Below are positions 1-64,000 of a stretch of DNA of 64,000 nt, piece after piece (position 1 is the first letter of the stretch; the number at the start of each line of letters is the position of its first letter). Both the position numbers and the translations under genes were made by a program. The notes below the pieces were generated by a model. The model saw only the letters and a list, made by a program, of their open reading frames with translations. It ran no database searches and was not told the origin of the DNA. This DNA comes from Pristiophorus japonicus (taxonomy: Eukaryota). The stretch is from NCBI RefSeq assembly GCF_044704955.1, contig NC_091989.1, forward strand, positions 85,374,001 through 85,438,000. Direction: 5' to 3'.

Positions 1-254
1 ATCTCTGCAAGGAATAGCCATTCACCTCTACAATATTATTTCCCAATCGACTACAATATGAAGAAATCGATACATTTTTAACATTCAGTATATCACATGC
101 AGTTTCCATCGGATTTTTAAATAGGTCAAATTCAACCAGCACTAGACAAGTTAGGATTCTGGGTCCATTTTAAAGATTAATTAATTCATTTCAAATGAGA
201 ATATTCTGTTTAAATATATTCTAATGATTCGATTTTCTTTTCCCGTAATTCTAG

Positions 255-405
255 TGTTAATGGGACATTACACGCCAGATCTCTGTCAAATTCACAATAC
301 GACTGCATCGGTAATAAAGATCGAGAATCATTCGCTCTTCTTGGAGAATGCATTCGGAACATTCCACGTAGAACCAGGGCCCAAATTTCAATGTCCCTCG
401 GATAA
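255..405 (+). CDS. Possible terminal cytoplasmic exon of an upstream immune-receptor gene (ITIM/ITAM-like tyrosine motif)
   Basis: Pyrimidine-rich acceptor ttttcttttcccgtaattctag ends at 254. Read in phase 2 it gives VNGTLHARSLSNSQYDCIGNKDRESFALLGECIRNIPRRTRAQISMSLG* (TAA 403-405). No upstream exons lie in the window, and another frame is also open. Confidence 0.3.
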
Positions 406-1689
406 TCGTCACAAACTTTATTTTTAACAGTTGCTGCATACTAACTGTTTGCTTGAAGCTTTTTGACACGTTTGATGCAAAATAACGCGCGACATTTCAA
501 AATCACACTGATGTAAAAGGAATGCCCGTTGACAAGCTCGTTGCTATTGTTTCACTTCAATATTGAAGACTGGAGATACTTTGACGAGAGGTTGCTGGCA
601 TTATAAATATTCTTGTACTTTTTCTTATGGTTTCGTGAGCAGTGCAATCTTATTTTATGACAGATTTAGGGCCTGTGACATGACCACAGTATATTTTGTC
701 GCAGCCAGAGAAATAGGTTCAAATTGCCAGTATTCCCAATAGAGATGAGTAGTGCACCACTGTATCCCGGTAAGGATCAACCACAGTTTACTTGAGCCGA
801 AGTTCGCTGAAAACAAAAAAGGTACGCCTGGAAGTTGTTCCTTTCTCTACCTCGTTTTTCCACAATTCGAACTAAAGCAATCTCTAGCATTCACTGAAGT
901 TTGCACTCTGATCGTTACACATTAGAAAACCTGGGGAAATTTGATTTCCAGTGCTAACTAGAGGAAACATAAAGAAAAATAGGGTTATATCAGTAATTTA
1001 GAGCAGAAAGCTTCATTGTTACAGTGATGACATATACCAATCTTGGTTACTAAATTATCCTTTGGTTTGCATGAAACTTTTTAAATGCATTACTCTAAAA
1101 GCAAAATACTGTGGTTTCTGGAAATGTTCGGTTTTCATTTTTAACTACATTCCCTGCTTTTGTCTAGGAGATCAATATAAGATGTTGCACCAGAGAAATA
1201 ATTGAAAGTGAAATCTATTGCATTAAAGAGTCTAGTCTCTTTTCTTCATTTAGTCCAACTTCAAGTACCATGTAATGTGGTCACCCTTTTTCTCCAGGGA
1301 ATCGTTCAGATAAAAATCAGATGTTTTTTTAATTTTGTTCTCTTGGAAAGGACAATTATACGGCGCAATTAACAAATGTGCCTCCTTATTACTGCTATTA
1401 AAACACGGAGTTGACATTCAACGGGGTTCTGTCAGTCACCCGTCGTACGTTTGTTGGGAGAGCAGTGGAAAACCAAAAAAGTGCAATAAAGGACAAACCG
1501 GAAAAAATAAGCATGCTCGGTTGCTGATCAAGCCCGGTTCAATGAGTGTAGAAGACAAGGCCATGAAACGCATCAGCTGTAATTGAAAATGATGTGGTAA
1601 GCTGGTGAAGTTTCAACGGAGAATTGCATGCAAGCAGAGTTATATTGACAGAGCTAATTGATCCCACAACCAACAATTCAGGTCTAAGA

Positions 1690-3520
1690 TCTGCAGTCCT
1701 GCCATATCCATTTGTGAATGGTGGTGGAAAGTTAAGCAGGAAGTTCCATTAATATCCCCATCCTCATCAATGACGGAGTCCAGCAGTTGAGTCCAAATGA
1801 CAAGTCTGAAAGATTCGCAACATTCCACAACCCGAAGTGTCAAGTGGATGATCTATCGCGACATCTTCCTGAAGTCACCACCTTCACACATTCCAGTCTT
1901 CAGTCAATTTTATTCACTCCACGTGATATCACGAAACTGCTCAGCGCATTGCATTAAGCAAGACTATCGGCCCTGAGAAAATCTAAGCTGTAGATGCTAT
2001 AGACAATGGCCTATAAATCTCTGCATCCCCGGGTAGGTACGGAGTGTCTACGGACCCAGGAAGGCATCAGAAAATCCAGCTTTCAGCACACAACGCGCAT
2101 GCACTGAAAACCGGCTTTGTGATTTGTCAAGTTTCTGGCGTGACGGATCTTAAACATATCGGGAGCGAGGACATTTGGAAGGGCACGATTGCAGGATTTA
2201 GGCATATATTGCCCAGAAAGTGTCATCAAAACTATTGTGCCTGAGAATAGCAGGCAGATAGCCTATATTTACAGGCATGAGTTTAAAACACTCAGAAATA
2301 TTGTGAAATAAAATTTTAAAAATACATATTATTGTTAAAATTCCATCCTACTACTGGAAGTTTATTTTAAGCCATATTTAAAAAAAACTTTTTTTTTTTA
2401 ATCGGAAAAATATATATTTTTTAATTACATAAATAACTTTAATTTAAATCATTAAAATATGTTGTGCATTTTATCTATCTTTTATTATTGCATATCCGTT
2501 TGTTGGGGGCTGTATCTCATTAATAATAAGGGGAACTTCAAATTAACGAGTTCCCATTATTATGAATGAATTTATACTATAGTGATTGGCTGCCCTGAAC
2601 CATTGGAACCAGCTCCAGGGCTGCGCACATCCCGATGTGCATGCGTTGTGACGCACAGTCAGGAGAGGCCACCGGTCCTGGATTTCGCGTGGGTGCAGCA
2701 CCAACTGGTAGGTGCGCATCCTTTTTTCCAGAAACCAGTCATATGCCCGCGGGAAGGAGAAACCGAGATTTCTGTTCCTTTAGCTTCAGAACCAGCTGCG
2801 CTACTACGCAACGTGTTCCACTATAGCTGCAACACTGATATTTACCAGACAATGTTGAAAATTCCCTATTTATCTCCTGTCCACAAAAAGCAGGACAAAT
2901 TCAATCCGGCCAATTAATATCCCATCAGCCAACTCTCGGCCTTCAGCAAAGTGATAGAATGAGTCGTCGAAATTTCTATAAAGCGGCACTGACTCCCAAC
3001 TAACCTACTCACGGATGCTGAGGTTGTGCTCATTCAAGAACATGCATCTCCAGACATCATTACAGCCTTGGTCCAAACATAGAAACAAAAGATTTGAATA
3101 CAAGAATGCACTTGGTATAACTTCAGAATTGTACCCAGTGTGACATCAAGGAGCCCTAGTAAAACTGAAATCGATCAGGATTAGAGTGAACATTCTCCAC
3201 GGTTGGAGTCATAACTACCACAACGGAAGATGTTTGAGTTTATTGGAAGCCAATCATCTTAACCCCAGGACATCACTGCAGGATTTTGTGAGGTCAATGT
3301 TCGAGGTCAAACCATCTTTTGCAGCTTCATCAATGACCTTCCCTCTATGATAGTATAAGAACTGGGATTGTTCGCTTATGATTGAAGAGTGTTCAGATAC
3401 ACTAGCAATTCTTCAGATAATGAAGCAGTCCTTCCCACATATAGCGAGACATAGACAACAACCAGGGATTCCTGGTACCTGACAATTAACATTCAAAGCA
3501 CAAAAGTGCCTTACAATGAT
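1690..3520 (+). mobile_element. Old degenerate LINE (CR1/L2-group) ORF2 fragment, interrupted twice
   Basis: RT-like translation near 2790-2917 (EPAALLRNVFHYSCNTDIYQTMLKIPYLSPVHKKQDKFNPAN) matches the PVHKK...NYRPISL region. It is split by a repeat at about 2015-2778 and by the CR1 at 3521-12833, and resumes at 12834 (caatgatcatctgtaacaaag). Confidence 0.7.
2015..2778 (+). repeat. Unclassified non-coding interspersed repeat, copy 1, with AT-rich core and internal palindrome
   Basis: Imperfect hairpin at 2518-2568 (cattaataataaggggaact...agttcccattattatgaatg). Similar sequence occurs at 33641-34078/36521-36745 and at 47585-48328. Confidence 0.5.
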
Positions 3521-5632
3521 AGAAACATCGAAACAAAAAATGTTACAACGCAGAAGGAGGACATTTCTGCACATCGTTCCTGCGTGGGCTGACAAAGAGT
3601 CGCATGTCCCTCACTCAGCAGCCCTGAAGTTTACTTATAAACCCATGAACAACGAACAATGGCAGAAAGGTAAATCACACCCAGCACAACCAGTCCACTC
3701 CACACACCTGCGACCCCCTTTAAACTGAAACATTCTACACAGCACGCCAACAGCAACCATGGTAACCCATGGGAGGGCCAGAAACCGGATTAAAACTCAG
3801 GCCAATTTATGGGAATAAAATCTGGTAAAATTCCTCTGCGACCCTTCCAGGCAATCGAATCTAGGCCAGGAGCAAACCCTGGCAGTATTCAATTCCCTGC
3901 AGTACTTACCATTATATCTGCTCCGGCCAACAAAAGGTTATCCAATCTAATCGCAATTTCCAGCTCTCGGTCCATAACCCTGCAGGTTACTGCACTTTAA
4001 GTGACCATCCAACCATCTCTTAAAAGTGCTGAATGCTTCTGCACCCACCACTCTTCCAGGCAGCGAGTCCCAGATCCCACAACACTCTGCATAAAAAAGC
4101 TCCCCTTCAAATCCCCTCCAAGCCTTCCACCAACAACGTTGAACCTATGCCCCGTCATAATAGACCCCTCCACCAATGGAAATGTGCCCTTACTATCCAC
4201 TATGTCCAGAACCCTCAATATTGTGTACACTTCAATGAAGTCTCCTCTCAACCTCCTCTGTACCAATGAGAAAAAAAAAACAGCCTATCTAAGCTGCACT
4301 GATAACTAAGATGCTCGATTCCAAGCAGCATCCTTGTAAATCTTCTCTGCGCTCTCTCGAACGCAATCAACTTCTTCCTATAATACGGCGACCAGAGCTG
4401 CATGCAGGACTCCAGCTGTGGCCTAACCAATAATACAATTGAAGCATAACCTCCATACCTTTATGTTCTATGCCTAGGCCAATAAAGGCAATCATTCCGT
4501 GTTCCTTCTCAAATAACTTATAACCCTGGCCTGCTACTTTCAGGGAATCTGTGGACCAATGGTGGAGTTTTAGAGGCGTGGCCTATTCAGTTGGAGCCTC
4601 GTGCAGTGAGAGAAGGAGCTTGCTGTTGTTGCTCCTGCCTGGAAGGCATTGAGTGAGACCTGAGACCAGCCCAGGAAGAGGAGGAGGGGGCTGGCTTACT
4701 ACAATTCAACGTTCAGAGGGAGAGGAGGAGAGCAGAAAATGTATTCACTTATTACTACTACAGAGAGTTGGAGAGAGGGGGAAAATGTATTCACTTATTA
4801 CTACTACAGAGAGTTGGAGAGAGGGTGAAACAGCCCAGAAAGAGGAGGAAGGGGCTTTCTACAATTCCAATTCATCCAGAGGGAGAGGAGGAGAGCGGAA
4901 AATTCAACAACTTTAATACTGCTGCAGAGAGTTGGAGAGAGGGGGAAAAAAGAACAACTATCCATTGTGGTAGGATGGAGAAACTTCATCAACCAAAGGT
5001 GGGTATGTTTTGGTGCATTCCCCTAACGACTTTGTTGTATCGGTGGGGGGATGAAAGAGGACTTGCTAGAGGGCCAGAATATCGCGGGGGGCGGGGTGTG
5101 TGTGTGTGTGGAAGTGTGTGTGGGGGTGTTGCTTACCACACACCACTGAAGCACCCCTCCCCCATTGCCTAGCCTGGGATAGCTGCAGCTGCCTGGCTGA
5201 AGAACTATTAATCATCGTTGGGAGTGTGTGCCTGGGTGCCTCCAGCTGTCCCAGGTGAAGACATCTTCACCCCCCACCCGAAGGCCATCTACAAAGACTG
5301 TGTTTTTTTGCCATCAACTGGGGAGTGCACCCAAGAAAAACAACCACCCATCGCTGTGAGGGGAGACCTGCCCTCACAGCTTCCCTCTTTCCCACCCCCC
5401 ATCGCTTTCTCTCTCTCTCTGGCTCTCCCCTCTCTCTCTGAGAGCCCTTTCCTCCAAATTGTAAAAACAATTAAGACAACTGAGCAGAGGGAGCAAGGCC
5501 CCTCCCCAATTGTCAACTAGGGGAGAGGTGTGCCTCTTTTAGAGTTCCCTCTGTTCAAATACCAACGAGGCCATTTAAGACCATTAAGGCCTGTGACTTT
5601 GGGGTGGGTGTGGCCCTTAAAGGGACCCCGTG

Positions 5633-7733
5633 ATGGCGACCCCATCCACGCCGGTGGCAGGGCCAGCAAAGACATATGTGCAGGCAGTGTCCACATCTAC
5701 GGCGCCTCCTGCGCCTCCTGCTGCCCTGCCACCGTTCAGACTAATAACAAAGAAACACGGGGTCAAGAGTTACACTCACCCCACAATGAGCATTGAGGAG
5801 TGCGTGCGGGCGATGGCTGGTGTAGTCGGCCCCTCGGCCATTGTCGCAGCCTCCAAGATGTCTGGGAAGGCTGTATTCTTCCTGGGGTCGGAGCGGGCGG
5901 TGTCCCTGGCCCTTGAAAAGGGGTTCACAGTGGGTGAGACTTTCCTGCCAGTGGACCCTCTCGAGGTCACCGCGCAGAGGGTCATCCTTTCTAACGTCCC
6001 GCCCTTTTGTTCCCGCTGGGCTCCTCCTCCCTCACCTACACCAAATGGGAGAGGTAAGGCCAGGGATCAACCCCATACCACTCGGCCTCAGGGAGAGCAG
6101 CCTGCGCCACATGTTCTCGTTCCACCACCAGCTCTTTGTCCAGCTGGCGCGGGAGACGACGGAGGGATCATTTAATGTGGTGCACGAGGGGACTACCTAC
6201 CATGTCTTCTGGACATCGGACGGCGTGCGGTGCCATGCCTGTCGGGAGGTGGGGCTTGTTTGTAAGAACTGCCCCGCCTCCAAGGCCGCCAAACCACCGA
6301 GGGTGGCAAAGGCTGGCGCTGCCGCCACCCCTCCCCCTAGTAGCGTCCGCGTGCCGGGAGCTGTGGATGCGCGGGCATCGTCGGGGGCCTTTGTTTTCAT
6401 GGCCTCCGGCGGGGGAGAGGGAGAGCGTCCGATTGGAAGGAAGGTGCGGAGGAAGGCAAAACATCTCGAGGCGGGTCCCCTCAGTGCGCCAGACAATTTG
6501 ATCACCGCGCTCAGCCCAACCCTGTCACCTGCGAGCGCGGGGTGCCCTGAGCCCCTGCCCGAGCCCTTGACCAATATCACAGAGGGGCTCGGGCGCGGGC
6601 AAGATAAGAAAAAGGGGGGAGTGGAGTGGGAGGCCTCGGCAGACATGGAGGTCTCCCTGCCTCCGTGCCTCCCCAGGAATAAAAGGAGTCGCCGCTCCAA
6701 TAAGGCGGAAGGGGAACAACATCCCTCTGCGGAGGAGTCGGTGCCCGCCGCGTGTCCCGCGTCTCCCACCAGCGCCCCCAAACTGCACTGTAGGTGAGAG
6801 GAGTCTGCCCCCGGGGAGGGTGAGACTGTAGAGGCTGCCCAGCCTCTGCCTCCCGGGGATGGCGCGGAAGATCTGCCTGGCATGGGGGGCGTGGGGCCAG
6901 CGGAGGAATGCGTAGCCGCCGGGTCGAGCGTCCCGGGGACTGAGGCGGGCGGGGCCGAAAAGGCCGAACCTGAGCCCGCCCAGCTATTAACCAACTTCCC
7001 CCGGGAGTCACTCAACCCAGAAGAAACAAAATATTTCAACAATTTTAATGATTCTGTACACGCTGGGCCGTGGGGTGGCGGCGGGGAGGGGGAGAACAAC
7101 AACCCTCGTCCCCGACATTGGGGCTGGGGTACTTGGAGGACCTGGAACATTTCTTTGACCAGGTCTCTCCACGTTCCCCGGCTCCTGGGGCGAAGGAGGA
7201 ACCCCTTCCGCTGTCGCTTCCTGACCCAGTACCGCTTTTAAAAGAGTTCAGTGGGGACTCCTCTGCCGACGATCCTGGTGGTGGGATCGGGGCAGAGCCA
7301 GGGTCGGATGGAGCGGTCGGGCCGTTTGCCATACCTCGTGCGGTCAACGGGCCGGCTGCTGGCGGCGACCTCGCGGAGGGGGACGGGGACTCGGTGGGGG
7401 ACTCGGGAGAAGATCTCGAGACAATCGCCAGTGAGGCGGTGGATCTCCTCGTGCCCACCGCTTGAATCCCGCCTCATTCCTGCAAAGGAACTCCGGGACT
7501 TTTTGGTCCAGAGCCAGGGTCGCCGCAACCGAGCCCATCTGGCCCTGGAAAGATGGTCCGAGCCGGGGCTGCTCGTCGCGTCCATCCGCGCCGCCGCTAA
7601 AACCATGGCCGCGGGCGGGCCCTTATCAAAGGCGCAAGGCCTTGAGCTGCGCCGGCTCAAAAGGTTCCTCGCAGGGCTGCTGAAGGAGTGGAGGTCAACA
7701 AACGACTCCACTACCCCACCCACAATAGGTTAG
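5633..7733 (+). pseudogene. Tx1 ORF1 (gag-like, zinc knuckle), disrupted
   Basis: KHGVK...VGPSAIVAASKMSGKAVFF...LSNVPPF...PLGLRE..LRH.FSF resembles Xenopus Tx1 ORF1. The knuckle reads CHACREVGLVCKNC (His changed to Leu). Frameshifts at about 6008, 7070 and 7463; stop at 6795-6797. Confidence 0.9.
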
Positions 7734-7758
7734 GTAGAGGTTGCACTCTGCTTTTGTC

Positions 7759-10700
7759 ATGAAGATAACCATAGCAAGCCTCAACATCAACGGCGGCCGA
7801 GAGGCACACCGTAGATTTAACTATTTTTCGCTCCTGCGGGAGGGGAAATATGCAGAATGCGTCCTGCAAGAAACCCACACCGTTCTGGGAGACGAAGCCA
7901 CGTGGATCCTGGAATGGCAAGGAGAGGTCCGCATGAGCCACATCACTACCACTTCTTGTGGGGTGGCCATCTTGTTGGCCCCGCATTATCAGCCGGAGAT
8001 CTTGGGGGTCGAGGAGCCCGTGCCAGGCCGCTTGCTGCATGTCACGGTTCGCCTGGGGGATGTGCCGCTCCATCTCGTGAACGTGTACGCCCCTCAGCCC
8101 GGCCCGCAGCAAACGCGCTTCTTCGAAGAGGTGTCCGCTCTTCTTGGCTCCGTCGACGTCGGCGACTGCATTGTCCTCGGGGGGGATTTTAACTGATCTC
8201 TCGAGGGACCGCTCCAATGCCCCGCACGCCATGATGGCGATGGAGAAGTTGAGTGACATGGTCGGGTCCTTCGACTTGCTGGACGTCTGGCGAAATCTCC
8301 ATCCCGACTCCAGCGCCTTTACTTTGGTGAGGCCTGGAGTAGGATGGTCCAGAGTCAAACCGGCTTTACGTGTCTCGGGCGTACGTTTCCTGTGTCCCGG
8401 CGGCCTTCATGCGGCCGGTGCCGTGTTCGGACCACCACCTGGTGTTGGCAGAGCTCGCTTTGCTCCGCGTGAGGACGGGATCTGCGTACTGGCATTTTAA
8501 CAACCAGCTGCTGGAGGACGTGCAGTTCCAGGACTCGTTCCATCGATTCTGGTCCGACTGGAGAAGGAAGCAGGGGGGCTTCCCCTCCTTGAGACTATGG
8601 TGGGACGTGGGCACGGCTCACGTCCGTGTCTTCTGTCAAGAGTACGCGAGGGGGTCGACCAAGAGGCGGGCGGCCAGGATCGGTCATCTAGAAAAGGAGG
8701 TGCTCGACCTGGAGTCCCATCTCGGTCAAGTCGTCGAGGACCCGGCGCTGCAGATGGTGTACGACGTGAAGAAGGCCGTGCTGAAGGACCTGCAGCTCTT
8801 CGGTTCCGTAGTCATGTTCGTGAGGTCGCGGATCCGTTTACTGCAGGATCTGGACCACGGCTCCCACTTCTTCTACTCGCTGGAAAAAAGACAGAGTGTC
8901 CGTAAGCAGCTTTTGACGCTGCTGGCCGACGATGGCTCTCTCGTCTCGGATCCCGAGGGCGTCAACAACAGGGCCCGTGAATATTACAGGGCTCTGTTCT
9001 CTCCGGAGCCATCCAGCAAAGAAACGCGTAGAGTTTTGTGGGAGGACCTGCCGAAGGTCAGCCCGGAGGGCGCCGAAATTCTGGAAGCTCCGCTAAGCCT
9101 GGCGGAGCTGATCGGCGCCCTCGGCCGGCTCTCGAGGGGAAAAGCCCCAGGGCTGGACGGGCTGACGGTGGAGTTCCACAGGGCGTTCTGGGACGTCCTT
9201 GGGGGTGACTACGCACGGGTTCTGGGGGAATGTCTGGCGACAGGGGAGATGCCCCTGTCTTGGCGCAGGGCAGTCATCGTCCTGCTGCCTAAGAAGGGCG
9301 ATCTCCGCCTCCTTAAGAACTCCCGCCCGGTCTCCCTCCTCAGCACGGACTACAAAATCTTCGCCAGGGCGATGTCTGCTCGCCTTGGCGCCATGCTGGA
9401 CCACATGGTCCACCCCGACCAGTCCTACACGATCCCGGGCCGGACAATCCACGATAACATCCATCTGGTCCGTGACCTCATCCATCATTCCCAGGAGGTT
9501 GGTCTGTCGGTCGCCTTCCTATCTTTCGACCAAGAGAAGGCATTCGACAGGGTGGATCACGACTATTGAACTCTGCGCGCTTTCGGGTTCGGGACGCATT
9601 TCGTCGCCCAGATCCGACTTTTGTATGCCGCCGCGGAGTGTCTGATAAAGGTTAACGGGTCCTTGACGGCGCCCCTTCGCTTTGGGAGAGGGGTGCGCCA
9701 GGGATGCCCCATGTCCGGCCAGTTATATGCCATCTGCGTGGAGCCTTTCCTGCGGACGAGGTTGACGGGACTGGCTTTGTAAGGGCCGGGCATGGAGGTC
9801 GTCCTCTCCACTTACGCCGATGACGTGTTCCTCGCTGTGGAGGATCCCGCTGACCTGTGGAGGATGCGTGAGTGCCAGGAGATTTACTCGGCCGCATCCT
9901 CCGCCAGGATCAACTGGGAGAAATGTTCCAGACTCCTGGTGGGTCAGTGGCGGGTGGACTCCCTGCCGGAGGAGCTCAGGCCTTTTGGCTGGAGCACGAC
10001 CCATCTCCTTTATCTGGGAGTCTACCTTAGCCCCGACGAGGAAGCCTGGCCGGCGAACTGGCAAGAGCTGGAGGCCAAGGTCGCCGCTCGCCTAGGGCGC
10101 TGGACAGGACTGCTCCGAGTGCTGTCCTACAGGGGTCGAGCGTTAGTCATAAACCAGCTGGTGGCCGCCATGTTGTGACCACTCCCCCTGCGTTTGTCAC
10201 CAAGATACAGAAGAAGCTGGTGGATTTCTTCTGGAACAACTGGAAGCACTGGGTCTCAGCCGCGGTCTTGAGTCTCCCGCTTGGGGAGGGCGGTCAGTCA
10301 TTGGTGTGCGTCAGCACCCAGCTCGCGACTTTCCGTCTTCAGACCCTGCAGAGATACCTTTACGTCGAGCCCCCTCCTAGGCGGCGTGCTCTGGCGACGT
10401 ATTTCTTCCGCCAGCAGCACGGCCTCAACTACGACACGCAGCTCCTATTTGTGAGCTTGGGGGGCGTCAGGACCGCTATCCAGGAGCTGCCTGTCTTTCA
10501 CAAGGAACTCACCAGAGTCTGCAACAAAGTCTCCACCAAGCGCAGCGCTCCACCGGCTGGAGTGACGGCTGTCATGCAGGAGCCGCTGCTCGGGAATCCA
10601 TACCTCCACGACCGAGGTTTTAGGTGGCGGTCGGACAAGAGGGCTGTGGCTGGTGAGGTGACCAGGGTCAGGGACCTGCTCGATGGCGGAGGAGCAGGCT

Positions 10701-11619
10701 GGATGGCGCCAGACACGCTGACGTGGCGCCTAAATTCCGCCAACGTCCGCCGCGCGGCCGATGCCATCGAGTCGCTAAAGACAGCTCTGGGCCCCGACTC
10801 CGTTAGGTGTGTCGAGGAGGCTCAAGCATGTGGGGAGATCCAGTCCGAACTGACTCCCGTCCGGACGGAATTCCTCATCGGCGCCAAACCCCGGAACCTC
10901 CCTCAGGAGCCGGCGCCTCACAACTTGAGCCGCCTCGAGGAAATCCCCTTCGTGCCTTTCAGTTCCGCGCGGAGGGGTTTCCTGTACCGGCTGCTCCTGC
11001 ACACTCTCAACTTTGCCAACCTCACCTGCCGTCCGGACACGCCATGGCATACCATCTTGCCGTCCAGAGGAGAAGGGGGCTCCGATGGAGGGCACTCTAC
11101 GCGGGAGTCCTCCCAGTATTTATAGTGGACTTGGCCTGGAGGGTGGTGCACGGAGCAGTGCCATGCAATAAATTTTTACGCCAGATCACGGGCTCCCATG
11201 CCGCCTGCAATTTCTGTGGTCTGGAAGAGTCCGTGTTCCATGTTTTTATTGAATGCACGAGGTTGTAGCCCCTGTTTTATTATTTAAAGGGGCTTCTCCT
11301 GAAATTCTGGCTGCACTTCATTCCCACACACCTGATCTTTGGGCACCCTGTGCGGAGGGGAGCGGGTAGGTCCGAGGGCCTCCTCGTAGGACTGCTCCTG
11401 GGCACAGCCAAGGGTGCCATCAACCGGCCCAGGCAGCGGGCGGTCAAGGGTGTTGTTCAACCTGACTGCCTGCCTCTCTTCCGCGCGTACATCTGCACCA
11501 GGGTGTTCCTGGAGATGGAGCACGCGGTGTCCACCGGTATGCTCGCGGCCTTCCGCGAGAGGTGGGCACCAGAGGGACTGGAGTGCATCATCATGCCCGG
11601 CAACCAAATTTTAATTTAA
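7759..11619 (+). pseudogene. Tx1 ORF2 (APE endonuclease, reverse transcriptase, C-terminal CCHC), disrupted
   Basis: Endonuclease motifs: SLNING, LQETH, GVAILL, NVYAP, GGDFN, SDHH. RT motifs: GKAPGLDG, PKKGD, DQEKAFDRV, YADDV, YLGV. C-terminal CNFCGLEESVFHVFIEC. Several frameshifts, small deletions and stops. Confidence 0.93.
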
Positions 11620-14600
11620 TTTTATGTTTTAAAGTTTAATTTGTTTTAATTGCCAATGTTTTTACTGTCCCCCTCCCCCTTTTATAGGGGGCAATGGGGA
11701 GAAAAAAAAATATGATTTTAGTGCCCAAAAAAACTTGAAAAAAAAACAAAAACACAAAAGAAAAGGGCCTTGGACATGTTTGGTGTGCCCCCCAGATCGG
11801 GGGGACACGATTTCAGGATTAATGATTTAGTTTCCTCCCAGAAGAGTTTTGTGGACATACACTCTAATATCCCTTTGTCCATCAACACTGTTAAGTGGCA
11901 TATCGCTGAATGTATATACCTTTTCCTTATTAGCCCTCCCAACGTGCATTACTTCACACTTCTCTGAATTAAATTCCATTTCGCACTGCTCTGCCCACCT
12001 GACCAGTAGATTGATGTCCTCCTGCAGACCATGACTTTCTTCTTTATTATAAGCCATACAGCCATTTTTAGTGTTGTCTGCAATCATCTTAATCATAATC
12101 CCTCAAATCAATAATAAAACTTCGATATGTGCCACAAAAAGCAAGTGACCCAGTACTGAGCCCTGCGGATCCCCACTGGAAACATCCTTCCAGTCACAAA
12201 AACATCCATCAACCATTTCGCTTTTCTGCCTACCTCTAAGCCAATTTTGGATCAAACTTGCCACTTTGCCCTTTATCCCATGGGCTTTAACCTTCTTGAC
12301 CAGTCTAGCATTTGGGGTGTTATCAAAAGCTTTGCTAAACTCCATAAACACTACAGCTTATGCATTACCTTCATCGACCCTCTTTGTTAACTCGTCAAAA
12401 TATTCAATTACGATCTTCCCATAACAAAATTCCTCCTGACTCCCCTTAATTAATACTTGCCTTTCGAAATATAGATTTACCTGACTTTCAGCAATTTTTC
12501 CAATAATGTCCCCACCACTGAGGTTAGGTTGACAGGCCTGTAATTAAACGGCCTATCCCTTTCACCCTTCTTAAACAAGGGTACTACATTAGCAGTCCAG
12601 TACTCTGACACCATGCCCAAAGCCAATGAGGGCTGGAAAATCATCATCAAGGCCTCTGTTATTTACACTTTTACTTCGCTCAACTTTCCATCCGGGCCTG
12701 GGGAGTAAACTACTTTCAAAGCTGCTAAACCCATTAATACTTCATCTATCACTATATTTATTTCACCCAGAATATCACATCCCTCCGCGATATCAGTATG
12801 TGCATTGCCACTCTTCTTTGTGAAAACAGATGCCAATGATCATCTGTAACAAAGCGTGATGTCATGCACATTGTTATTTTGAACATAAAAGCAATTGAAA
12901 TACATTAAAAGACTGTAAGAACAGAATAAAGTCTATATATTTTCCAAAGTTAAGAGCATTTTCTTATACAATTCCATCTCTAAATGTATGAATGCAGGTG
13001 ATCATTCTGTTGGAATTACTATCGAACACTGTCAATATCAATAATAGCCGCTTATATTGTGACCACCTTAACTCATTATCTTTCTTGCGCATTAAAATGC
13101 TCAAAGTCATGCTGTTCACCATAATATCTTGGGCCACGTTGTTAATAGAGTTAGTCATTCCATGCAGACCTATACCAAAGGGTTCCAGGTACACGTATTT
13201 GTGAAAATTAGTAAATCACAATATCCTTATCGCTAAGAAGAATCATCTCCCCCTTTCCGTGTTCTAAACAGATCAGGTCACCGATAATAATGAAATCATT
13301 GAGCACAATGGCCGTTGCCCAGCTCATTTAATAATCCGGCTTGCAGAGTGCCACATTCCAATGAAATAAACGAAACCGGGCATGGTCCTGAATTCTTGCC
13401 CTAAAATCTGCAGTCTACTTCAGATTCTTCTTGGACAGAGGAGGGCAACGCCGGGCTGCAGTAGCAGCTAGCGAGTCATGCCTTGGTCTAGACCTGAAAG
13501 AGAGGACTCAAGATTGAAGGATCGGGGTTGAACACCACGAGTCGGGACTGATGTTTGGGAGAATTTTTGGAATAGACACTCTACTGGCAGCTGATTTCTG
13601 TTGTCACTATTTGAATGTCTTGTTTACTAAATTGTGATTTTTTTTTTCCAATTTTCAAAATCAGATACAGGATTTTTTGGGCTGATTGTAATTGGTCAGA
13701 AAGAGTTTTCACTGTCCGTAATAGGATTAATAAAATCCCATTATAAAAGTTAACCAGTTGACAATAAATTTTCCAATTGCACAATTCTCACATCGCGCCA
13801 TGTTCATCTCTTTACTTCACAAGTTTTTATGGGCTCTGTGCACGTTCAGTTTCAGGTTACAAAACTTTTTTCGTAGCTGACCTTTTTTTCCATTGAGGCG
13901 ACCCATATTTGTGATCGGCGTTTCTAATTAGAAGACTGGTTTCATCAAGGTGTCTCTCCATGTTTCGGTACATATTTGTGTATTTTATCGTGTGATTTAT
14001 GTGTATCGGTTTTATAGTAAATCTCTGTGGGGAGATTGCATTCACCCTTGACACGCAATTTGTTGAGGAGCCTTGGTCGTGTTCCAGGCTGTTAACTTTA
14101 ATATTGTCGGTTGATGATCTGGGACAGCATTCATCAGTTCCATTATCATGCAATTCCTGAACTGTACTTTTCCAGAAAATATTATACATTTGAAATCTGA
14201 TACAGTCGCCTTGGTCAGAGCTGCTTGGGTATGATCACTTTTTAATGTATGACTGGTGTTGAGCAGGTGATAAACAGCTGCATGTTTCTCCGAATATCTG
14301 TTTTGCAATAGCGAACGCATTAAGTGGCTGGACGAGTTCACAGGGGTCAGGGAGATAAACAGTTTATCAGACATGTAAATTCCGCCAACCAGATGACTCT
14401 CGTGGTCTCCCGGTGAAGATCGGGGAAAGGATTTAATTTGCCATTTGTGCATCATTCAGCAAGTATAAACATTATCAAATCAGAATATGCTCCATCAGTC
14501 ACTCCAACTACAATATAAAAAGTTCGATTTCATAGAATAGAGGCTGATGACACGAGTTTGAATAAATTACAAATATAAAAATAACAATCATTTTCATTTA

Positions 14601-14980
14601 AAAGTGTAGGCACCGGTGGAAAGCAACGATTTGCCATTGTCATGCTTAGCACAAAATGTATCATTACTAAAGTGTAATTGCTAATGAAGTAGGTCTGAAA
14701 CCTAGTATTACGCAATAACACGTGGCCATTATGCACATCTATTTCAATACATGTGTGTGTTATGATACAGCCAATCGTTTTGATCTTCTATCTAATGTTA
14801 AGATGTGGTTCCTATCCATATTTAGCTTTGACCGCCACCTACAAGTTCAACGAAAATGACTGCGCTTATGAAACACAGTTAAGAGCTAGTGTTCTATTCT
14901 TTCCATTATTGCAAAGTTTCCATTGAGTTGCTTTCAACCATTATTATCTCCCTCTAAGCGGTCGTAAGACTTTGATCCGC

Positions 14981-15035
14981 ATGTTCCTGACAACTGTCGC
15001 TCAGTACGTGTGGCTGTTATTGATCATGCTTACAG
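14981..15035 (+). CDS. IgSF VJ-C1 receptor gene, exon 1 (leader peptide)
   Basis: ATG at 14981 gives hydrophobic MFLTTVAQYVWLLLIMLT. A phase-1 donor G|gtata at 15036 opens an 83-nt intron that splices in frame to the V exon. Confidence 0.8.
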
Positions 15036-15118
15036 GTATATTTTGTTTTTTTTTCTTTCATTTTCCATGCTCCACGATATGTGTCACTAGTCTTTCTATA
15101 CATATTTTTTCTTGACAG

Positions 15119-15436
15119 CTGATGCTGATGCTGTATACAAAGTATTCCAAACCCCTGAATATACGAAAGTGATCGCTGGTGTGAACATTATATTTAATTG
15201 CACATTTCGCTCTTCGAAACATAATCCAGTCGTGGATACTTATTGGTGGATACTGGGCGAAAAAACATTTCTTCAATCGGGGTCAAACAGCAGAATGAAA
15301 TGTAACTTTGACGAAGGAAAGTCGTCCCTGGAGCTTTTATCTACCAAAGTCAAGGATTCTGGGGTCTATTACTGTGGAATGACATATCAGGGAAACAGAA
15401 TGGAAAATGGCACTGGGTCCAGACTTGTTGTTCATG
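15119..15436 (+). CDS. IgSF VJ-C1 receptor gene, exon 2 (germline-joined VJ-type V domain)
   Basis: Acceptor ttttttcttgacag and donor G|gtgagt, phase 1/1. Shows B-strand Cys (FNCTF), C-strand Trp (YWW), DSGVYYC and a J-like G strand GTGSRLVV, all in one exon. Confidence 0.92.
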
Positions 15437-16145
15437 GTGAGTGCTGATTGCTGATCCCCGTGACGAATTCAAATCAATTCTACTCATCACAATCGAATTT
15501 TTAATAATATTTCAAATTATCAGTGTTAATATCCGCAGGCCGTCTCACATTAATCCATGGTAAATTCGACGGAAGAGCATCAGAAACCTGCAAAAAGTGC
15601 CGTTTTATACTATGAGACATAATTGTAGTGGATTATGTTTGTATACGTATTATCATTGTAAAGTCTGGCAGTTATATATTGCTGCATGCTGGTAAAAAAA
15701 ATTACCTGTTTAATTTGCCAGTTAACCACAGTGATATGATTTGATCTGCTTTGTTTATATTTACCCGCATAACATCATTTCAGTGAGATTTATTCAACAG
15801 TCTTACAGACGGCTTTTTAACATGAGCAAAGCACGAGAAGGAAACAAAAGACAATTCCTTAATCGCTGCTCTGTCATCCACAACAGTAATTTTTAAGTTG
15901 ACAATGTGTGTTGTTTTTTTTTGCATAGATAATTATTCTAGTTATGCATTACTTTTAAATTATTCCGTATTTGATTATGTGTTTTTTGTCCTAATTACAA
16001 AAAGACGCATTTAACGCTGTCTGTATCTACCTTGGGATGTTTAAAGTAATTCAGCATTTTAAATTTATGGAACAAAAATATAATAGTGTCCTCAATTTAA
16101 ACAACAAAGGAAGATTAAATAATTTCCGACTAACATGTTCTATAG

Positions 16146-16454
16146 CTTCCCCAGCTCCGTTATGGATTTTAACGAAAATAGCTGAAGAGAACTCATCTGC
16201 TCCGACTCTCATCTGCAAAACGACTGTGTTCTTCCCGGGGTCTCTCACCTTCACCTGGTATGAATATCACACGAACATAATGACTGAAATCAACCCCATT
16301 AAGAATCTGAATTCGGAGCGAATGTTTGAAGCTTCCACCAGTTTGGTAGCGCCACAGCCAGCCCAGAGCGGTGCTATATATACCTGTGTGGCGTTTCATG
16401 TCACACTGCAGAATCCAGCCATGGCTGTCTACATTGATGGCAAGTTTAATCCAA
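16146..16454 (+). CDS. IgSF VJ-C1 receptor gene, exon 3 (C1-set domain)
   Basis: Acceptor ttctatag and donor A|gtaaga, phase 1/1. TLICKTTVFFPGSLTFTWY fits the C1 pattern C-x4-F-(Y/F)-P-x2-(I/L)-x3-W. YTCVAFHVTL fits YxCxxxH. Confidence 0.88.
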
Positions 16455-16624
16455 GTAAGATCCTGACAATTTTACAGATACAGAGAACTGCTGCTAACAG
16501 TTACATTTATTTTTGATCATCAATGTTCGAAACAGCCATAACAATTAACTACATTTAGAAAGAGTTGTAATGGCAAAATCACTAAATTCACTCGTTTCGA
16601 TACTAGGAAGATAGAAAACACATT

Positions 16625-19146
16625 TTCTTTTGAAAGAGATGGCTATAGAGATAGTAGATGCATTGGTTGGCATCTTCCAAAATTGCATAGATTCGAGAAC
16701 GCTTCCCACAAATTGCAAGCAAATACAACTTCGCTATTTAAGAAAGGAGGGATAGAGAAAAAGGGGAAATACAGACCTGTTAGCCTGACATCAGCAATAG
16801 GGAAAATGCTCGAATGTATTGTTAAGCACGTGACAACAGGGCAATTAGAAAATAGTAATAGGATTGGGCAGAATCAACATGGAGGGTTGAAATGGAAACC
16901 AAGTTTAAGACATCTGTTAGACAACTTTTTCCTCAGCTATTGCTGGTCATCAAATATTTACAATCTGTATTAATGACTTGAATGAAGGGACCGAGTGTAA
17001 TGTAGGCAAGTTTGCTGATGATACAAGATGGGTGGGAAAGCAAATTGTGAGGAGGACACACACAATCATCAAAGGGAGAAAGACAGGCGAGTGAGTGGGC
17101 GAAATTTGGGCAGATGGACTGTAATGTTGGAAAAAGTGAGGTTATCCACTTTGGCTGAAATAATAGAAAAGCAAATTATAATTTAAATGGAGAAAAAGTG
17201 CAAAGTGCTGCAGTACAGAGAGACCTGTGGGTCCTTGTGCATGAAACAAAAAAGTTAGTATACAGGTAGAACAATAATCAGGAAGGCAAATGGAATGTTG
17301 GCATTTATTGTAAGGGGATAGAGTGTAAATGCAGAGAAGTCCTGCTAAAAGTGTACAGGTTATTGGTGAGGACACACCTGGAGTACTGCGTACAGTTTGG
17401 GTCTCCACATTTAAGGAAGGATAGACTTGCATTGGAGGCTGTTCAGAGAAGCTTCACTAGGTTTTTTTCGGAGATGAGGGGGTTGACTTGTGAGCATAGG
17501 TTGAATAGGTTGGTGCTATATATTGAGTTCAGAAGAATGAGAGGTGATCTTATTGAAACTTATAAGATAATTAGGTAGCAGGACAAGCTAGATGTGGAGA
17601 AAACATTTCCAATCATAGGCGAAACTGAAACGAGGGGACAGAGTCTTAGAATAAGTGGCCGTACATTTAAAACTGAGATGAGGAAACATTTCTTCTCACA
17701 GAGAGTTATACAACTATGGAATTCTCTGCCCTCAGGAATGTGGAGACTGGACAATTTAATACCTTTAAAGCGGAAATAGACCAATTTTTGATCGATAAGG
17801 GAGTAAATTGTTATGCAGAGCGGGCAGAAAAGTGGAGCTCAGCCTTGTTTTTCCAATGGCGCAGCAGATTTGGCGGGTGGGGGGATGGTCTACTCGTGTT
17901 CCTCTTTCTTACGTTCTTATTTTCTTATCTTTGAGGTTGTAACTAGCAAAATAAACAAGTGGGTCCAGTGAATGTAGCGCAGTTGGATTTTCAGAAAGCA
18001 TTCGATAAGCTGCCATGCAAGATGTTATTGAACAAAATTAGCGACCATTGTATTTGGGGTAATATGGATTGACAATTGCTTTCCAGACAGAAAACATAGC
18101 GTAGGAATAAAGGCCGATTTTTGGGTTGGCAGGCTGTAACTAGTGGGTTGCCACAAGGATCTGTGCTTGGACATCAGCTATTAAGAATCGATATCAATGA
18201 TTTAGATGAGGGGACTACATGTATTATTTCCAAGTTTGCTGATTATACAAAGCTAGGTGGGGATGTAAGTTGTGAGGAGGATGTAAAAAGAGTTCAAGAG
18301 GATATAGTCAGAGTAAGTTAGTGGGCAAGAACATGGCAATTAAAATATAAAATATAAAATATAAAATAAGATGTGCGAAGTTTTACACTTTGCTAGGAAA
18401 AATGGAAAAGCAGAGTATTTTTTAAGTGTTGAGATATTGGGAAATGTTGGCATTTAGAGGGACCTGGGTGTCCTTGTAGATGAAACAATGAAAGTTAACT
18501 AGCAGGTATAGCAAGCAATTAAGACATTAAATGGTATTTTATCCTTTATTACAAGAGGATCTGAGTATGCGTAAAGACATCATTCTGTAATCATATAGGG
18601 CCCCGGTGAAAACGCACCTTGAGTATTGTGTACAGTTCTGTTCTCTATATTTGCCATTGACAGAGTGCACCGAAGGTTCATCAGTCTGATTTCTGGGATG
18701 GGGTTATTGACCTCTAAGGATATATTGAGTAGACTATTCTTTAGAGTTTAGAAGAATGAGAGGTGATCTTACAGAAATATATACAATTCTTAAAGGGCTT
18801 GATTGTATAGATGAAGTGAGGATGTTTCCGCTGGCTGATGAGTCTAGAACCATGGGTCACAGTCTCAGAATAAGGGGTCAACCAACTAGGACTGAGATGA
18901 TGGGAAATATTCACTCAGAGGGTCGTGAATCCTTGGAGTTCTCTACCCCAGTGGAGGCTCAGTCTTTGACTATGTTCAAGACAGATTGGTAGAATTTCGA
19001 AGATTAAGGGAATGAGTAATATGGGGAGAGTGCAGGAAAGTGGAGTTGCGGAAGTAGACTAGCCATGATCTTATTGAATGGTCACGTGGCCGAATGGTCA
19101 CGTGGCCGAATGCCCGACTCCTGCTCCTAATTCTTATGTTCTTATG
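16625..19146 (+). mobile_element. Degenerate CR1 (16625-16930 and 17930-19146) with a second CR1 nested inside (about 16931-17928)
   Basis: Outer copy: [14 protein letters not shown], resuming with FEVVTS...PQGSVLG, tail ttcttatgttcttatg at 19146. Inner copy: LVRTHLEYCVQF and FRRMRGDLIE, tail ttcttattttcttat at about 17915-17928. Confidence 0.85.
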
Positions 19147-21116
19147 ACACTCCATCTCAAATAGAAAAATAGAAACAGAGAAACATAGAAATTTACAGCG
19201 CGGAAAGAGGCCATTTCCGCGCATCGTGTCTACGCTGGCCGACAAAGAGCTGCTGGCCCTACATCAGCTGCCGTGAAGGTTACATACAAACCCATCAACA
19301 ATAACGGAAAGGCAAAGAGCACCCAGCCCAACCAGTCCGCCCCACACCACTGCAACACCCCTTATAATAAAAACATCTACACCCCACTACAACTGGAGCA
19401 ATATGATCTCCTGGGAGAGAAAGAAAAAACACATAAAAACCCAGGCCAATTTAGGGAGAAAAAATCTGGGAAAATTCCTCTCCGACACATCGGGGCGATC
19501 GAAATTGGTCCAGGAGATCACCCTGGTCGTATTCTATTCTCTGCAGTACTCACCATTATAACTGTGCCGACCAAAAAAAGGTCATTTGGTCTAATCACAA
19601 TTACAAGCTCTAGGTACGTAACCCTGCAGGTTACGACACTTTATGTGCCCTTCCAACCATCTCTTAAAAGTGATGAAGATTTCTCCATCCAGCACTCTTC
19701 CAGGCAGCGAGTTCCAGATCCCCACAACCCTCTGTGTAAAGAAGCTCCCTTTCAAATCCCGTCTAAACCTTCCACCAACCAGCTTAAAACTATGCCCCCT
19801 CGTAATAGCCCTAACCACCATTCGAAAGAGAAGCTTAAAATCCTCTATGTCCCGGAGCCTCACTATTTTGTACACTCGATGAGGTCTCCTCTCAACCTCC
19901 TCTGTTCCAATCAGAACAAACACAGCTTATCCAATCTGTCCTCATAACTAATATTCTCTATTCCAGGCAGCAGCCTAGTAAATCTCCCCTGCACCATCTC
20001 TAGTACATTCATTTCCTTCCGATAATACAGTGACCAGAAATGCACGCAGTACTCCAGCTGTGGCCCAACCAACATATTATCCAATTTACGCATAACTTCT
20101 CTGCTCTTATATTGTATTCTTTGGCCAATAAAGACAAGCATTCCCTATGCATTCTTACCCACCTTATCCACCTGGCCTGCCACTTTCAGGGAATCTGTGG
20201 ACCAGTAGTGGAGCTTTGGAGGCATGGCCTATTCAGTTGGAGCTGTGCTGTGGTGAGAGAAGGAACTCCCTGCTGAAGCTCCTGTCTGGAAGGCCTGGAG
20301 TGAGCCCTGAGACCAGCCCAGGAAGAGGAGGAAAGGGCTGGCTTACTGCAGTTCAACATCCAGAGGGAGAGGAGGAGAGCAGAAAAATGTATCAACTTTA
20401 TTACTGCTACAAAGAGTTGGAGAGATGGGGAAAAGAACAACAACCTGTGTGGAAGGAGGGAGATTCTACAACATTCTACAGGTGGGTGTTGGTGCATTCC
20501 CCGAAAGACATTGTTTTATTGGTGGGGGGAGAAAAGAAGATTTTCTTCGAGGCCCGGAACATCGCGGGGGGTGTGTGTGTGGAAGTGGGATCTTGCTTAC
20601 AGCTAGGCCCACACACCAATGACGCACCCCTCCTCCATTGCCTAGCCTGGGATAGCTGGAGCTACCTGGCTGAAGATTTACTAATCACCCAAATAAACAT
20701 CGTTGGGAGTGTGTGCCTGGGTGGCTCCAGCTGTCCCAGGTGAAGGCATCTTCTCCTCCCACCTGAAGACCATCCCATAAGACTGTGCCTTGCTTTGTTT
20801 TCCATCATCTAGGGAGTGCGGCCCAGAAAAACACCTACCCATCGCTGTGAGGGGAGACCTGCCCTCACAGCTTCCCTCTTCCCCGCCCCTGCACTCGCTC
20901 TGTCTCTCCCTTCTCTCTCTGAGAGCTCCTTTTCTCCTTAATTGGAAAACAATTAAGACAACTGAGCAGAGGGAGCAAGGCCCCTCCCCAATTGTCAACT
21001 AGGGGAGAGGTGTGCCTCATTGAGAGCTCCTCTGCTCATAAATTCAAACAAGGCCAATTTAAGACCATTAAGGCCTGTGACTCTGGGGTGGGTGTAGCCC
21101 TTAAAGTGACCCCGTG

Positions 21117-23219
21117 ATGGCGACTCCATCCATGCCGGTGGCAGGGCCAGCTAAGACTTATGCGCAGGCGGTGTCTGCATCCACGGCACCTCCTGCGCCT
21201 TCTGCTGCCCTGCCACCATTCAGACTAATTACTAAGAAACACGGGGTCAAGGACTACACTCACCCCACAATGAGCATCAAGGAGGGCGTGCGGGCGATGG
21301 CTGGGGTAGTCGGCCCCTCGGCCATTGTCCTGGCCTCCAAGATGTCTGGGAAGGCTGTATTCTTCCTGGGGTCGGAGCGGGCAGTGTCCCTGGCCCTTGA
21401 AAAGGGGCTCACGGTGGGCGGGACGTTCCTGCTGGTGGACCCTCTCGAGGCCACCGTGCAGAGGGTCATCATTTCAAACGTCCCGCCCTTTGTTCCCACT
21501 GAGCTCCTCCTCCCTCACCTGCACCAACTGGGGGAGGTAAGGTCAGGGATCAACCCCATACCGCTCGGCCTCAGGGCGAACAGCCTGCGCCACGTCTTCT
21601 CCTTCCGCTGCCAGCTCTTTGTCCGGCTGGCGCGAGAGGAGACAACAGAGGGATAATTTAAAGTGGTGCCCGAGGGGACTGCCTACCGCGTCTTCTGGAT
21701 GTCGGATGGCGTGCGGTGCCATGCCTGTAGGGAGGTGGGGCACGTTCGCAAGAACTGCCCCGCCTCCAAAGCTGCCAAACCACCGAAGGCGGCCAAGGCT
21801 GGGGCCGCCGCCACCCCTCCCCCTAGTAGCGTCCGCGTGCCGGGAGCCGTAGGTGCGCGGGCATCGTCGGGGGCCTTTGTTTTCTCGGCCTCGGGCGGGG
21901 GGGAGGGAGAGCGTCCGATGGGGAGGAAGGCGCGGAGGAAGGCGAAACATCTCGAGGCGGGTCCCCTCAGTGCGCCAGAAATTTTGACCACCGCACTCAG
22001 CCCAACCCAGTCATCGGAGAGCGCGGGGTGCCCTGAGCCCGTGCCCGAGCCCTTGACCAATACCGCAGAGGGGCTCGGGCGCGGGCAAGATAAGAAAAAG
22101 GGGGGTGCGGAGCGGGAGGCCTCGGCAGACATGGAGGTCTCCCTGCCTCCGCGCACCCCCAGGAACAAAAGGAGGCGCCGCTCCAATGAGGCGGAGGGGG
22201 AACAACATCCTTCCACGGAGCAGTTGGTGCCCGCCGCGTGTCCCGCGTCCCCCACCAGCGCCCCCAAACTGCGCCGTAGATGGGAGGAATCTGTCCCCGG
22301 GGAGGGAGGGGCGGTCGAGGCTGCCCAGCCTCTGCCTCCCGGGGATGGCGTGGAGGATCTGCCTGTCGTGGGGGGCGTGGGGCCAGCAGAGGAATACGAT
22401 GCCGCCGGGTCGAGCGTCCCGGGGACTGAGGCGGGCGGGGCCGAAAAGGCTGAACCTGAGTCCGCCCAGCCAATATCCAACTTCCCCCGGGACTTGCTCG
22501 ACTCGGCAGAAATAAACAGTATTAACAATTTTAATGAATCTGTACACTCTGGGCAGGGGGGTGGTGGCGGGGAGGGAGAAGAACACCAACCCTCACCCCC
22601 TACTTTGGAGCTGGGGTACTTGGAGGACCTGGAACATTACTTTGACCTGGTCTCTCCGTGTTCCCCGGTTCCTGGGACGGAGGAGGAACCCCTTCCGCTG
22701 TCACTTCCTGACCCAGCACCGCTGTTAAAAGAGCCCAGTGGGGACTCCTCTGTCGACGATCCTGGGGGTGGGATCGGGGTAGAGCCAGGGTCGGATAGAG
22801 CGGTCGGGCCTTTTGCCGTACCTCGTGTGGTCCACGGGCCGGCTGCTAGCGGCGACCTCCTGGAGGGGGACGGGGACTCGGTGGAGGACGCGGGTGAAGA
22901 TCTCGAGTCCATCGCCAGTGAGGCAGTGGATCTCCTTGTGCCCGCCGCTGAGTCACCCCTCATTCCCGTAGAAGAACTCCGGGACTTTTTGGTCCAGAGC
23001 CAGGGTCGCCGCAACCGAACCCATCTGGCCCAAGAAAGATGGTCCGAGCCGGGGTTGCTCATCGCTTCCGTCCGCGTCACCGCTAAAACTATGGCCGCGG
23101 GCGGGCCCTTATCAAAGGCTCAAGGCCTTGAGCTGCGCCGGCTCAAAAAGTTTCTCGCTGGGCTGCTGAAGGAGTGGAGGTCAACAAACGACTCCACTCC
23201 ACCCCCCACAATAGGTTGG
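21117..23219 (+). pseudogene. Tx1 ORF1, copy 2
   Basis: Intact knuckle CHACREVGHVRKNC (Cx2Cx4Hx4C). One frameshift at about 21652. The position of the copy-1 stop (TAG) reads TGG here. Confidence 0.9.
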
Positions 23220-23244
23220 TTAGAGGTTGCATTATGCTTTTGTC

Positions 23245-26200
23245 ATGAAGATAACCATAGCCAGCCTCAACATCAACGGCGGCAGAGAGGCACACCGTAG
23301 ATTTAACAATTTTTCGCTCCTGCGGGAGGGGAAATATGCAGTGTGCTTCCTGCAAGAAACCCACACCGTTCCGGGAGATGAAGCCACGTGGCTCCTGGAA
23401 TGGCAAGGAGAGGTCTGCATGAGCCACCTCACCGCCACTTCTTGTGGGGTGGCCATCTTGTTGGCCCCGCATTTTCAGCTGGAGATCTTGGGGGTCGAGG
23501 AGCCCGTGCCAGGCCGCTTGCTGCATGTCACGGTTCACCTGGGAGACGTGCCACTCCATCTCATGAATGTGTACGCCCCTCAGCCTGGACCGCAGCAAAG
23601 ACGCTTCTTCGAAGAGGTGTCCGCTCTTCTTGGCTCCGTCGACGTCGGCGACTGCATTGTCCTCGGGGGGGGATTTTAACTGCACCCTCAAGGCGAGGGA
23701 CCGCTCCGGTGCCCCGCAGAGCATGATGGCGATGGAGAAGTTGAGGGACCTGGTCGGGTCCTTCGACTTGGTGGACGTCTGGCGAAATCTCCATCCCGAC
23801 CCCAGCGCCTTCACTTTGGTCCAGAGTCGACCGCCTTTACATGTCTCGGGCGTACGTTTCCTGCGTCCCGGCGGCCTCCATGCATCCGATGCCATGTTCG
23901 GACCACCACCTGGTGTGGGCGGAGCTCGCTTCGCTCCGCGCGAGGACGGGGTCCGCGTACTGGCATTTTAACAACCAGCTGCTGCGGGACGTGCGGTTCC
24001 AGGACTCGTTCCGTCATTTCTGGGCCGACTGGCGAAGGAAGAGGGGAGCTTCCTCTCCTTGAGGTTATGGTGGGATGTGGGCAAGGCTCACGTCCGCGTC
24101 TTCTGTCAAGAGTACGCGAGGGAGTTGACAAAGGGGCGGGCGGCCAAGGTCGGGCGCCTAGAAAAAGAGGTGCTCGACCTGGAGTCCCGTCTCGGTCAAG
24201 TCGTCGAGGACCCGACACTGCGGATGGTGTACGAAGTGAAGAAGGCCGCGCTGAATGACCTGCAGCTCGTCGGGTCCCGAGGCACGTTCGTGAGGTCGCG
24301 GATCCGGTTCCTGCGGGATCTGGACCGCGGTTCCCACTCCTTAAGAACTAGCGCCCGGTCTCCCTCCTCAGCACGGACTACAAAATCTTCGCCAGGGCGA
24401 TGACTGCTCGCCTTGGCGCCGTGCTGGAACACATGATCCAACCCGAAAAGTACTACACGGTCCCGGGCCGGACAATCCACGATAACATCCATCTGGTCCG
24501 GGACCTCATCCATCATTCCCAGGAGGCTGGTCCGTCGGTCGCCTTCCTATCCCTCGACCAAGAGAAGGCGTTCGACAGGGTGGATCACAACTATCTGTTC
24601 GGGACTCTGCACGCTTTCAGGTTCGGGATGCATTTCGTTGCCTGGATCCGACTTTTGTATGCCGCCGTGGAGTGTCTGATTAAGGTTAATGGGTCCTTGA
24701 TGGCGCCCGTTCGCTTTGGGAGAGGGGTGCGCCAGGGATGCCCCATGTCTGGCCAGTTATATGCCATTTGCGTGGAGCCTTTGCTGCGCCTCCTGCAGAC
24801 GAGGTTGACGGGACTGGCTCTGCAAGGGCCGGGCATGGAGGTCGTCCTCTCGGCTTACGCCGATGACGTGCTCCTCGCGGCAGAGGATCCCACTGACCTG
24901 TGGAGGATGCGTGAGTGCCAGGAGATTTACTCGGCCGCATCCTCCGCCAGGTTCAACTGGGAGAAATGTTCCGGACTCCTAGTGGGTCAGTGGCGGGTGG
25001 ACTCCCTGCCGGAGGAGCTCAGGCCTTTTGCCTGGAGCACAACCCATCTCCTCTATCTGGGAGTCTACCTTCGCCCCGACGAGGAAGCCTGGCCGCCGAA
25101 CTGGCAAGAGCTGGAGACCAAGGTCGCCGCTCGCCTAGGGCGCTGGACAGGACTGCTCCGAATGCTGTCCTACAGGGGTCGAGTGCTAGTCATAAAGCAG
25201 CTGGTGGCTGCCATGTTGTGGTACTGGCTGGTCACTTTGACCCCTCCCCCTGCGTTTGTCGCCAAGATACAGAAGAAGCTGGTGGACTTCTTCTGGAACA
25301 ACAGGAAGCACTGGGTCTCTGCCGCGGTCTTGAGTCTCCCGTTTGGGGAGGGCGGTCAGTCGTTGTTGTGCGTCAGCACACAGCTCGCGACTTTCCATCT
25401 TCAGACCCGGCAGAGATACCTTTACGTCGAACCCCTTCCTAGCTGGCGTGCTCTGGCGACGTATTTCTTCCGCCAGCAGCACGGCCTCAACTACGACACG
25501 CAGCTCCTGTTTGTGAGCTTGGGGGGCGTCAGGACCGCCTTCCAGGAGCTGCCCGTCTTTTACAAGGAACTCACCAGGGTCTGGAATAAAGTCTCCACCA
25601 AGCGCAGCTCTCCACCGGCTGGAGTGGCAGCTGTCCTGCAGGAGCCGCTGCTCGGGAATCCGTACATCCACGACCGAGGTTTCAGGTGGCGGTCGGACGA
25701 GAGGGCTGTGGCTGGTGAGGTGACCAGGGTCAGGGACCTGCTCGATGGCGGAGGAGGGGGCTGGATGGCGCCAGACACGCTGGTGCGGTGCCTAAATTCT
25801 GCCAATGTCCGCCGCGTGGCCGATGCCATCGAGTTGCTAAAAAAAACTCTGGGCCCCGATTCCATTAGCTGCATCGAGGAGGCTCAAGCACGTGGGGAGA
25901 TCCCATCCGAACTGACCCCAGTCCGGACGGAATTCCTCATCAGCACCAAACCCCGGAACCTCCCTCGGGAGCCGGTGCCTCACAACTTGAGCCGCCTCGA
26001 GGAAATCCCCTCCGTGCCTTTCAGTTCCGCGCGGAGGGGTTTCCTGTACGGGCTGCTATTGCACACTCTCAACTTTGCCATCCTCGCCTACCATCCGGAC
26101 ACTCCATGGCATACCATCTTGCCATCCGGAGGAGGCGAGGGTCCCCGATGGAGGGCACTCTACGCGGGAGTCCTCCCACTATTTATCGGGGACTTGGCCT

Positions 26201-26682
26201 GGAGGGTGGTGCACGGAGCAGTGCCGTGCAATAAATTTTTACGCCGGTTCACGGGCTCCCAGGCCGCCTGCAATTTCTGCGGTCTGGAAGAGTCCGTGTT
26301 CCATGTTTTTATCAGATGCACAAGGTTGCAGCCCCTGTTTTATTATTTAAAGTGGCTGCTCCTGAAATTCTGGCTGCACTTCAGTCCCACACTCCTGATC
26401 TTTGGGCACCCTGTGCGGAGGGGAGCGGGTATGTCTGAGGGCCTCCTCGTAGGACACCTCCTGGGCACGGCCAAGGGTGCCATCAGCCGGTCCAGGCAGC
26501 GGGCGGTCGAGGGGGTCGTTCAACCTGACAGCCTGCCTCTCTTCCGCGCGTACATCCGCGCCAGGGTGTCCTTGGAGATGGAGCACGCGGTGTCCACCGG
26601 TACGCTCGCAGCCTTCCGCGAAAGGTGGGCACCGGAGGGACTGGAGTGCATCGTCACCCCCGGCAACCAAATTTTAATTTGA
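23245..26682 (+). pseudogene. Tx1 ORF2, copy 2
   Basis: APE motifs present, with an extra G at about 23670, a 20-nt deletion at about 23820 and a deletion of about 440 nt at about 24338. After that, 760 codons are uninterrupted (24400-26682) with DQEKAFDRV, GVRQGCPMSG, YADDV, YLGV and CCHC. Confidence 0.93.
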
Positions 26683-26926
26683 TTTTATGTTTTCAGGTTT
26701 ATTTTGTTTAATTGCCGGTGTTTTTTAGTGTCCCCCTCGCCTTTTATAGGGGGCACTTGGAGGCAAAATATGATTTTAATGCCCCAAAATAACAAAAAAA
26801 ACAACAACAAAAAAAACCACAAAAAAAACAAAAAAGGGACTGGAAAATGTTTGGTGTGTCCCCCAGATCGGGGGGCCACGATTTAATGTTTTATGTTTCC
26901 TATCAAAAGAGTTCTGTGGAAACGTG

Positions 26927-27308
26927 TCCGCACGTACATCCGCGCCAGGGTTTCTTTGGAGATGGAGCATGCGGTGTCCACCGGTACGCACGCGGCCTTC
27001 CGTGAGAGGTGGGTGCCGGAGGGACTGGAGTGCATCGTTACCCCTGGCAACCAAATTTTAATTTGTTTTTATTTATTTTACAGTTTGATTTGTTTTAATT
27101 GCCAGTTTTAGTGTCCCCCCTTTTATAGGGTGCACTTGTAGAATTAATGATTTTATGGCCCCCAAATTTTTTTTTTTTAAGTTTTTAAAAATGTCAAAAA
27201 AACAAACCAAAAAAACAAAAAAAGGGCCGTTTGAAAAATGGTTGGAGTGTCCCCCAGATTGGGGGGCATTTGATTTAATGTTTATTTCGTTATCCGACCA
27301 AAAAGAGT
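26927..27308 (+). mobile_element. Tx1 copy 3, 5'-truncated (about 380 bp), in tandem behind copy 2
   Basis: Encodes the ORF2 C-terminus RTYIRARVSLEMEHAVSTG...PGNQILI plus the 3'UTR, ending AAAAGAGT. TCTGTGGAC follows at 27309-27317. Its sequence differs from the 3' end of copy 2. Confidence 0.92.
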
Positions 27309-28571
27309 TCTGTGGACAAGTGCTCCAAGGTCTCTTTGTTCATCTACGCTATTAAGTGGCCTACCACTTAATGTGTATACCATTTCCTTATTAGCCCTGC
27401 CAAAATGCATCACCTCACACTTCTCTGAATTAAATTCCATTTGCCACTGCTCTGCCCACCTGACCAGTAGATTGATATCCCGCTGCAGCTCATGACTTTC
27501 CTCTTCATCATCAACCACACAGCAAGCTTTAGTGTCGTCTGGGAACTTCTTCATCATACTTCCGATATTCAAATTTAATCGTTGATATATACCACAAAAA
27601 TCAAGGATCCAGTGCTAAGCCATGTAGAACTCCAAAGGAAATATCCTCCCAGTCACAAAAACATCCATCAATCATTACACTTTGCTTCCTACCTTCAAGC
27701 TAATTTTGGATCCAACTTGCCACTTTGCCCTGGATCCCATGGGCTTTAACGTTCATGACCATTCTACCATGCAGCACATTATCAAAAGCCTTACTAAAGT
27801 GCATGTATACTACATCGTATGCACTACCCTCATCGACCCTCTTGGTTACCTCCTAAAAAAATTAAATCAGTTTCGTCAAACAAGATCTTCCCTTAACAAA
27901 TCCGTGCTGACTGTCCCAAGTTAATCCTTGACTATCCAAATGCAGATTTATCCTGCCTTTCATGATTTTTTCCAATAATTTTCCCACAACTGACTTTAGG
28001 CTGACAGGTCTATAATTAGTTAGTCTTTCCCGTTTTCCATTCTTAAACAAGGGTACTACATTAGCAGTCCTCCAATCCTCCGGCACCATGCCCATATACA
28101 AAAAGGACAGGAACATGATGGGCAAAGCCTTTGCTATTTCCTCTTTTACTTCGCTGAACAACCTGGGATGCATTTCCTCCCGGCCTAGGAATTATCTACT
28201 GTCAAAGCTACCAAACCCTGTAATACTTCCTCTGTCACTATATTTAATTCAGCCAGAATATCACACTCCTCCTCTATAGCAATATCTGCATTACCTCTTT
28301 CCTTTGTGAAAACAGATGCAAAGTATTCGTTAAGACCCCTACAACAACTTCCACCTCCTCACAAAGATTACCCTCATGGTCTCTAATAGGCCTTACCCTT
28401 TCCTTAGTTACCCTCTTAATCGTAATATATTGATAGAATATCTTAGGTTTTTCCTTAATTATTACTGGCCAATAATTTCTCGTGCTCTCTGTTAGCATTC
28501 CTAATATCCTTTTAAATTTTACCTCTTATCTTTCTATATTCCTCTAAAGTATTCTAAAGTATATAGCCATT

Positions 28572-30063
28572 GACTCTGGATCAGTTCCTATGGAGTGGAG
28601 GGTAGCAAATGTAACCCCACTTTTTAAAAAAGGAGGGAGAGAGAAAACAGGGAATTATAGACCGGTCAGCCTGACCTCAGTAGTGGGTAAAGTGATGGAA
28701 TCAATTATTAAGGATGTCATAGCAGTGCATCTGGAAAATGGTGACATGATAGGTCCAAGTCAGCATGGATTTGTGAAAGGGAAATCATGCTTGACAAATC
28801 TTCTGGAATTTTTTGAGGATGTTTCCAGTAAAGTGGACAAGGGAGAACCAGTTGATGTGGTATATTTGGACTTTCAGAAGGCTTTCGACAAGGTCCCACA
28901 CAAGAGATTAATGTGCAAAGTTAAAGCACATGGGATTGGGGGTAGTGTGCTGACGTGGATTGAGAACTGGTTGTCAGACAGGAAGCAAAGAGTAGGAGTA
29001 AACGGGTACTTTTCAGAATGGCAGGCAGTGACTAGTGGAGTGCCGCAAGGTTCTGTGCTGGGGCCCCAGCTGTTTACATTGTACATTAATGATTTAGACG
29101 AGGGGATTAAATGCAGTATCTCCAAATTTGCGATGATACTAAGTTGGGTGGCAGTGTGAGCTGCGAGGAGGATGCTATTAGGCTGCAGAGTGACTTGGAT
29201 AGGTTAGGTGAGTGGGCAAATGCATGGCAGATGAAGTATAATGTGGATAAATGTGAGGTTATCCACTTTGGTGGTAAAAACAGAGAGACAGACTATTATC
29301 TGAATGGTGACAGATTAGGAAAAGGGAAGGTGCAACGAGACCTGGGTGTCATGGTACATCAGTCATTGAAGGTTGGCATGCAGGTACAGCAGGCGGTTAA
29401 GAAAGCAAATGGCATGTTGGCCTTCATAGCGAGGGGATTTGAATACAGGGGCAGGGAGGTGTTGCTACAGTTGTACAGGGCCTTGGTGAGGCCACACCTG
29501 GAGTATTGTGTACAGTTTTGGTCTCCTAACTTGAGGAAGGACATTCTTGCTATTGAGGGAGTGCAGCGAAGGTTCACCAGACTGATTCCCGGGATGGCGA
29601 GACTGACCTATCAAGAAAGATTGGATCAATTGGGATTGTATTCACTGGAGTTCAGAAGAATGAGAGGGGACCTCATAGAAACGTTTAAAATTCTGACGGG
29701 TTTAGACAGGTTAGATGCAGAAAGAATGTTCCCAATGTTGGGGAAGTCCAGAACCAGGGGTCACAGTCTGAGGATAAGGGGTAAGCCATTTAGGACCGAG
29801 ATGAGGAGAAACTTCTTCACCCAGAGAGTGGTGAACCTGTGGAATTCTCTACCACAGAAAGTAGTTGAGGCCAATTCACTAAATATATTCAAAAGGGAGT
29901 TAGATGAAGTCCTTACTACTCGGGGGATCAAGGGTTATGGCGAGAAAGCAGGAAGGGGGTACTGAAGTTTCATGTTCAGCCATGAACTCATTGAATGGCG
30001 GTGCAGGCTAGAAGGGCTGAATGGCCTGCTCCTGCACCTATTTTCTATGTCTATGTTTCTATG
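28572..30063 (+). mobile_element. Young 5'-truncated CR1 inserted in host 2
   Basis: RT ORF 28590-29965 is broken by only one frameshift (about 29131). Motifs [29 protein letters not shown] and FRRMRGDLIE. Tail ttctatgtctatgtttctatg. Confidence 0.93.
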
Positions 30064-32024
30064 TGACATAAGCGTCCTTTTCTTCTTAATCCTCCTCTGT
30101 AAGTCGCTAGAAATCCTGGAGGCTCTTGAATTATTTTCCCCAGCTTTTTTTTTTAAGGGCACATGTATGGCCTGAACCTTTCGGATCACCTCCATGAATG
30201 CCACCCACTCTTCCGAGTATGATTTACCCACAAGTAGCCGCTTCCAGTCCACTGTGGCCAAAACACTCCTTAACTTAATAAAATTAGCATTTCCCAATTC
30301 GGAACATTTATTCCAGGCTGATTCTTGTCCTTATCCAAAACCAATTTGAATCAGACTGAATTATGGTCACTGGCACCCAAATGCTCTCCCACTAATACCC
30401 CATCAATTTGACCAGCTTCAATCCCAAAAACTAATTCCAAGACCGCCTCCTCTCGTGTTGGGCTTGCTATCTACTAAGTAAAGAAGTTCTCGAATGGATT
30501 TCAAGAATTCCACACCCTCTATACCCTTCACACTAACTTTGGCCCAATCAATATTTCGATAGCGAAAATCCCCTATTATTACTACCTTATGCTTTTTAGA
30601 CATCAAAGCAATTTGCCTACATATTTGCTCCTCTTTCTTCCTCCCACTGTTTGGCTATCTATAATCCACTCCCAGCACTGTGATCGCCCCTTTGTTAGTA
30701 TTCAGTTCGACTCATATGGCCTGAGTTAATCATCCCTCTAACATATCATCCCTCCTCACCGCTGTAATAGTTTCTTTAATTAGTACCACAAACCCTCCCC
30801 CCTCCACCCCACACCACATTTTATCCACCTCCCAATCTTGTCCAAAAATCCTGTAGCCAGGAATATTAATCTGCCGAACAGTCATTCTTTCAGCCATGTT
30901 TCTGTAATAGCTATAATATCATACTCCCAGCTCATCGCATTATTCGCTATACTGCTTGCATTAAAGTATATACCATTCAGCACAGGAAGACCACCTTGCT
31001 TACTATATACTAAGTCCTGTTTCCTCTGTCTTACAAATAATGAATATGTTACCTAATTTGTCGTGTAATATATAATGCATGTGAGTGAGCTCATAGGAAT
31101 TCTCTATCCAATGATTTCTGCTAAATAATATAAAGTAAATTCAATACGAAGTACATATGACCCATTATTTTTTATTTTCCTTAATCCAAAAATTCAGATC
31201 ACTTCTGGTATCAACTCTTCCCTGGATCTGTTATTCCCTGTTGCAATTTCCCTGTTGGACAAAGTATTATCAGCTTGAATGCAATTTGTAATTCATTCGG
31301 AACTTTATTTGCTGCTCTAATGCTATTTAGTTATATGTCCCATCTTAGTTTATTACAACTGAAATGTAATGAAAATAAAGAATACTGGCTCTGGCAATCT
31401 GCTGGGCATTCTGAAAAGACCACCAAAACCGTCAGAAACCTGGTATAAACGGCTATTTGAGCAATTTCTCGACAGATTGCGTTGCCAACCTTCCAAGCTA
31501 GGACAGGAAACTTGGCAAACTGCTGCTGAATTAAAGTGCCAGTGTTAAATATATCAAGTGGCAAATTAATCGTGGTTCTGATGAGTGCAAATAAAAAATA
31601 CACTGGTTTTTTGATCGAACAATGATTGAATGGATGACTCAAACTTTGGGCCTGAGGTATTTTCTTTTTGCAACATTTTGATAATAAACCAGTGCGGTCT
31701 GTTGTGCAATCCTCCAAGTAGCCATAAAATGACATCGCTTCTGATAAATGCTACACTTTTCCAAGAGTCAGACCGTTTGATAAGAACGCATTTAAAATTG
31801 ATTTCTTAAGGTTGATCTCAAACAAATTATGAAACATTGCTGAAATGATTTTATTTGCAATATTGATGAAATCTTAATTTCATTACTGGATGACATTTTT
31901 GCACAAAATTAATTGTTTTATATTGTGAGAAGATTTATTTTTTGTTAATTTATTTTTCTAGAGTTGAGTGCGATGCTGGAAATGTCATATTTACTGAGCT
32001 TTCCTTGTTTCTCTGAGAAAGTAC

Positions 32025-32755
32025 AGGCCGAAATTCCCTTGTTCTGCATCTCTCATTAGCACCTCTAGGGGCGCTAACTGGCAGGAAACTATTTTCGGCG
32101 GGGTGCAAACGACTCCCACAAAATTGTATTAGAATTAGGTGAGGCAGAGGTGCGAAATTGGCAGCAGCGCACTCTGATATTACTGCCCTGGGTTCCATGG
32201 CGGAACTTAGCCAGCACCCCTCGACAGGCAATGTCAGCAACAGCTACGCGAATCTTGAATGGGGCCGACCTTCGATTGTGGAGCAGAAGTTAAAGGAGAC
32301 ATGCAATGTAGGTCCTACTGCCATTATTTTTCTTCGGGAGACACATCGGTCGTTTCATTCCAGTTTGCTGCCGCGTAGACTGGGCCTCCATCATGCAGTC
32401 CCTGCACTCCGTCTCAGTGCAGGGCTGTGGCCATGTCTACACGCAACCTTGGTAGCCCAGTGGAGGTCTTGAAATGGCCATGTAGAGGTTTAGCATCCCT
32501 CTACTTTAACGGAATGGGAAGGGAATTGAAAGCATAAGTGATACTTGTAGAATCCAAGTAGCACTATCGAAGCCACCTGAGTAACATCCCTGAACCTTTC
32601 CAAAAGGGAATTGGAGCACGCAACTTGTGCTCCACTTCCTGTGAGGCGAATTAACCACTTTCGTGTGGCCGAGCCAGACTTCCCCCATGGGCGCAGGAAG
32701 TCCCGCCTCACCATGGTTACCGCCCCCAAATCGGGTGGAACCTAATTTTACCCCC
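32025..32755. repeat. Probable non-autonomous interspersed repeat
   Basis: A relatively GC-rich block in an AT-rich intron, bounded by imperfect inverted ends (ggccgaaatt ... aattttaccc). No coding signal. Confidence 0.3.
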
Positions 32756-33449
32756 TAAATATGTCACACGGCATTAACTTACCTATCATGATGACTGAAA
32801 TAAAACATAACAGGAGATCCATAGCAGTATATAACATTTGGTTTTGATCAGTAACATATTACACTTAATACGTAGAGAATTAGAAAGATTAAATCGGGAT
32901 GTTATGGTTTAGCACCACAGTTAACCGGATAGCTAATAACATTCCCCTTTGGTGATATTGAAGCACAGAGAAAATAAAAATGAAATGGGATGGGTTTTGC
33001 CAGAGAAAGCGCATTCGCAGATGTTCTATAGTGCGCTAACATGCCATACGTTTAAAGACCAACTCAGTTTTGGAATTAAACAAACCTGTTATTGCACACA
33101 GTATATCAATCAATGGCATATTAGCGCATGCAAACCAAATTCATACTAATTGCAGTGACTATATTTCCACTCGATCAACTATTTATAATCAACTAGCAGG
33201 CACTGGTGAAAAAGTTGTTTGGTTCCTGCCTCGATTAGGATATTTGAAGAAAAGCATAATGAGATTTAACAATGGTTCCAAAATGCTAATATTTATTTCC
33301 CATAGTATGTTGTTGTTCTCATATCATTACATATGCAAAGTAGGAACGAAATATTATATTTTGCCGCTTCTTTATTTGTGTCATTTATTGAGTAATGTTA
33401 CAAAATAATACTCCTTATAGCACAAAATCCATAATTTTGTATATTGCAG

Positions 33450-33568
33450 GTTCCAATTACAGACTTCGCGATGCTTTGATCTGCAGGTTGATATTTGGTT
33501 TCTTAATAGTTCTGTTGCTATCTTTCCTTGTTGCCGACCATTTTATGGCTCACCTCCATTGCAGGTAA
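33450..33568 (+). CDS. IgSF VJ-C1 receptor gene, exon 4 (transmembrane segment with Arg, short tail)
   Basis: Acceptor aattttgtatattgcag, phase 1 and compatible with exon 3. Translates (S)SNYRLRDALICRLIFGFLIVLLLSFLVADHFMAHLHCR*. A donor CAG|gtaaag at 33565 overlaps the in-frame TAA at 33566-33568. Linkage across the 17 kb intron is inferred. Confidence 0.72.
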
Positions 33569-33640
33569 AGCATTATTTATTGTTTCAAACGATCAATAGT
33601 CCTATTTTTAAGTATTAATTCGAACATTGGCGGTACATTG

Positions 33641-36600
33641 TGCCAAAAATTGCAGTCTCTACCAGTGTGTACGATACACATGCATCTTACCCGTCACTTG
33701 CAATCATTGAGGTTTTGACAGATCGTAAGCATCCACGGGAGAAGCGTGTTTACGTGTTGAGATTTTTGCTATTTGCCCAACTCTTGCCCAGCGAATGTCC
33801 TGCTTTTATCAGTGTAAGAGTTTTACTGGATACAAAAATAAATGTTATAAACGATTTTTATATGAAAACCCCTGCCTATGAAGATACGTTTGTTTTTAAT
33901 GCGATTAAAATAATTTTAACGTAATATTCCAAAAAATATTTTCACTAAAAAATTTAATTTAATGCAATTTCTTTCACTTTTTTATGTGAAGTGTTTTTTT
34001 AATTTATATTTTTGTGTTGTTTAACTTTAGTGGTAATCCTATTCATCATAATGGGAGACCGGTGCTCATATTAGTCTACATAAGAATATAAGAATTAGGA
34101 ACAGGAGTAGGCCATCTAGCCCCTCGAGCGTGCTCCACCATTCAACAATGTCATGGCTGATCTGGCCGTGGACTCAGCTCCACTTACCCGCCCACTCCCC
34201 GTAACCCTTAATTCCCTTATTGGTTAAAAATCTATCTATCTGTGACTTGAATACATTCAATTAGCTAGCCTCAACTGCTTCCTTGGGCAGAGAATTCCAC
34301 AGATTCACAACCCTCTGAGAGAAGAAATTCCTACTCAACTCGGTTTTAAATTGGTTCCCCCGTATTTTGAGGCTGTGCCCCCTAGTTCTAGTCTCCGCGA
34401 CCAGTGGAAACAACCTCTCTGCTTCTATCTTGTCTCTCCCTTTCATTATTTTAAATGTTTCTATAAGATCACCCCTCATCCTTCTGAACTCCAACGAGTA
34501 AAGACCCAGTCTACTCAATCTATCATCATAAGGTACCCCTCTCATCTCCGGAATCAGCCTCGTGAATCGTCTCTGTACCCCCTCCAAAGCTAGTATATCC
34601 TTCCTTAAGAAAGGTGACCAAAACTGCACGCAGTACTCCAGGTGCGGCCTCGCCAATACCCTGTACAGTGGCAGAAGGACCTCCCTGCTTTTGTACTCCA
34701 TCCCTCTCGCAATGAAGGCCAACATTCCTTCGCCTTCCTGATTACCTGCTGCACCTGCAAACTAAGTTTTTGGGATTCATGCACAAGGACCCCCAGGTCC
34801 CTCTGCACCGCAGCAAGTTGTAATTTCTCCCCATTCAAATGACATTCCCTTTTACTGTTTTTTTCCCCAAGGTGGATGACCTCACACTTTCCGACATTGC
34901 ATTCCATCTGCCAAACCTTAGCACATTCGCTTAACCTATCTAAACCTCTTTGCAGCCTGTCTGTGTCCTCTACAAAACCCGCTTTCCCACTAATCTTAGT
35001 GTCATCCGCAAATTTTGTTATACTACACTCTGTCCCCACTTCCAGGTCATCTATGCATATTGTAAACAGTTGTGGTCCCAGCACCGATCCCTGTAGCAAA
35101 CCACTAACCACCGATTTCCAACTCGAAAAGGACCCATTTAACCCGATTCTCTGGTTTCTGTTCATCAGCCAATTCTCTATCCATGCTAATACATTTCCAC
35201 TGACTACGCATAGTTTTATCTTCTGCAGTAACCTTTTGTGTGGCACCTTATCGAATGCCTTTTGAAAATCTAAATACACCACATCCATCGGTACATCTCT
35301 ATCCACCATGCTCGTTATATGCTCAAAGAATTCCAGTAAATTAGTTAAACATGATTTTCCCTTCATGAATCCATGCTGCGTCTGCTTGATTGCACTATTC
35401 CTATCTAGATGTCCCGCTATTTCTTCCTTAATGATAGTTTCAAGCATTTTACTCACTACAGTTGTTAAACTAAGCTGCCTTTTGTCTGCCCCCTTTTTTA
35501 AACAGAGGCATTACATTAGCTGCTTTCCAATCCGCTGGTACCTCCCCAGAGTCCAGACAATTTTGGTACATTATAACGAATGCATCTGCTATAACTTCCG
35601 CCATCTCTTTTAATACCCTGGGATGCATTTAATCGGTACCAGGGGATTTGTCTACCTTGAGTCCCATTAACCTGTCCAGCACTACCCCCCTAGTGATAGT
35701 GATTGTCTCAAGGTCCTCCTTTCCCACATTCCTGCGACCAGCAATTTTTGGCATGGTTTTTGTGTCTTCCACTGTGAAGACCGAAGCAAAATAATTGTTT
35801 AAGGTCTCAACCATTTCTACATTTCCCATTATCAAATCCCCCTTCTCATCTTCTCAGGGACCAACATTTACTTTAGTCACTCTTTTCCGTTTTATATATC
35901 TGTAAAAGCTTTTACTATCCATTTTTATGTTTTGCGCAAGTTTACCTTCGTAATCTATCTTTCCTTTCTTTATTGCTTTCTTCGTCATTCTTTGCTGTCC
36001 TTTAAAATTTCCCAATCTTCTATTTTTCCACTAACCTTGGCCACCTTATACTCATGGTTTTTTAATTTGATACTTTCCTTTATTTCCTTGGTTATCCCCG
36101 GCTGGTTATCCCTTCTCTTAAGGCCATTCTTTTTCACTGGAATATATTTTTGTTGAGCACTATGAAAGAGCTCCTTGAAAGTCCTCCAGTTTTCCTCAAT
36201 TGTGCCACCATTTAGTCTGTGCAAACAGTCTACTTTTGCCAACTCTGCCCTCATCCCACTGTAGTCCCCTTTGTTTAAGCATAGTACGCTCGTTTGAGAC
36301 ACTACTTCCTCATCCTCAATCTGTATTACAAATTCAACCATACTGTGATCACTCATTCCGAGAGGATCTTTTACTAGGAGATCGTTTATTATTCCTGTCT
36401 CATTACACAGGACCAGATCTAAGATAGCTTGCTCCCTTGTAGGTTCTGTAACGTACTGTTCAAAGAAACAATCGCATATACATTCTATGAATTTCTCCTC
36501 CAGGCTACCCCGTGCAATTCTATACGAGGCTGCTACATTGTGATTGGTGGTCTAGGCCAAAGTGATCCCAGGTTATTGCATACACTCCTGGAATAAGTGG

Positions 36601-36745
36601 TCCTCTATTCTGGACTGTGCAACTCGGCCTCGGAGGGTAAGTCTATGTTCCTGTGTGACCACTAGGTATTTTTAGAAACATGCCTCTGACCGCAATTTTT
36701 TCGCCCATTAATACGCGTCATGCTGACTGTTATTGGGTGAATTAC
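33641..36745 (+). repeat. Copy 2 of the unclassified AT-core repeat (33641-34078 and 36521-36745), split by a CR1
   Basis: AT-rich core and the start of the palindrome (attcatcataatgggaga) lie before the CR1. The continuation after it (tgtgattggtggtctaggcc) resembles 2581 onward. Confidence 0.45.
34079..36520 (-). mobile_element. 5'-truncated CR1
   Basis: Tail taagaatataagaat. Long minus-strand ORFs 34605-35456 and 34261-34725 contain [20 protein letters not shown] and RPHLEYCVQFW. SDHSM lies at the endonuclease end. Confidence 0.92.
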
Positions 36746-36754
36746 ATCTGAAAA

Positions 36755-37700
36755 TATGAATATAAGAAATAGGAGCATGAATACGTCATCGAGCCTTCTC
36801 CACCATTCAATATGTTAATGACTGAACTGATCTTGGCCTCAACTTCACTGTTCTACCTGTTCAGCATAACCCTTGCCTTCCCTACAGTTATCTCAGCCTT
36901 CAGTATATTCAATAACTGAGCATCCACAGCTCCTTGGTGTAAAGAATTCCAACGTTTCACGACCCACTGCAAGAGGAAATTATTCCTCATCTCAGTCTTA
37001 AATGGGCGACTCTGTATTCTCAAACTATGCCCCCTAGTTCTAGATTCCCCCTGGAGGAATCTACCAATTCAAGTCCCTGCAGGATTTTACATGTTTCAAT
37101 AAGATCACCTCTCATCCTCTTAATATCCAAGGAATACAGGCCGAACATGCTCAACCGTTCCTCAGACGACATCCCCTTCATTACAGGAATCAATTGAGCA
37201 AACTTCTATGAACTGTTCCAATGCAAGTATATCTGTCTTTAATTAAGGGAGCAAAACTGTACGCGGTGCTCTATGTTTCGTCTCATCAACGCTCTGTACA
37301 GTTGTAGCAAGATGTCCCTACTTTTACACAGCATTCCTCATGCAATACAGGCCAACATTCCATTCGACTTCCTAATTAGTTGCTGCACCTACATGTTAAC
37401 TTTTTGTGTTTCATGTACGAGGACACCCAGATCCTTTCAGTACTGCAGCATCCTTAACTCTCTCTTCATTTAAGTAATATTTTGCTTTTCCAATTTTACA
37501 AACAAAGTGGATAAACTCACATTTTCCCACAATGTACTGCACCTGTCAAGTTATTGCCTATTTCCTTTATGTATCTATGAGCATTTGCAGATTATTTGTA
37601 TCTTCCTTACCACTTGATTTCCCACGTATCATTGCATCATCAGTAAATTTACCTACAGTACACTCGGTCCCTTCAGCCCAATCATTAATATAAATTAATT
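36755..37700 (-). mobile_element. Degenerate 5'-truncated CR1
   Basis: Tail atatgaatataagaaatagg. Translation IYINDWAEGTECTVGKFTDD on the minus strand. Confidence 0.8.
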
Positions 37701-38097
37701 CATCGCAGATTGCGGAAAGTAAATTATTGTTTTGCCCTTGCATTTTTGGATTCGTTGACAATAGATGCCCGATAGATCATACCTTATTTTTCTTCAAAAT
37801 AGTAATTGTTCAATAAATCAAAACACATTGGATATTCCATAAACAAGTGTTTGCATTTTACTGTGTCAATATTACTGGGTTTCTATAGGAATTAGTGCCA
37901 GCTGCATTAACTTTGCAGGCGGAATATACTTTTTGACACTCGGCATAGAAATAAAACGCTATAATGTGGCAGTTGATAGAAAATTGAGCTTGAATGCAAA
38001 GAGCGGGAAATATACCCCAAACATAAATGTAGCTGGATAGCCTGGGAATATTAGTTGAGGAGTAGAAACGGTATTTAAAGTGGCAAAATGGAAAATA

Positions 38098-38211
38098 ATA
38101 GAAACAAAGAATACCAGTTTGCAGCAAGCTCAGACATCTGTGATTTAGTGTGATATAGAAACAAAGAATACCAGTTTGCAGCAAGCTCAGACAACTGTGA
38201 TTTAGTGTGAT
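38098..38211. repeat. 57-bp tandem duplication (2 copies, 1 mismatch)
   Basis: atagaaacaaagaataccagtttgcagcaagctcagaca(t/a)ctgtgatttagtgtgat at 38098-38154 and 38155-38211. Confidence 0.9.
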
Positions 38212-38479
38212 TAGTGTAAGTATCCTCGACAACATTACAAGAACTGCTGAAAGAGCAAGAAAGGTTTACTAGATATTCAGAGATTTGTGAGCAAGAAAGG
38301 AATTGATATTAAGGCCGATGAAAAGAATTATTTCGGTTTAGCATAACGTACTGGATATTGTACTCTCTGCTTCTATTTATAAACCCAGAATTACATATGG
38401 TTTATAAATGATTGTTAAGCAATCCTGACTTCTCAAAAAATGTGTAAAACACACCCGGACCTCTTTTTTCTTGCACAAC

Positions 38480-39480
38480 CATTAAAATTGTAACATTTAG
38501 ATTGCAGTGTCTCTTTTCATTTTCCTACGAAAATATATTACCTCACACTTTTCAGCATTGGTTACATCTGCCATATGTCCGCCAATTCCACCAGGGTGCC
38601 TACATCCAATTTAAGCCTATTACTAACTTCCTCGCTATTTAATACACTTCCATGCTTTGTTTCATCTCTAAGTGTCGAACTTGTGCATAGTACCCCAAAT
38701 CCAAGTCAATAATGCATATCAGACAGAGTAGTAATCCTGCTACTGAAACCTGGAAACTCCACTGTATATCTCCGTCCAATCCAAAACAAATAGCCATTCT
38801 CCACGACGCTCTGTTTTCTATGACTTTGTCGGTTTTGTACCGATACTGCTACTCGCCTTTTATCCATTGGGCTTCAATTTCGCCATCAAGCCTCTCATGT
38901 GTTAGGTTATAAGACGCCCTTTTTAAGTCCATATAACCAAAATTAAGTTCACAGCACTAATGATGCTCTCTGTCACCTCATGAATAAACTCAATTAAGTT
39001 AGTTAAATGCAATTTCCCTTAACAAGGCTGTGCTTGCGCTGCTTTATTTGGTGGAATGGACAGTTATTAGAGGGGTCGCCAAACCGCATAATTATCCATG
39101 TGGCTGTTAATTTTCTCTCGGTTTATTGATTTTAAATGCTTCCAATCAGTAACGTTGAATTATCTGGCCTGCAAATGCCAGGTATGCTTTATCGCCCATT
39201 TTTTGAACAAGTGTGTCTGGTCGCAATTCTCCAGTCCTCTAGTAGCATCTCCTATCTAAGGGTGATTGGAAGATCGTGGGCACGCTCCACAATTTCTTGT
39301 TGTACTTCGGTCAAGTCAGTAGTATCCCATCCGGTACAGGTTACAGTTTCTACTTTAAGTACTACCAGCAATTATAGTCCCTCATTCTTGTCTAATTTTT
39401 CTTATGTCATGCAATATATTCACAATTTCTTAGTTTACTGTAGCTTTCGCAAAGTTCCCTTGCTTTGTAAACACTGCTGC
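38480..39480 (-). mobile_element. Highly degenerate CR1 RT fragment
   Basis: Nucleotide resemblance to the other minus-strand CR1 copies (cctcacacttttc..., atccattgggcttcaa, ttttgaacaagtgtgt). No intact ORF. Confidence 0.55.
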
Positions 39481-39579
39481 AGAAGAGTATTAGCCGTCCT
39501 CTGTTATTACATAGTTTAATTGCACATCAACATTTGCTAAAGTATTGAAGTTTAACATGGTGCTAAACTAAAACAGACT

Positions 39580-42500
39580 TGCAAGATTATGTAACTTATG
39601 TACATAGAACTCAATTCAAATGACGGGGCAGCTAAGACCAGTTGCCCGTTGTTGTCCCAAGTGGGAAAATTGGGACATGTGTGCAGGAAGTGCCCCCTGA
39701 TATTTGAGCTCCAGCAAAGTTTTTCTGAAATTGAGTTGCGACTGGAGTCACTGAATGCCGTGATCGGGAGTTCTTCCGCCCACAGTTACAGTGAGTTCAG
39801 GTTAATAGTAAATGGATTGCCAACCGCCAGTGTAGGGTGAGGCGGGTGGTTCAGGAATCTTCGAGGAGTGTGGCACACTCAAACCGGCTGTCATTACTGA
39901 ATGCCAGTGAGGGTGACAACATCTTGGGGAATTGAAATCTCGAGCACATCCATGGCACCGTGGAACAATGAACTGCATGCTGGACAGGGGGAGGGAGACA
40001 CAGCGAACTGTAGGCGTACACTTGCCATAGCAGATTAGATAGTCAGAGTGATGGATATGCGTTTCTGCAATGATTGAATGAAACCTGGTTGAAGTGTTAC
40101 CTTCCTGATTCGAGGGCAAAATATCTCACAGAACAGATGCAGAAACACTTTCGTGGGGAAGGGTAGCTGCCAAAATTCGTGGTCCCTTTTGGTATCAACC
40201 ATAGAAAGCAAAGTGTTGAAGCACTACATCGTGTTTTGTGGGACTATCGATCAAGTTGAGAATATAAGAATATAAGTAATAGGAGTGGGAGTAGCGCATG
40301 TAGCCCTCGTGCCTGTTCCACCATTCAATACGATCATGGCTGACCTGTGACCTCAATTCCACTTTCTTGCCCTATCTCCACATACCTTGATTTCTTTGCA
40401 GTCCAAAGATCAATCTCAGCTCCGATTATGCTCAATAGCTGAATATCCACACAACCTTGTGGCGGGTAAATCCAAAGATGCACAACGCTCTGAAGGAAGG
40501 AATTCCTCCTAATCTCAATTTTAAAATGACAACTTTTTGTTCGGAGAGTGTGCCCTTTAGTTGTAGACTCTCCAGCCAGGGAACACATTCGCTCAGTGTT
40601 TATCTTGTCCAACTCCCTCAGAGTCTTATGTGTTTCAATGAGATCACCTCTCATTCTTCTTATCTCCAGACAACGTAGACCTAATATCTTCAATCTCTAA
40701 TATAGGAAAACACCCTCATCTCAGGAATCAAGCTAGTGAACTTTCGTTGCCCTGCCACTAAGGCAAGTCTATACATCCTTAAATAAGGAGATTAGAACTG
40801 TGCAGAATACTCCAGGTGTAGTCTCACCAGGGCCCTGTACAATTGTAGCAAGACTTCATTACTCTTGTACTACAAACGCTCGAGCAATAAAGGCCAACAT
40901 GCCATTTCCCTTTCAAATTTCTTGCTGTACCTACATGTGAACTCTCTGTGATTCCTATAGTAGAACATGTAAATCGCTCTAAACACCAACATTTAAAGTT
41001 TTTCACCATTTAAAAAAAACCATTCTGTTGATCTATTCTTCCTATCAACGTGAATAACATCACATTTCCCCGAATTATACAGCATCCGCCACCTTATTGC
41101 CCATTCACTTAACCTGTCCATATCTCATTGCGGGCACTTTGCGACCTCCACACATCGTACTTTTCCACCTAGCTTTGTGTCATCAGCAAACATTCATACA
41201 TAGCATTCAGTACCTTCATATCAGTCATTACTATAGATTGTACATAGCTAATGCCCAAGCACTGATCCTTGAGGCACCCATAGATATTGCGTGCCAATAT
41301 GAAAATGAATAGTTTATATCCCTACTCCCAGTTTTCTGTCTGTTAACAATTACATTGTCCATGCTAAAACATTACCCCAAACCCCAAGTGGCGTTATCTT
41401 GCTTAAGAAGCTTTACTGTGACACCTTATCAAATACATTTTTGCAATATGTATACATATACGACATCCTCTGGTTCCCCTTTATCTAACCTGCTATTAAG
41501 TACTCAAAAAGCTCTAATAAATTTGTCAAACACGATTTACCTATCATATAACCATGCTGACTCTGCCTAATCATATGATCTTCTCAGTATCATGTTGCCA
41601 GTTCTTTAATAATGGATTCCTGCATTTTCCTGACGACTGACTTATGGCTAAGTGGGCTGAGTTCTCTGTATTCTCTCCTTCTTTATTTAATAGTGGGGCT
41701 ACATTTTTGACCTTTGAACCCGCTGGAGCCATTCCTGAATGTAGAGGTATTTGGAAATCACAACCAATGCATCTCTGAAGCCATATCTTTTAGAACCCAA
41801 GGATGAGCCGATCAGATCCAGGGGATTTATCGGCTTTCAGTCCCATTATTTTCTCGAGTACTTTTTCTCTACTGATGTTAATTACTTTAAGTTCACTGCT
41901 CTCATTAGCGGTTTTGTTTCCCACTATTTTTGATATACCTTCCTATATCTACGATGACGTCAGGTGCAACATATTGTTTAACATCGCTGCCATTTCTATA
42001 TTCCCATTAATGGTTCCATTCTCAGCCTCATAGAGACAAATGCATACTACTGCTACTCTCTTCATTTTCATTACTTGTAGAAGCCTAAAATTTGGTAACC
42101 TGTGGGTTACTGCCAGTGCTAAATACTGTGAGCAGAGCAAGTGTAAGAATGTACAGGTTAACGGGTGGCTGGTAAGATTCCAGAGGAGGGAGCCCTCCTT
42201 ACTTCTGGTCACTGGGAGAAATTCTTTAAAAGGCTTGACCTTTACAAGATTGGAGGGATGTACCTCAACAGGTTTAGGACCAATGACCTGATGGGGAATT
42301 TAACTAATCCTGTGGGGGAAGGATTAAACTATTTTTGGAGCTGCATCAAGATAAAGCATCGGAGAGGAGAATTAAGGTGTGCAGAGGTCTGGGAAGGAGG
42401 AACAGCATCACAATAAATAAAGCTTCAGGATTAGCAAGGGATCAGAGAGGGCAGAAATGCAAAGAAGACTGAGGTGGGTTCGGATTGCATGTGCATAAAT

Positions 42501-45123
42501 GAATGGAGCATGATCAATATGCTTCATGAGCTCAAGGCATAAGAAAACATGAGCGATTATGACATCGTGGAAATTGGGAGAGCAGACTCAAACAATATAT
42601 TATTGGGAACTTAATTGTCGTGGCTACATACCATTCATGAAAGATAAACAAAATAAGATGGGGAGTGTGAATTGATAAAAAAAATACCGTTACAGCATTG
42701 GGAATAGATGATGCACTTAAAGGTTCAAAGACAACATATATTAATTTAAATTAATCTTTGGGATTGTATGGAAAATGGTGGGAAGGATGTACATGAACAC
42801 ATTTCCAGGAAATTTCTGAATGATTCTAAGTATTTAGCGGATTTATAATGTGTACAACAAATATGCTAACGTAGACTGGAATAATGAAACTGTAAAGGGC
42901 AAAGAGAAATATGAATCCCTGACATGTGTACAATAGAGCTTTCTTGATCAGTATGTTTCCAGTCCAATGCAGAAGAAAGCAGTGCACTAGCTAGTTCTGG
43001 GGAATTATTTTAGGACAAGGGAGTATGTTTCAGTGGGGAAGCATTTGGAAAAAGTGATCACACACAATATCATTAAGCTTAGAGGATTCGAGAAAAAGGA
43101 CGAAGAAAAATCAAATAATGACTTACTCAACTGGAGGAGGACTCATCTTATTGAGTTCAAAAAGGACCTGGCCCAGCTGGATTGCAATCGAAAATTCACA
43201 GGCAAAAGATTAAATGAGCAATGATGTGATTTCAAAGAGGAAAATGTTTAGGTACAGAGGAGGCAGATTCCTAGCTGGGGGAAAGGAATGGTATTTAAGC
43301 TAGACCTCCATGGATGACTAAACATATAGAGATTAAATGAAAAAGCGATAGAAGGCTTATGATAGATATGAGGTTCATAATGCAATAGAAAACAAGGTTT
43401 AAAACTGAATGTGCAGAGGAGAACTGCAAATAGATTGCATGCAAATATCTGAGATAGTAGCATATAAATATTGAAACGGTAGCCAAATAAGGGTGGGGCC
43501 AATTTGGGAAATAATCACATATGTCTTGGGGGGGCAGAGAGGATAGCAGAGATATTAAATGAGTACGTTGCATCTGCCTTCACTGAAGAAGAGGATGCTG
43601 CCAATGTCTCAGTAAAGGAGGAGTTAGTAGAGAAATTGGAGCCGATAACAAAAAAGAGGATGCATTTAGATGGTTGGCTACGCACATAATAGGAAATCAC
43701 CGGTCCAAATGGTATTCTTCTTTGCTTCCTGCGTGAACCAGGGGTGGACATTTTAGAGGCTCGGGACACAATAGAATTGGAAAATTGCAAATGTTACACC
43801 CCTATTCAACAAAGTGGAGAGGGATAAATCCTGCAACTACACCCTAGTCAGCCTAATTTCGGAGGTGTAAAAAGTTGGTGTCAATAATTTGAGACAAAAT
43901 TAATTGACACTTTGAGCTATATGATTAATAATTGAAAACCAGATTGGATTTTTTGAAGGCAAATCATCTTTGACTACCTCGAATTAGTTATTTGATGATG
44001 TAATAGTGATGTTTAATGATGGTAGTATGGTTAATGTTGTGTATATGGACTTTCAATACCATTTGATGAAGGAAAAATTAATACATTTGTGCCAAGGTTC
44101 AAAGCCATGGGAATAAAGGTGCAGTGGCAGCATGGTACTCAATTTCCCAAGGAACAGGAAGCAGAGACTAGAGTTGAACGTTTGTTTTTATAAATTAGAG
44201 GGACGTTTAAAGTGGTGACCCACTATGTTTTTTATTGAGACCATTGTTTTTTTCATATATATTAATGATATGGATTAGGGTATACAAGGCATAATATCAA
44301 AATTTTCAAATGCCACTAAATTCGGAAATGTAGTACACAGTGAGGAAGGTAGCAACATATTTCAGGAGCACAAAAACAGAGCGGTGAAAAGGGCAGAAAC
44401 ATAGCAGATGAAATTGAATGCAGAGCATTGCTAATTGATTAATTTTGGTAGCAAAATGAGAAGGAGCAATATAAACAAAATGGCGCAATTGTAAAGGTGT
44501 TGCAGTAACAGAGATCTAGGGCTGAAAGTGGCAAGACAAGTTTGGAATTTGGTGATAAAGCACATGGAATCCTTTGCTTTATAGATCAAGGCATTGAGTT
44601 CAAAAGCATGGACGTTATGTTAAGCATATATAAAGCGCTGATTAGACCACAGGATGTGTATCGTGGCCAATCCTGGGCAACAATGTTTAGGAAGGATGTC
44701 AAGGCCTTCGAGGAAACACGAAGGAGATTTACTAGAATGGTATCGGGGTGCGGGAAGTCAGTTACGTGGAGAAACTCGAGAGGCTGGGAGTGTTCTCCTT
44801 AGAGTAGAGAAGTTTAAAGGGCGAGTGGATAAATGTGTTCAAAATCATGAACACAATTATGTTAAGTCAAATTTAAGGTAATGTGTAAAAGAGGCAGAAG
44901 CCACTAGAGGATTTTTTGTTCCCGTGTGTTGTTGTGGCCTGGGCCGTAATGTCTGAAAGGTGGAAGGAGATTTAGCAGTAACTTTCAAAATGAAATTTGA
45001 TGAAAACTTGAAAGGATCATTTTGCAGGCCTTTGGGGGAAGACATTGCGAGTAGAACCAATTGCACAGCACTTTAATAAAGCCGGCAGAGGCACGATACT
45101 GTATAATTCTCTAATTCTATGAT
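39580..45123 (+). mobile_element. Old near full-length CR1 (ORF1 remnant 39580-40255, remainder 42100-45123), interrupted by a minus-strand CR1
   Basis: ORF1 zinc-finger/zipper remnant (HVCRKCPLIFELQQ...LELRLESL-like). ORF2 remnants AEILNEYVASAFTEE, YKALIRPQ and RRRFTRMV. Tail ctaattctatgat at about 45111-45123. Confidence 0.7.
40258..42070 (-). mobile_element. Degenerate 5'-truncated CR1
   Basis: Tail aatataagaatataag. Translations LEIRRMRGDLIETHK and INGNIEMAAMLN. Confidence 0.8.
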
Positions 45124-47584
45124 CCTTTGAGAAGGTGCATGGATAGGTTGGATTTTGCTACAGTAAGCACTTTGCTGAACATACATCTAGAGAAAAACAA
45201 TTAAAGAAATAACTTTGAAAAAAGGAGAACTGTACAATTATTGTAGCGAGTGCATGATTGAGAGAATGAATTCAAAAATAAAATATAAAATTGTAAATAT
45301 GTTCACAATTGTTTAGCAGTTGAAAGCAATTAACAATGATTTGGATGCTGTAATATCTGCATCCTTATGAAATTGTGAAAAGTTGATAGCAGTTATAATA
45401 AAATTAAGCAACAAGAGAAGTAAGACAACTGCTAATGTATACATCATTATTTAAGTGGGGATATTTGTGGAAATATCGTAACTATTGTGCAACTGAATCA
45501 TTTATTTGCTAATACTGTGATGCAACCAATTGACTAGCAGAGTGACACATGGCAACTAATCGAAGGAATTGCCAATGCAACCTTTTTTCTATAAATGTAT
45601 TCACATACTTAGACAAAAAATGTGCCTCTGAGAAAACAGGCAGATAACGTTGGAAGCAGAAATGTTCCCCCATACTGCATTTTCTATCTTTTGTAGATTT
45701 CTTAAGCAATAAGGCAACTGACATGGACGACTGGCTTTGCAGAAATACCGAAGGCACAATGCGGTTTGTGTGCACGTGAAGTTGAAACCAGGGAAAACAT
45801 ATGGAAAATTGATCTAAGCTTATAACTATTAGAGTTATATGGACAAATAATATGTTGTATGTTACTCACCGAAACATTACTTAAAGTTTATAGCCTCAAT
45901 AATGTAGCGCTACCTGTTTCGATATTTACTCCTTATTTTGTGAATCAAAGTCGTGTTCTTATTACAATTCGTTTGTAATTCTGTCCACTCTTTAAAATTA
46001 AAATTGAGTGCTTGTAGCTTAAATTTATGTAATTGGACGTACTACCAGCTTCAGATAGTGATCAAAAGAGGCTATCACGCATTAATATACTGAGCTGGAA
46101 TTTGATTTAAACTCATTTAGCACAAGCATATTCAATACAAAATGTATCACGTTTTTAGTGTATTGCTATAGTCTTAGTACAAATTCACCTGACCAAATTA
46201 TAAGATAATTACTTTGATATGGTATGATGATGAAGAGTAAGATATTGTCAGTGCAATGCGTGAAGATAAAGACTTGAAGAAAAATTAATGATTTTTTAAA
46301 GCCGTAGTGTTGTATCCATCAAGTAGACTTTAATCTTTACCACCTGGGTAATAAGTATAGAAAGTGTGCAGCAATGAAAGGATATAGAGGGAAGTGGGAA
46401 ACATTATCTTTAATGTTTGCTTGGGGCAGAGGAACAGCCCACTCAAATTTAATTTCTGAGCTCCACATTAGGCGATGTTTATACCCAGGTGGTATTGGTC
46501 ATCGACTGACATTGCTGTCTCCTGTGAAACCCCCCTGTGACCGGCTTTGCTCTCATGGTTCGACAATTTAAAATTCTTATCTTTCGCTGCATGGGCATGC
46601 CAATCCCAATCTCTACAATATTTTCTGGCTCTACAATTACATTTCAACACTGTATTCTTTCAATTCCGACCTTTTTTGGCTCCCCGACTACATTCACCAT
46701 GGTCGGCCGTGTCCTCAGCTGTATATTTCCTAAAATCTGGAATGTTCTGCCTCATCCTCTCTGCCACTCTCTCTGCCAATAAAATTCGCCATAAAAAAAG
46801 TTGGTCAAACTTTTACTGCCCTCTCCCAATGTTTCCAGGTTTGGTTTGCTCGTCTATTTCTTTTGTTGGAGTTTACGCCTGTGGAGCACAATGGTGGGTT
46901 TTTGTTATGCAAAAATCACGGCATAATTTCATGTTGTACATCGAGACAATGGTGGGAATTTGAGCGGCGTGAGGACAACAGCCCATGAGAAGAGTTCAAG
47001 AGACATGCTTCCTAGCTTCTGTGTTGTCCCGCATTTGCAGGCTGAGCAGGAATGACAGCACAAAACGCGCTCCCTGTAGGTAATTTGTCCCTTATCAAGT
47101 GGGAAATCATGTGCTGCTGAATGCTGTTAAGTGCTAAAGCAGATTAATATGGAGGTACATTTTTTGTCAAAAACAGGAAATAGGGGCCGATAAGAGTCAA
47201 TTAAAGGTCCAGACGCTTTCACATGCAACCTTGTAAATGTGGCTGGAAAAAAATTCTCAATACGAAGGCTGTCCACTTCCACAGGGATAGTCGGTGGACA
47301 CTAATCTGACAGGAATAATTTCTTGATAAATGATTGCACCATCCATTACTGCAATCAGTGCTATTTCCCGGACCTTGCTGCTGTGCAGAAATACACTTTG
47401 GGTTAGAATTACCCCATAGTTTTACACCGAAGTTACAGCACACCTTCCACCGAACAGCCAAATGAATTACTGGCATTAATGATCTCATCAGATGTGCCAA
47501 TGTAAAGTTCGCCTGCATTACTCACAGACATTGTTGAAGTAGTATACTTTCACCTCAGCATTCTCAATCTTTCTCACGGTTAAT

Positions 47585-48328
47585 TGCCAATACTGCTCAT
47601 AAGATATTGCGGGGGTTGGGACGGGGGGGAACATTCGGAGGATTCCGTCCGACAAATGCCTCCACCCCTAATTTTTTTCCAAAAAGTCCAGGTGGTCCCA
47701 GAAGCATCTTCGATTCAGGTCAGAGGCCTTCATTCCATTCGTAAAGTACAGAAAGATGAAATCCCTGTAATTACGAAAAAGCTGGAGTGAATGGACTGAA
47801 CCACCAAAAACTGCATATTTGCATTGATAATAATGGGAACTCCGTCTTTACGAGTTCCTATTATTATCAATTGGAATAAACCCCTAAAGCAAGAAACACA
47901 ACATAATAAATAAAATAAATATCACATATTTAAACTTAATTGAAATTAAATTAAATTAAATGTTTTAGAAAAAATATATATTTTTTACAATTTTAAAACA
48001 TGTGTTTCATAAGGGTTTAATGGACCGCGATTTTAATTTAAACTTATGTATGTAATTTTAATTTTTATATGTTTTAAAACTCTTACACTGGTAATTTATG
48101 TGCCTGATTTTACCAGACATAAAAGTTTCAAAGACATTCGCTGGGCAAGAGTTGGGCAAATAGCCTATCACACCCATGTGAATAATTATTTCTCCCGGGG
48201 ATGTGAAGGATCTGTCAAGGAAATCTTTCGGTTCATGCACATCATGCCCAGAATATAACCCTTTGTGAGGACTTGCTGGGTCTGTGCGCACTTCGTACAG
48301 ACCTGGTGGGGCCGAAATTTTTGGCCCA
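47585..48328 (-). repeat. Copy 3 of the unclassified AT-core repeat, opposite orientation
   Basis: Hairpin attgataataatgggaactc (47823-47842) pairs with gagttcctattattatcaat (47852-47871), 19 of 20 bases. The AT-rich core follows the hairpin, the reverse of the order in copy 1. Confidence 0.5.
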
Positions 48329-49258
48329 TTATGTATAACTTACAGCAGCTCTCTTTTGCTTACTCAAGCCACTAATGATGCTGCTGCTCTCACAGCTAAT
48401 TCGCTATTTTGCCCTAATTATCTAATAATTCCTGTCATCATGCACACGTTGCCAAACTGAGTCGGACATGGCATGAGTTGAAACTCATTGCCCAAGATAC
48501 GTATTACCCCAATTCAACACTTCTTGCTGGTTAACCTGGCTCACAACAATCAGCAGAGAAGGTGTTCCTTTACAATGCAAATCTCATCCCTGTAGTATCG
48601 CCCACCATTTACATCATTGCACGATATTGCATTGGTGTACCCTTCTGTTCTGTATCGTAATTTTTTCGTCACACAATGCAGTTGTATTTTGTATCATCTA
48701 ATATACTAGAATTTTGTATTTGCTTCATGTTATATTCATATTTAAAGCCAATCGCGAATAGCAGGAACTGAAGAAAAATAAATTAACAATGACAAGTCCA
48801 TGAATTAAATTAAAGTAATCTTTAAATTTCATTATTGAAACTATTGTAATTAGAACGTACATTTCTGGTCTAAGGCAGAGAAAATTTGACTGTCGAAGTT
48901 GGCAGTGCAAAGTAAAGATATAGAGCTAACCATGCAACAATGGAACGGCCAATCTCTGAAACTTCTGACAAAGACGCATGCTTAGATCATTTCGTAGCCA
49001 TAAAGGAGAATAAATTAGACATTGATTCAAATTAAATCAGTAGTATCGTTAGATTATCAAGTTATTAACTACTGAAGTAAATGTATCTATCACACAGTTC
49101 GTAATCAAAGCAGTGAAGGGAAAGTAAACTGAAAATTCCTCTATTGTTCTGCCTCTTCTGTTCTTGGGTCACTTTTCTCTACCGAAAGCTGACTGTACCG
49201 GGTTAATATTAGATATGTAACGTCCTACTGTCTTAACAAACTTGGAGCTTGTACACAT

Positions 49259-50011
49259 TGTAAGAAAGCTTTACACCCAAAGAAATTGCGTGTTATAAAA
49301 TAAAATAAACACTTCTGCCAGCTCAACATACACTGAGAGTTAAGGTCGCAGCAAAATAAAACAGAAAAAAAGTCCTTCAATGCTTAGCGATGGAGATAAA
49401 AGATTTAGCAAGGAGCCTTAAAGATAAACAAGCTGTGTCTTCAAAGGGCAACAAGACATTCAGACAGTGATAAGGAACAAAATGACCCCATTAGTATACT
49501 TTTTCCTGTAATTGGACTATAGAATCGTTAAAATATTATTGCCACCAGTTATCCACCTGCCCAATTGAAACAAAGTATAAAAATGAGTGACGAAGAGGGA
49601 AAAGCAGGCAATCAGGGGTGGAGGCTATCTCAGGGTGGATGAATGCTGACTGAGTAGTATAACAAGTTGGTTAATTCTTTACTTCTGAGGTGAATTAATG
49701 CTGGCTAACGGCCTAACACCTTCTACACCTGGAGGAGCAACCCAACTGATGTAACCGAAGCTGCGGGCTGAAGCGATCCACCATTCTGAGTCCACTGCTG
49801 TGCCTCGCCATGTGTATGGGTGTCCATCTGTCTGCCCGGTCGTTTGGCTCCGCATACACTGCTCTCGTCTGTCCCGGGTTATATGTCGACAGCTATCTTA
49901 ATCATCGGTAGTATATGATTATGCAACAAAACTGTAGTTGTTCAATAAAATATCTTGCAAATCATATGACCATTTGTGTATCTGAGTTGGACCTGTGATC
50001 CTAATCTCATA
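49259..50011 (+). repeat. 5' LTR
   Basis: Starts TGTAAG. TATAAAAA at about 49577 and AATAAA at about 49944. Alignable throughout with 54746-55491. Confidence 0.8.
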
Positions 50012-50012
50012 G

Positions 50013-50030
50013 TGATGTCAGAAATGGGAT
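50013..50030 (+). other. Primer-binding site, tRNA-Leu(CAA) type
   Basis: TGATGTCAGAAATGGGAT matches TGGTGTCAGAAGTGGGAT at 16 of 18 positions, one base after the LTR end. Confidence 0.8.
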
Positions 50031-53000
50031 ACACATTGTTGGGATTAGTAAGGTTCCTGTTGGTGGTGAATCCGGGGTGCTTAGTCATTAGACTGAGTAT
50101 ATTTCTTTCTGATAGAAGGTAGTAGGAAAGCATATGTTAAAATGTAAAACCAGAAATGCAATGGCTTTGCTTTATCACGGGGAATAGTTAATAGACATGC
50201 TGATGGAAAAAGTTGGTGTGTCTGAAACAGACTTCCTAAAAGTCCTAGAAGATAATAAAGGGGACTATGATTATATTCTTGACAGACTTTCTGAGCATTT
50301 CCAGAAAATCAAACTTAAGCTGACAAAAAATGCCGACATACGTTCACTTGCAGAGCAAACTCTTGCACTGTTCAGATGAATGAAAACATTAAAAAGTTAA
50401 AAGAACAGAGAGAGCAGCTGCAAAAACAAAGCGAAAGCTGGCAGGAGAACTTTTCTGACGTTCACTGCCAGTTAGGCTGGTAGATAACAGCTCATGAAAA
50501 AGCTCATTGTATCAAAAGAAAACTAGATCAAATACTAGACCTAAATATTGACGAACAGGCAGAAAATACTAGCTTGACGAGGAGTTTGAAGATGCTAGGT
50601 GTGCTTTTAGAGAAATAAACCTTCATCGAACAAGCACCTCCACTGAAGCAGACCATGTCCTGTGACTGGCAAAAATTGAACAGCTTCAGTGACAAATAGG
50701 TCAACAGCTGCATTGGTACCAGCTGTCTCAGAAAAGAAAACGACAGACTTGGCCCTTGCTAGGACGGTTTACGAATGGAGCCAATTCGCTTCATTTACTC
50801 AGCTCCCTCTGCTCTTCCTCCATTGTTGAAGGGTGGTGAGGCAGGTGAAGCAATGTCAATGTGTGTGAACAGCACTGTCTATGGCAGCACTCGCGCCCAA
50901 GCAAGGAGAAGGCGAGGAGCAACCCTTCTCCAGCACTGGAAACAAGGTAGAAGAAACCACACCAACCACACGGTGGTCGCTTAACTGTGGTGGAGGTCGG
51001 GGCATTAAATTGTAAACTGAAAGTGGTGGAAGTCCACAGCGACTCTTTCGAGCTCAGACAGTGGTGAAGGATTTTTTAAATTATCCATCCAGAACTAGAA
51101 TGGAGCAATCTTAAATAAGTCCACTCGTTAGCATGTTCCACAGTGCTAAAACAAGAAATGGATCAGGACATTCTGGCAAGGGAAAATATGGAGGATATTT
51201 AGTTAGAGCTATGCCAAACACTAGGGGAGTAGGCCATCGACTTCCACCAGCTTCGAGTCAATAGCAAACAGGGCCCTACTGATAGCCCAAATGCCTACGT
51301 GCAGATACTCGATGAAATCTCCCAGCGCATACGGGGTGATGGTGGAGATGACTTTACCGAGATCGTCTTCAATACACTTTCCTTGAACGGACTCCAACAC
51401 TTGGTCCATAATGCACTGGGTGTTTGCTCCTCTAAAGTTACCGCATGGGGGCAAGCACCATGCCACGGCTGCTTGGGATCAGACCCAGGCCAGTATCCCT
51501 AAAGTTGCATTAGCGGCCTTCAAACAGCTGCAGCCTAACCAGAAGTCAGGGCCATGCTAAACTCTCCCCTCAGAAAAGTGTGCCACTGTATAGGCCACTA
51601 TGCCTGTCACTGCTACAAACCCCAAGACAAGCAGGCCCGGACTCGTTCGAACAGCGGCTAGAGAGAATGGAGCCAGCCAAAGGGGCCTCTCAGGGGGCCC
51701 TACTGGTTGCCTCAGTGCATTAGCAACGCAAGCCAAAGACTGCATCGCCACCGCCGCTATGACTCCTTCAGGCCTCTTAGGAAGCGGTAACTGCCCCTCT
51801 GCAACACGATCCCGACCCCAATCCTACAAAAGGCATGCCCCAACTATTTTCGGGCTTTGACAATTCAATCCAGATAAGTATACATGGATCCCTTCCCTTG
51901 GAGCTAAAACAGGTTATTGTTCGCAAAGGAAAGTGCACGACTAACGCCGCAGTTTGGCCAGTGAAAACACCATATCAATATTGGATGTCTATTGTCTATC
52001 GTCAACACAACTCAGTTACCTGTGTGTTTGTCACGTTCGTTCAGGAGACACCACCGACTCTATCAGATTCTCAGTGGCAGTACTCAGTACAGAATAAGAT
52101 TCAATAGAAAACTTCAGAAATTGAAAATGTTCTTATGGCAGAAAGGATAAATTAATTATGATGGAATAAACCAGATGAGGGAACATCCTCTTTTATGAAA
52201 GGCTACGGTTTTAATGTTATTTTCAGTGTGAACGTTAATGTCTTTTTACAAAGTATGTATGAATGTTTAAAAAGCTACCATATTCCTTTTATCTGAAAGC
52301 CTGTCTTTTAACAAGTGATTAAGTTTAACTCTAAGATTTAACCATGCTATAACAATTTCCAAAGCAGTTTGATTTGATTTATTTCAATTCTTTCTGTTCT
52401 GTCTTATGTTTTGTTAATAATTTGAGACGATTCTTCTTGTGAAACATTTTGGTTGTACTGCGAAATCATGGCTTTGCAAATACTTTTAATAAAGAAACAA
52501 TATCAAAAAGGTTGGAGTCAATCTAAAATGCTGTTTACTCTGCTGAGCGACAGAAGAGCTTGAAGTGGGGAAGTTACTTTTTAAACGAATTGCGAGCACT
52601 TGTGTCTCTAACGTTAAGGCATCACTGATGCATCAAATGGAGAGAGGAAGATTTGGAGATACAAAGGCATGGGGAAAAACAGATTCTATCGGGAAAGGTA
52701 GTTAAAACAAATTTAGATAAAGATGCATCTGATAATATTTGCTCTGCCTTCTTACAAAGCTGCAATGGGGTTAACACTTTCTGCTGACAGCTGATGTATT
52801 TTTGTTCAACAGACACATTTAGTACCACTGAATTAATTTTAAAGATACTGGACGTTATTAATTTAAGTTTCTTAATTTTAACTAAATATTTTCCGACATG
52901 CAAAAAGGGCAATTATAAGTTGACTAATTAACTCCTTTGGCTCTTAAACACAGAGCTTCAATTTAAACATTCTAGATAGGAAAATATAGCTGAAGTGCAA

Positions 53001-53512
53001 GAGGATAATTGCTGTGTATCCAGAGAAAATAAAATGATGGCGAAATATAATTGAATATTGACAAAACCTGCCAGTGCAGCAATACTGCTGTTTGGATTTG
53101 TGATATGTTTGAAATGATGATAATGTTCTGGCACAATATAGCAGGTTATCAAGATGTTATTAAATGTTTGTTGATAACTTGGACCAAGTCAGAAAGTTTG
53201 ATCTATGATACATATGTTTAATTTTATATTGGACAGTAACTTTCCTCCAAAGCACATGAATATAAATAGTAATTAACGGGATGCCCAACTAAATATGCAA
53301 GATAGAAACAAGAAAGGTACACCTCCAAATGGGAGATTTCCTAACATTCTCGTGAAAGTCAATAAAGTGTGGGTCAGAATAGTAAACCGATAGATTTCTC
53401 TTGGAGAACTTTGTGTCCTTGCCTGTGTACCTTGTTAAGAAAACTGATATTTATGGCCTGGCCACTACCCAATATATCCGAGCCATGCATTTTGAGATGA
53501 GTAAAGATCTCT

Positions 53513-54082
53513 AGACATAGAAATATTGAAACATAGAAAATAGGTGCAGGAGAAGGCCATTCGGCCATTCGAGCCTGCACAACCATTCATATGATCATGG
53601 CTAATCATGCAACTTCAGTACCCCATTCCTTCTTTCTCTCCATACCCCTTAATCCCTTTAGCCGTAAGGGGCACATCTAACTTCTTATTGAATATATCTA
53701 TCGAACTGGCCTCAACAACTTTCTGTGATAGAGAATTCTACATGTTCACAATTCTTTGAGTGAAGAAGTTTCTTCTCATCTTAGTCCTAAATGACTAAAC
53801 CCTTATCCTTCGACTGTGACCCTTGGTTCTGGACTTCCCCAACATCGGGAACATTCTTCCTGCACCCAACCTGTCCAAATCCGTCAGAATTTTAGACGTT
53901 TCTATGAGATCCCCTCTCATTCCTCTAAATTCCAGTGAACATAAGCCTAGTCGATCCTATCTTTCTTCATATGTCAGTCCTGTCATCGCGGGAATCCGTC
54001 TGGTGAAACTTCGCTGCACTCCCTCAATAGTAAGAATGTTCTTCCTCAGATTAGGAGACCAAAACTGTACACAATATTCACG
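53513..54082 (-). mobile_element. Short 3' CR1 fragment inside the LTR element
   Basis: Tail agacatagaaatattgaaacatagaaa. Reverse-complement similarity to the 3' end of the CR1 at 28572-30063. Confidence 0.85.
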
Positions 54083-54745
54083 CTTACAGTCTTTTGATAA
54101 GATGACATGAAAGCCCGAAAATGGCTTGTATTAATTGGAACGTGTGGCACGATATACCAGTATGTGTGTTCAAAGGACAGGTCTCACATATGCTCATTTA
54201 CTTGACGACAACAATACATGAAATTTATAATGAGGCTAAGGAACAGAGACAATTTTTAAAGCATTGACATATACTCCTTCGAGAATCTATCAAGTTAATG
54301 AAAGAATCAGACAAGAGTTAAACACCTGATGTTGGGATTGAAATTGAAATTGAAGTGGAGAGTTACACTTGAAGGCTAGGGGGGAATACATTTGGCAAGA
54401 ATTATCCACAAGATAGATTCGAGTAAACGTGAGAACTGGAGAGTCTTTTTTACGTCCATGACTTGTTCATTAGATGTTAAATTGTCACTTGAAATGATTG
54501 TGAGACTTAATTTTATCTGTGACTTTAACAATTGTGTTTTATAGCTAATAGAGCTTGAGAATGGGGTCAGAGGTTGTTCCTCGCCCTCAAAGGAATGGAG
54601 TGCATCAGATGGGGACATTTTAAATTCATAGTCTCCCAACCAACTAACGTCCAAATTGAGAAAGCAATAATTTAGAACTAGCTAGCTTAGTCAAAAGCAG
54701 CTGTTGAGAACTCAAAAATGAAATTTCCTTTTCAAAGTAGGGAAT

Positions 54746-55491
54746 TGTACGAAATCCTTAAACTCAATCAAATTGGGAAGTAGAAAATAAATAATGATTT
54801 TATACAATAAATACTTGTGCCAGCTCTGCCCTCCCAGCGAGCTGAGATCACAGCAAGAGGACAGCAAAACTGGCATTCAAGGCCTAGCGATAAACTGGCC
54901 TTAAAGATAAACAAGTTCTCAATTTCAAGAGCAACAATACATTCAGATAGAGATAAAGAAAAAATGGTCCTATTAAGTATATTTCCCCTTGCAATTGGAC
55001 TACAGGATGGGTAAAAGATGATTCACATCAGGTATCTACTAGCCCATCGAAATAAATTATATAAATGGGAGACCAAGAGGAAAGACAGCCAGCCAGTGCT
55101 GGTGTCTTTGTCAGGGTGCATCAATGCTAGCTGAATTGCCTAATACCATGGATCATTCTTAAACTCTGAGGTAGATCAATGCTGGCTAACGGCCTAATGC
55201 CTTCGACAACTCGAGGAACAACTGAACAGATGTGACCGATTCGCAGGCTGAAGGAATCCACCAACCTGAGACCACTGCTCTGCCTCACTCTGCGTCTGTC
55301 TGTCCATCCTTTCATCCAGTCATTTTTCTCCACATGGAGTGCTCTCAAATGTCATGGGTTGTATGTCTATACATATCTTATCCATAAGCAGTATCTGATT
55401 ATGCTTTAAAACTGTAGCTATTTAATGAAATACCTTGAAAATCGTAAGACAATTTGGCTATCTGTGTATGAGCTGTGATCCTAATTTTACA
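54746..55491 (+). repeat. 3' LTR
   Basis: Preceded by the purine tract aaagtagggaat. Starts TGTACG and ends ...tttaCA. Confidence 0.8.
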
Positions 55492-57589
55492 ACAAGTTAT
55501 ATCGCCCAGCAGTGGAGATAGAGAGGATGGAAGCTAAATAAATCATAGTCTATTCGCTTTTTTCTCTCTCTTCTCCTTCTACTCAGCTCTTGCTGGCACA
55601 TGCTCACACGATCTTGCAATCAAAATAACACCTGGTGTTCGATTGCACTGCCACGGAGCTGAGAGATTTGATGTTATGCACTATAACCTTTGGCCCTATC
55701 TCATTCTTCATGGTCAACCAAAAGGCTTAACCATGGGTATCAGATAGACCAATTATGAATACTCAAATGACAATGAAATGTCACTCCGCCTTACTCTGCT
55801 CTGCACCCGCAGAGATATTGGCATATTACCTGATTGAGAGTGAGTTAGAGATGACTACAGGTGGAGCGCAGTGAGCACAGCTGAGCAGGACCAGATGGAT
55901 CTGACACAAATGGCCAAGTGAAGAGCGAAAGTGACAGCCAGCTCACGGCCGATTTCTGCTAAACAGGGAATGACTGCTGACATAAGGGGCCCAGCATTTA
56001 AATGAATTGATTTCTGTGCTTAATAAATTGATGAAAGCATTTTTTTCCCTAAGGTTAATCCTCATCCTTCCATTAAATGTAGATAGATTCATGCGTTAGA
56101 TGCACATCTGATTAATAATCTTTATTAATACATCAATTAATATAATCTTGTACATACAGTGGTCCTAAGATCGTTGTGATAATATATTCTTGCAACTAAC
56201 TCCTGGGGTTGGGCAGCAGTGATGTTGTCTTCAATACTCGCTCGTGCACCATGCAAAACCAGTAAGAATATCTAAACTGCCTGTGCGTGAATTTATCTAA
56301 AACAGTGTGCTGTACTTTATATGGTTACCTACAACATGAATTTGTATGTTTAATACATATGTGTTTCCTCATTACCTGCTGTAAGCACGTGCGTATGTTT
56401 CAGCTATGCTTTCATTGTATTAACATATTACCTCAACTCCACCTTATGCGGATGCATGACAAAGGAAGAGTTCTTATAGTTTCCTTGCAAGCATAAAGCA
56501 TAGTTGACTGCATCTTACATTCATAGCCTTCACTTCGTTATCTGTTCTAGATATTTCATACAGAGTTTATTATACTGAAATACTCACAGCCTAAAGCACC
56601 CGGCCATAGTACCAATGCACTTTGCTGTATATTCCACAATTCAGTTTCAGCCTACTATCCCTTTGTATTGCAGAGACTATCGTGACTCCATTAACCCGTT
56701 TTAATTCAAGGGTTGTCCAGCTCATAAATCTACCTATTTATAGGCAGTCGCTCGAAACGAGGATGTCTTGCATCAACGACAAGAAGGTATGAGCTCAGAA
56801 GTTTTTCAATGAAGGACCTAATATAACAGGTCAGAACTATATGTTGAAGGGTGGAAATGCCTGTGCGTGATTTTTTTTAACTTGTGGTTGCCGTTGCAAA
56901 CCAGCCACCGCACGGACTTCACAGAGCTTGGCAGTGGTCCAGTGGCAAGACTTAACCAAGACGACTGGAGACCAGCTCTGATGCACGTACGTAGAGCACA
57001 TACATACCATCAAGCTGTGTGGGCCTTTTAAGCATGGCTTTGACACTCTGCAGTAGGTCACGGTGAGTGTAGTCACCGCGATGGTAACTGCAGCTGAGTC
57101 CTATGATGCACGAGTCTGTGAAAGTATTAACCATATTTCTCGCACATATCCACACATGTCCATACTAGGGCCATACAGGCTGTTGGCTCAACTATTTCGA
57201 AGCTTTGGTTAGCTGGTAGGGAAAGTAGATAGAGCAATAAATTAGATCACTGATGTCTTCGAGTTTGCACTCTGATAGGCCAGTAGTTGCTCTGAGATAG
57301 AGGGTAATATCCAGAATGGTCTTTCGACATGGAGGGAATATAATTTCACGTTGTATAAATTTTGTAGCCAAGCAATCCACTGAACCATGATGTCGGAAAA
57401 CATAGCAGGGAAAGCTTTCTGCGTCGCTGCTCTCTTATGCCCGAGCTCACAGTGTTATCCAATAACGAGCATCACACGAGTTCCTTAATCAGCAACCATG
57501 TACTCCTTTTTACAGCCATAACTGGGCATATTGTAGCAACAATGCTGTAGGTGAAAGAAAGACCAGTTCATACTCACACTAATGCTGAA

Positions 57590-58860
57590 AGATGAATGAG
57601 ATGGGTTTGTGTCATTTCCATAAGATAGTAATCAAGTGAATATCGTGAAACATTAAGTCTGTTTGAAATATTTGAAATGTTGGCAGGAGTGAGCACGACA
57701 CACTCGTTGTGTGGAAAAAGTCATGACAACCTCCATCGTGGTATGTGCAGCTACCACCATGTTAAGTAAGAAAAATCTAGCCAATCAGCAGCAGAAGCGC
57801 ATTCACCCAAAATATGTCCCAGATAAACTCTCAATATTCCATCACCATAATGCCATACGGCCAATCCTGGTTCAAGGTAAATATAGAAGAGAATGTCTTG
57901 AGCAGCACTAGGTGTATCTGTCAATGAGGTGCCATTCTGATGATGCTACAACACAGACTACATATCTGCTAATCATTATAGCAGCATTCTATATACAACG
58001 CTTAACTATCGCACAGACAACGGATAAGATCAATGTTCTGAAGTTCTTCCACATCCAATTCCGAGAGGGGGATAATTAAGCAGAGAAAACATTTGAAAGA
58101 GGTATTATCAATATCCGCATCCTTAATGATGATGCAATCAACCAATTGAGAGGAAAAAACAAGGCTAAATCCTTCATAACCATCAAAACCCATGAGTGTG
58201 TGTTCCTTCTCGGCTTCCTCCTCAGGTACCAACAATTAGAGATACCAGTCTGCAGCCAATACTATTCACTTCACATGATATCAAGGATCGTTGACACACT
58301 GGACACAAGTAATCTATGGGTGCCTAAAATGCCCCTTCTGTGCAGATGAACACAGTGCTCCAAAAGGAACCATGGCAATAAACAAGCTGTTCCAGCTAAA
58401 ACTACAAAACTCAACCATTGCCAGGACCTTTTTTTCACAAAAAGCAAGACAAATGCAACCGAATAATTACCATACAATGAGCCTACTCACAATCATCAGC
58501 AAAATTACTGATCGTATCAGATATAGCGCTATCTAGCGTCACTTACTCAACAGTAGCCTTATCATCAATCCTCCATTTGGCTTCATTCAGGGGCACTCAT
58601 CCCTGACGTCATTGCAGTTTTAGGCCAAATATGGGCAAAAAATCTGAATTCCAGAGGTGAGGTGAGACTGACTGCCCTCGACATTAAGACAGCATTCGAA
58701 CCAGTGTGAAAACAAGGAGCACTAGTACAATTCAAGCCGATATCGATTAGGGGAAAAAAAACACCAATGTGGAATATTGGGAGTCTTTCTGTTCAAGGAT
58801 AATCGGATTGTTAAGTGAATTCAAAATTCCACAGAGAATAAAGCAGCCATGCCAACTTTC
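57590..58860 (+). mobile_element. Old degenerate LINE of the same family as 1690-3520
   Basis: Shared nucleotide blocks, for example aatatccgcatccttaatgatg and cacaaaaagcaagacaaatgcaaccgaataattacc. A further piece lies at about 63360-63430. Confidence 0.6.
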
Positions 58861-58889
58861 AAAAATATAATGGAAAATTGCGTTGATAA

Positions 58890-61800
58890 GGACAAAGAGA
58901 GATCGGGAGGCCAGAACGTTCGGGAGGCCAGAGAGTTCGGGAGGCTCCGAGAATTCGGGAGGACACATAGTTCTGGAGAGTAGAAGTTCGGGAAAGTACG
59001 AGAGCAGAAGTCCGTAAGTCCGGAAGGTCAGGAGTCCGAGGAGCAGGAGGGCCGGAGGTAAGCAAGGAATTTACTTCTAATGAGGATCGGAGAGTCGGAG
59101 GAGCGGGCAGTATAAAAAGAGCGGGAGTGAGAAGAGTGGAGGAGGTCGGTAGCAGCGTGGCCCATGAAATGGTGTCGATCAATTGGAAATAGTTGCAGGG
59201 GCAGAAGGTAAAAAGTAATCAAAGTGCGACGTCACAACCAAGAGCTTAAATGATTGGCTGGTGGATTGGTGAATATTTAATATTTTTCATTTTCTTTTCT
59301 GATCAGTAAGAAACATTGGCATTGTAATCAATAAGGTTGATTTAAGGGTTCAGCCATGGCAGGAGAGCCCAGATCCGTATGTCATGCTCCTGCTGTGCTA
59401 TGTGGGACATCAAAGAGGCTTCCAGTGTCTGTGAAAACTACCTGTGCAGGACGTGTAACCAGCTGCAGCACCTGACAGACCACATTGCGGCACTGGCGCT
59501 GCGCATGAACTCACTCTGGAGCAACCACGATGCTGAGGCTGTTGTGAATAGCATGTTTAGTGACTTGGTCGCACCGCAGGTAAAGTTTAAACAGTGAGAT
59601 AGGGAATGACTGAACATCAGGCAGAGCAGTGGAAGGAAGGAAGTGCAGGGGTCCTCTGCAGTCATCTCCCTCCAAAACAGATACAACACCTAGGGTAATC
59701 TTGGGGGAGATGACTCATCAGGGGAATGCATTAGCTGCCAAGTCAATGGCACCAGGGGTGGCTCTGCTGCCGAGCAGGGCAGGAATATGAGTGGGCAAAC
59801 TATAGTTATAGGGGACTCTATTGTAACGGGAATAGATTGGCATTTCTGCTGCCGCAAACGAGACAACAGGATGCTATGTTGCCTCCCTGGTACAGGGGTC
59901 AAGGTTTCTCGGAGCAGCTTCAGTGCATTCTGGAGGGGGAGATTGAACAGCCAGCTTTCGTGGTAGTTATAACTACCAACGATATACATAAAAACAGGAT
60001 GTTGTACTACAAGTGGAATTTAGGGAGCTAGGAGTTAAATTATAAAGCAGGACCTCGAAGGTAGTAATTTAAGATTGCTACCAATGCCATGTTCCATTCA
60101 GAGTAGGAATTGCAGAATACATCAGATGAATACGTGGCTTGTGGAATGGTGCAAGGGGGAGGGATTAAAATTCCTGGGACATTGGAACCAGTTCTGGAGG
60201 AGGTGGGACAAGTACAAACTGGACGGTCTGCACCTGGGCAGGACCGGAACAGATCTCCTAGGTGGAGTGTTTGCTAGTGCCATTGGGGAGGGTTTAAATT
60301 AAAAAGGCTGGGGGATGTGAATCGATGCACGGAGGCAGAGGGAAGTAAAAAGGGAAAAGAAGCAAAAGTTACGAAGGAGTAAAGCAAGAGTGGATAGCAG
60401 AAAATTCAAGAAGAAAAATCAAAAAGGACAACATTACAACATAGTTCTAAAAGGGCAGAGTGTTAAAAATAAAACAAGACTGAAGGCTCGGAGTCTCAAT
60501 GCGAGGAGCATTTGTAAAAAGGTGGATGAATTAACTGCGCAGATAGCTGTTAACGGAGGTGATGTAATTCGGATTAGGGAGACATGGCTCCAAGGTTACC
60601 AAAGCTGGGAACTGAATATTCAGGAAGGACAGACAGGAAGGAAAAGGAGGTGGGGTAGCGTTACTTGTTATAGAGCAGATGAACGCAATAGTAAGGAAGG
60701 ACATTAGCATGTATGCTGTGGAAACAATATGGGTAGAGATGTGAAACATCAAAAGGCAAAAAACCTTAGTGGGAGTTGTGTGCAGACCACCAAACATTGT
60801 AGGGATGTTGGAGATTGCATCGACAGGAAATTAGGGACGCGTGCAATAAGGGTAAAGCTGTTATCATGGGTGACTTTAAACTGCATATTGATTGGGCTAA
60901 TGAAACTGGTAGCAATGCTGTGGAGGAGGATTTCCTGGAGTGTATAACGGATGGTTTTCTAGACCAATATATCAAGGAACCAACTGGAGAGCAGGCCATC
61001 ATAGACTGGATCTTGCATAACGAGAGAGGATTAATTAGAAATCTGGTCGTGTGCGACCCCTTGGGGAAGAGTGAGCATAATATGGAACAATTCTTCATTA
61101 AGATGGAGAGTGGCACAGTTAATTCATAGACTAGGTTCCTGAACTTAAAGAAAGGAAACGTCGACGGTATGAGACGTGAATTGGCTAGGATAGACTGGAG
61201 AATGAAACTTAAAGGTTTGATGGTATTAGGCAATGGCAGACATTTAAACATCACATGGATGAACTTCAACAATTGTAGATCCCTGTGTGGCGTAAGAATA
61301 AAAAGGGGAAGGTGGCTTAACCGTGGCTAACAAGGGAAATTCGGGAAAGTGTTAAATCCAAGGAAGAGGCATATAAATTGGCCAGAAAAATCAGCAAACC
61401 TGAAGACTGGGAGAAAATAGAATTCAACAGAGGAGGACTAAGGATTTAATTAGGAGGGTGAAAATAGAGTATGAGAATAAGCTTGCAGGGAACATAAAAA
61501 ATGACTGCAAAAGCTTCGACAGATATCTGAAGAGAAAAAGATTAATGAAGACTAATGTAAGTCCATTGCAGTCAGAAACAGGGTAATTCATATGGGGAAC
61601 AAGGAAATGGCAGACCAATTGAACAAATACGTTGATTCTGTCTTCACTATGGAATACACGAATAAGCTCCCGAAAATATTAGGTGACCCAGGGTCTAGCG
61701 AGAAGGATGAACTGGGCGAAATCCTTAATAGTCAGGAAATGGTGCTGTCGAAAATAAAGGGACTGAAGGCAGATAAATCCCCAGGCATGATAGTCTGCAT

Positions 61801-63354
61801 CCCACATTACTTAAGGAAGTGGCACTTGAAATTTTAGATGCATTGGTGGTCATTTTCCAACATTCCATGGACTCTGGTTCCGTTCATATGGATTGGAGTG
61901 TAGCTAATGTAGCCCCACTCTTTAAAACGATGAAGAGAGAAAACAGCGAATTATAGACCAGTTAGGCTGACATCGATGGAGGGGAAAATGCTGGAATATA
62001 TTATTAAAATGTGATAGCAACGCATTAGGAAAGCAGTGACAGGATCGGTACGTCAGCATGGATTTATGAAAGGGAAATCGTGCTTGATATATCTTCTAAA
62101 GTTTTTTGAGGATGTAACTAATAGAGTGGATAAGGGATCACCAGTTGATGTGGTGTATTTCTACTTTCAAAAACCTTTTGCCAAGGTCCCACACAAGAGA
62201 TGATTGTACAAAATTAAGGCATATAGTATTGGGGGTAATGCATTGACGTGGATAGAGTACTGATTGGCAGACAGGAAGCAAAGAGTGGGAATAAACGGGT
62301 CCTTTTCAGAATGGCAGGCAGTGACTCGTCGGCTGCTGCAAGGTTCGTTGCTAGGACCCCAGCTATTTACAATATACATTCATGATTTAGACAAAGGAAT
62401 TGAATGTAACATCTCCATGTTTGCAGATGACATTAAGCTGGGTGGCAGTGCAAGCTGCGAGAGGATGCTAGTAGGCTGCAGGGGGACTTGGACAGGTTAG
62501 GTGAATGGGAAAATGCATGGCAGATGCAGTATAATGTGGATAAACATGAGGTTATCCATTTTGGGGACAAAAACACGATGACTGAATATTATCTGAATGG
62601 CGGCAGATTAGAAAACACAGAAGTGCAACGAGGCCTGAGTGTCATGGTACATCAATCATTGAAAGTAGGCATTCGGGTACAGCAGGCAGTAAATAAATGA
62701 AATGGCATGCTGGCCTTAGTACCGAGGGGATTTGAGTAAAGGAGCAGTGAGGTCTTGCTACAGTTGTACAGGGCCTTGCTGAGACAAAACCTTGAGTATA
62801 GTGTGCAGTTTTGTTCTCATAATCTGCGGAAGGTCATTCTTGCTATTGAGGGAGTGCAGCGATGGTACACAAGACTGATTCCCGGGCTGGCAGGATGGGC
62901 ATATGAAGAAAGACTGAATCGATGTGACTTGTATTCACTGTAATTTAGATGAATGAGAAAGGATCTCATAGAAACATGTAAAATCTGACGGGATTGGACA
63001 GATTAGATGCAGGAAGAATGTTCCCATTGTTGGGGAAGTCCAGAACCAGGCATCACAGTGTAATGATAAAGGGTAAGCCATTTAGGACCGAAATGAGGAT
63101 AAACTTATTAATTCAGATAATTGGGAACCTGTGCAATTCTCTACCACAAAAGTTGTTGAGGCCAGTTCGTTAGATATACTCAAAAGAGAGTTAGATGTGG
63201 CCCTTATGGCTAAAAGGATCAACAGGTATGGAGAGAAAGCAGGAATGGGATACTGAAGTTGCATAATCAGCCATGATCATGTTGAATGGTGGTGCATGCT
63301 CGAAGGGCCGAATGACCTATTCTTGCACTTACTTTCTATGTTTCTATGTTTCTA
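58890..63354 (+). mobile_element. Full-length degenerate CR1 (about 4.5 kb)
   Basis: 5'UTR with short tandem repeats (ttcgggaggcc...). ORF1 59356-60302 has CxxC..CxxC, a leucine zipper and SGNH-esterase motifs (VIGDS, DGLHL). ORF2 has LNARS, IRETW, MGDF and FADD. Tail (tttctatg)n. Confidence 0.9.
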
Positions 63355-63431
63355 AGCCTCTCAAGTGCCAGGGAACTACCGTTGCAACAAGAGGAGATAT
63401 AACCATCTCCGCATGTCATTCAATGATATGA

Positions 63432-64000
63432 CCTGTGTCTGTGCACATACAGAGGCCGAACTCCAGCATATAGTCGACATATTTACTGAGGTGTACGAAA
63501 GCATTTGCCTAACACTAAATATCCATAAGCCAAAGCTCCTCCACCAACCTACCATCACCGCAGAGCACTGTGCCCCAGTCATCAAGTTGCGTGGCACAGC
63601 CTGGACAACGTCGACCATTTCCCATACCTCAGGAGCCTAATATCAACAAGATCAGACATTGATGCCGAGATTCAACACCACCTCCATTGCACCACTGCAA
63701 CCGGCTGCTGCCTGAGGAAAATAGTGTTCGAAGACCAGGCGCTCAAATCTGCCCCCAAACTCATGGTCTACAGGACTGTAGTAATTCCCACTGTCCTGTA
63801 TGGGTCAGAGATATGGATCATGTACAGTAGACACCTCACGTCAATGGAGAAATATCATGAACGATGTCTCTGCAAGACACTACAAATCCCCTGCAAGGCC
63901 AGATGCACGAATATTAATGTCCTCGACCAGGCCAAGAATCCCAGCATTGCCGCACTGCCCACATGTGATCAACTCCATTGGGCATGCCACATGGTCCGCA
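63432..64000 (+). mobile_element. RTE-clade LINE RT fragment, running off the window
   Basis: CVCAHTEAELQHIVDIFTEVYESICLTLNIHK, then DHFPYL and LYGSEIW-like stretches typical of RTE RT C-termini. Confidence 0.75.

What the first reader, a model, noticed from the sequence alone, without database searches (positions are those of the whole stretch)
4525..27317. A Tx1-clade retrotransposon that appears to target one exact site inside a CR1 LINE
Seen: both full-length Tx1 copies start immediately after ...CTTTCAGGGAATCTGTGGAC (4556 and 20202). Both end AAGAGT, followed by T(C/T)TGTGGA (11848 and 26913). Removing them rejoins the host CR1 RT sequence, which reads RDLGALVHR/SLKVAGQV in host 2. In both cases Tx1 is antisense to the host. 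The two hosts belong to one CR1 family (shared long 3'UTR) but are separate insertions, with different outer flanks and different 5' truncation points (12833 versus about 31035); host 1 has its own target-site duplication. Other CR1 families in the window lack TCTGTGGAC at the homologous codons and are empty (about 17235, 29350, 34775, 62645). Known: many Tx1-clade elements are sequence-specific, and Xenopus Tx1L, which this ORF1 resembles, inserts into another transposon (Tx1D). Inference: this family uses an abundant CR1 as a safe-harbour target and disables it in doing so. I do not know of a described CR1-targeting Tx1, but I cannot check databases.
Basis: partly seen in the sequence, partly recalled or inferred. 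Interest (0 to 1): 0.92.

Follow-up and report, generated by a model that had tools for sequence, protein, structure and literature searches.

The report
Tx1 LINE targeting a CR1 site
A jumping gene of the Tx1 type has landed three separate times at exactly the same nine letters inside copies of another jumping gene (CR1), which extends a known habit of Tx1 elements (aiming at other repeats) to a new kind of target.

Summary
Two full-length Tx1-clade LINEs (4557-11847, 20203-26912) and a 388-bp 5'-truncated third copy in tandem (26921-27308) all sit at the same point of two CR1 copies. All are antisense to CR1 and bracketed by TCTGTGGAC.

The two CR1 hosts are separate insertions. They have different outer flanks, host 1 has its own CAATGAT duplication, and their 5' ends differ. 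The hosts are 2-3 times more diverged from each other (K2P 0.24-0.27) than the Tx1 bodies are (0.08-0.12). That rejects spread of one CR1+Tx1 composite. Six other CR1 copies in the window carry other letters at the homologous codons and are empty.

ORF2 (APE + RT + zinc-binding motif) is 47-55% identical to Xenopus Tx1 ORF2. The claimed ORF1 resemblance could not be confirmed.

Best reading: endonuclease-directed, site-specific target-primed insertion into a CR1 ORF2 motif about 1 kb from the CR1 3' end.

Other first-reader notes on other pieces of this genome report the same site; I could not check them.

Tx1 elements aimed at other transposons are already known (piggyBac, Mariner, LTR elements, Harbinger). 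This is a new member of that kind, with a LINE as target. A +1 base shared at both 5' junctions stays unexplained.

The parts
3514..3520 (.). Left copy of host 1's own target-site duplication (CAATGAT)
   Evidence: Same 7-mer at 12834-12840, the longest word shared by the two outer flanks
3521..4547 (-). Host 1 CR1, 3' part: ORF2 C-terminus, 3' UTR and octamer-repeat tail
   Evidence: 78% identical to host 2's 3' part. The translation continues SLKVAGQ.... Tail of TTTCNATG-like 8-mers
4548..4556 (+). Left target copy TCTGTGGAC at the 5' junction of Tx1 copy 1
4557..11847 (+). Tx1 copy 1, full length (7,291 bp). ORF2 at 7759-11616 is broken by frameshifts. A private 46-bp tandem duplication lies in the 5' UTR (4735-4830).
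   Evidence: tblastn of Xenopus Tx1 ORF2 covers residues 1-1292 in frames 1/3/2/1. Pfam Exo_endo_phos and RVT_1. TRF
11848..11856 (+). Right target copy TTTGTGGAC (one C>T change) at the 3' junction of copy 1
11857..12833 (-). Host 1 CR1, RT part, 5'-truncated at 12833
   Evidence: 80% identical to host 2 27318-28322. Translation ...EFNSEKCEVMHVGRANKE...QRDIRVYVH
12834..12840 (.). Right copy of host 1's target-site duplication (CAATGAT)
   Evidence: Public contigs join this flank to unique DNA with 0-1 differences (records 8 and 16)
19160..20193 (-). Host 2 CR1, 3' part with (TTTCTATG)n-like tail
20194..20202 (+). Left target copy TCTGTGGAC at the 5' junction of Tx1 copy 2a
20203..26912 (+). 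Tx1 copy 2a (6,710 bp). ORF1 tail at 21663-23300. ORF2 at 23245-26682, lacking about 437 bp (Xenopus residues about 372-521).
26913..26920 (+). Middle target copy TCTGTGGA between the tandem Tx1 copies
26921..27308 (+). Tx1 copy 2b, 5'-truncated (388 bp: end of ORF2 plus 3' UTR), more diverged (K2P 0.21 to copy 2a, 0.32 to copy 1)
27309..27317 (+). Right target copy TCTGTGGAC, followed by host 2
27318..28560 (-). Host 2 CR1, RT part
   Evidence: ORFs 27282-27572(-) and 27862-28173(-) hit RVT_1. Translation ...QRDLGALVH
28566..30100 (+). Unrelated plus-strand CR1 copy nested in host 2. Its homologous site (about 29359) reads GTACATCAGTCATTG and is empty.
30100..31035 (-). Host 2 CR1 continuation (region upstream of RT). 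The 5' limit is approximate.
   Evidence: Minus-strand ORFs 29935-30297 and 30418-30606 read like CR1 ORF2 upstream of RT. They had no Pfam hit, so this part is the least certain.
11783..11808 (+). Conserved G+C hairpin in the Tx1 3' UTR, about 40 nt before the end. The same hairpin is at 26860-26875 and 27251-27266.
   Evidence: The motif is found only in the three Tx1 tails. It is conserved in the alignment and predicted as a stem-loop in all three.

Best explanation
A Tx1-clade non-LTR retrotransposon family (ORF1; ORF2 = APE endonuclease + reverse transcriptase + zinc-binding motif) integrates sequence-specifically. Its site lies in the ORF2 of one CR1 LINE family, at the codons for ...LVH|xS..., about 1.04 kb from the CR1 3' end, and it inserts antisense to CR1.

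Inferred mechanism. The Tx1 endonuclease nicks the CR1 sense strand just 3' of GTCCACAGA. That 3'-OH primes reverse transcription of Tx1 RNA, which ends ...AAAGAGU. A second nick 8-9 nt away on the other strand produces the TCTGTGGA(C) duplication. The duplication regenerates the site, so later copies can stack in tandem.

Shown here: three insertions at the identical nucleotide and in the same orientation, in two independently inserted and well-diverged CR1 copies. The 5' and 3' ends are precise and the site is duplicated.

Inferred only: that the APE domain, rather than RNA-target pairing, provides the specificity; that the conserved 3' UTR hairpin is the handle the RT recognises; and that the family does this genome-wide.
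For: 1. Identical junctions for three copies.

2. The hosts are separate CR1 insertions: there is no similarity outside the elements, host 1 has its own CAATGAT duplication, and the 5' extents differ.

3. Host pair K2P is 0.24-0.27 against 0.08-0.12 for the Tx1 bodies. This holds after masking CpG (identity 0.80-0.82 against 0.91-0.95). The Tx1 copies therefore share a much more recent ancestor than their hosts do.

4. Copy 2b is truncated at the Tx1 5' end, as expected from Tx1's own target-primed reverse transcription. It comes from a more diverged lineage, so the same site was used by different Tx1 lineages.

5. Both copies of the site-bearing CR1 family in the window are occupied. Six CR1 copies of other families, with other letters at the site, are empty.

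6. ORF2 has 47% identity, E 1e-215, to Xenopus Tx1 ORF2. It is collinear over residues 1-1292 and has APE and RT Pfam hits.

7. Tx1-clade elements are documented to be target-specific, with transposons among their targets (PMC4494074).

8. Weak support: summed contig depth rises 2- to 8-fold towards the Tx1 3' end in four public runs. That is the direction expected from Tx1's own 5' truncation and the opposite of CR1-driven copying of a composite. The tool warns that contig depth is a poor measure.
Against: Only three events, all within 23 kb of one window and in one CR1 family.

No genome-wide census of junctions was possible.

Both full-length copies share an extra base at the left edge of the left target copy, and a 31/32-identical block sits upstream of it. 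Simple nick-and-duplicate TPRT does not predict either. They could mean that a short stretch of the left flank travels with the element.

No endonuclease assay exists. No empty copy of the same CR1 family was seen in the window, so the pre-insertion sequence is itself inferred.
Confidence: 0.82

Rival explanations
1. Composite amplification. One ancestral Tx1 insertion into a CR1 master was copied along with CR1, either by CR1 machinery in trans or by segmental duplication. The shared junctions would then be inherited, not re-created.
For: The junctions are identical, including a shared +1 base and a 31/32 block on the left side. Different 5' truncation points and outer flanks alone do not exclude retrotransposition of a composite.
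Against: The hosts are 2-3 times more diverged than the Tx1 bodies, although the GC- and CpG-rich Tx1 should decay faster. There is no similarity beyond the elements. Copy 2b is a Tx1 3' fragment stacked at a regenerated site, which CR1-driven copying cannot make. The depth gradient along Tx1 runs towards the Tx1 3' end, not its 5' end (weak).
Confidence: 0.05
2. Homology-guided homing. Tx1 RNA carries a short CR1-derived 5' leader because transcription starts in the upstream CR1 flank. The 5' end of the new copy is joined by pairing with the homologous CR1 stretch. Part of the specificity and the junction details (+1 base, conserved 32-nt block) would then come from the leader rather than from the endonuclease alone.
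For: The shared extra base lies exactly at the left edge of the left target copy in both full-length copies. The 32 nt upstream are 31/32 identical, while the host average is 76-77%. Only one other such block exists in about 2 kb of host alignment. 5' extensions derived from the target transposon are reported for Tx1-mobilised SINEU (PMC4494074).
Against: There are only two 5' junctions. CR1 itself has other strongly conserved blocks (11983-12019), and this block encodes the conserved SLKVAGQ motif. The right flank next to the 3' junction is poorly conserved (12 of the first 20 nt), so homology on that side is not involved. First-strand priming at a fixed nucleotide still needs a specific nick.
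Confidence: 0.1
3. Regional or structural hot spot without sequence recognition: Tx1 inserts anywhere, and these three hits reflect a fragile or open site in this locus.
For: All three events lie within 23 kb.
Against: The nucleotide, orientation and duplicated 9-mer are the same in two hosts 15 kb apart that are only about 78% alike. No Tx1 fragment lies anywhere else in the 64-kb window.
Confidence: 0.02

Closest known systems
Tx1L of Xenopus laevis (Tx1 clade), which inserts into the piggyBac-type element Tx1D
   Same: The ORF2 architecture matches (APE + RT + C-terminal zinc-binding motif). It is the best named match, at 47-55% identity over about 1,290 residues. Both insert at one defined site inside another transposon, with precise ends and no poly(A) tail.
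   Different: The target here is the coding region of a CR1 LINE, not a DNA transposon. The ORF1 relationship is not confirmed. Endonuclease specificity has been shown biochemically for Tx1L (Christensen et al. 2000, cited in PMC4494074) but not here.
Crocodilian Tx1-Mar, Tx1-8_Crp/Tx1-4_AMi and Tx1-9_AMi (Kojima 2015, PMC4494074)
   Same: These are Tx1 families that prefer defined positions inside other interspersed repeats: Mariner-N4_AMi, LTR retrotransposons and Harbinger. Orientation is fixed at each position. SINE passengers sharing the target are reported there, and a first-reader note (s1-874762) claims a 5S-headed passenger in this genome.
   Different: The target class differs (non-LTR CR1 ORF2). 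No snRNA- or 5S-derived head was found on these copies (Rfam scan blank). The crocodilian families were defined from genome-wide flank statistics, which I could not produce.
R1/R2, TRAS/SART, Keno, Kibi, Koshi and other target-specific LINEs of multicopy genes and microsatellites
   Same: The strategy is the same: integrate into an abundant repeated sequence, regenerate the site, and form tandem stacks.
   Different: Those targets are host genes or simple repeats. Here the target is another selfish element, whose own evolution can remove the site.

Membership tests
Tx1 clade of non-LTR retrotransposons | ORF2 with an N-terminal apurinic-like endonuclease followed by a reverse transcriptase and a C-terminal zinc-binding motif | tested here: met
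   RVT_1 at 2e-27 and zf-RVT at 4.5e-5. Exo_endo_phos fragments at E 1e-4 to 8e-4, below the cut-off because the ORFs are broken. Collinear tblastn with full-length Tx1 ORF2 proteins that carry PF03372 and PF00078.
Tx1 clade of non-LTR retrotransposons | RT/ORF2 groups with Tx1L rather than with L1 or other clades | tested here: inconclusive
   The best named hit is Xenopus 'Transposon TX1 149 kDa protein', E 1e-215, 47% identity over 99% of the 760-aa query. Next come turtle and alligator Tx1-like proteins. No formal tree with outgroups or RTclass1 run was made.
Tx1 clade of non-LTR retrotransposons | ORF1 related to Tx1L ORF1 | tested here: inconclusive
   The 545-aa ORF1 piece gave no hit at E<=1e-5. 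It gave only a sub-threshold CCHC knuckle and has a low-complexity P/A/G/E-rich tail.
Target-specific non-LTR retrotransposon (criterion of PMC4494074: one sequence type in more than 20% of flanks) | The same target sequence flanks independent copies | tested here: met
   3 of 3 copies in the window are at the identical site, and host versus Tx1 divergence shows they are independent. The genome-wide fraction is not testable with these tools.
CR1 clade (the host element) | 3' end made of short (8-nt) direct repeats, ORF2 with RT, frequent 5' truncation | tested here: met
   Tails read TTTCTATG/TTTCTCTG/TTTCTATT (host 2) and TTTCGATG/TTTCTATC (host 1). RVT_1 hits. Host 1 is truncated within RT. 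Clade assignment by phylogeny was not done.
Composite (CR1+Tx1) retroposon family | Host and insert share one history, so their divergence is equal | tested here: not met
   K2P is 0.24-0.27 for the hosts against 0.08-0.12 for the Tx1 bodies.

The most novel reading that the evidence does not exclude
The Tx1 family is an obligate hyperparasite of one CR1 lineage. It has reached very high copy number and occupies a large share of the CR1 copies that keep the site. CR1 lineages escape by changing the His-Xaa-Ser codons, giving a LINE-against-LINE arms race. Full-length integration would use a CR1-derived 5' leader, which leaves a diagnostic +1 base.
Probability: 0.2. Interest if true: 0.75.

Novelty: new member of a known kind. 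Interest (0 to 1): 0.55.

Why it matters
Target-specific LINEs are rare in vertebrates and are studied as natural site-specific integration machines. One aimed at a conserved coding motif of another LINE would show that selfish elements can use each other as landing pads on a large scale.

It would also provide a dated series of nested insertions for ordering CR1 and Tx1 activity. And it would offer a new endonuclease and target pair (about 9-30 bp) for specificity studies.

For annotating this genome it explains a recurrent 7-kb GC-rich block inside CR1 copies, and it warns against reading such composites as one family.

Tried and rejected
1. The look-up of encoding contigs on P0001, the nearest protein relative (64% identity, 18-kb ENA contig), to read its flanks.

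2. Read laying on 9400-13400 with four runs. All runs are short Logan contigs broken at repeat branch points. No usable count of what follows the Tx1 3' end could be made, and no loose-end pile at 11847/11848 appeared among the rows shown, though 4,140 rows were hidden. The run showed only very high copy number of both families, a 3'-biased depth along Tx1, and presence of contigs about 93-97% alike in a second organism label.

3. An exact-pattern scan of JGI metagenome contigs with the Tx1 3' hairpin motif found 0 hits.

4. A homologue search with ORF1 found nothing.

5. An Rfam scan of the window for snRNA, 5S or tRNA heads or passengers found 0 hits.

6. A fourth near-match to the hairpin motif at 32723-32738 is not a Tx1 tail.

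7. Segmental duplication of the locus is rejected, because the outer flanks are unrelated.

8. The 32-nt conserved block is not proof of 5' transduction, because another block just as conserved exists within CR1.

9. The search of earlier findings by sequence was blank.


Full report
**What is in the sequence**

Two GC-rich blocks lie on the plus strand in an otherwise ~40% GC window (about 60% against 40%).
- Copy 1 spans 4557-11847.
- Copy 2a spans 20203-26912.

Both begin immediately after ...CTTTCAGGGAATCTGTGGAC and both end ...AAGAGT. Copy 1 is followed by TTTGTGGAC and copy 2a by TCTGTGGA.

Directly after copy 2a lies a third Tx1 piece, copy 2b (26921-27308). It consists of the last ~45 codons of ORF2 plus the 3' UTR. 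It again ends AAAGAGT and is followed by TCTGTGGAC and then host CR1.

The exact 9-mer TCTGTGGAC occurs three times in the whole window, always at these junctions. The 21 nt upstream of the 5' junctions occur only there. A blastn of copy 2a against the window finds no Tx1 sequence anywhere else. So 3 of 3 Tx1 insertions in 64 kb are at one site.

**What the inserted element is**

tblastn with the Xenopus laevis 'Transposon TX1 149 kDa protein' and a turtle homologue maps ORF2.
- In copy 1, ORF2 lies at 7759-11616. It covers residues 1-1292 but is split over frames 1/3/2/1.
- In copy 2a, ORF2 lies at 23245-26682 and lacks ~437 bp (residues ~372-521).

Both copies are therefore dead.

The intact 760-aa C-terminal ORF of copy 2a has Pfam RVT_1 (2e-27) and zf-RVT. 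The N-terminal pieces hit Exo_endo_phos.

In the large protein database the best named hit is Xenopus Tx1 ORF2 (E 1e-215, 47% identity, 99% coverage). Turtle and alligator Tx1-like proteins come next, and teleost proteins follow at 33-36%. One unnamed ENA protein is 64% identical.

ORF1 ends in a CCHC-like knuckle followed by a long low-complexity tail.

The 3' UTR carries an A-rich variable stretch. It also carries a G+C hairpin (GUGUSCCCCC-AGAU-GGGGGGNCAC) that is conserved in all three copies. There is no poly(A) tail. Rfam finds no snRNA, 5S or tRNA-derived head.

**What the host is**

On the minus strand the flanks translate as a CR1-type ORF2. The sequence reads ...EFNSEKCEVMHFGRANKE...VDEQRDLGALVH up to the site and SLKVAGQVDKV...EYCV.FWS.YYRK... 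after it. The site lies ~25-30 codons past the end of the RVT_1 match and ~1.04 kb from the CR1 3' end. Both hosts end in 8-nt direct repeats of the TTTCTATG type, the CR1 hallmark.

Host 1 (3521-12833) is 5'-truncated inside RT and bracketed by its own CAATGAT duplication. Public contigs join its right end to single-copy DNA (records 8 and 16).

Host 2 runs from ~19160. It is also interrupted by an unrelated plus-strand CR1 (28566-~30100) and continues on the minus strand to ~31 kb.

Nothing outside the elements is similar between the two loci, so this is not a segmental duplication.

**Independent insertion or one composite copied twice?**

Global alignments give the following.

| Compared pair | K2P | Identity | Identity, CpG masked |
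|---|---|---|---|
| Host flanks, left | 0.27 | 78% | 80% |
| Host flanks, right | 0.24 | 80% | 82% |
| Tx1 body, first segment | 0.12 | 89% | 91% |
| Tx1 body, second segment | 0.08 | 93% | 95% |

The hosts therefore separated long before the Tx1 copies did. This holds even though the CpG-rich Tx1 should decay faster. Equal branch lengths are rejected.

Copy 2b adds a third event. It is truncated at the Tx1 5' end, the signature of Tx1's own target-primed reverse transcription. It sits at a regenerated site. It is also more diverged (K2P 0.21 to copy 2a, 0.32 to copy 1), so a different or older Tx1 lineage used the same site.

The order of 2a and 2b cannot be decided. Either order means that one of the two insertions occurred at a site that kept only one natural flank.

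As weak support, summed contig depth in four public runs rises 2- to 8-fold towards the Tx1 3' end. That is the direction expected for Tx1-driven copying and the opposite of CR1-driven copying. The tool itself warns against leaning on contig depth.

**Site occupancy in the window**

Six other CR1 copies contain the homologous codons, at ~17242, 18478, 29359, 34779, 37412 and 62652. They read GTACAT-CAG-TCATTG, GTGCAT-GAA-TCC... and the like, and none carries an insertion. The only two copies with the TCTGTGGAC version are both occupied. The numbers are small (2/2 against 0/6) but fit sequence recognition.

**Mechanism**

By analogy with Tx1L and the R1-clade elements (established knowledge; PMC4494074 and PMC4640811), I infer the following steps.
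- The APE domain nicks the CR1 sense strand after GTCCACAGA.
- The freed 3' end primes cDNA synthesis on RNA ending ...AAAGAGU.
- A second nick 8-9 nt away yields the duplicated TCTGTGGA(C).

Pairing of a read-through RNA tail with the primer could sharpen the 3' junction, but this is not shown.

The junction geometry, the duplication, the orientation and the independence of the events are shown here. The nicking specificity and the role of the hairpin are inferred.

**An unexplained detail**

Between the His codon (CAC) and the Ser codon (TCC), both hosts have four bases (AGAT) where the CR1 frame needs three. So both full-length insertions share one extra base, exactly at the left edge of the left target copy.

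The 32 nt upstream of the 5' junctions are 31/32 identical against a host average of ~76%. Only one other block in ~2 kb of host alignment is that conserved (11983-12019). By contrast, the first 20 nt right of the 3' junction match at only 12 positions.

Three explanations remain open:
- a regular by-product of 5' joining;
- a CR1-derived 5' leader carried by the element, with homology-guided joining;
- a feature of the targeted CR1 subfamily itself.

No empty copy of this subfamily is in the window to decide between them.

**Beyond the window**

Both families are very abundant. Summed word depth is ~0.4-2 million against ~17 and ~7.6 for the single-copy flank in runs X1 and X4. Taken at face value that means tens of thousands of copies, though the tool says this is no copy number. 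A run labelled as a second organism holds contigs about 93-97% alike (records 25-30).

A metagenome scan was blank.

Other first-reader notes on other pieces of this genome report Tx1 copies at the same CR1 site, stacked copies, and a 5S-headed passenger. They are unchecked leads. They agree with this reading but are not counted as evidence.

**Comparison with what is known**

Many Tx1-clade families are target-specific. Documented transposon targets are piggyBac (Tx1D), Mariner-N4_AMi, groups of LTR retrotransposons, and Harbinger (PMC4494074).

Seven searches of the paper library found no CR1- or LINE-targeting Tx1. Repbase and Dfam could not be consulted.

I therefore file this as a new member of a known kind: the same machinery and strategy, with a LINE coding region as a new target class.

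**Verdict**

- Observation: confirmed.
- Interpretation: supported at window scale. Confidence is ~0.8 that this is genuine site-specific targeting.
- Genome-wide generality and the endonuclease basis remain to be shown.
- Interest is moderate (0.55). A specialist would find it a neat and plausible extension rather than a surprise, unless the hyperparasite or arms-race reading, or the 5'-leader reading, proves true.

Noticed in passing
window 4546-4548 and 20192-20194: Both full-length Tx1 insertions share one extra base (GGGA-AT-CTG where the CR1 frame allows only one base between GGGA and CTG). It lies at the left edge of the left target copy. Simple TPRT with a target-site duplication does not predict it.
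   Followed up: partly
window 4525-4556 / 20171-20202 and 11983-12019 / about 27445-27480: These are the only two blocks of at least 31/32 identity in about 2 kb of host-to-host CR1 alignment. One abuts the Tx1 5' junction and the other lies about 130 nt from the 3' junction.
   Followed up: partly
window 28566-30100 (+): A CR1 copy of another family, with two long ORFs (189 and 284 aa), is nested in the opposite orientation inside host 2. Host 2 therefore carries three later insertions.
   Followed up: partly
window 24334-24337 versus 8873-9308: Copy 2a lacks about 437 bp of ORF2 (between APE and RT) that copy 1 keeps. Copy 1 has four frameshifts instead. Both copies are dead, in different ways.
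   Followed up: yes
window 4735-4830: A 46-bp unit is duplicated in tandem (2.1 copies, 98% match) in the 5' UTR of Tx1 copy 1 only.
   Followed up: no
window 20147-20743 (+): A mechanical ORF of 198 aa starts at an ATG inside the CR1 flank, 56 nt upstream of the Tx1 5' end, and reads into the Tx1 5' region. It is probably chance, but it bears on the question of where Tx1 transcripts start.
   Followed up: no
window 9400-12883 (public runs): Summed contig depth for Tx1 and CR1 is 10^4-10^5 times the single-copy flank. A run labelled as a second organism holds Tx1 contigs about 93-97% alike, so the family is shared by, or recently active in, a relative.
   Followed up: partly
window 2700-3500 (+): Another CR1/L2-like RT fragment (…KKQDK.NPANY.PIS…) lies directly left of host 1. 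The whole window is a dense mosaic of LINE fragments on both strands.
   Followed up: no
window 14981-33568: Another first-reader note places a candidate immunoglobulin-superfamily receptor gene across this stretch. If it is real, host 2 and its Tx1 stack lie in its introns. Not examined.
   Followed up: no

Follow-up and report, generated by a model that had tools for sequence, protein, structure and literature searches.

SIRP proteins consist of a V domain followed by two C1 domains, and their SIRP-beta forms pair with DAP12 through a basic residue of the transmembrane (TM) segment. NKp30 (NCR3) has a single VJ domain placed directly before the stalk and the TM segment, without C1. PRARP genes are reportedly of the V-C1-TM type. 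Rearranging Ig and TCR genes are characterized by RSSs and separate (D)J segments. In elasmobranchs, UrIg and UrIg2 associate a split leader and a non-rearranging, single-exon VJ with 3 to 11 C domains, and UrIg is secreted and produced in the liver (PMC12227049).

Here we describe a sawshark gene at positions 14981–33568 (+ strand) of a 64-kb window, the window being the whole stretch of DNA that was analyzed. It is probably an intact squalomorph shark gene encoding an activating-type VJ-C1-TM paired receptor of a chondrichthyan family. Neither RSSs nor separate (D)J segments are present at this locus. Like UrIg and UrIg2, the gene combines a split leader, a non-rearranging single-exon VJ and C1, but it has a single C1 domain, against at least three in these genes, and an arginine in the TM segment. 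With TCR and Ig light chains it shares the V(J)-C1 shape and, with TCR chains in particular, a basic TM residue and a very short tail. However, the F or W of the FGXG motif is replaced by the Asn of a predicted glycosylation site (NGTG), and the canonical V-V interface should thus be altered. The likeness to SIRP-alpha and SIRP-beta lies in a V domain that carries a J-like strand and precedes a C1-set domain, and in the occurrence of ITIM and basic-TM activating forms within one family, whereas a CD47-type ligand and DAP12 pairing are SIRP features and only putative for this gene.

Exon Structure of the Gene

As stated in the initial annotation, direct reading of the sequence gives four exons, all open, with every junction GT-AG and in phase 1, and a predicted protein of 266 aa (codon sum 18+1+105+1+102+1+38). 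The features are the following, with slashes marking splice junctions:

14981..15035, + strand, leader exon: ATG, 18 codons plus 1 nt, phase-1 donor G/GTATAT; first half of the split leader
15036..15118, + strand, intron 1: 83 bp, GT...AG, strong polypyrimidine tract
15119..15436, + strand, V exon with built-in J strand (YYCGMTYQGNRMENGTGSRLVV): acceptor ttcttgacAG/, 105 full codons, donor CATG/GTGAGT
16146..16454, + strand, C1-set exon: acceptor ctatAG/, 102 full codons, donor CCAA/GTAAGA
16455..33449, + strand, intron 3: 16,995 bp, enlarged by LINE retrotransposons
33450..33568, + strand, stalk/TM/cytoplasmic exon: acceptor attgcAG/, 38 codons plus TAA; SNYRLRDALICRLIFGFLIVLLLSFLVADHFMAHLHCR then TAA
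33837..33842, + strand, AATAAA, a possible polyadenylation signal found by reading, ~270 nt past the stop

The start codon lies in a weak context (C at −3), and intron 1 is a short leader intron, as in Ig and TCR V genes. The V exon matches the Pfam V-set profile (38.3 bits, E 1.7e-9; cut-off 26 bits) and contains two N-glycosylation motifs, NCT and NGT. The C1 exon matches the C1-set profile (29.2 bits, E 1.2e-6; cut-off 21 bits). The exons as read and these two matches above cut-off confirm the order previously proposed, namely a leader, a germline VJ, one C1 and a TM segment. We found no second V or C1 exon within the 64-kb window. This architecture predicts a type I membrane glycoprotein in which a signal peptide is followed by a V domain with a germline J, by a C1 domain and, after a short stalk, by a single TM helix.

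The J-like strand GTGSRLVV is in frame within the V exon, and the splice donor follows immediately. V and J are contiguous, with no heptamer-nonamer pair beside the V exon, in agreement with the earlier statement that the J is germline-joined and that no RSS adjoins the V exon. Heptamers in the window number 11, for 7.1 ± 2.4 expected. One of them, CACAGTG at 15727, the sole copy of this heptamer near the V exon, was rejected as an RSS, as it lies 290 bp inside intron 2 without a nonamer and heptamers are at chance level.

In the predicted TM helix, an Arg is located near the outer end and an Asp-His pair at the inner end. The cytoplasmic tail is of ~10 residues, and tyrosine is absent after the membrane segment. 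We know of no role for the conserved inner Asp-His. The TAA stop of this exon overlaps a donor-like sequence, CAG/GTAAAG. Intron 3 contains ORFs at 23227–26682 with reverse transcriptase (RVT_1) matches, together with weak zf-RVT and endonuclease matches under the Pfam cut-offs, and a further reverse transcriptase ORF at 28590–29159. No nearer TM exon, second Ig exon or ITIM exon was found in intron 3 or downstream. Two weak tail matches, at 11.2 kb and 26.3 kb, were discarded, both being within LINE copies. An Rfam search of the window returned no match.

An Orthologue in Heptranchias perlo

Comparisons were run exon by exon, and the orthologue from Heptranchias perlo (XP_067853486.1, hereafter P0184) stood for the whole protein. 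The V exon is 62.5% identical to P0181/P0184 (E 2.6e-42), the C1 exon 62.7% identical to P0184 (E 4.7e-42), and the TM exon 74% identical to the P0184 tail over 38 aa (tblastn E 1.7e-15). The V, C1, and TM exons match one database protein, with their order preserved; it is 268 aa long, compared with 266 here, and has the same exon-level layout. The leader exon, a very short query, gave no BLASTP match; by eye, it is equal in length to the P0184 N-terminus, with 8 of 18 residues identical. In the V tree, the gene is sister to the Heptranchias protein (SH-aLRT 95), and in the C1 tree it groups with P0184 (SH-aLRT 86) within a clade of support 96; both trees were built from family sequences and place the gene within well-supported clades of the family.

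These comparisons make the gene either orthologous to XP_067853486.1 or a very close paralogue of that protein. The initial annotation had assigned no ortholog; one can now be named, at a rounded 63% identity for V, 63% for C1 and 74% for TM. It was found only in another squalomorph shark, H. perlo, where XP_067853486.1 and XP_067853487.1 are labelled isoforms X1 and X2 of an "immunoglobulin lambda-1 light chain-like" protein. Since P0184 has the same layout and carries the matching exon, the TM exon, located 17 kb farther downstream, is part of this gene, and not of another one as had been envisaged. Both proteins share the TM segment with arginine and Asp-His and the short tail. They differ by the residue before the TM arginine, Cys in the sawshark gene and Ser in Heptranchias, and by the C-terminus, CRFV in Heptranchias and CR in the sawshark. 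The final FV of P0184 might come from a fifth coding exon, and in the sawshark gene the stop overlaps the donor-like CAG/GTAAAG noted above.

In the AF2 model of the Heptranchias orthologue (mean pLDDT 89.8), two beta-sandwich domains and one long helix (229–267) can be recognized, and the best structural matches of this model are Fab light chains, at ~21–24% identity. A word-based protein search with a 159-aa ORF around C1 gave no match, and the same type of search with the orthologue as query returned no protein from the sawshark genome. No product of the sawshark gene was thus recovered, and the gene seems to be unannotated.

A VJ-C1-TM Family of Sharks, Rays, and Chimaeras

On sequence grounds, the gene is a member of a large, non-rearranging VJ-C1-TM multigene family of cartilaginous fishes. 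We confirmed members in 16 species of sharks, rays and chimaeras; single genomes carry many copies, and the V and C1 sets comprise at least 100 distinct predicted proteins. Their database labels include SIRP-alpha/beta-like, tapasin-related-like, Ig lambda-like, NCR3LG1-like and MHC class II beta-like, and at least six contradictory names are in use across the family. The family dates back at least to the shark–chimaera ancestor. In the literature library that was searched, no published description of it was found.

The gene displays the traits of the family: a split leader, a VJ exon in which WW follows the first Cys and which contains the motif (N)GTGxxLxV (here NGTGSRLVV), and a single C1 exon opening with P-x-P-L (SPAPL in this gene, PPTPL in most members). 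None of the 16 near-invariant columns of the family, among them the two disulphide pairs and the two tryptophans, is lost from its V and C1 exons.

According to their tails, three classes are distinguishable: ITIM-bearing, plain, and a class with an arginine TM, Asp-His and a short tail, to which this gene belongs. Among the distinct tails, 33 have ITIM-like motifs and 10 have R...(D/E)(H/Y) TM exons, the latter in eight species including the chimaera. The arginine-TM state requires at least eight changes on the C1 tree and adjoins ITIM forms. In Callorhinchus, for example, the ectodomains of P0183 and P0182 are near-identical, as are the C1 domains of P0009 and P0016 in Heptranchias. The sawshark gene sits in a short-tailed subclade, the P0003/P0184 group, and ITIM exons are not detectable in the window.

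A Candidate Last Exon Without TM Segment

A further candidate exon was detected downstream of the gene:

45697..45779, + strand, candidate alternative last exon encoding a TM-less tail (NFLSNKATDMDDWLCRNTEGTMRFVCT, then a stop), with a phase-1 acceptor

It is 43% identical to the non-TM tail of Heptranchias isoform X2 (E 2e-4), a score reached by 3 of 300 shuffled tails, and its acceptor and split codon fit both species. As a lead, these data suggest that a TM-less, probably secreted form may be produced through an alternative last exon.

Proposed Function and Alternative Explanations

The association of an arginine and Asp-His in the TM segment with a short tail points to an activating member of a paired-receptor system. 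The family would act as paired receptors, of which the ITIM/ITSM-tailed members would inhibit. Arginine-TM members such as this one would be unable to signal alone. Their membrane arginine would recruit an adaptor that bears an ITAM and, in its TM segment, an acidic residue, of the DAP12, FcR-gamma or CD3-zeta class, and activation would follow from this recruitment. Adaptor pairing is proposed by analogy with SIRP-beta, KIR-S, NKp30 and TCR, the activating function is putative, and the gene is presumably expressed. The initial description of a poorly characterized innate receptor of a cartilaginous fish, shaped like a TCR or IgL chain, agrees with this assignment.

Of 26 well-conserved C1 columns, 8 deviate from the family consensus in the sawshark gene, G58R and S83F included, compared with 1 of 26 in the Heptranchias orthologue. 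The C1 domain of the sawshark gene is the most deviant of 97 in the family, above all 96 others, and its branch in the C1 tree is 2.5 times longer than that of the orthologue. This divergence could mean relaxed constraint. The gene might then be a silent or decaying copy, with an open frame but with selection or expression lost in the sawshark, as would also fit the LINE-filled 17-kb intron preceding the TM exon and the presence in protein collections of the Heptranchias orthologue but of no product of the sawshark gene. Conversely, 266 codons are open across four exons with six good splice sites, the 16 near-invariant positions are all retained, and the deviance of the V exon is average or below (3 of 25 columns). 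Five of the eight C1 changes are moreover conservative (L to M, Y to F, S to T, V to A, K to E). We therefore consider a silent copy rather unlikely.

The gene could alternatively be viewed as the unique surviving relic of a pre-RAG antigen-receptor precursor, closer to TCR and Ig than any other non-rearranging gene. Its VJ-C1-TM layout, split leader and TCR-like basic TM residue are in line with such an origin, as are the Fab light chain fold of the orthologue and the best scores of the latter among solved structures, which are UrIg2 and lambda light chains and not SIRP. UrIg2 (9dmx) is indeed the best PDB match for both the C1 exon and the orthologue. However, per-domain similarity to UrIg2 is weak (best single domain E 0.083), and Ig, TCR and UrIg2 domains all share only ~21–25% identity with it. 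As single-domain scores stay below 30 bits, no special nearness to Ig or TCR is shown. Nor is the gene unique, given the at least 100 predicted proteins of its family. This origin is very unlikely, and the rarity implied by the initial annotation was overstated, since the gene has many relatives in a large multigene family of chondrichthyans, whose members occur in inhibitory, plain and arginine-TM forms.

That the gene is a true SIRP-family orthologue, as the automatic NCBI names of many relatives would have it, is the least credible reading: paired ITIM and basic-TM forms, a V domain with J-like strand preceding C1 as in SIRP-alpha and SIRP-beta, and the match of the family profile to SIRP-alpha 2wng (E 2.3e-30) speak for it, but the gene and its orthologue have one C1 and not two, that profile gives UrIg2 a higher score and Ig light chains a similar one, the best 60 PDB sequences include no SIRP, whether the query is the orthologue, the V exon or the C1 exon, and the names themselves are contradictory across the family. 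Judged by these scores, the "SIRP-like" label is not SIRP orthology, and the orthologue is nearer to UrIg2 and lambda light chains than to SIRP. A germline-joined shark Ig light chain was rejected on the basis of the ~21–25% identity to IgL and of the conserved TM exon, and the NKp30 layout on that of the C1 exon.

Significance for the Evolution of Antigen Receptors

The reading that we favor remains that of an intact, activating-type paired receptor. A bolder proposal, which we regard as quite doubtful, is that no other membrane-bound, non-rearranging receptors would be as closely related to Ig light and TCR chains as the short-tailed subclade, which comprises this gene, P0184, and the shark and ray P0003 group. 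Through alternative last exons, the gene would yield two forms, one in the membrane, whose TCR-like basic TM residue would assemble with a signalling module bearing an acidic TM residue, and one that lacks the TM segment and is secreted. If true, both the membrane/secreted duality of antigen receptors and their assembly logic would already exist in a germline-encoded receptor.

Non-rearranging VJ-C1 genes bear on the origin of Ig and TCR, and sharks carry an entire VJ-C1-TM receptor family besides UrIg and UrIg2. To this family the sawshark gene contributes an arginine-TM member, a possible pair of membrane and TM-less last exons in two species, and a case of fast C1 change. Taken by itself, this locus is ordinary; the entire family merits a proper description.

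Structure of the Gene

Direct reading of the DNA and translation of each exon singly recovered the four exons, phase-1 joints, and 266-aa product described in the initial annotation. The gene comprises the following features (slashes mark splice boundaries).

Features of the receptor gene
14981–15035, + strand: leader exon, read from the raw sequence; ends one base into a codon, donor G/GTATAT
between 15035 and 15119, + strand: intron 1 (leader intron), 83 bp
15119–15436, + strand: V exon with built-in J-like strand, translated; strong acceptor, donor CATG/GTGAGT
16146–16454, + strand: C1 exon, translated; donor CCAA/GTAAGA
33450–33568, + strand: last (TM) exon, translated; acceptor attgcAG/, stop codon TAA

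Every junction is in phase 1, and the exons total 266 codons. Pfam identifies the V exon as V-set (38.3 bits, cutoff 26) and the C1 exon as C1-set (29.2 bits, cutoff 21). Together with the matching layout of an orthologous protein from Heptranchias perlo, these calls confirm the leader, V-with-J, C1, and TM organization. The gene is real and correctly modeled. Neither tblastn searches with the exons nor a motif scan detected a second V or C1 exon in the 64-kb window.

The J-like strand GTGSRLVV lies in frame at the 3′ end of the V exon and directly abuts the splice donor, so that the V needs no joining step. The reported lack of an RSS beside this exon holds: the nearest heptamer, a perfect CACAGTG (15727–15733, +), is located 290 bp into intron 2 and is followed by no nonamer, only by a stretch matching 5/9 nonamer positions beyond 23 bp. 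Being intronic and without a nonamer, it was ruled out as an RSS and judged a chance occurrence; the window contains 11 heptamers versus 7.1 ± 2.4 expected by chance. The gene is non-rearranging.

Intron 3 (16455–33449) contains GC-rich LINE copies, and another lies upstream of the gene.

LINE open reading frames
23.2–26.7 kb: LINE ORFs in intron 3; reverse transcriptase, with zf-RVT and endonuclease below Pfam cutoffs
28.6–29.2 kb: second LINE reverse transcriptase ORF in intron 3
about 4000–12000: further GC-rich LINE with a reverse transcriptase ORF, upstream of the gene

An Ortholog in Heptranchias perlo

The least secure part of the model was its last exon, 17 kb downstream of the C1 exon across the LINE-filled intron. 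The C1 exon, compared with 1.84 billion representative proteins, retrieved a V-C1 protein family whose members are about 230–380 aa long, and follow-up look-ups identified the nearest whole protein, H. perlo XP_067853486.1 (P0184, 268 aa). Its C-terminal end, ...FKPGSDYRLRAALISRLIFGLLIILLLAFLVVDHFKASLFCRFV, and the peptide encoded by the last exon, SNYRLRDALICRLIFGFLIVLLLSFLVADHFMAHLHCR, are identical at 28 of 38 residues (tblastn E 1.7e-15), which places the TM exon in this gene rather than in another. The V and C1 exons each share 63% identity with P0184; the leaders are of equal length, with 8/18 residues identical by eye. In P0184 the C1 domain passes directly into the TM tail, so the model lacks no exon. 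An ortholog, previously considered unassignable, can thus be named, as P0184 matches the V, C1, and TM exons in the same layout. P0184 is two residues longer at its end (CRFV), and the TAA stop of the window's gene overlaps a donor-like CAG/GTAAAG (33560–33570, +); there may be an additional splice here, or the stop may have shifted.

Searches and alignments used the exons one by one; the AF2 model and whole-protein comparisons are those of P0184. This model (mean pLDDT 89.8) comprises a pair of beta-sandwich domains and a single long helix spanning residues 229–267, and its top structural matches are Fab light chains.

A Chondrichthyan Family

Sources were looked up for 30 representatives, complemented by word-based protein searches. 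All relatives with a named source are chondrichthyan, from 16 species, in agreement with the cartilaginous-fish origin first proposed.

Species with family members
Sharks: Heptranchias, Heterodontus, Mustelus, two Scyliorhinus, Carcharodon, Hemiscyllium, two Chiloscyllium, Stegostoma
Rays and skates: Pristis, Leucoraja, Amblyraja, Mobula, Hemitrygon
Chimaera: Callorhinchus

Their NCBI names (SIRP-alpha-like, SIRP-beta-like, tapasin-related-like, Ig lambda-1-like, NCR3LG1-like, MHC class II beta-like, and CD276-like) are automatic and mutually contradictory. About 130 N-terminal residues of one RefSeq member, Heterodontus francisci XP_067905015.1 (P0027), match the LINE reverse transcriptase sequence of the window; judging from this match, a piece of transposon has probably been fused into its gene model.

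Aligned with 24 members, the V and C1 exons retain all 16 near-invariant columns of the alignment. In quick maximum-likelihood trees, the gene adjoins P0184 for both V (SH-aLRT 95) and C1 (SH-aLRT 86), the latter within a clade of support 96 that includes the short-tailed P0003 group, conserved across sharks and batoids. Heptranchias carries both P0184-type and P0003-type members, so these lineages are old paralogs. Members of the P0184 type were found only in Heptranchias and Pristiophorus japonicus, both squalomorph sharks.

Against solved structures, the C1 exon matches UrIg2 (9dmx) best, followed by IgM, TAPBPR, lambda chains, and MHC class II beta; the V exon scores highest with shark VNAR and TCR alpha, and P0184 with UrIg2, then lambda light chains. 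SIRP is absent from the best 60 matches of P0184. The family profile retrieves UrIg2 (3e-39), SIRP-alpha (2e-30), and light chains (near 1e-26). As all these matches are at about 21–25% identity, none marks membership. The highest-scoring long match of the C1-exon protein scan is a Carcharodon "titin-like" protein that is UrIg2-like. The gene differs from rearranging receptors by lacking their defining RSS, from germline-joined IgL by its TM exon and low identity, and from NKp30, which has no C1, by its C1 exon. SIRP has two C1 domains instead of one and shows no preferential similarity, and UrIg/UrIg2 have at least three C domains versus a single C1 (PMC12227049). PRARP (Fu et al. 2019, as cited in PMC10751288) may be a relative.

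Functional Status of the Gene

The gene is probably a functional copy: its 266 codons are open across four exons with six good splice sites, every invariant family residue is retained, and the V exon is ordinary, deviating at 3/25 conserved columns. However, the C1 exon deviates from the consensus at eight of the 26 columns that at least 75% of family members share (K39E, G47E, G58R, L59M, Y60F, S64T, V82A, and S83F). None of 96 other distinct family C1 domains deviates at as many (maximum 7, median 3; P0184, 1). Its branch on the C1 tree is also longer than that of P0184 (0.43 vs. 0.17), and word-based searches did not find its product in protein collections; the gene is apparently unannotated. 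The acceleration is limited to C1, the V exon being ordinary.

Tail Classes and Proposed Signaling

Three tail classes are distinguishable in the family.

Classes of distinct tails
ITIM/ITSM-like (33 tails): plain TM followed by ITIM/ITSM-like tyrosine motifs
Plain (35 tails): plain TM without ITIM/ITSM-like motif
Arg-TM (10 tails): Arg near the TM start and (D/E)(H/Y) at its end; tail almost always short

The Arg-type TM exon, with its conserved inner Asp-His, occurs in eight species, chimaera included, and can be recognized as one and the same exon in different lineages (for the exon studied here, 45% identity over 33 aa, E 1e-7, with Mustelus P0190). The Arg-TM state requires at least eight changes on the C1 tree, where such members often adjoin an ITIM form of nearly identical ectodomain or C1 domain. 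Callorhinchus milii P0183 and P0182 have near-identical ectodomains, and H. perlo P0009 and P0016 near-identical C1 domains; each pair combines an ITIM-tailed protein with a short-tailed Arg-TM one. The two proteins of a pair may reflect alternative exons of a single gene, or paired genes of very recent origin. Scattered Arg-TM members beside ITIM forms are the signature of paired receptors.

The protein studied here has a TM arginine and a ten-residue tail devoid of tyrosine. SIRP-alpha/beta, KIR, NKp30, and TCR are established precedents for adaptor signaling of this kind. Because of these features and precedents, we infer that the protein would signal only through a recruited ITAM adaptor having an acidic TM residue, and would be an activating member of a paired-receptor family.

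The H. perlo isoform X2 (P0181) has a hydrophilic tail in place of the TM tail, and the window contains a candidate counterpart.

Candidate alternative last exon
45697–45779, + strand: TM-less last exon; good acceptor ttttctatcttttgtAG/, phase 1

Its predicted tail is 43% identical to that of X2 (E 2e-4), its tblastn score is reached by only 3/300 shuffled tails, and the split codon fits both species (G+AT, Asp, in Heptranchias; A+AT, Asn, here). As a lead from sequence, this suggests that both sharks make membrane and TM-less forms.

The strong form of the idea that this gene is a relic is not borne out, as it is one member among many family proteins in these species. It is not a unique relic; this new gene joins a known kind, paired receptors of the Ig superfamily whose ectodomain is VJ-C1. 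If the exon at 45697–45779 is real, the gene yields both membrane and TM-less forms. The main interest attaches to the entire family and to this possible membrane/secreted pair of last exons.
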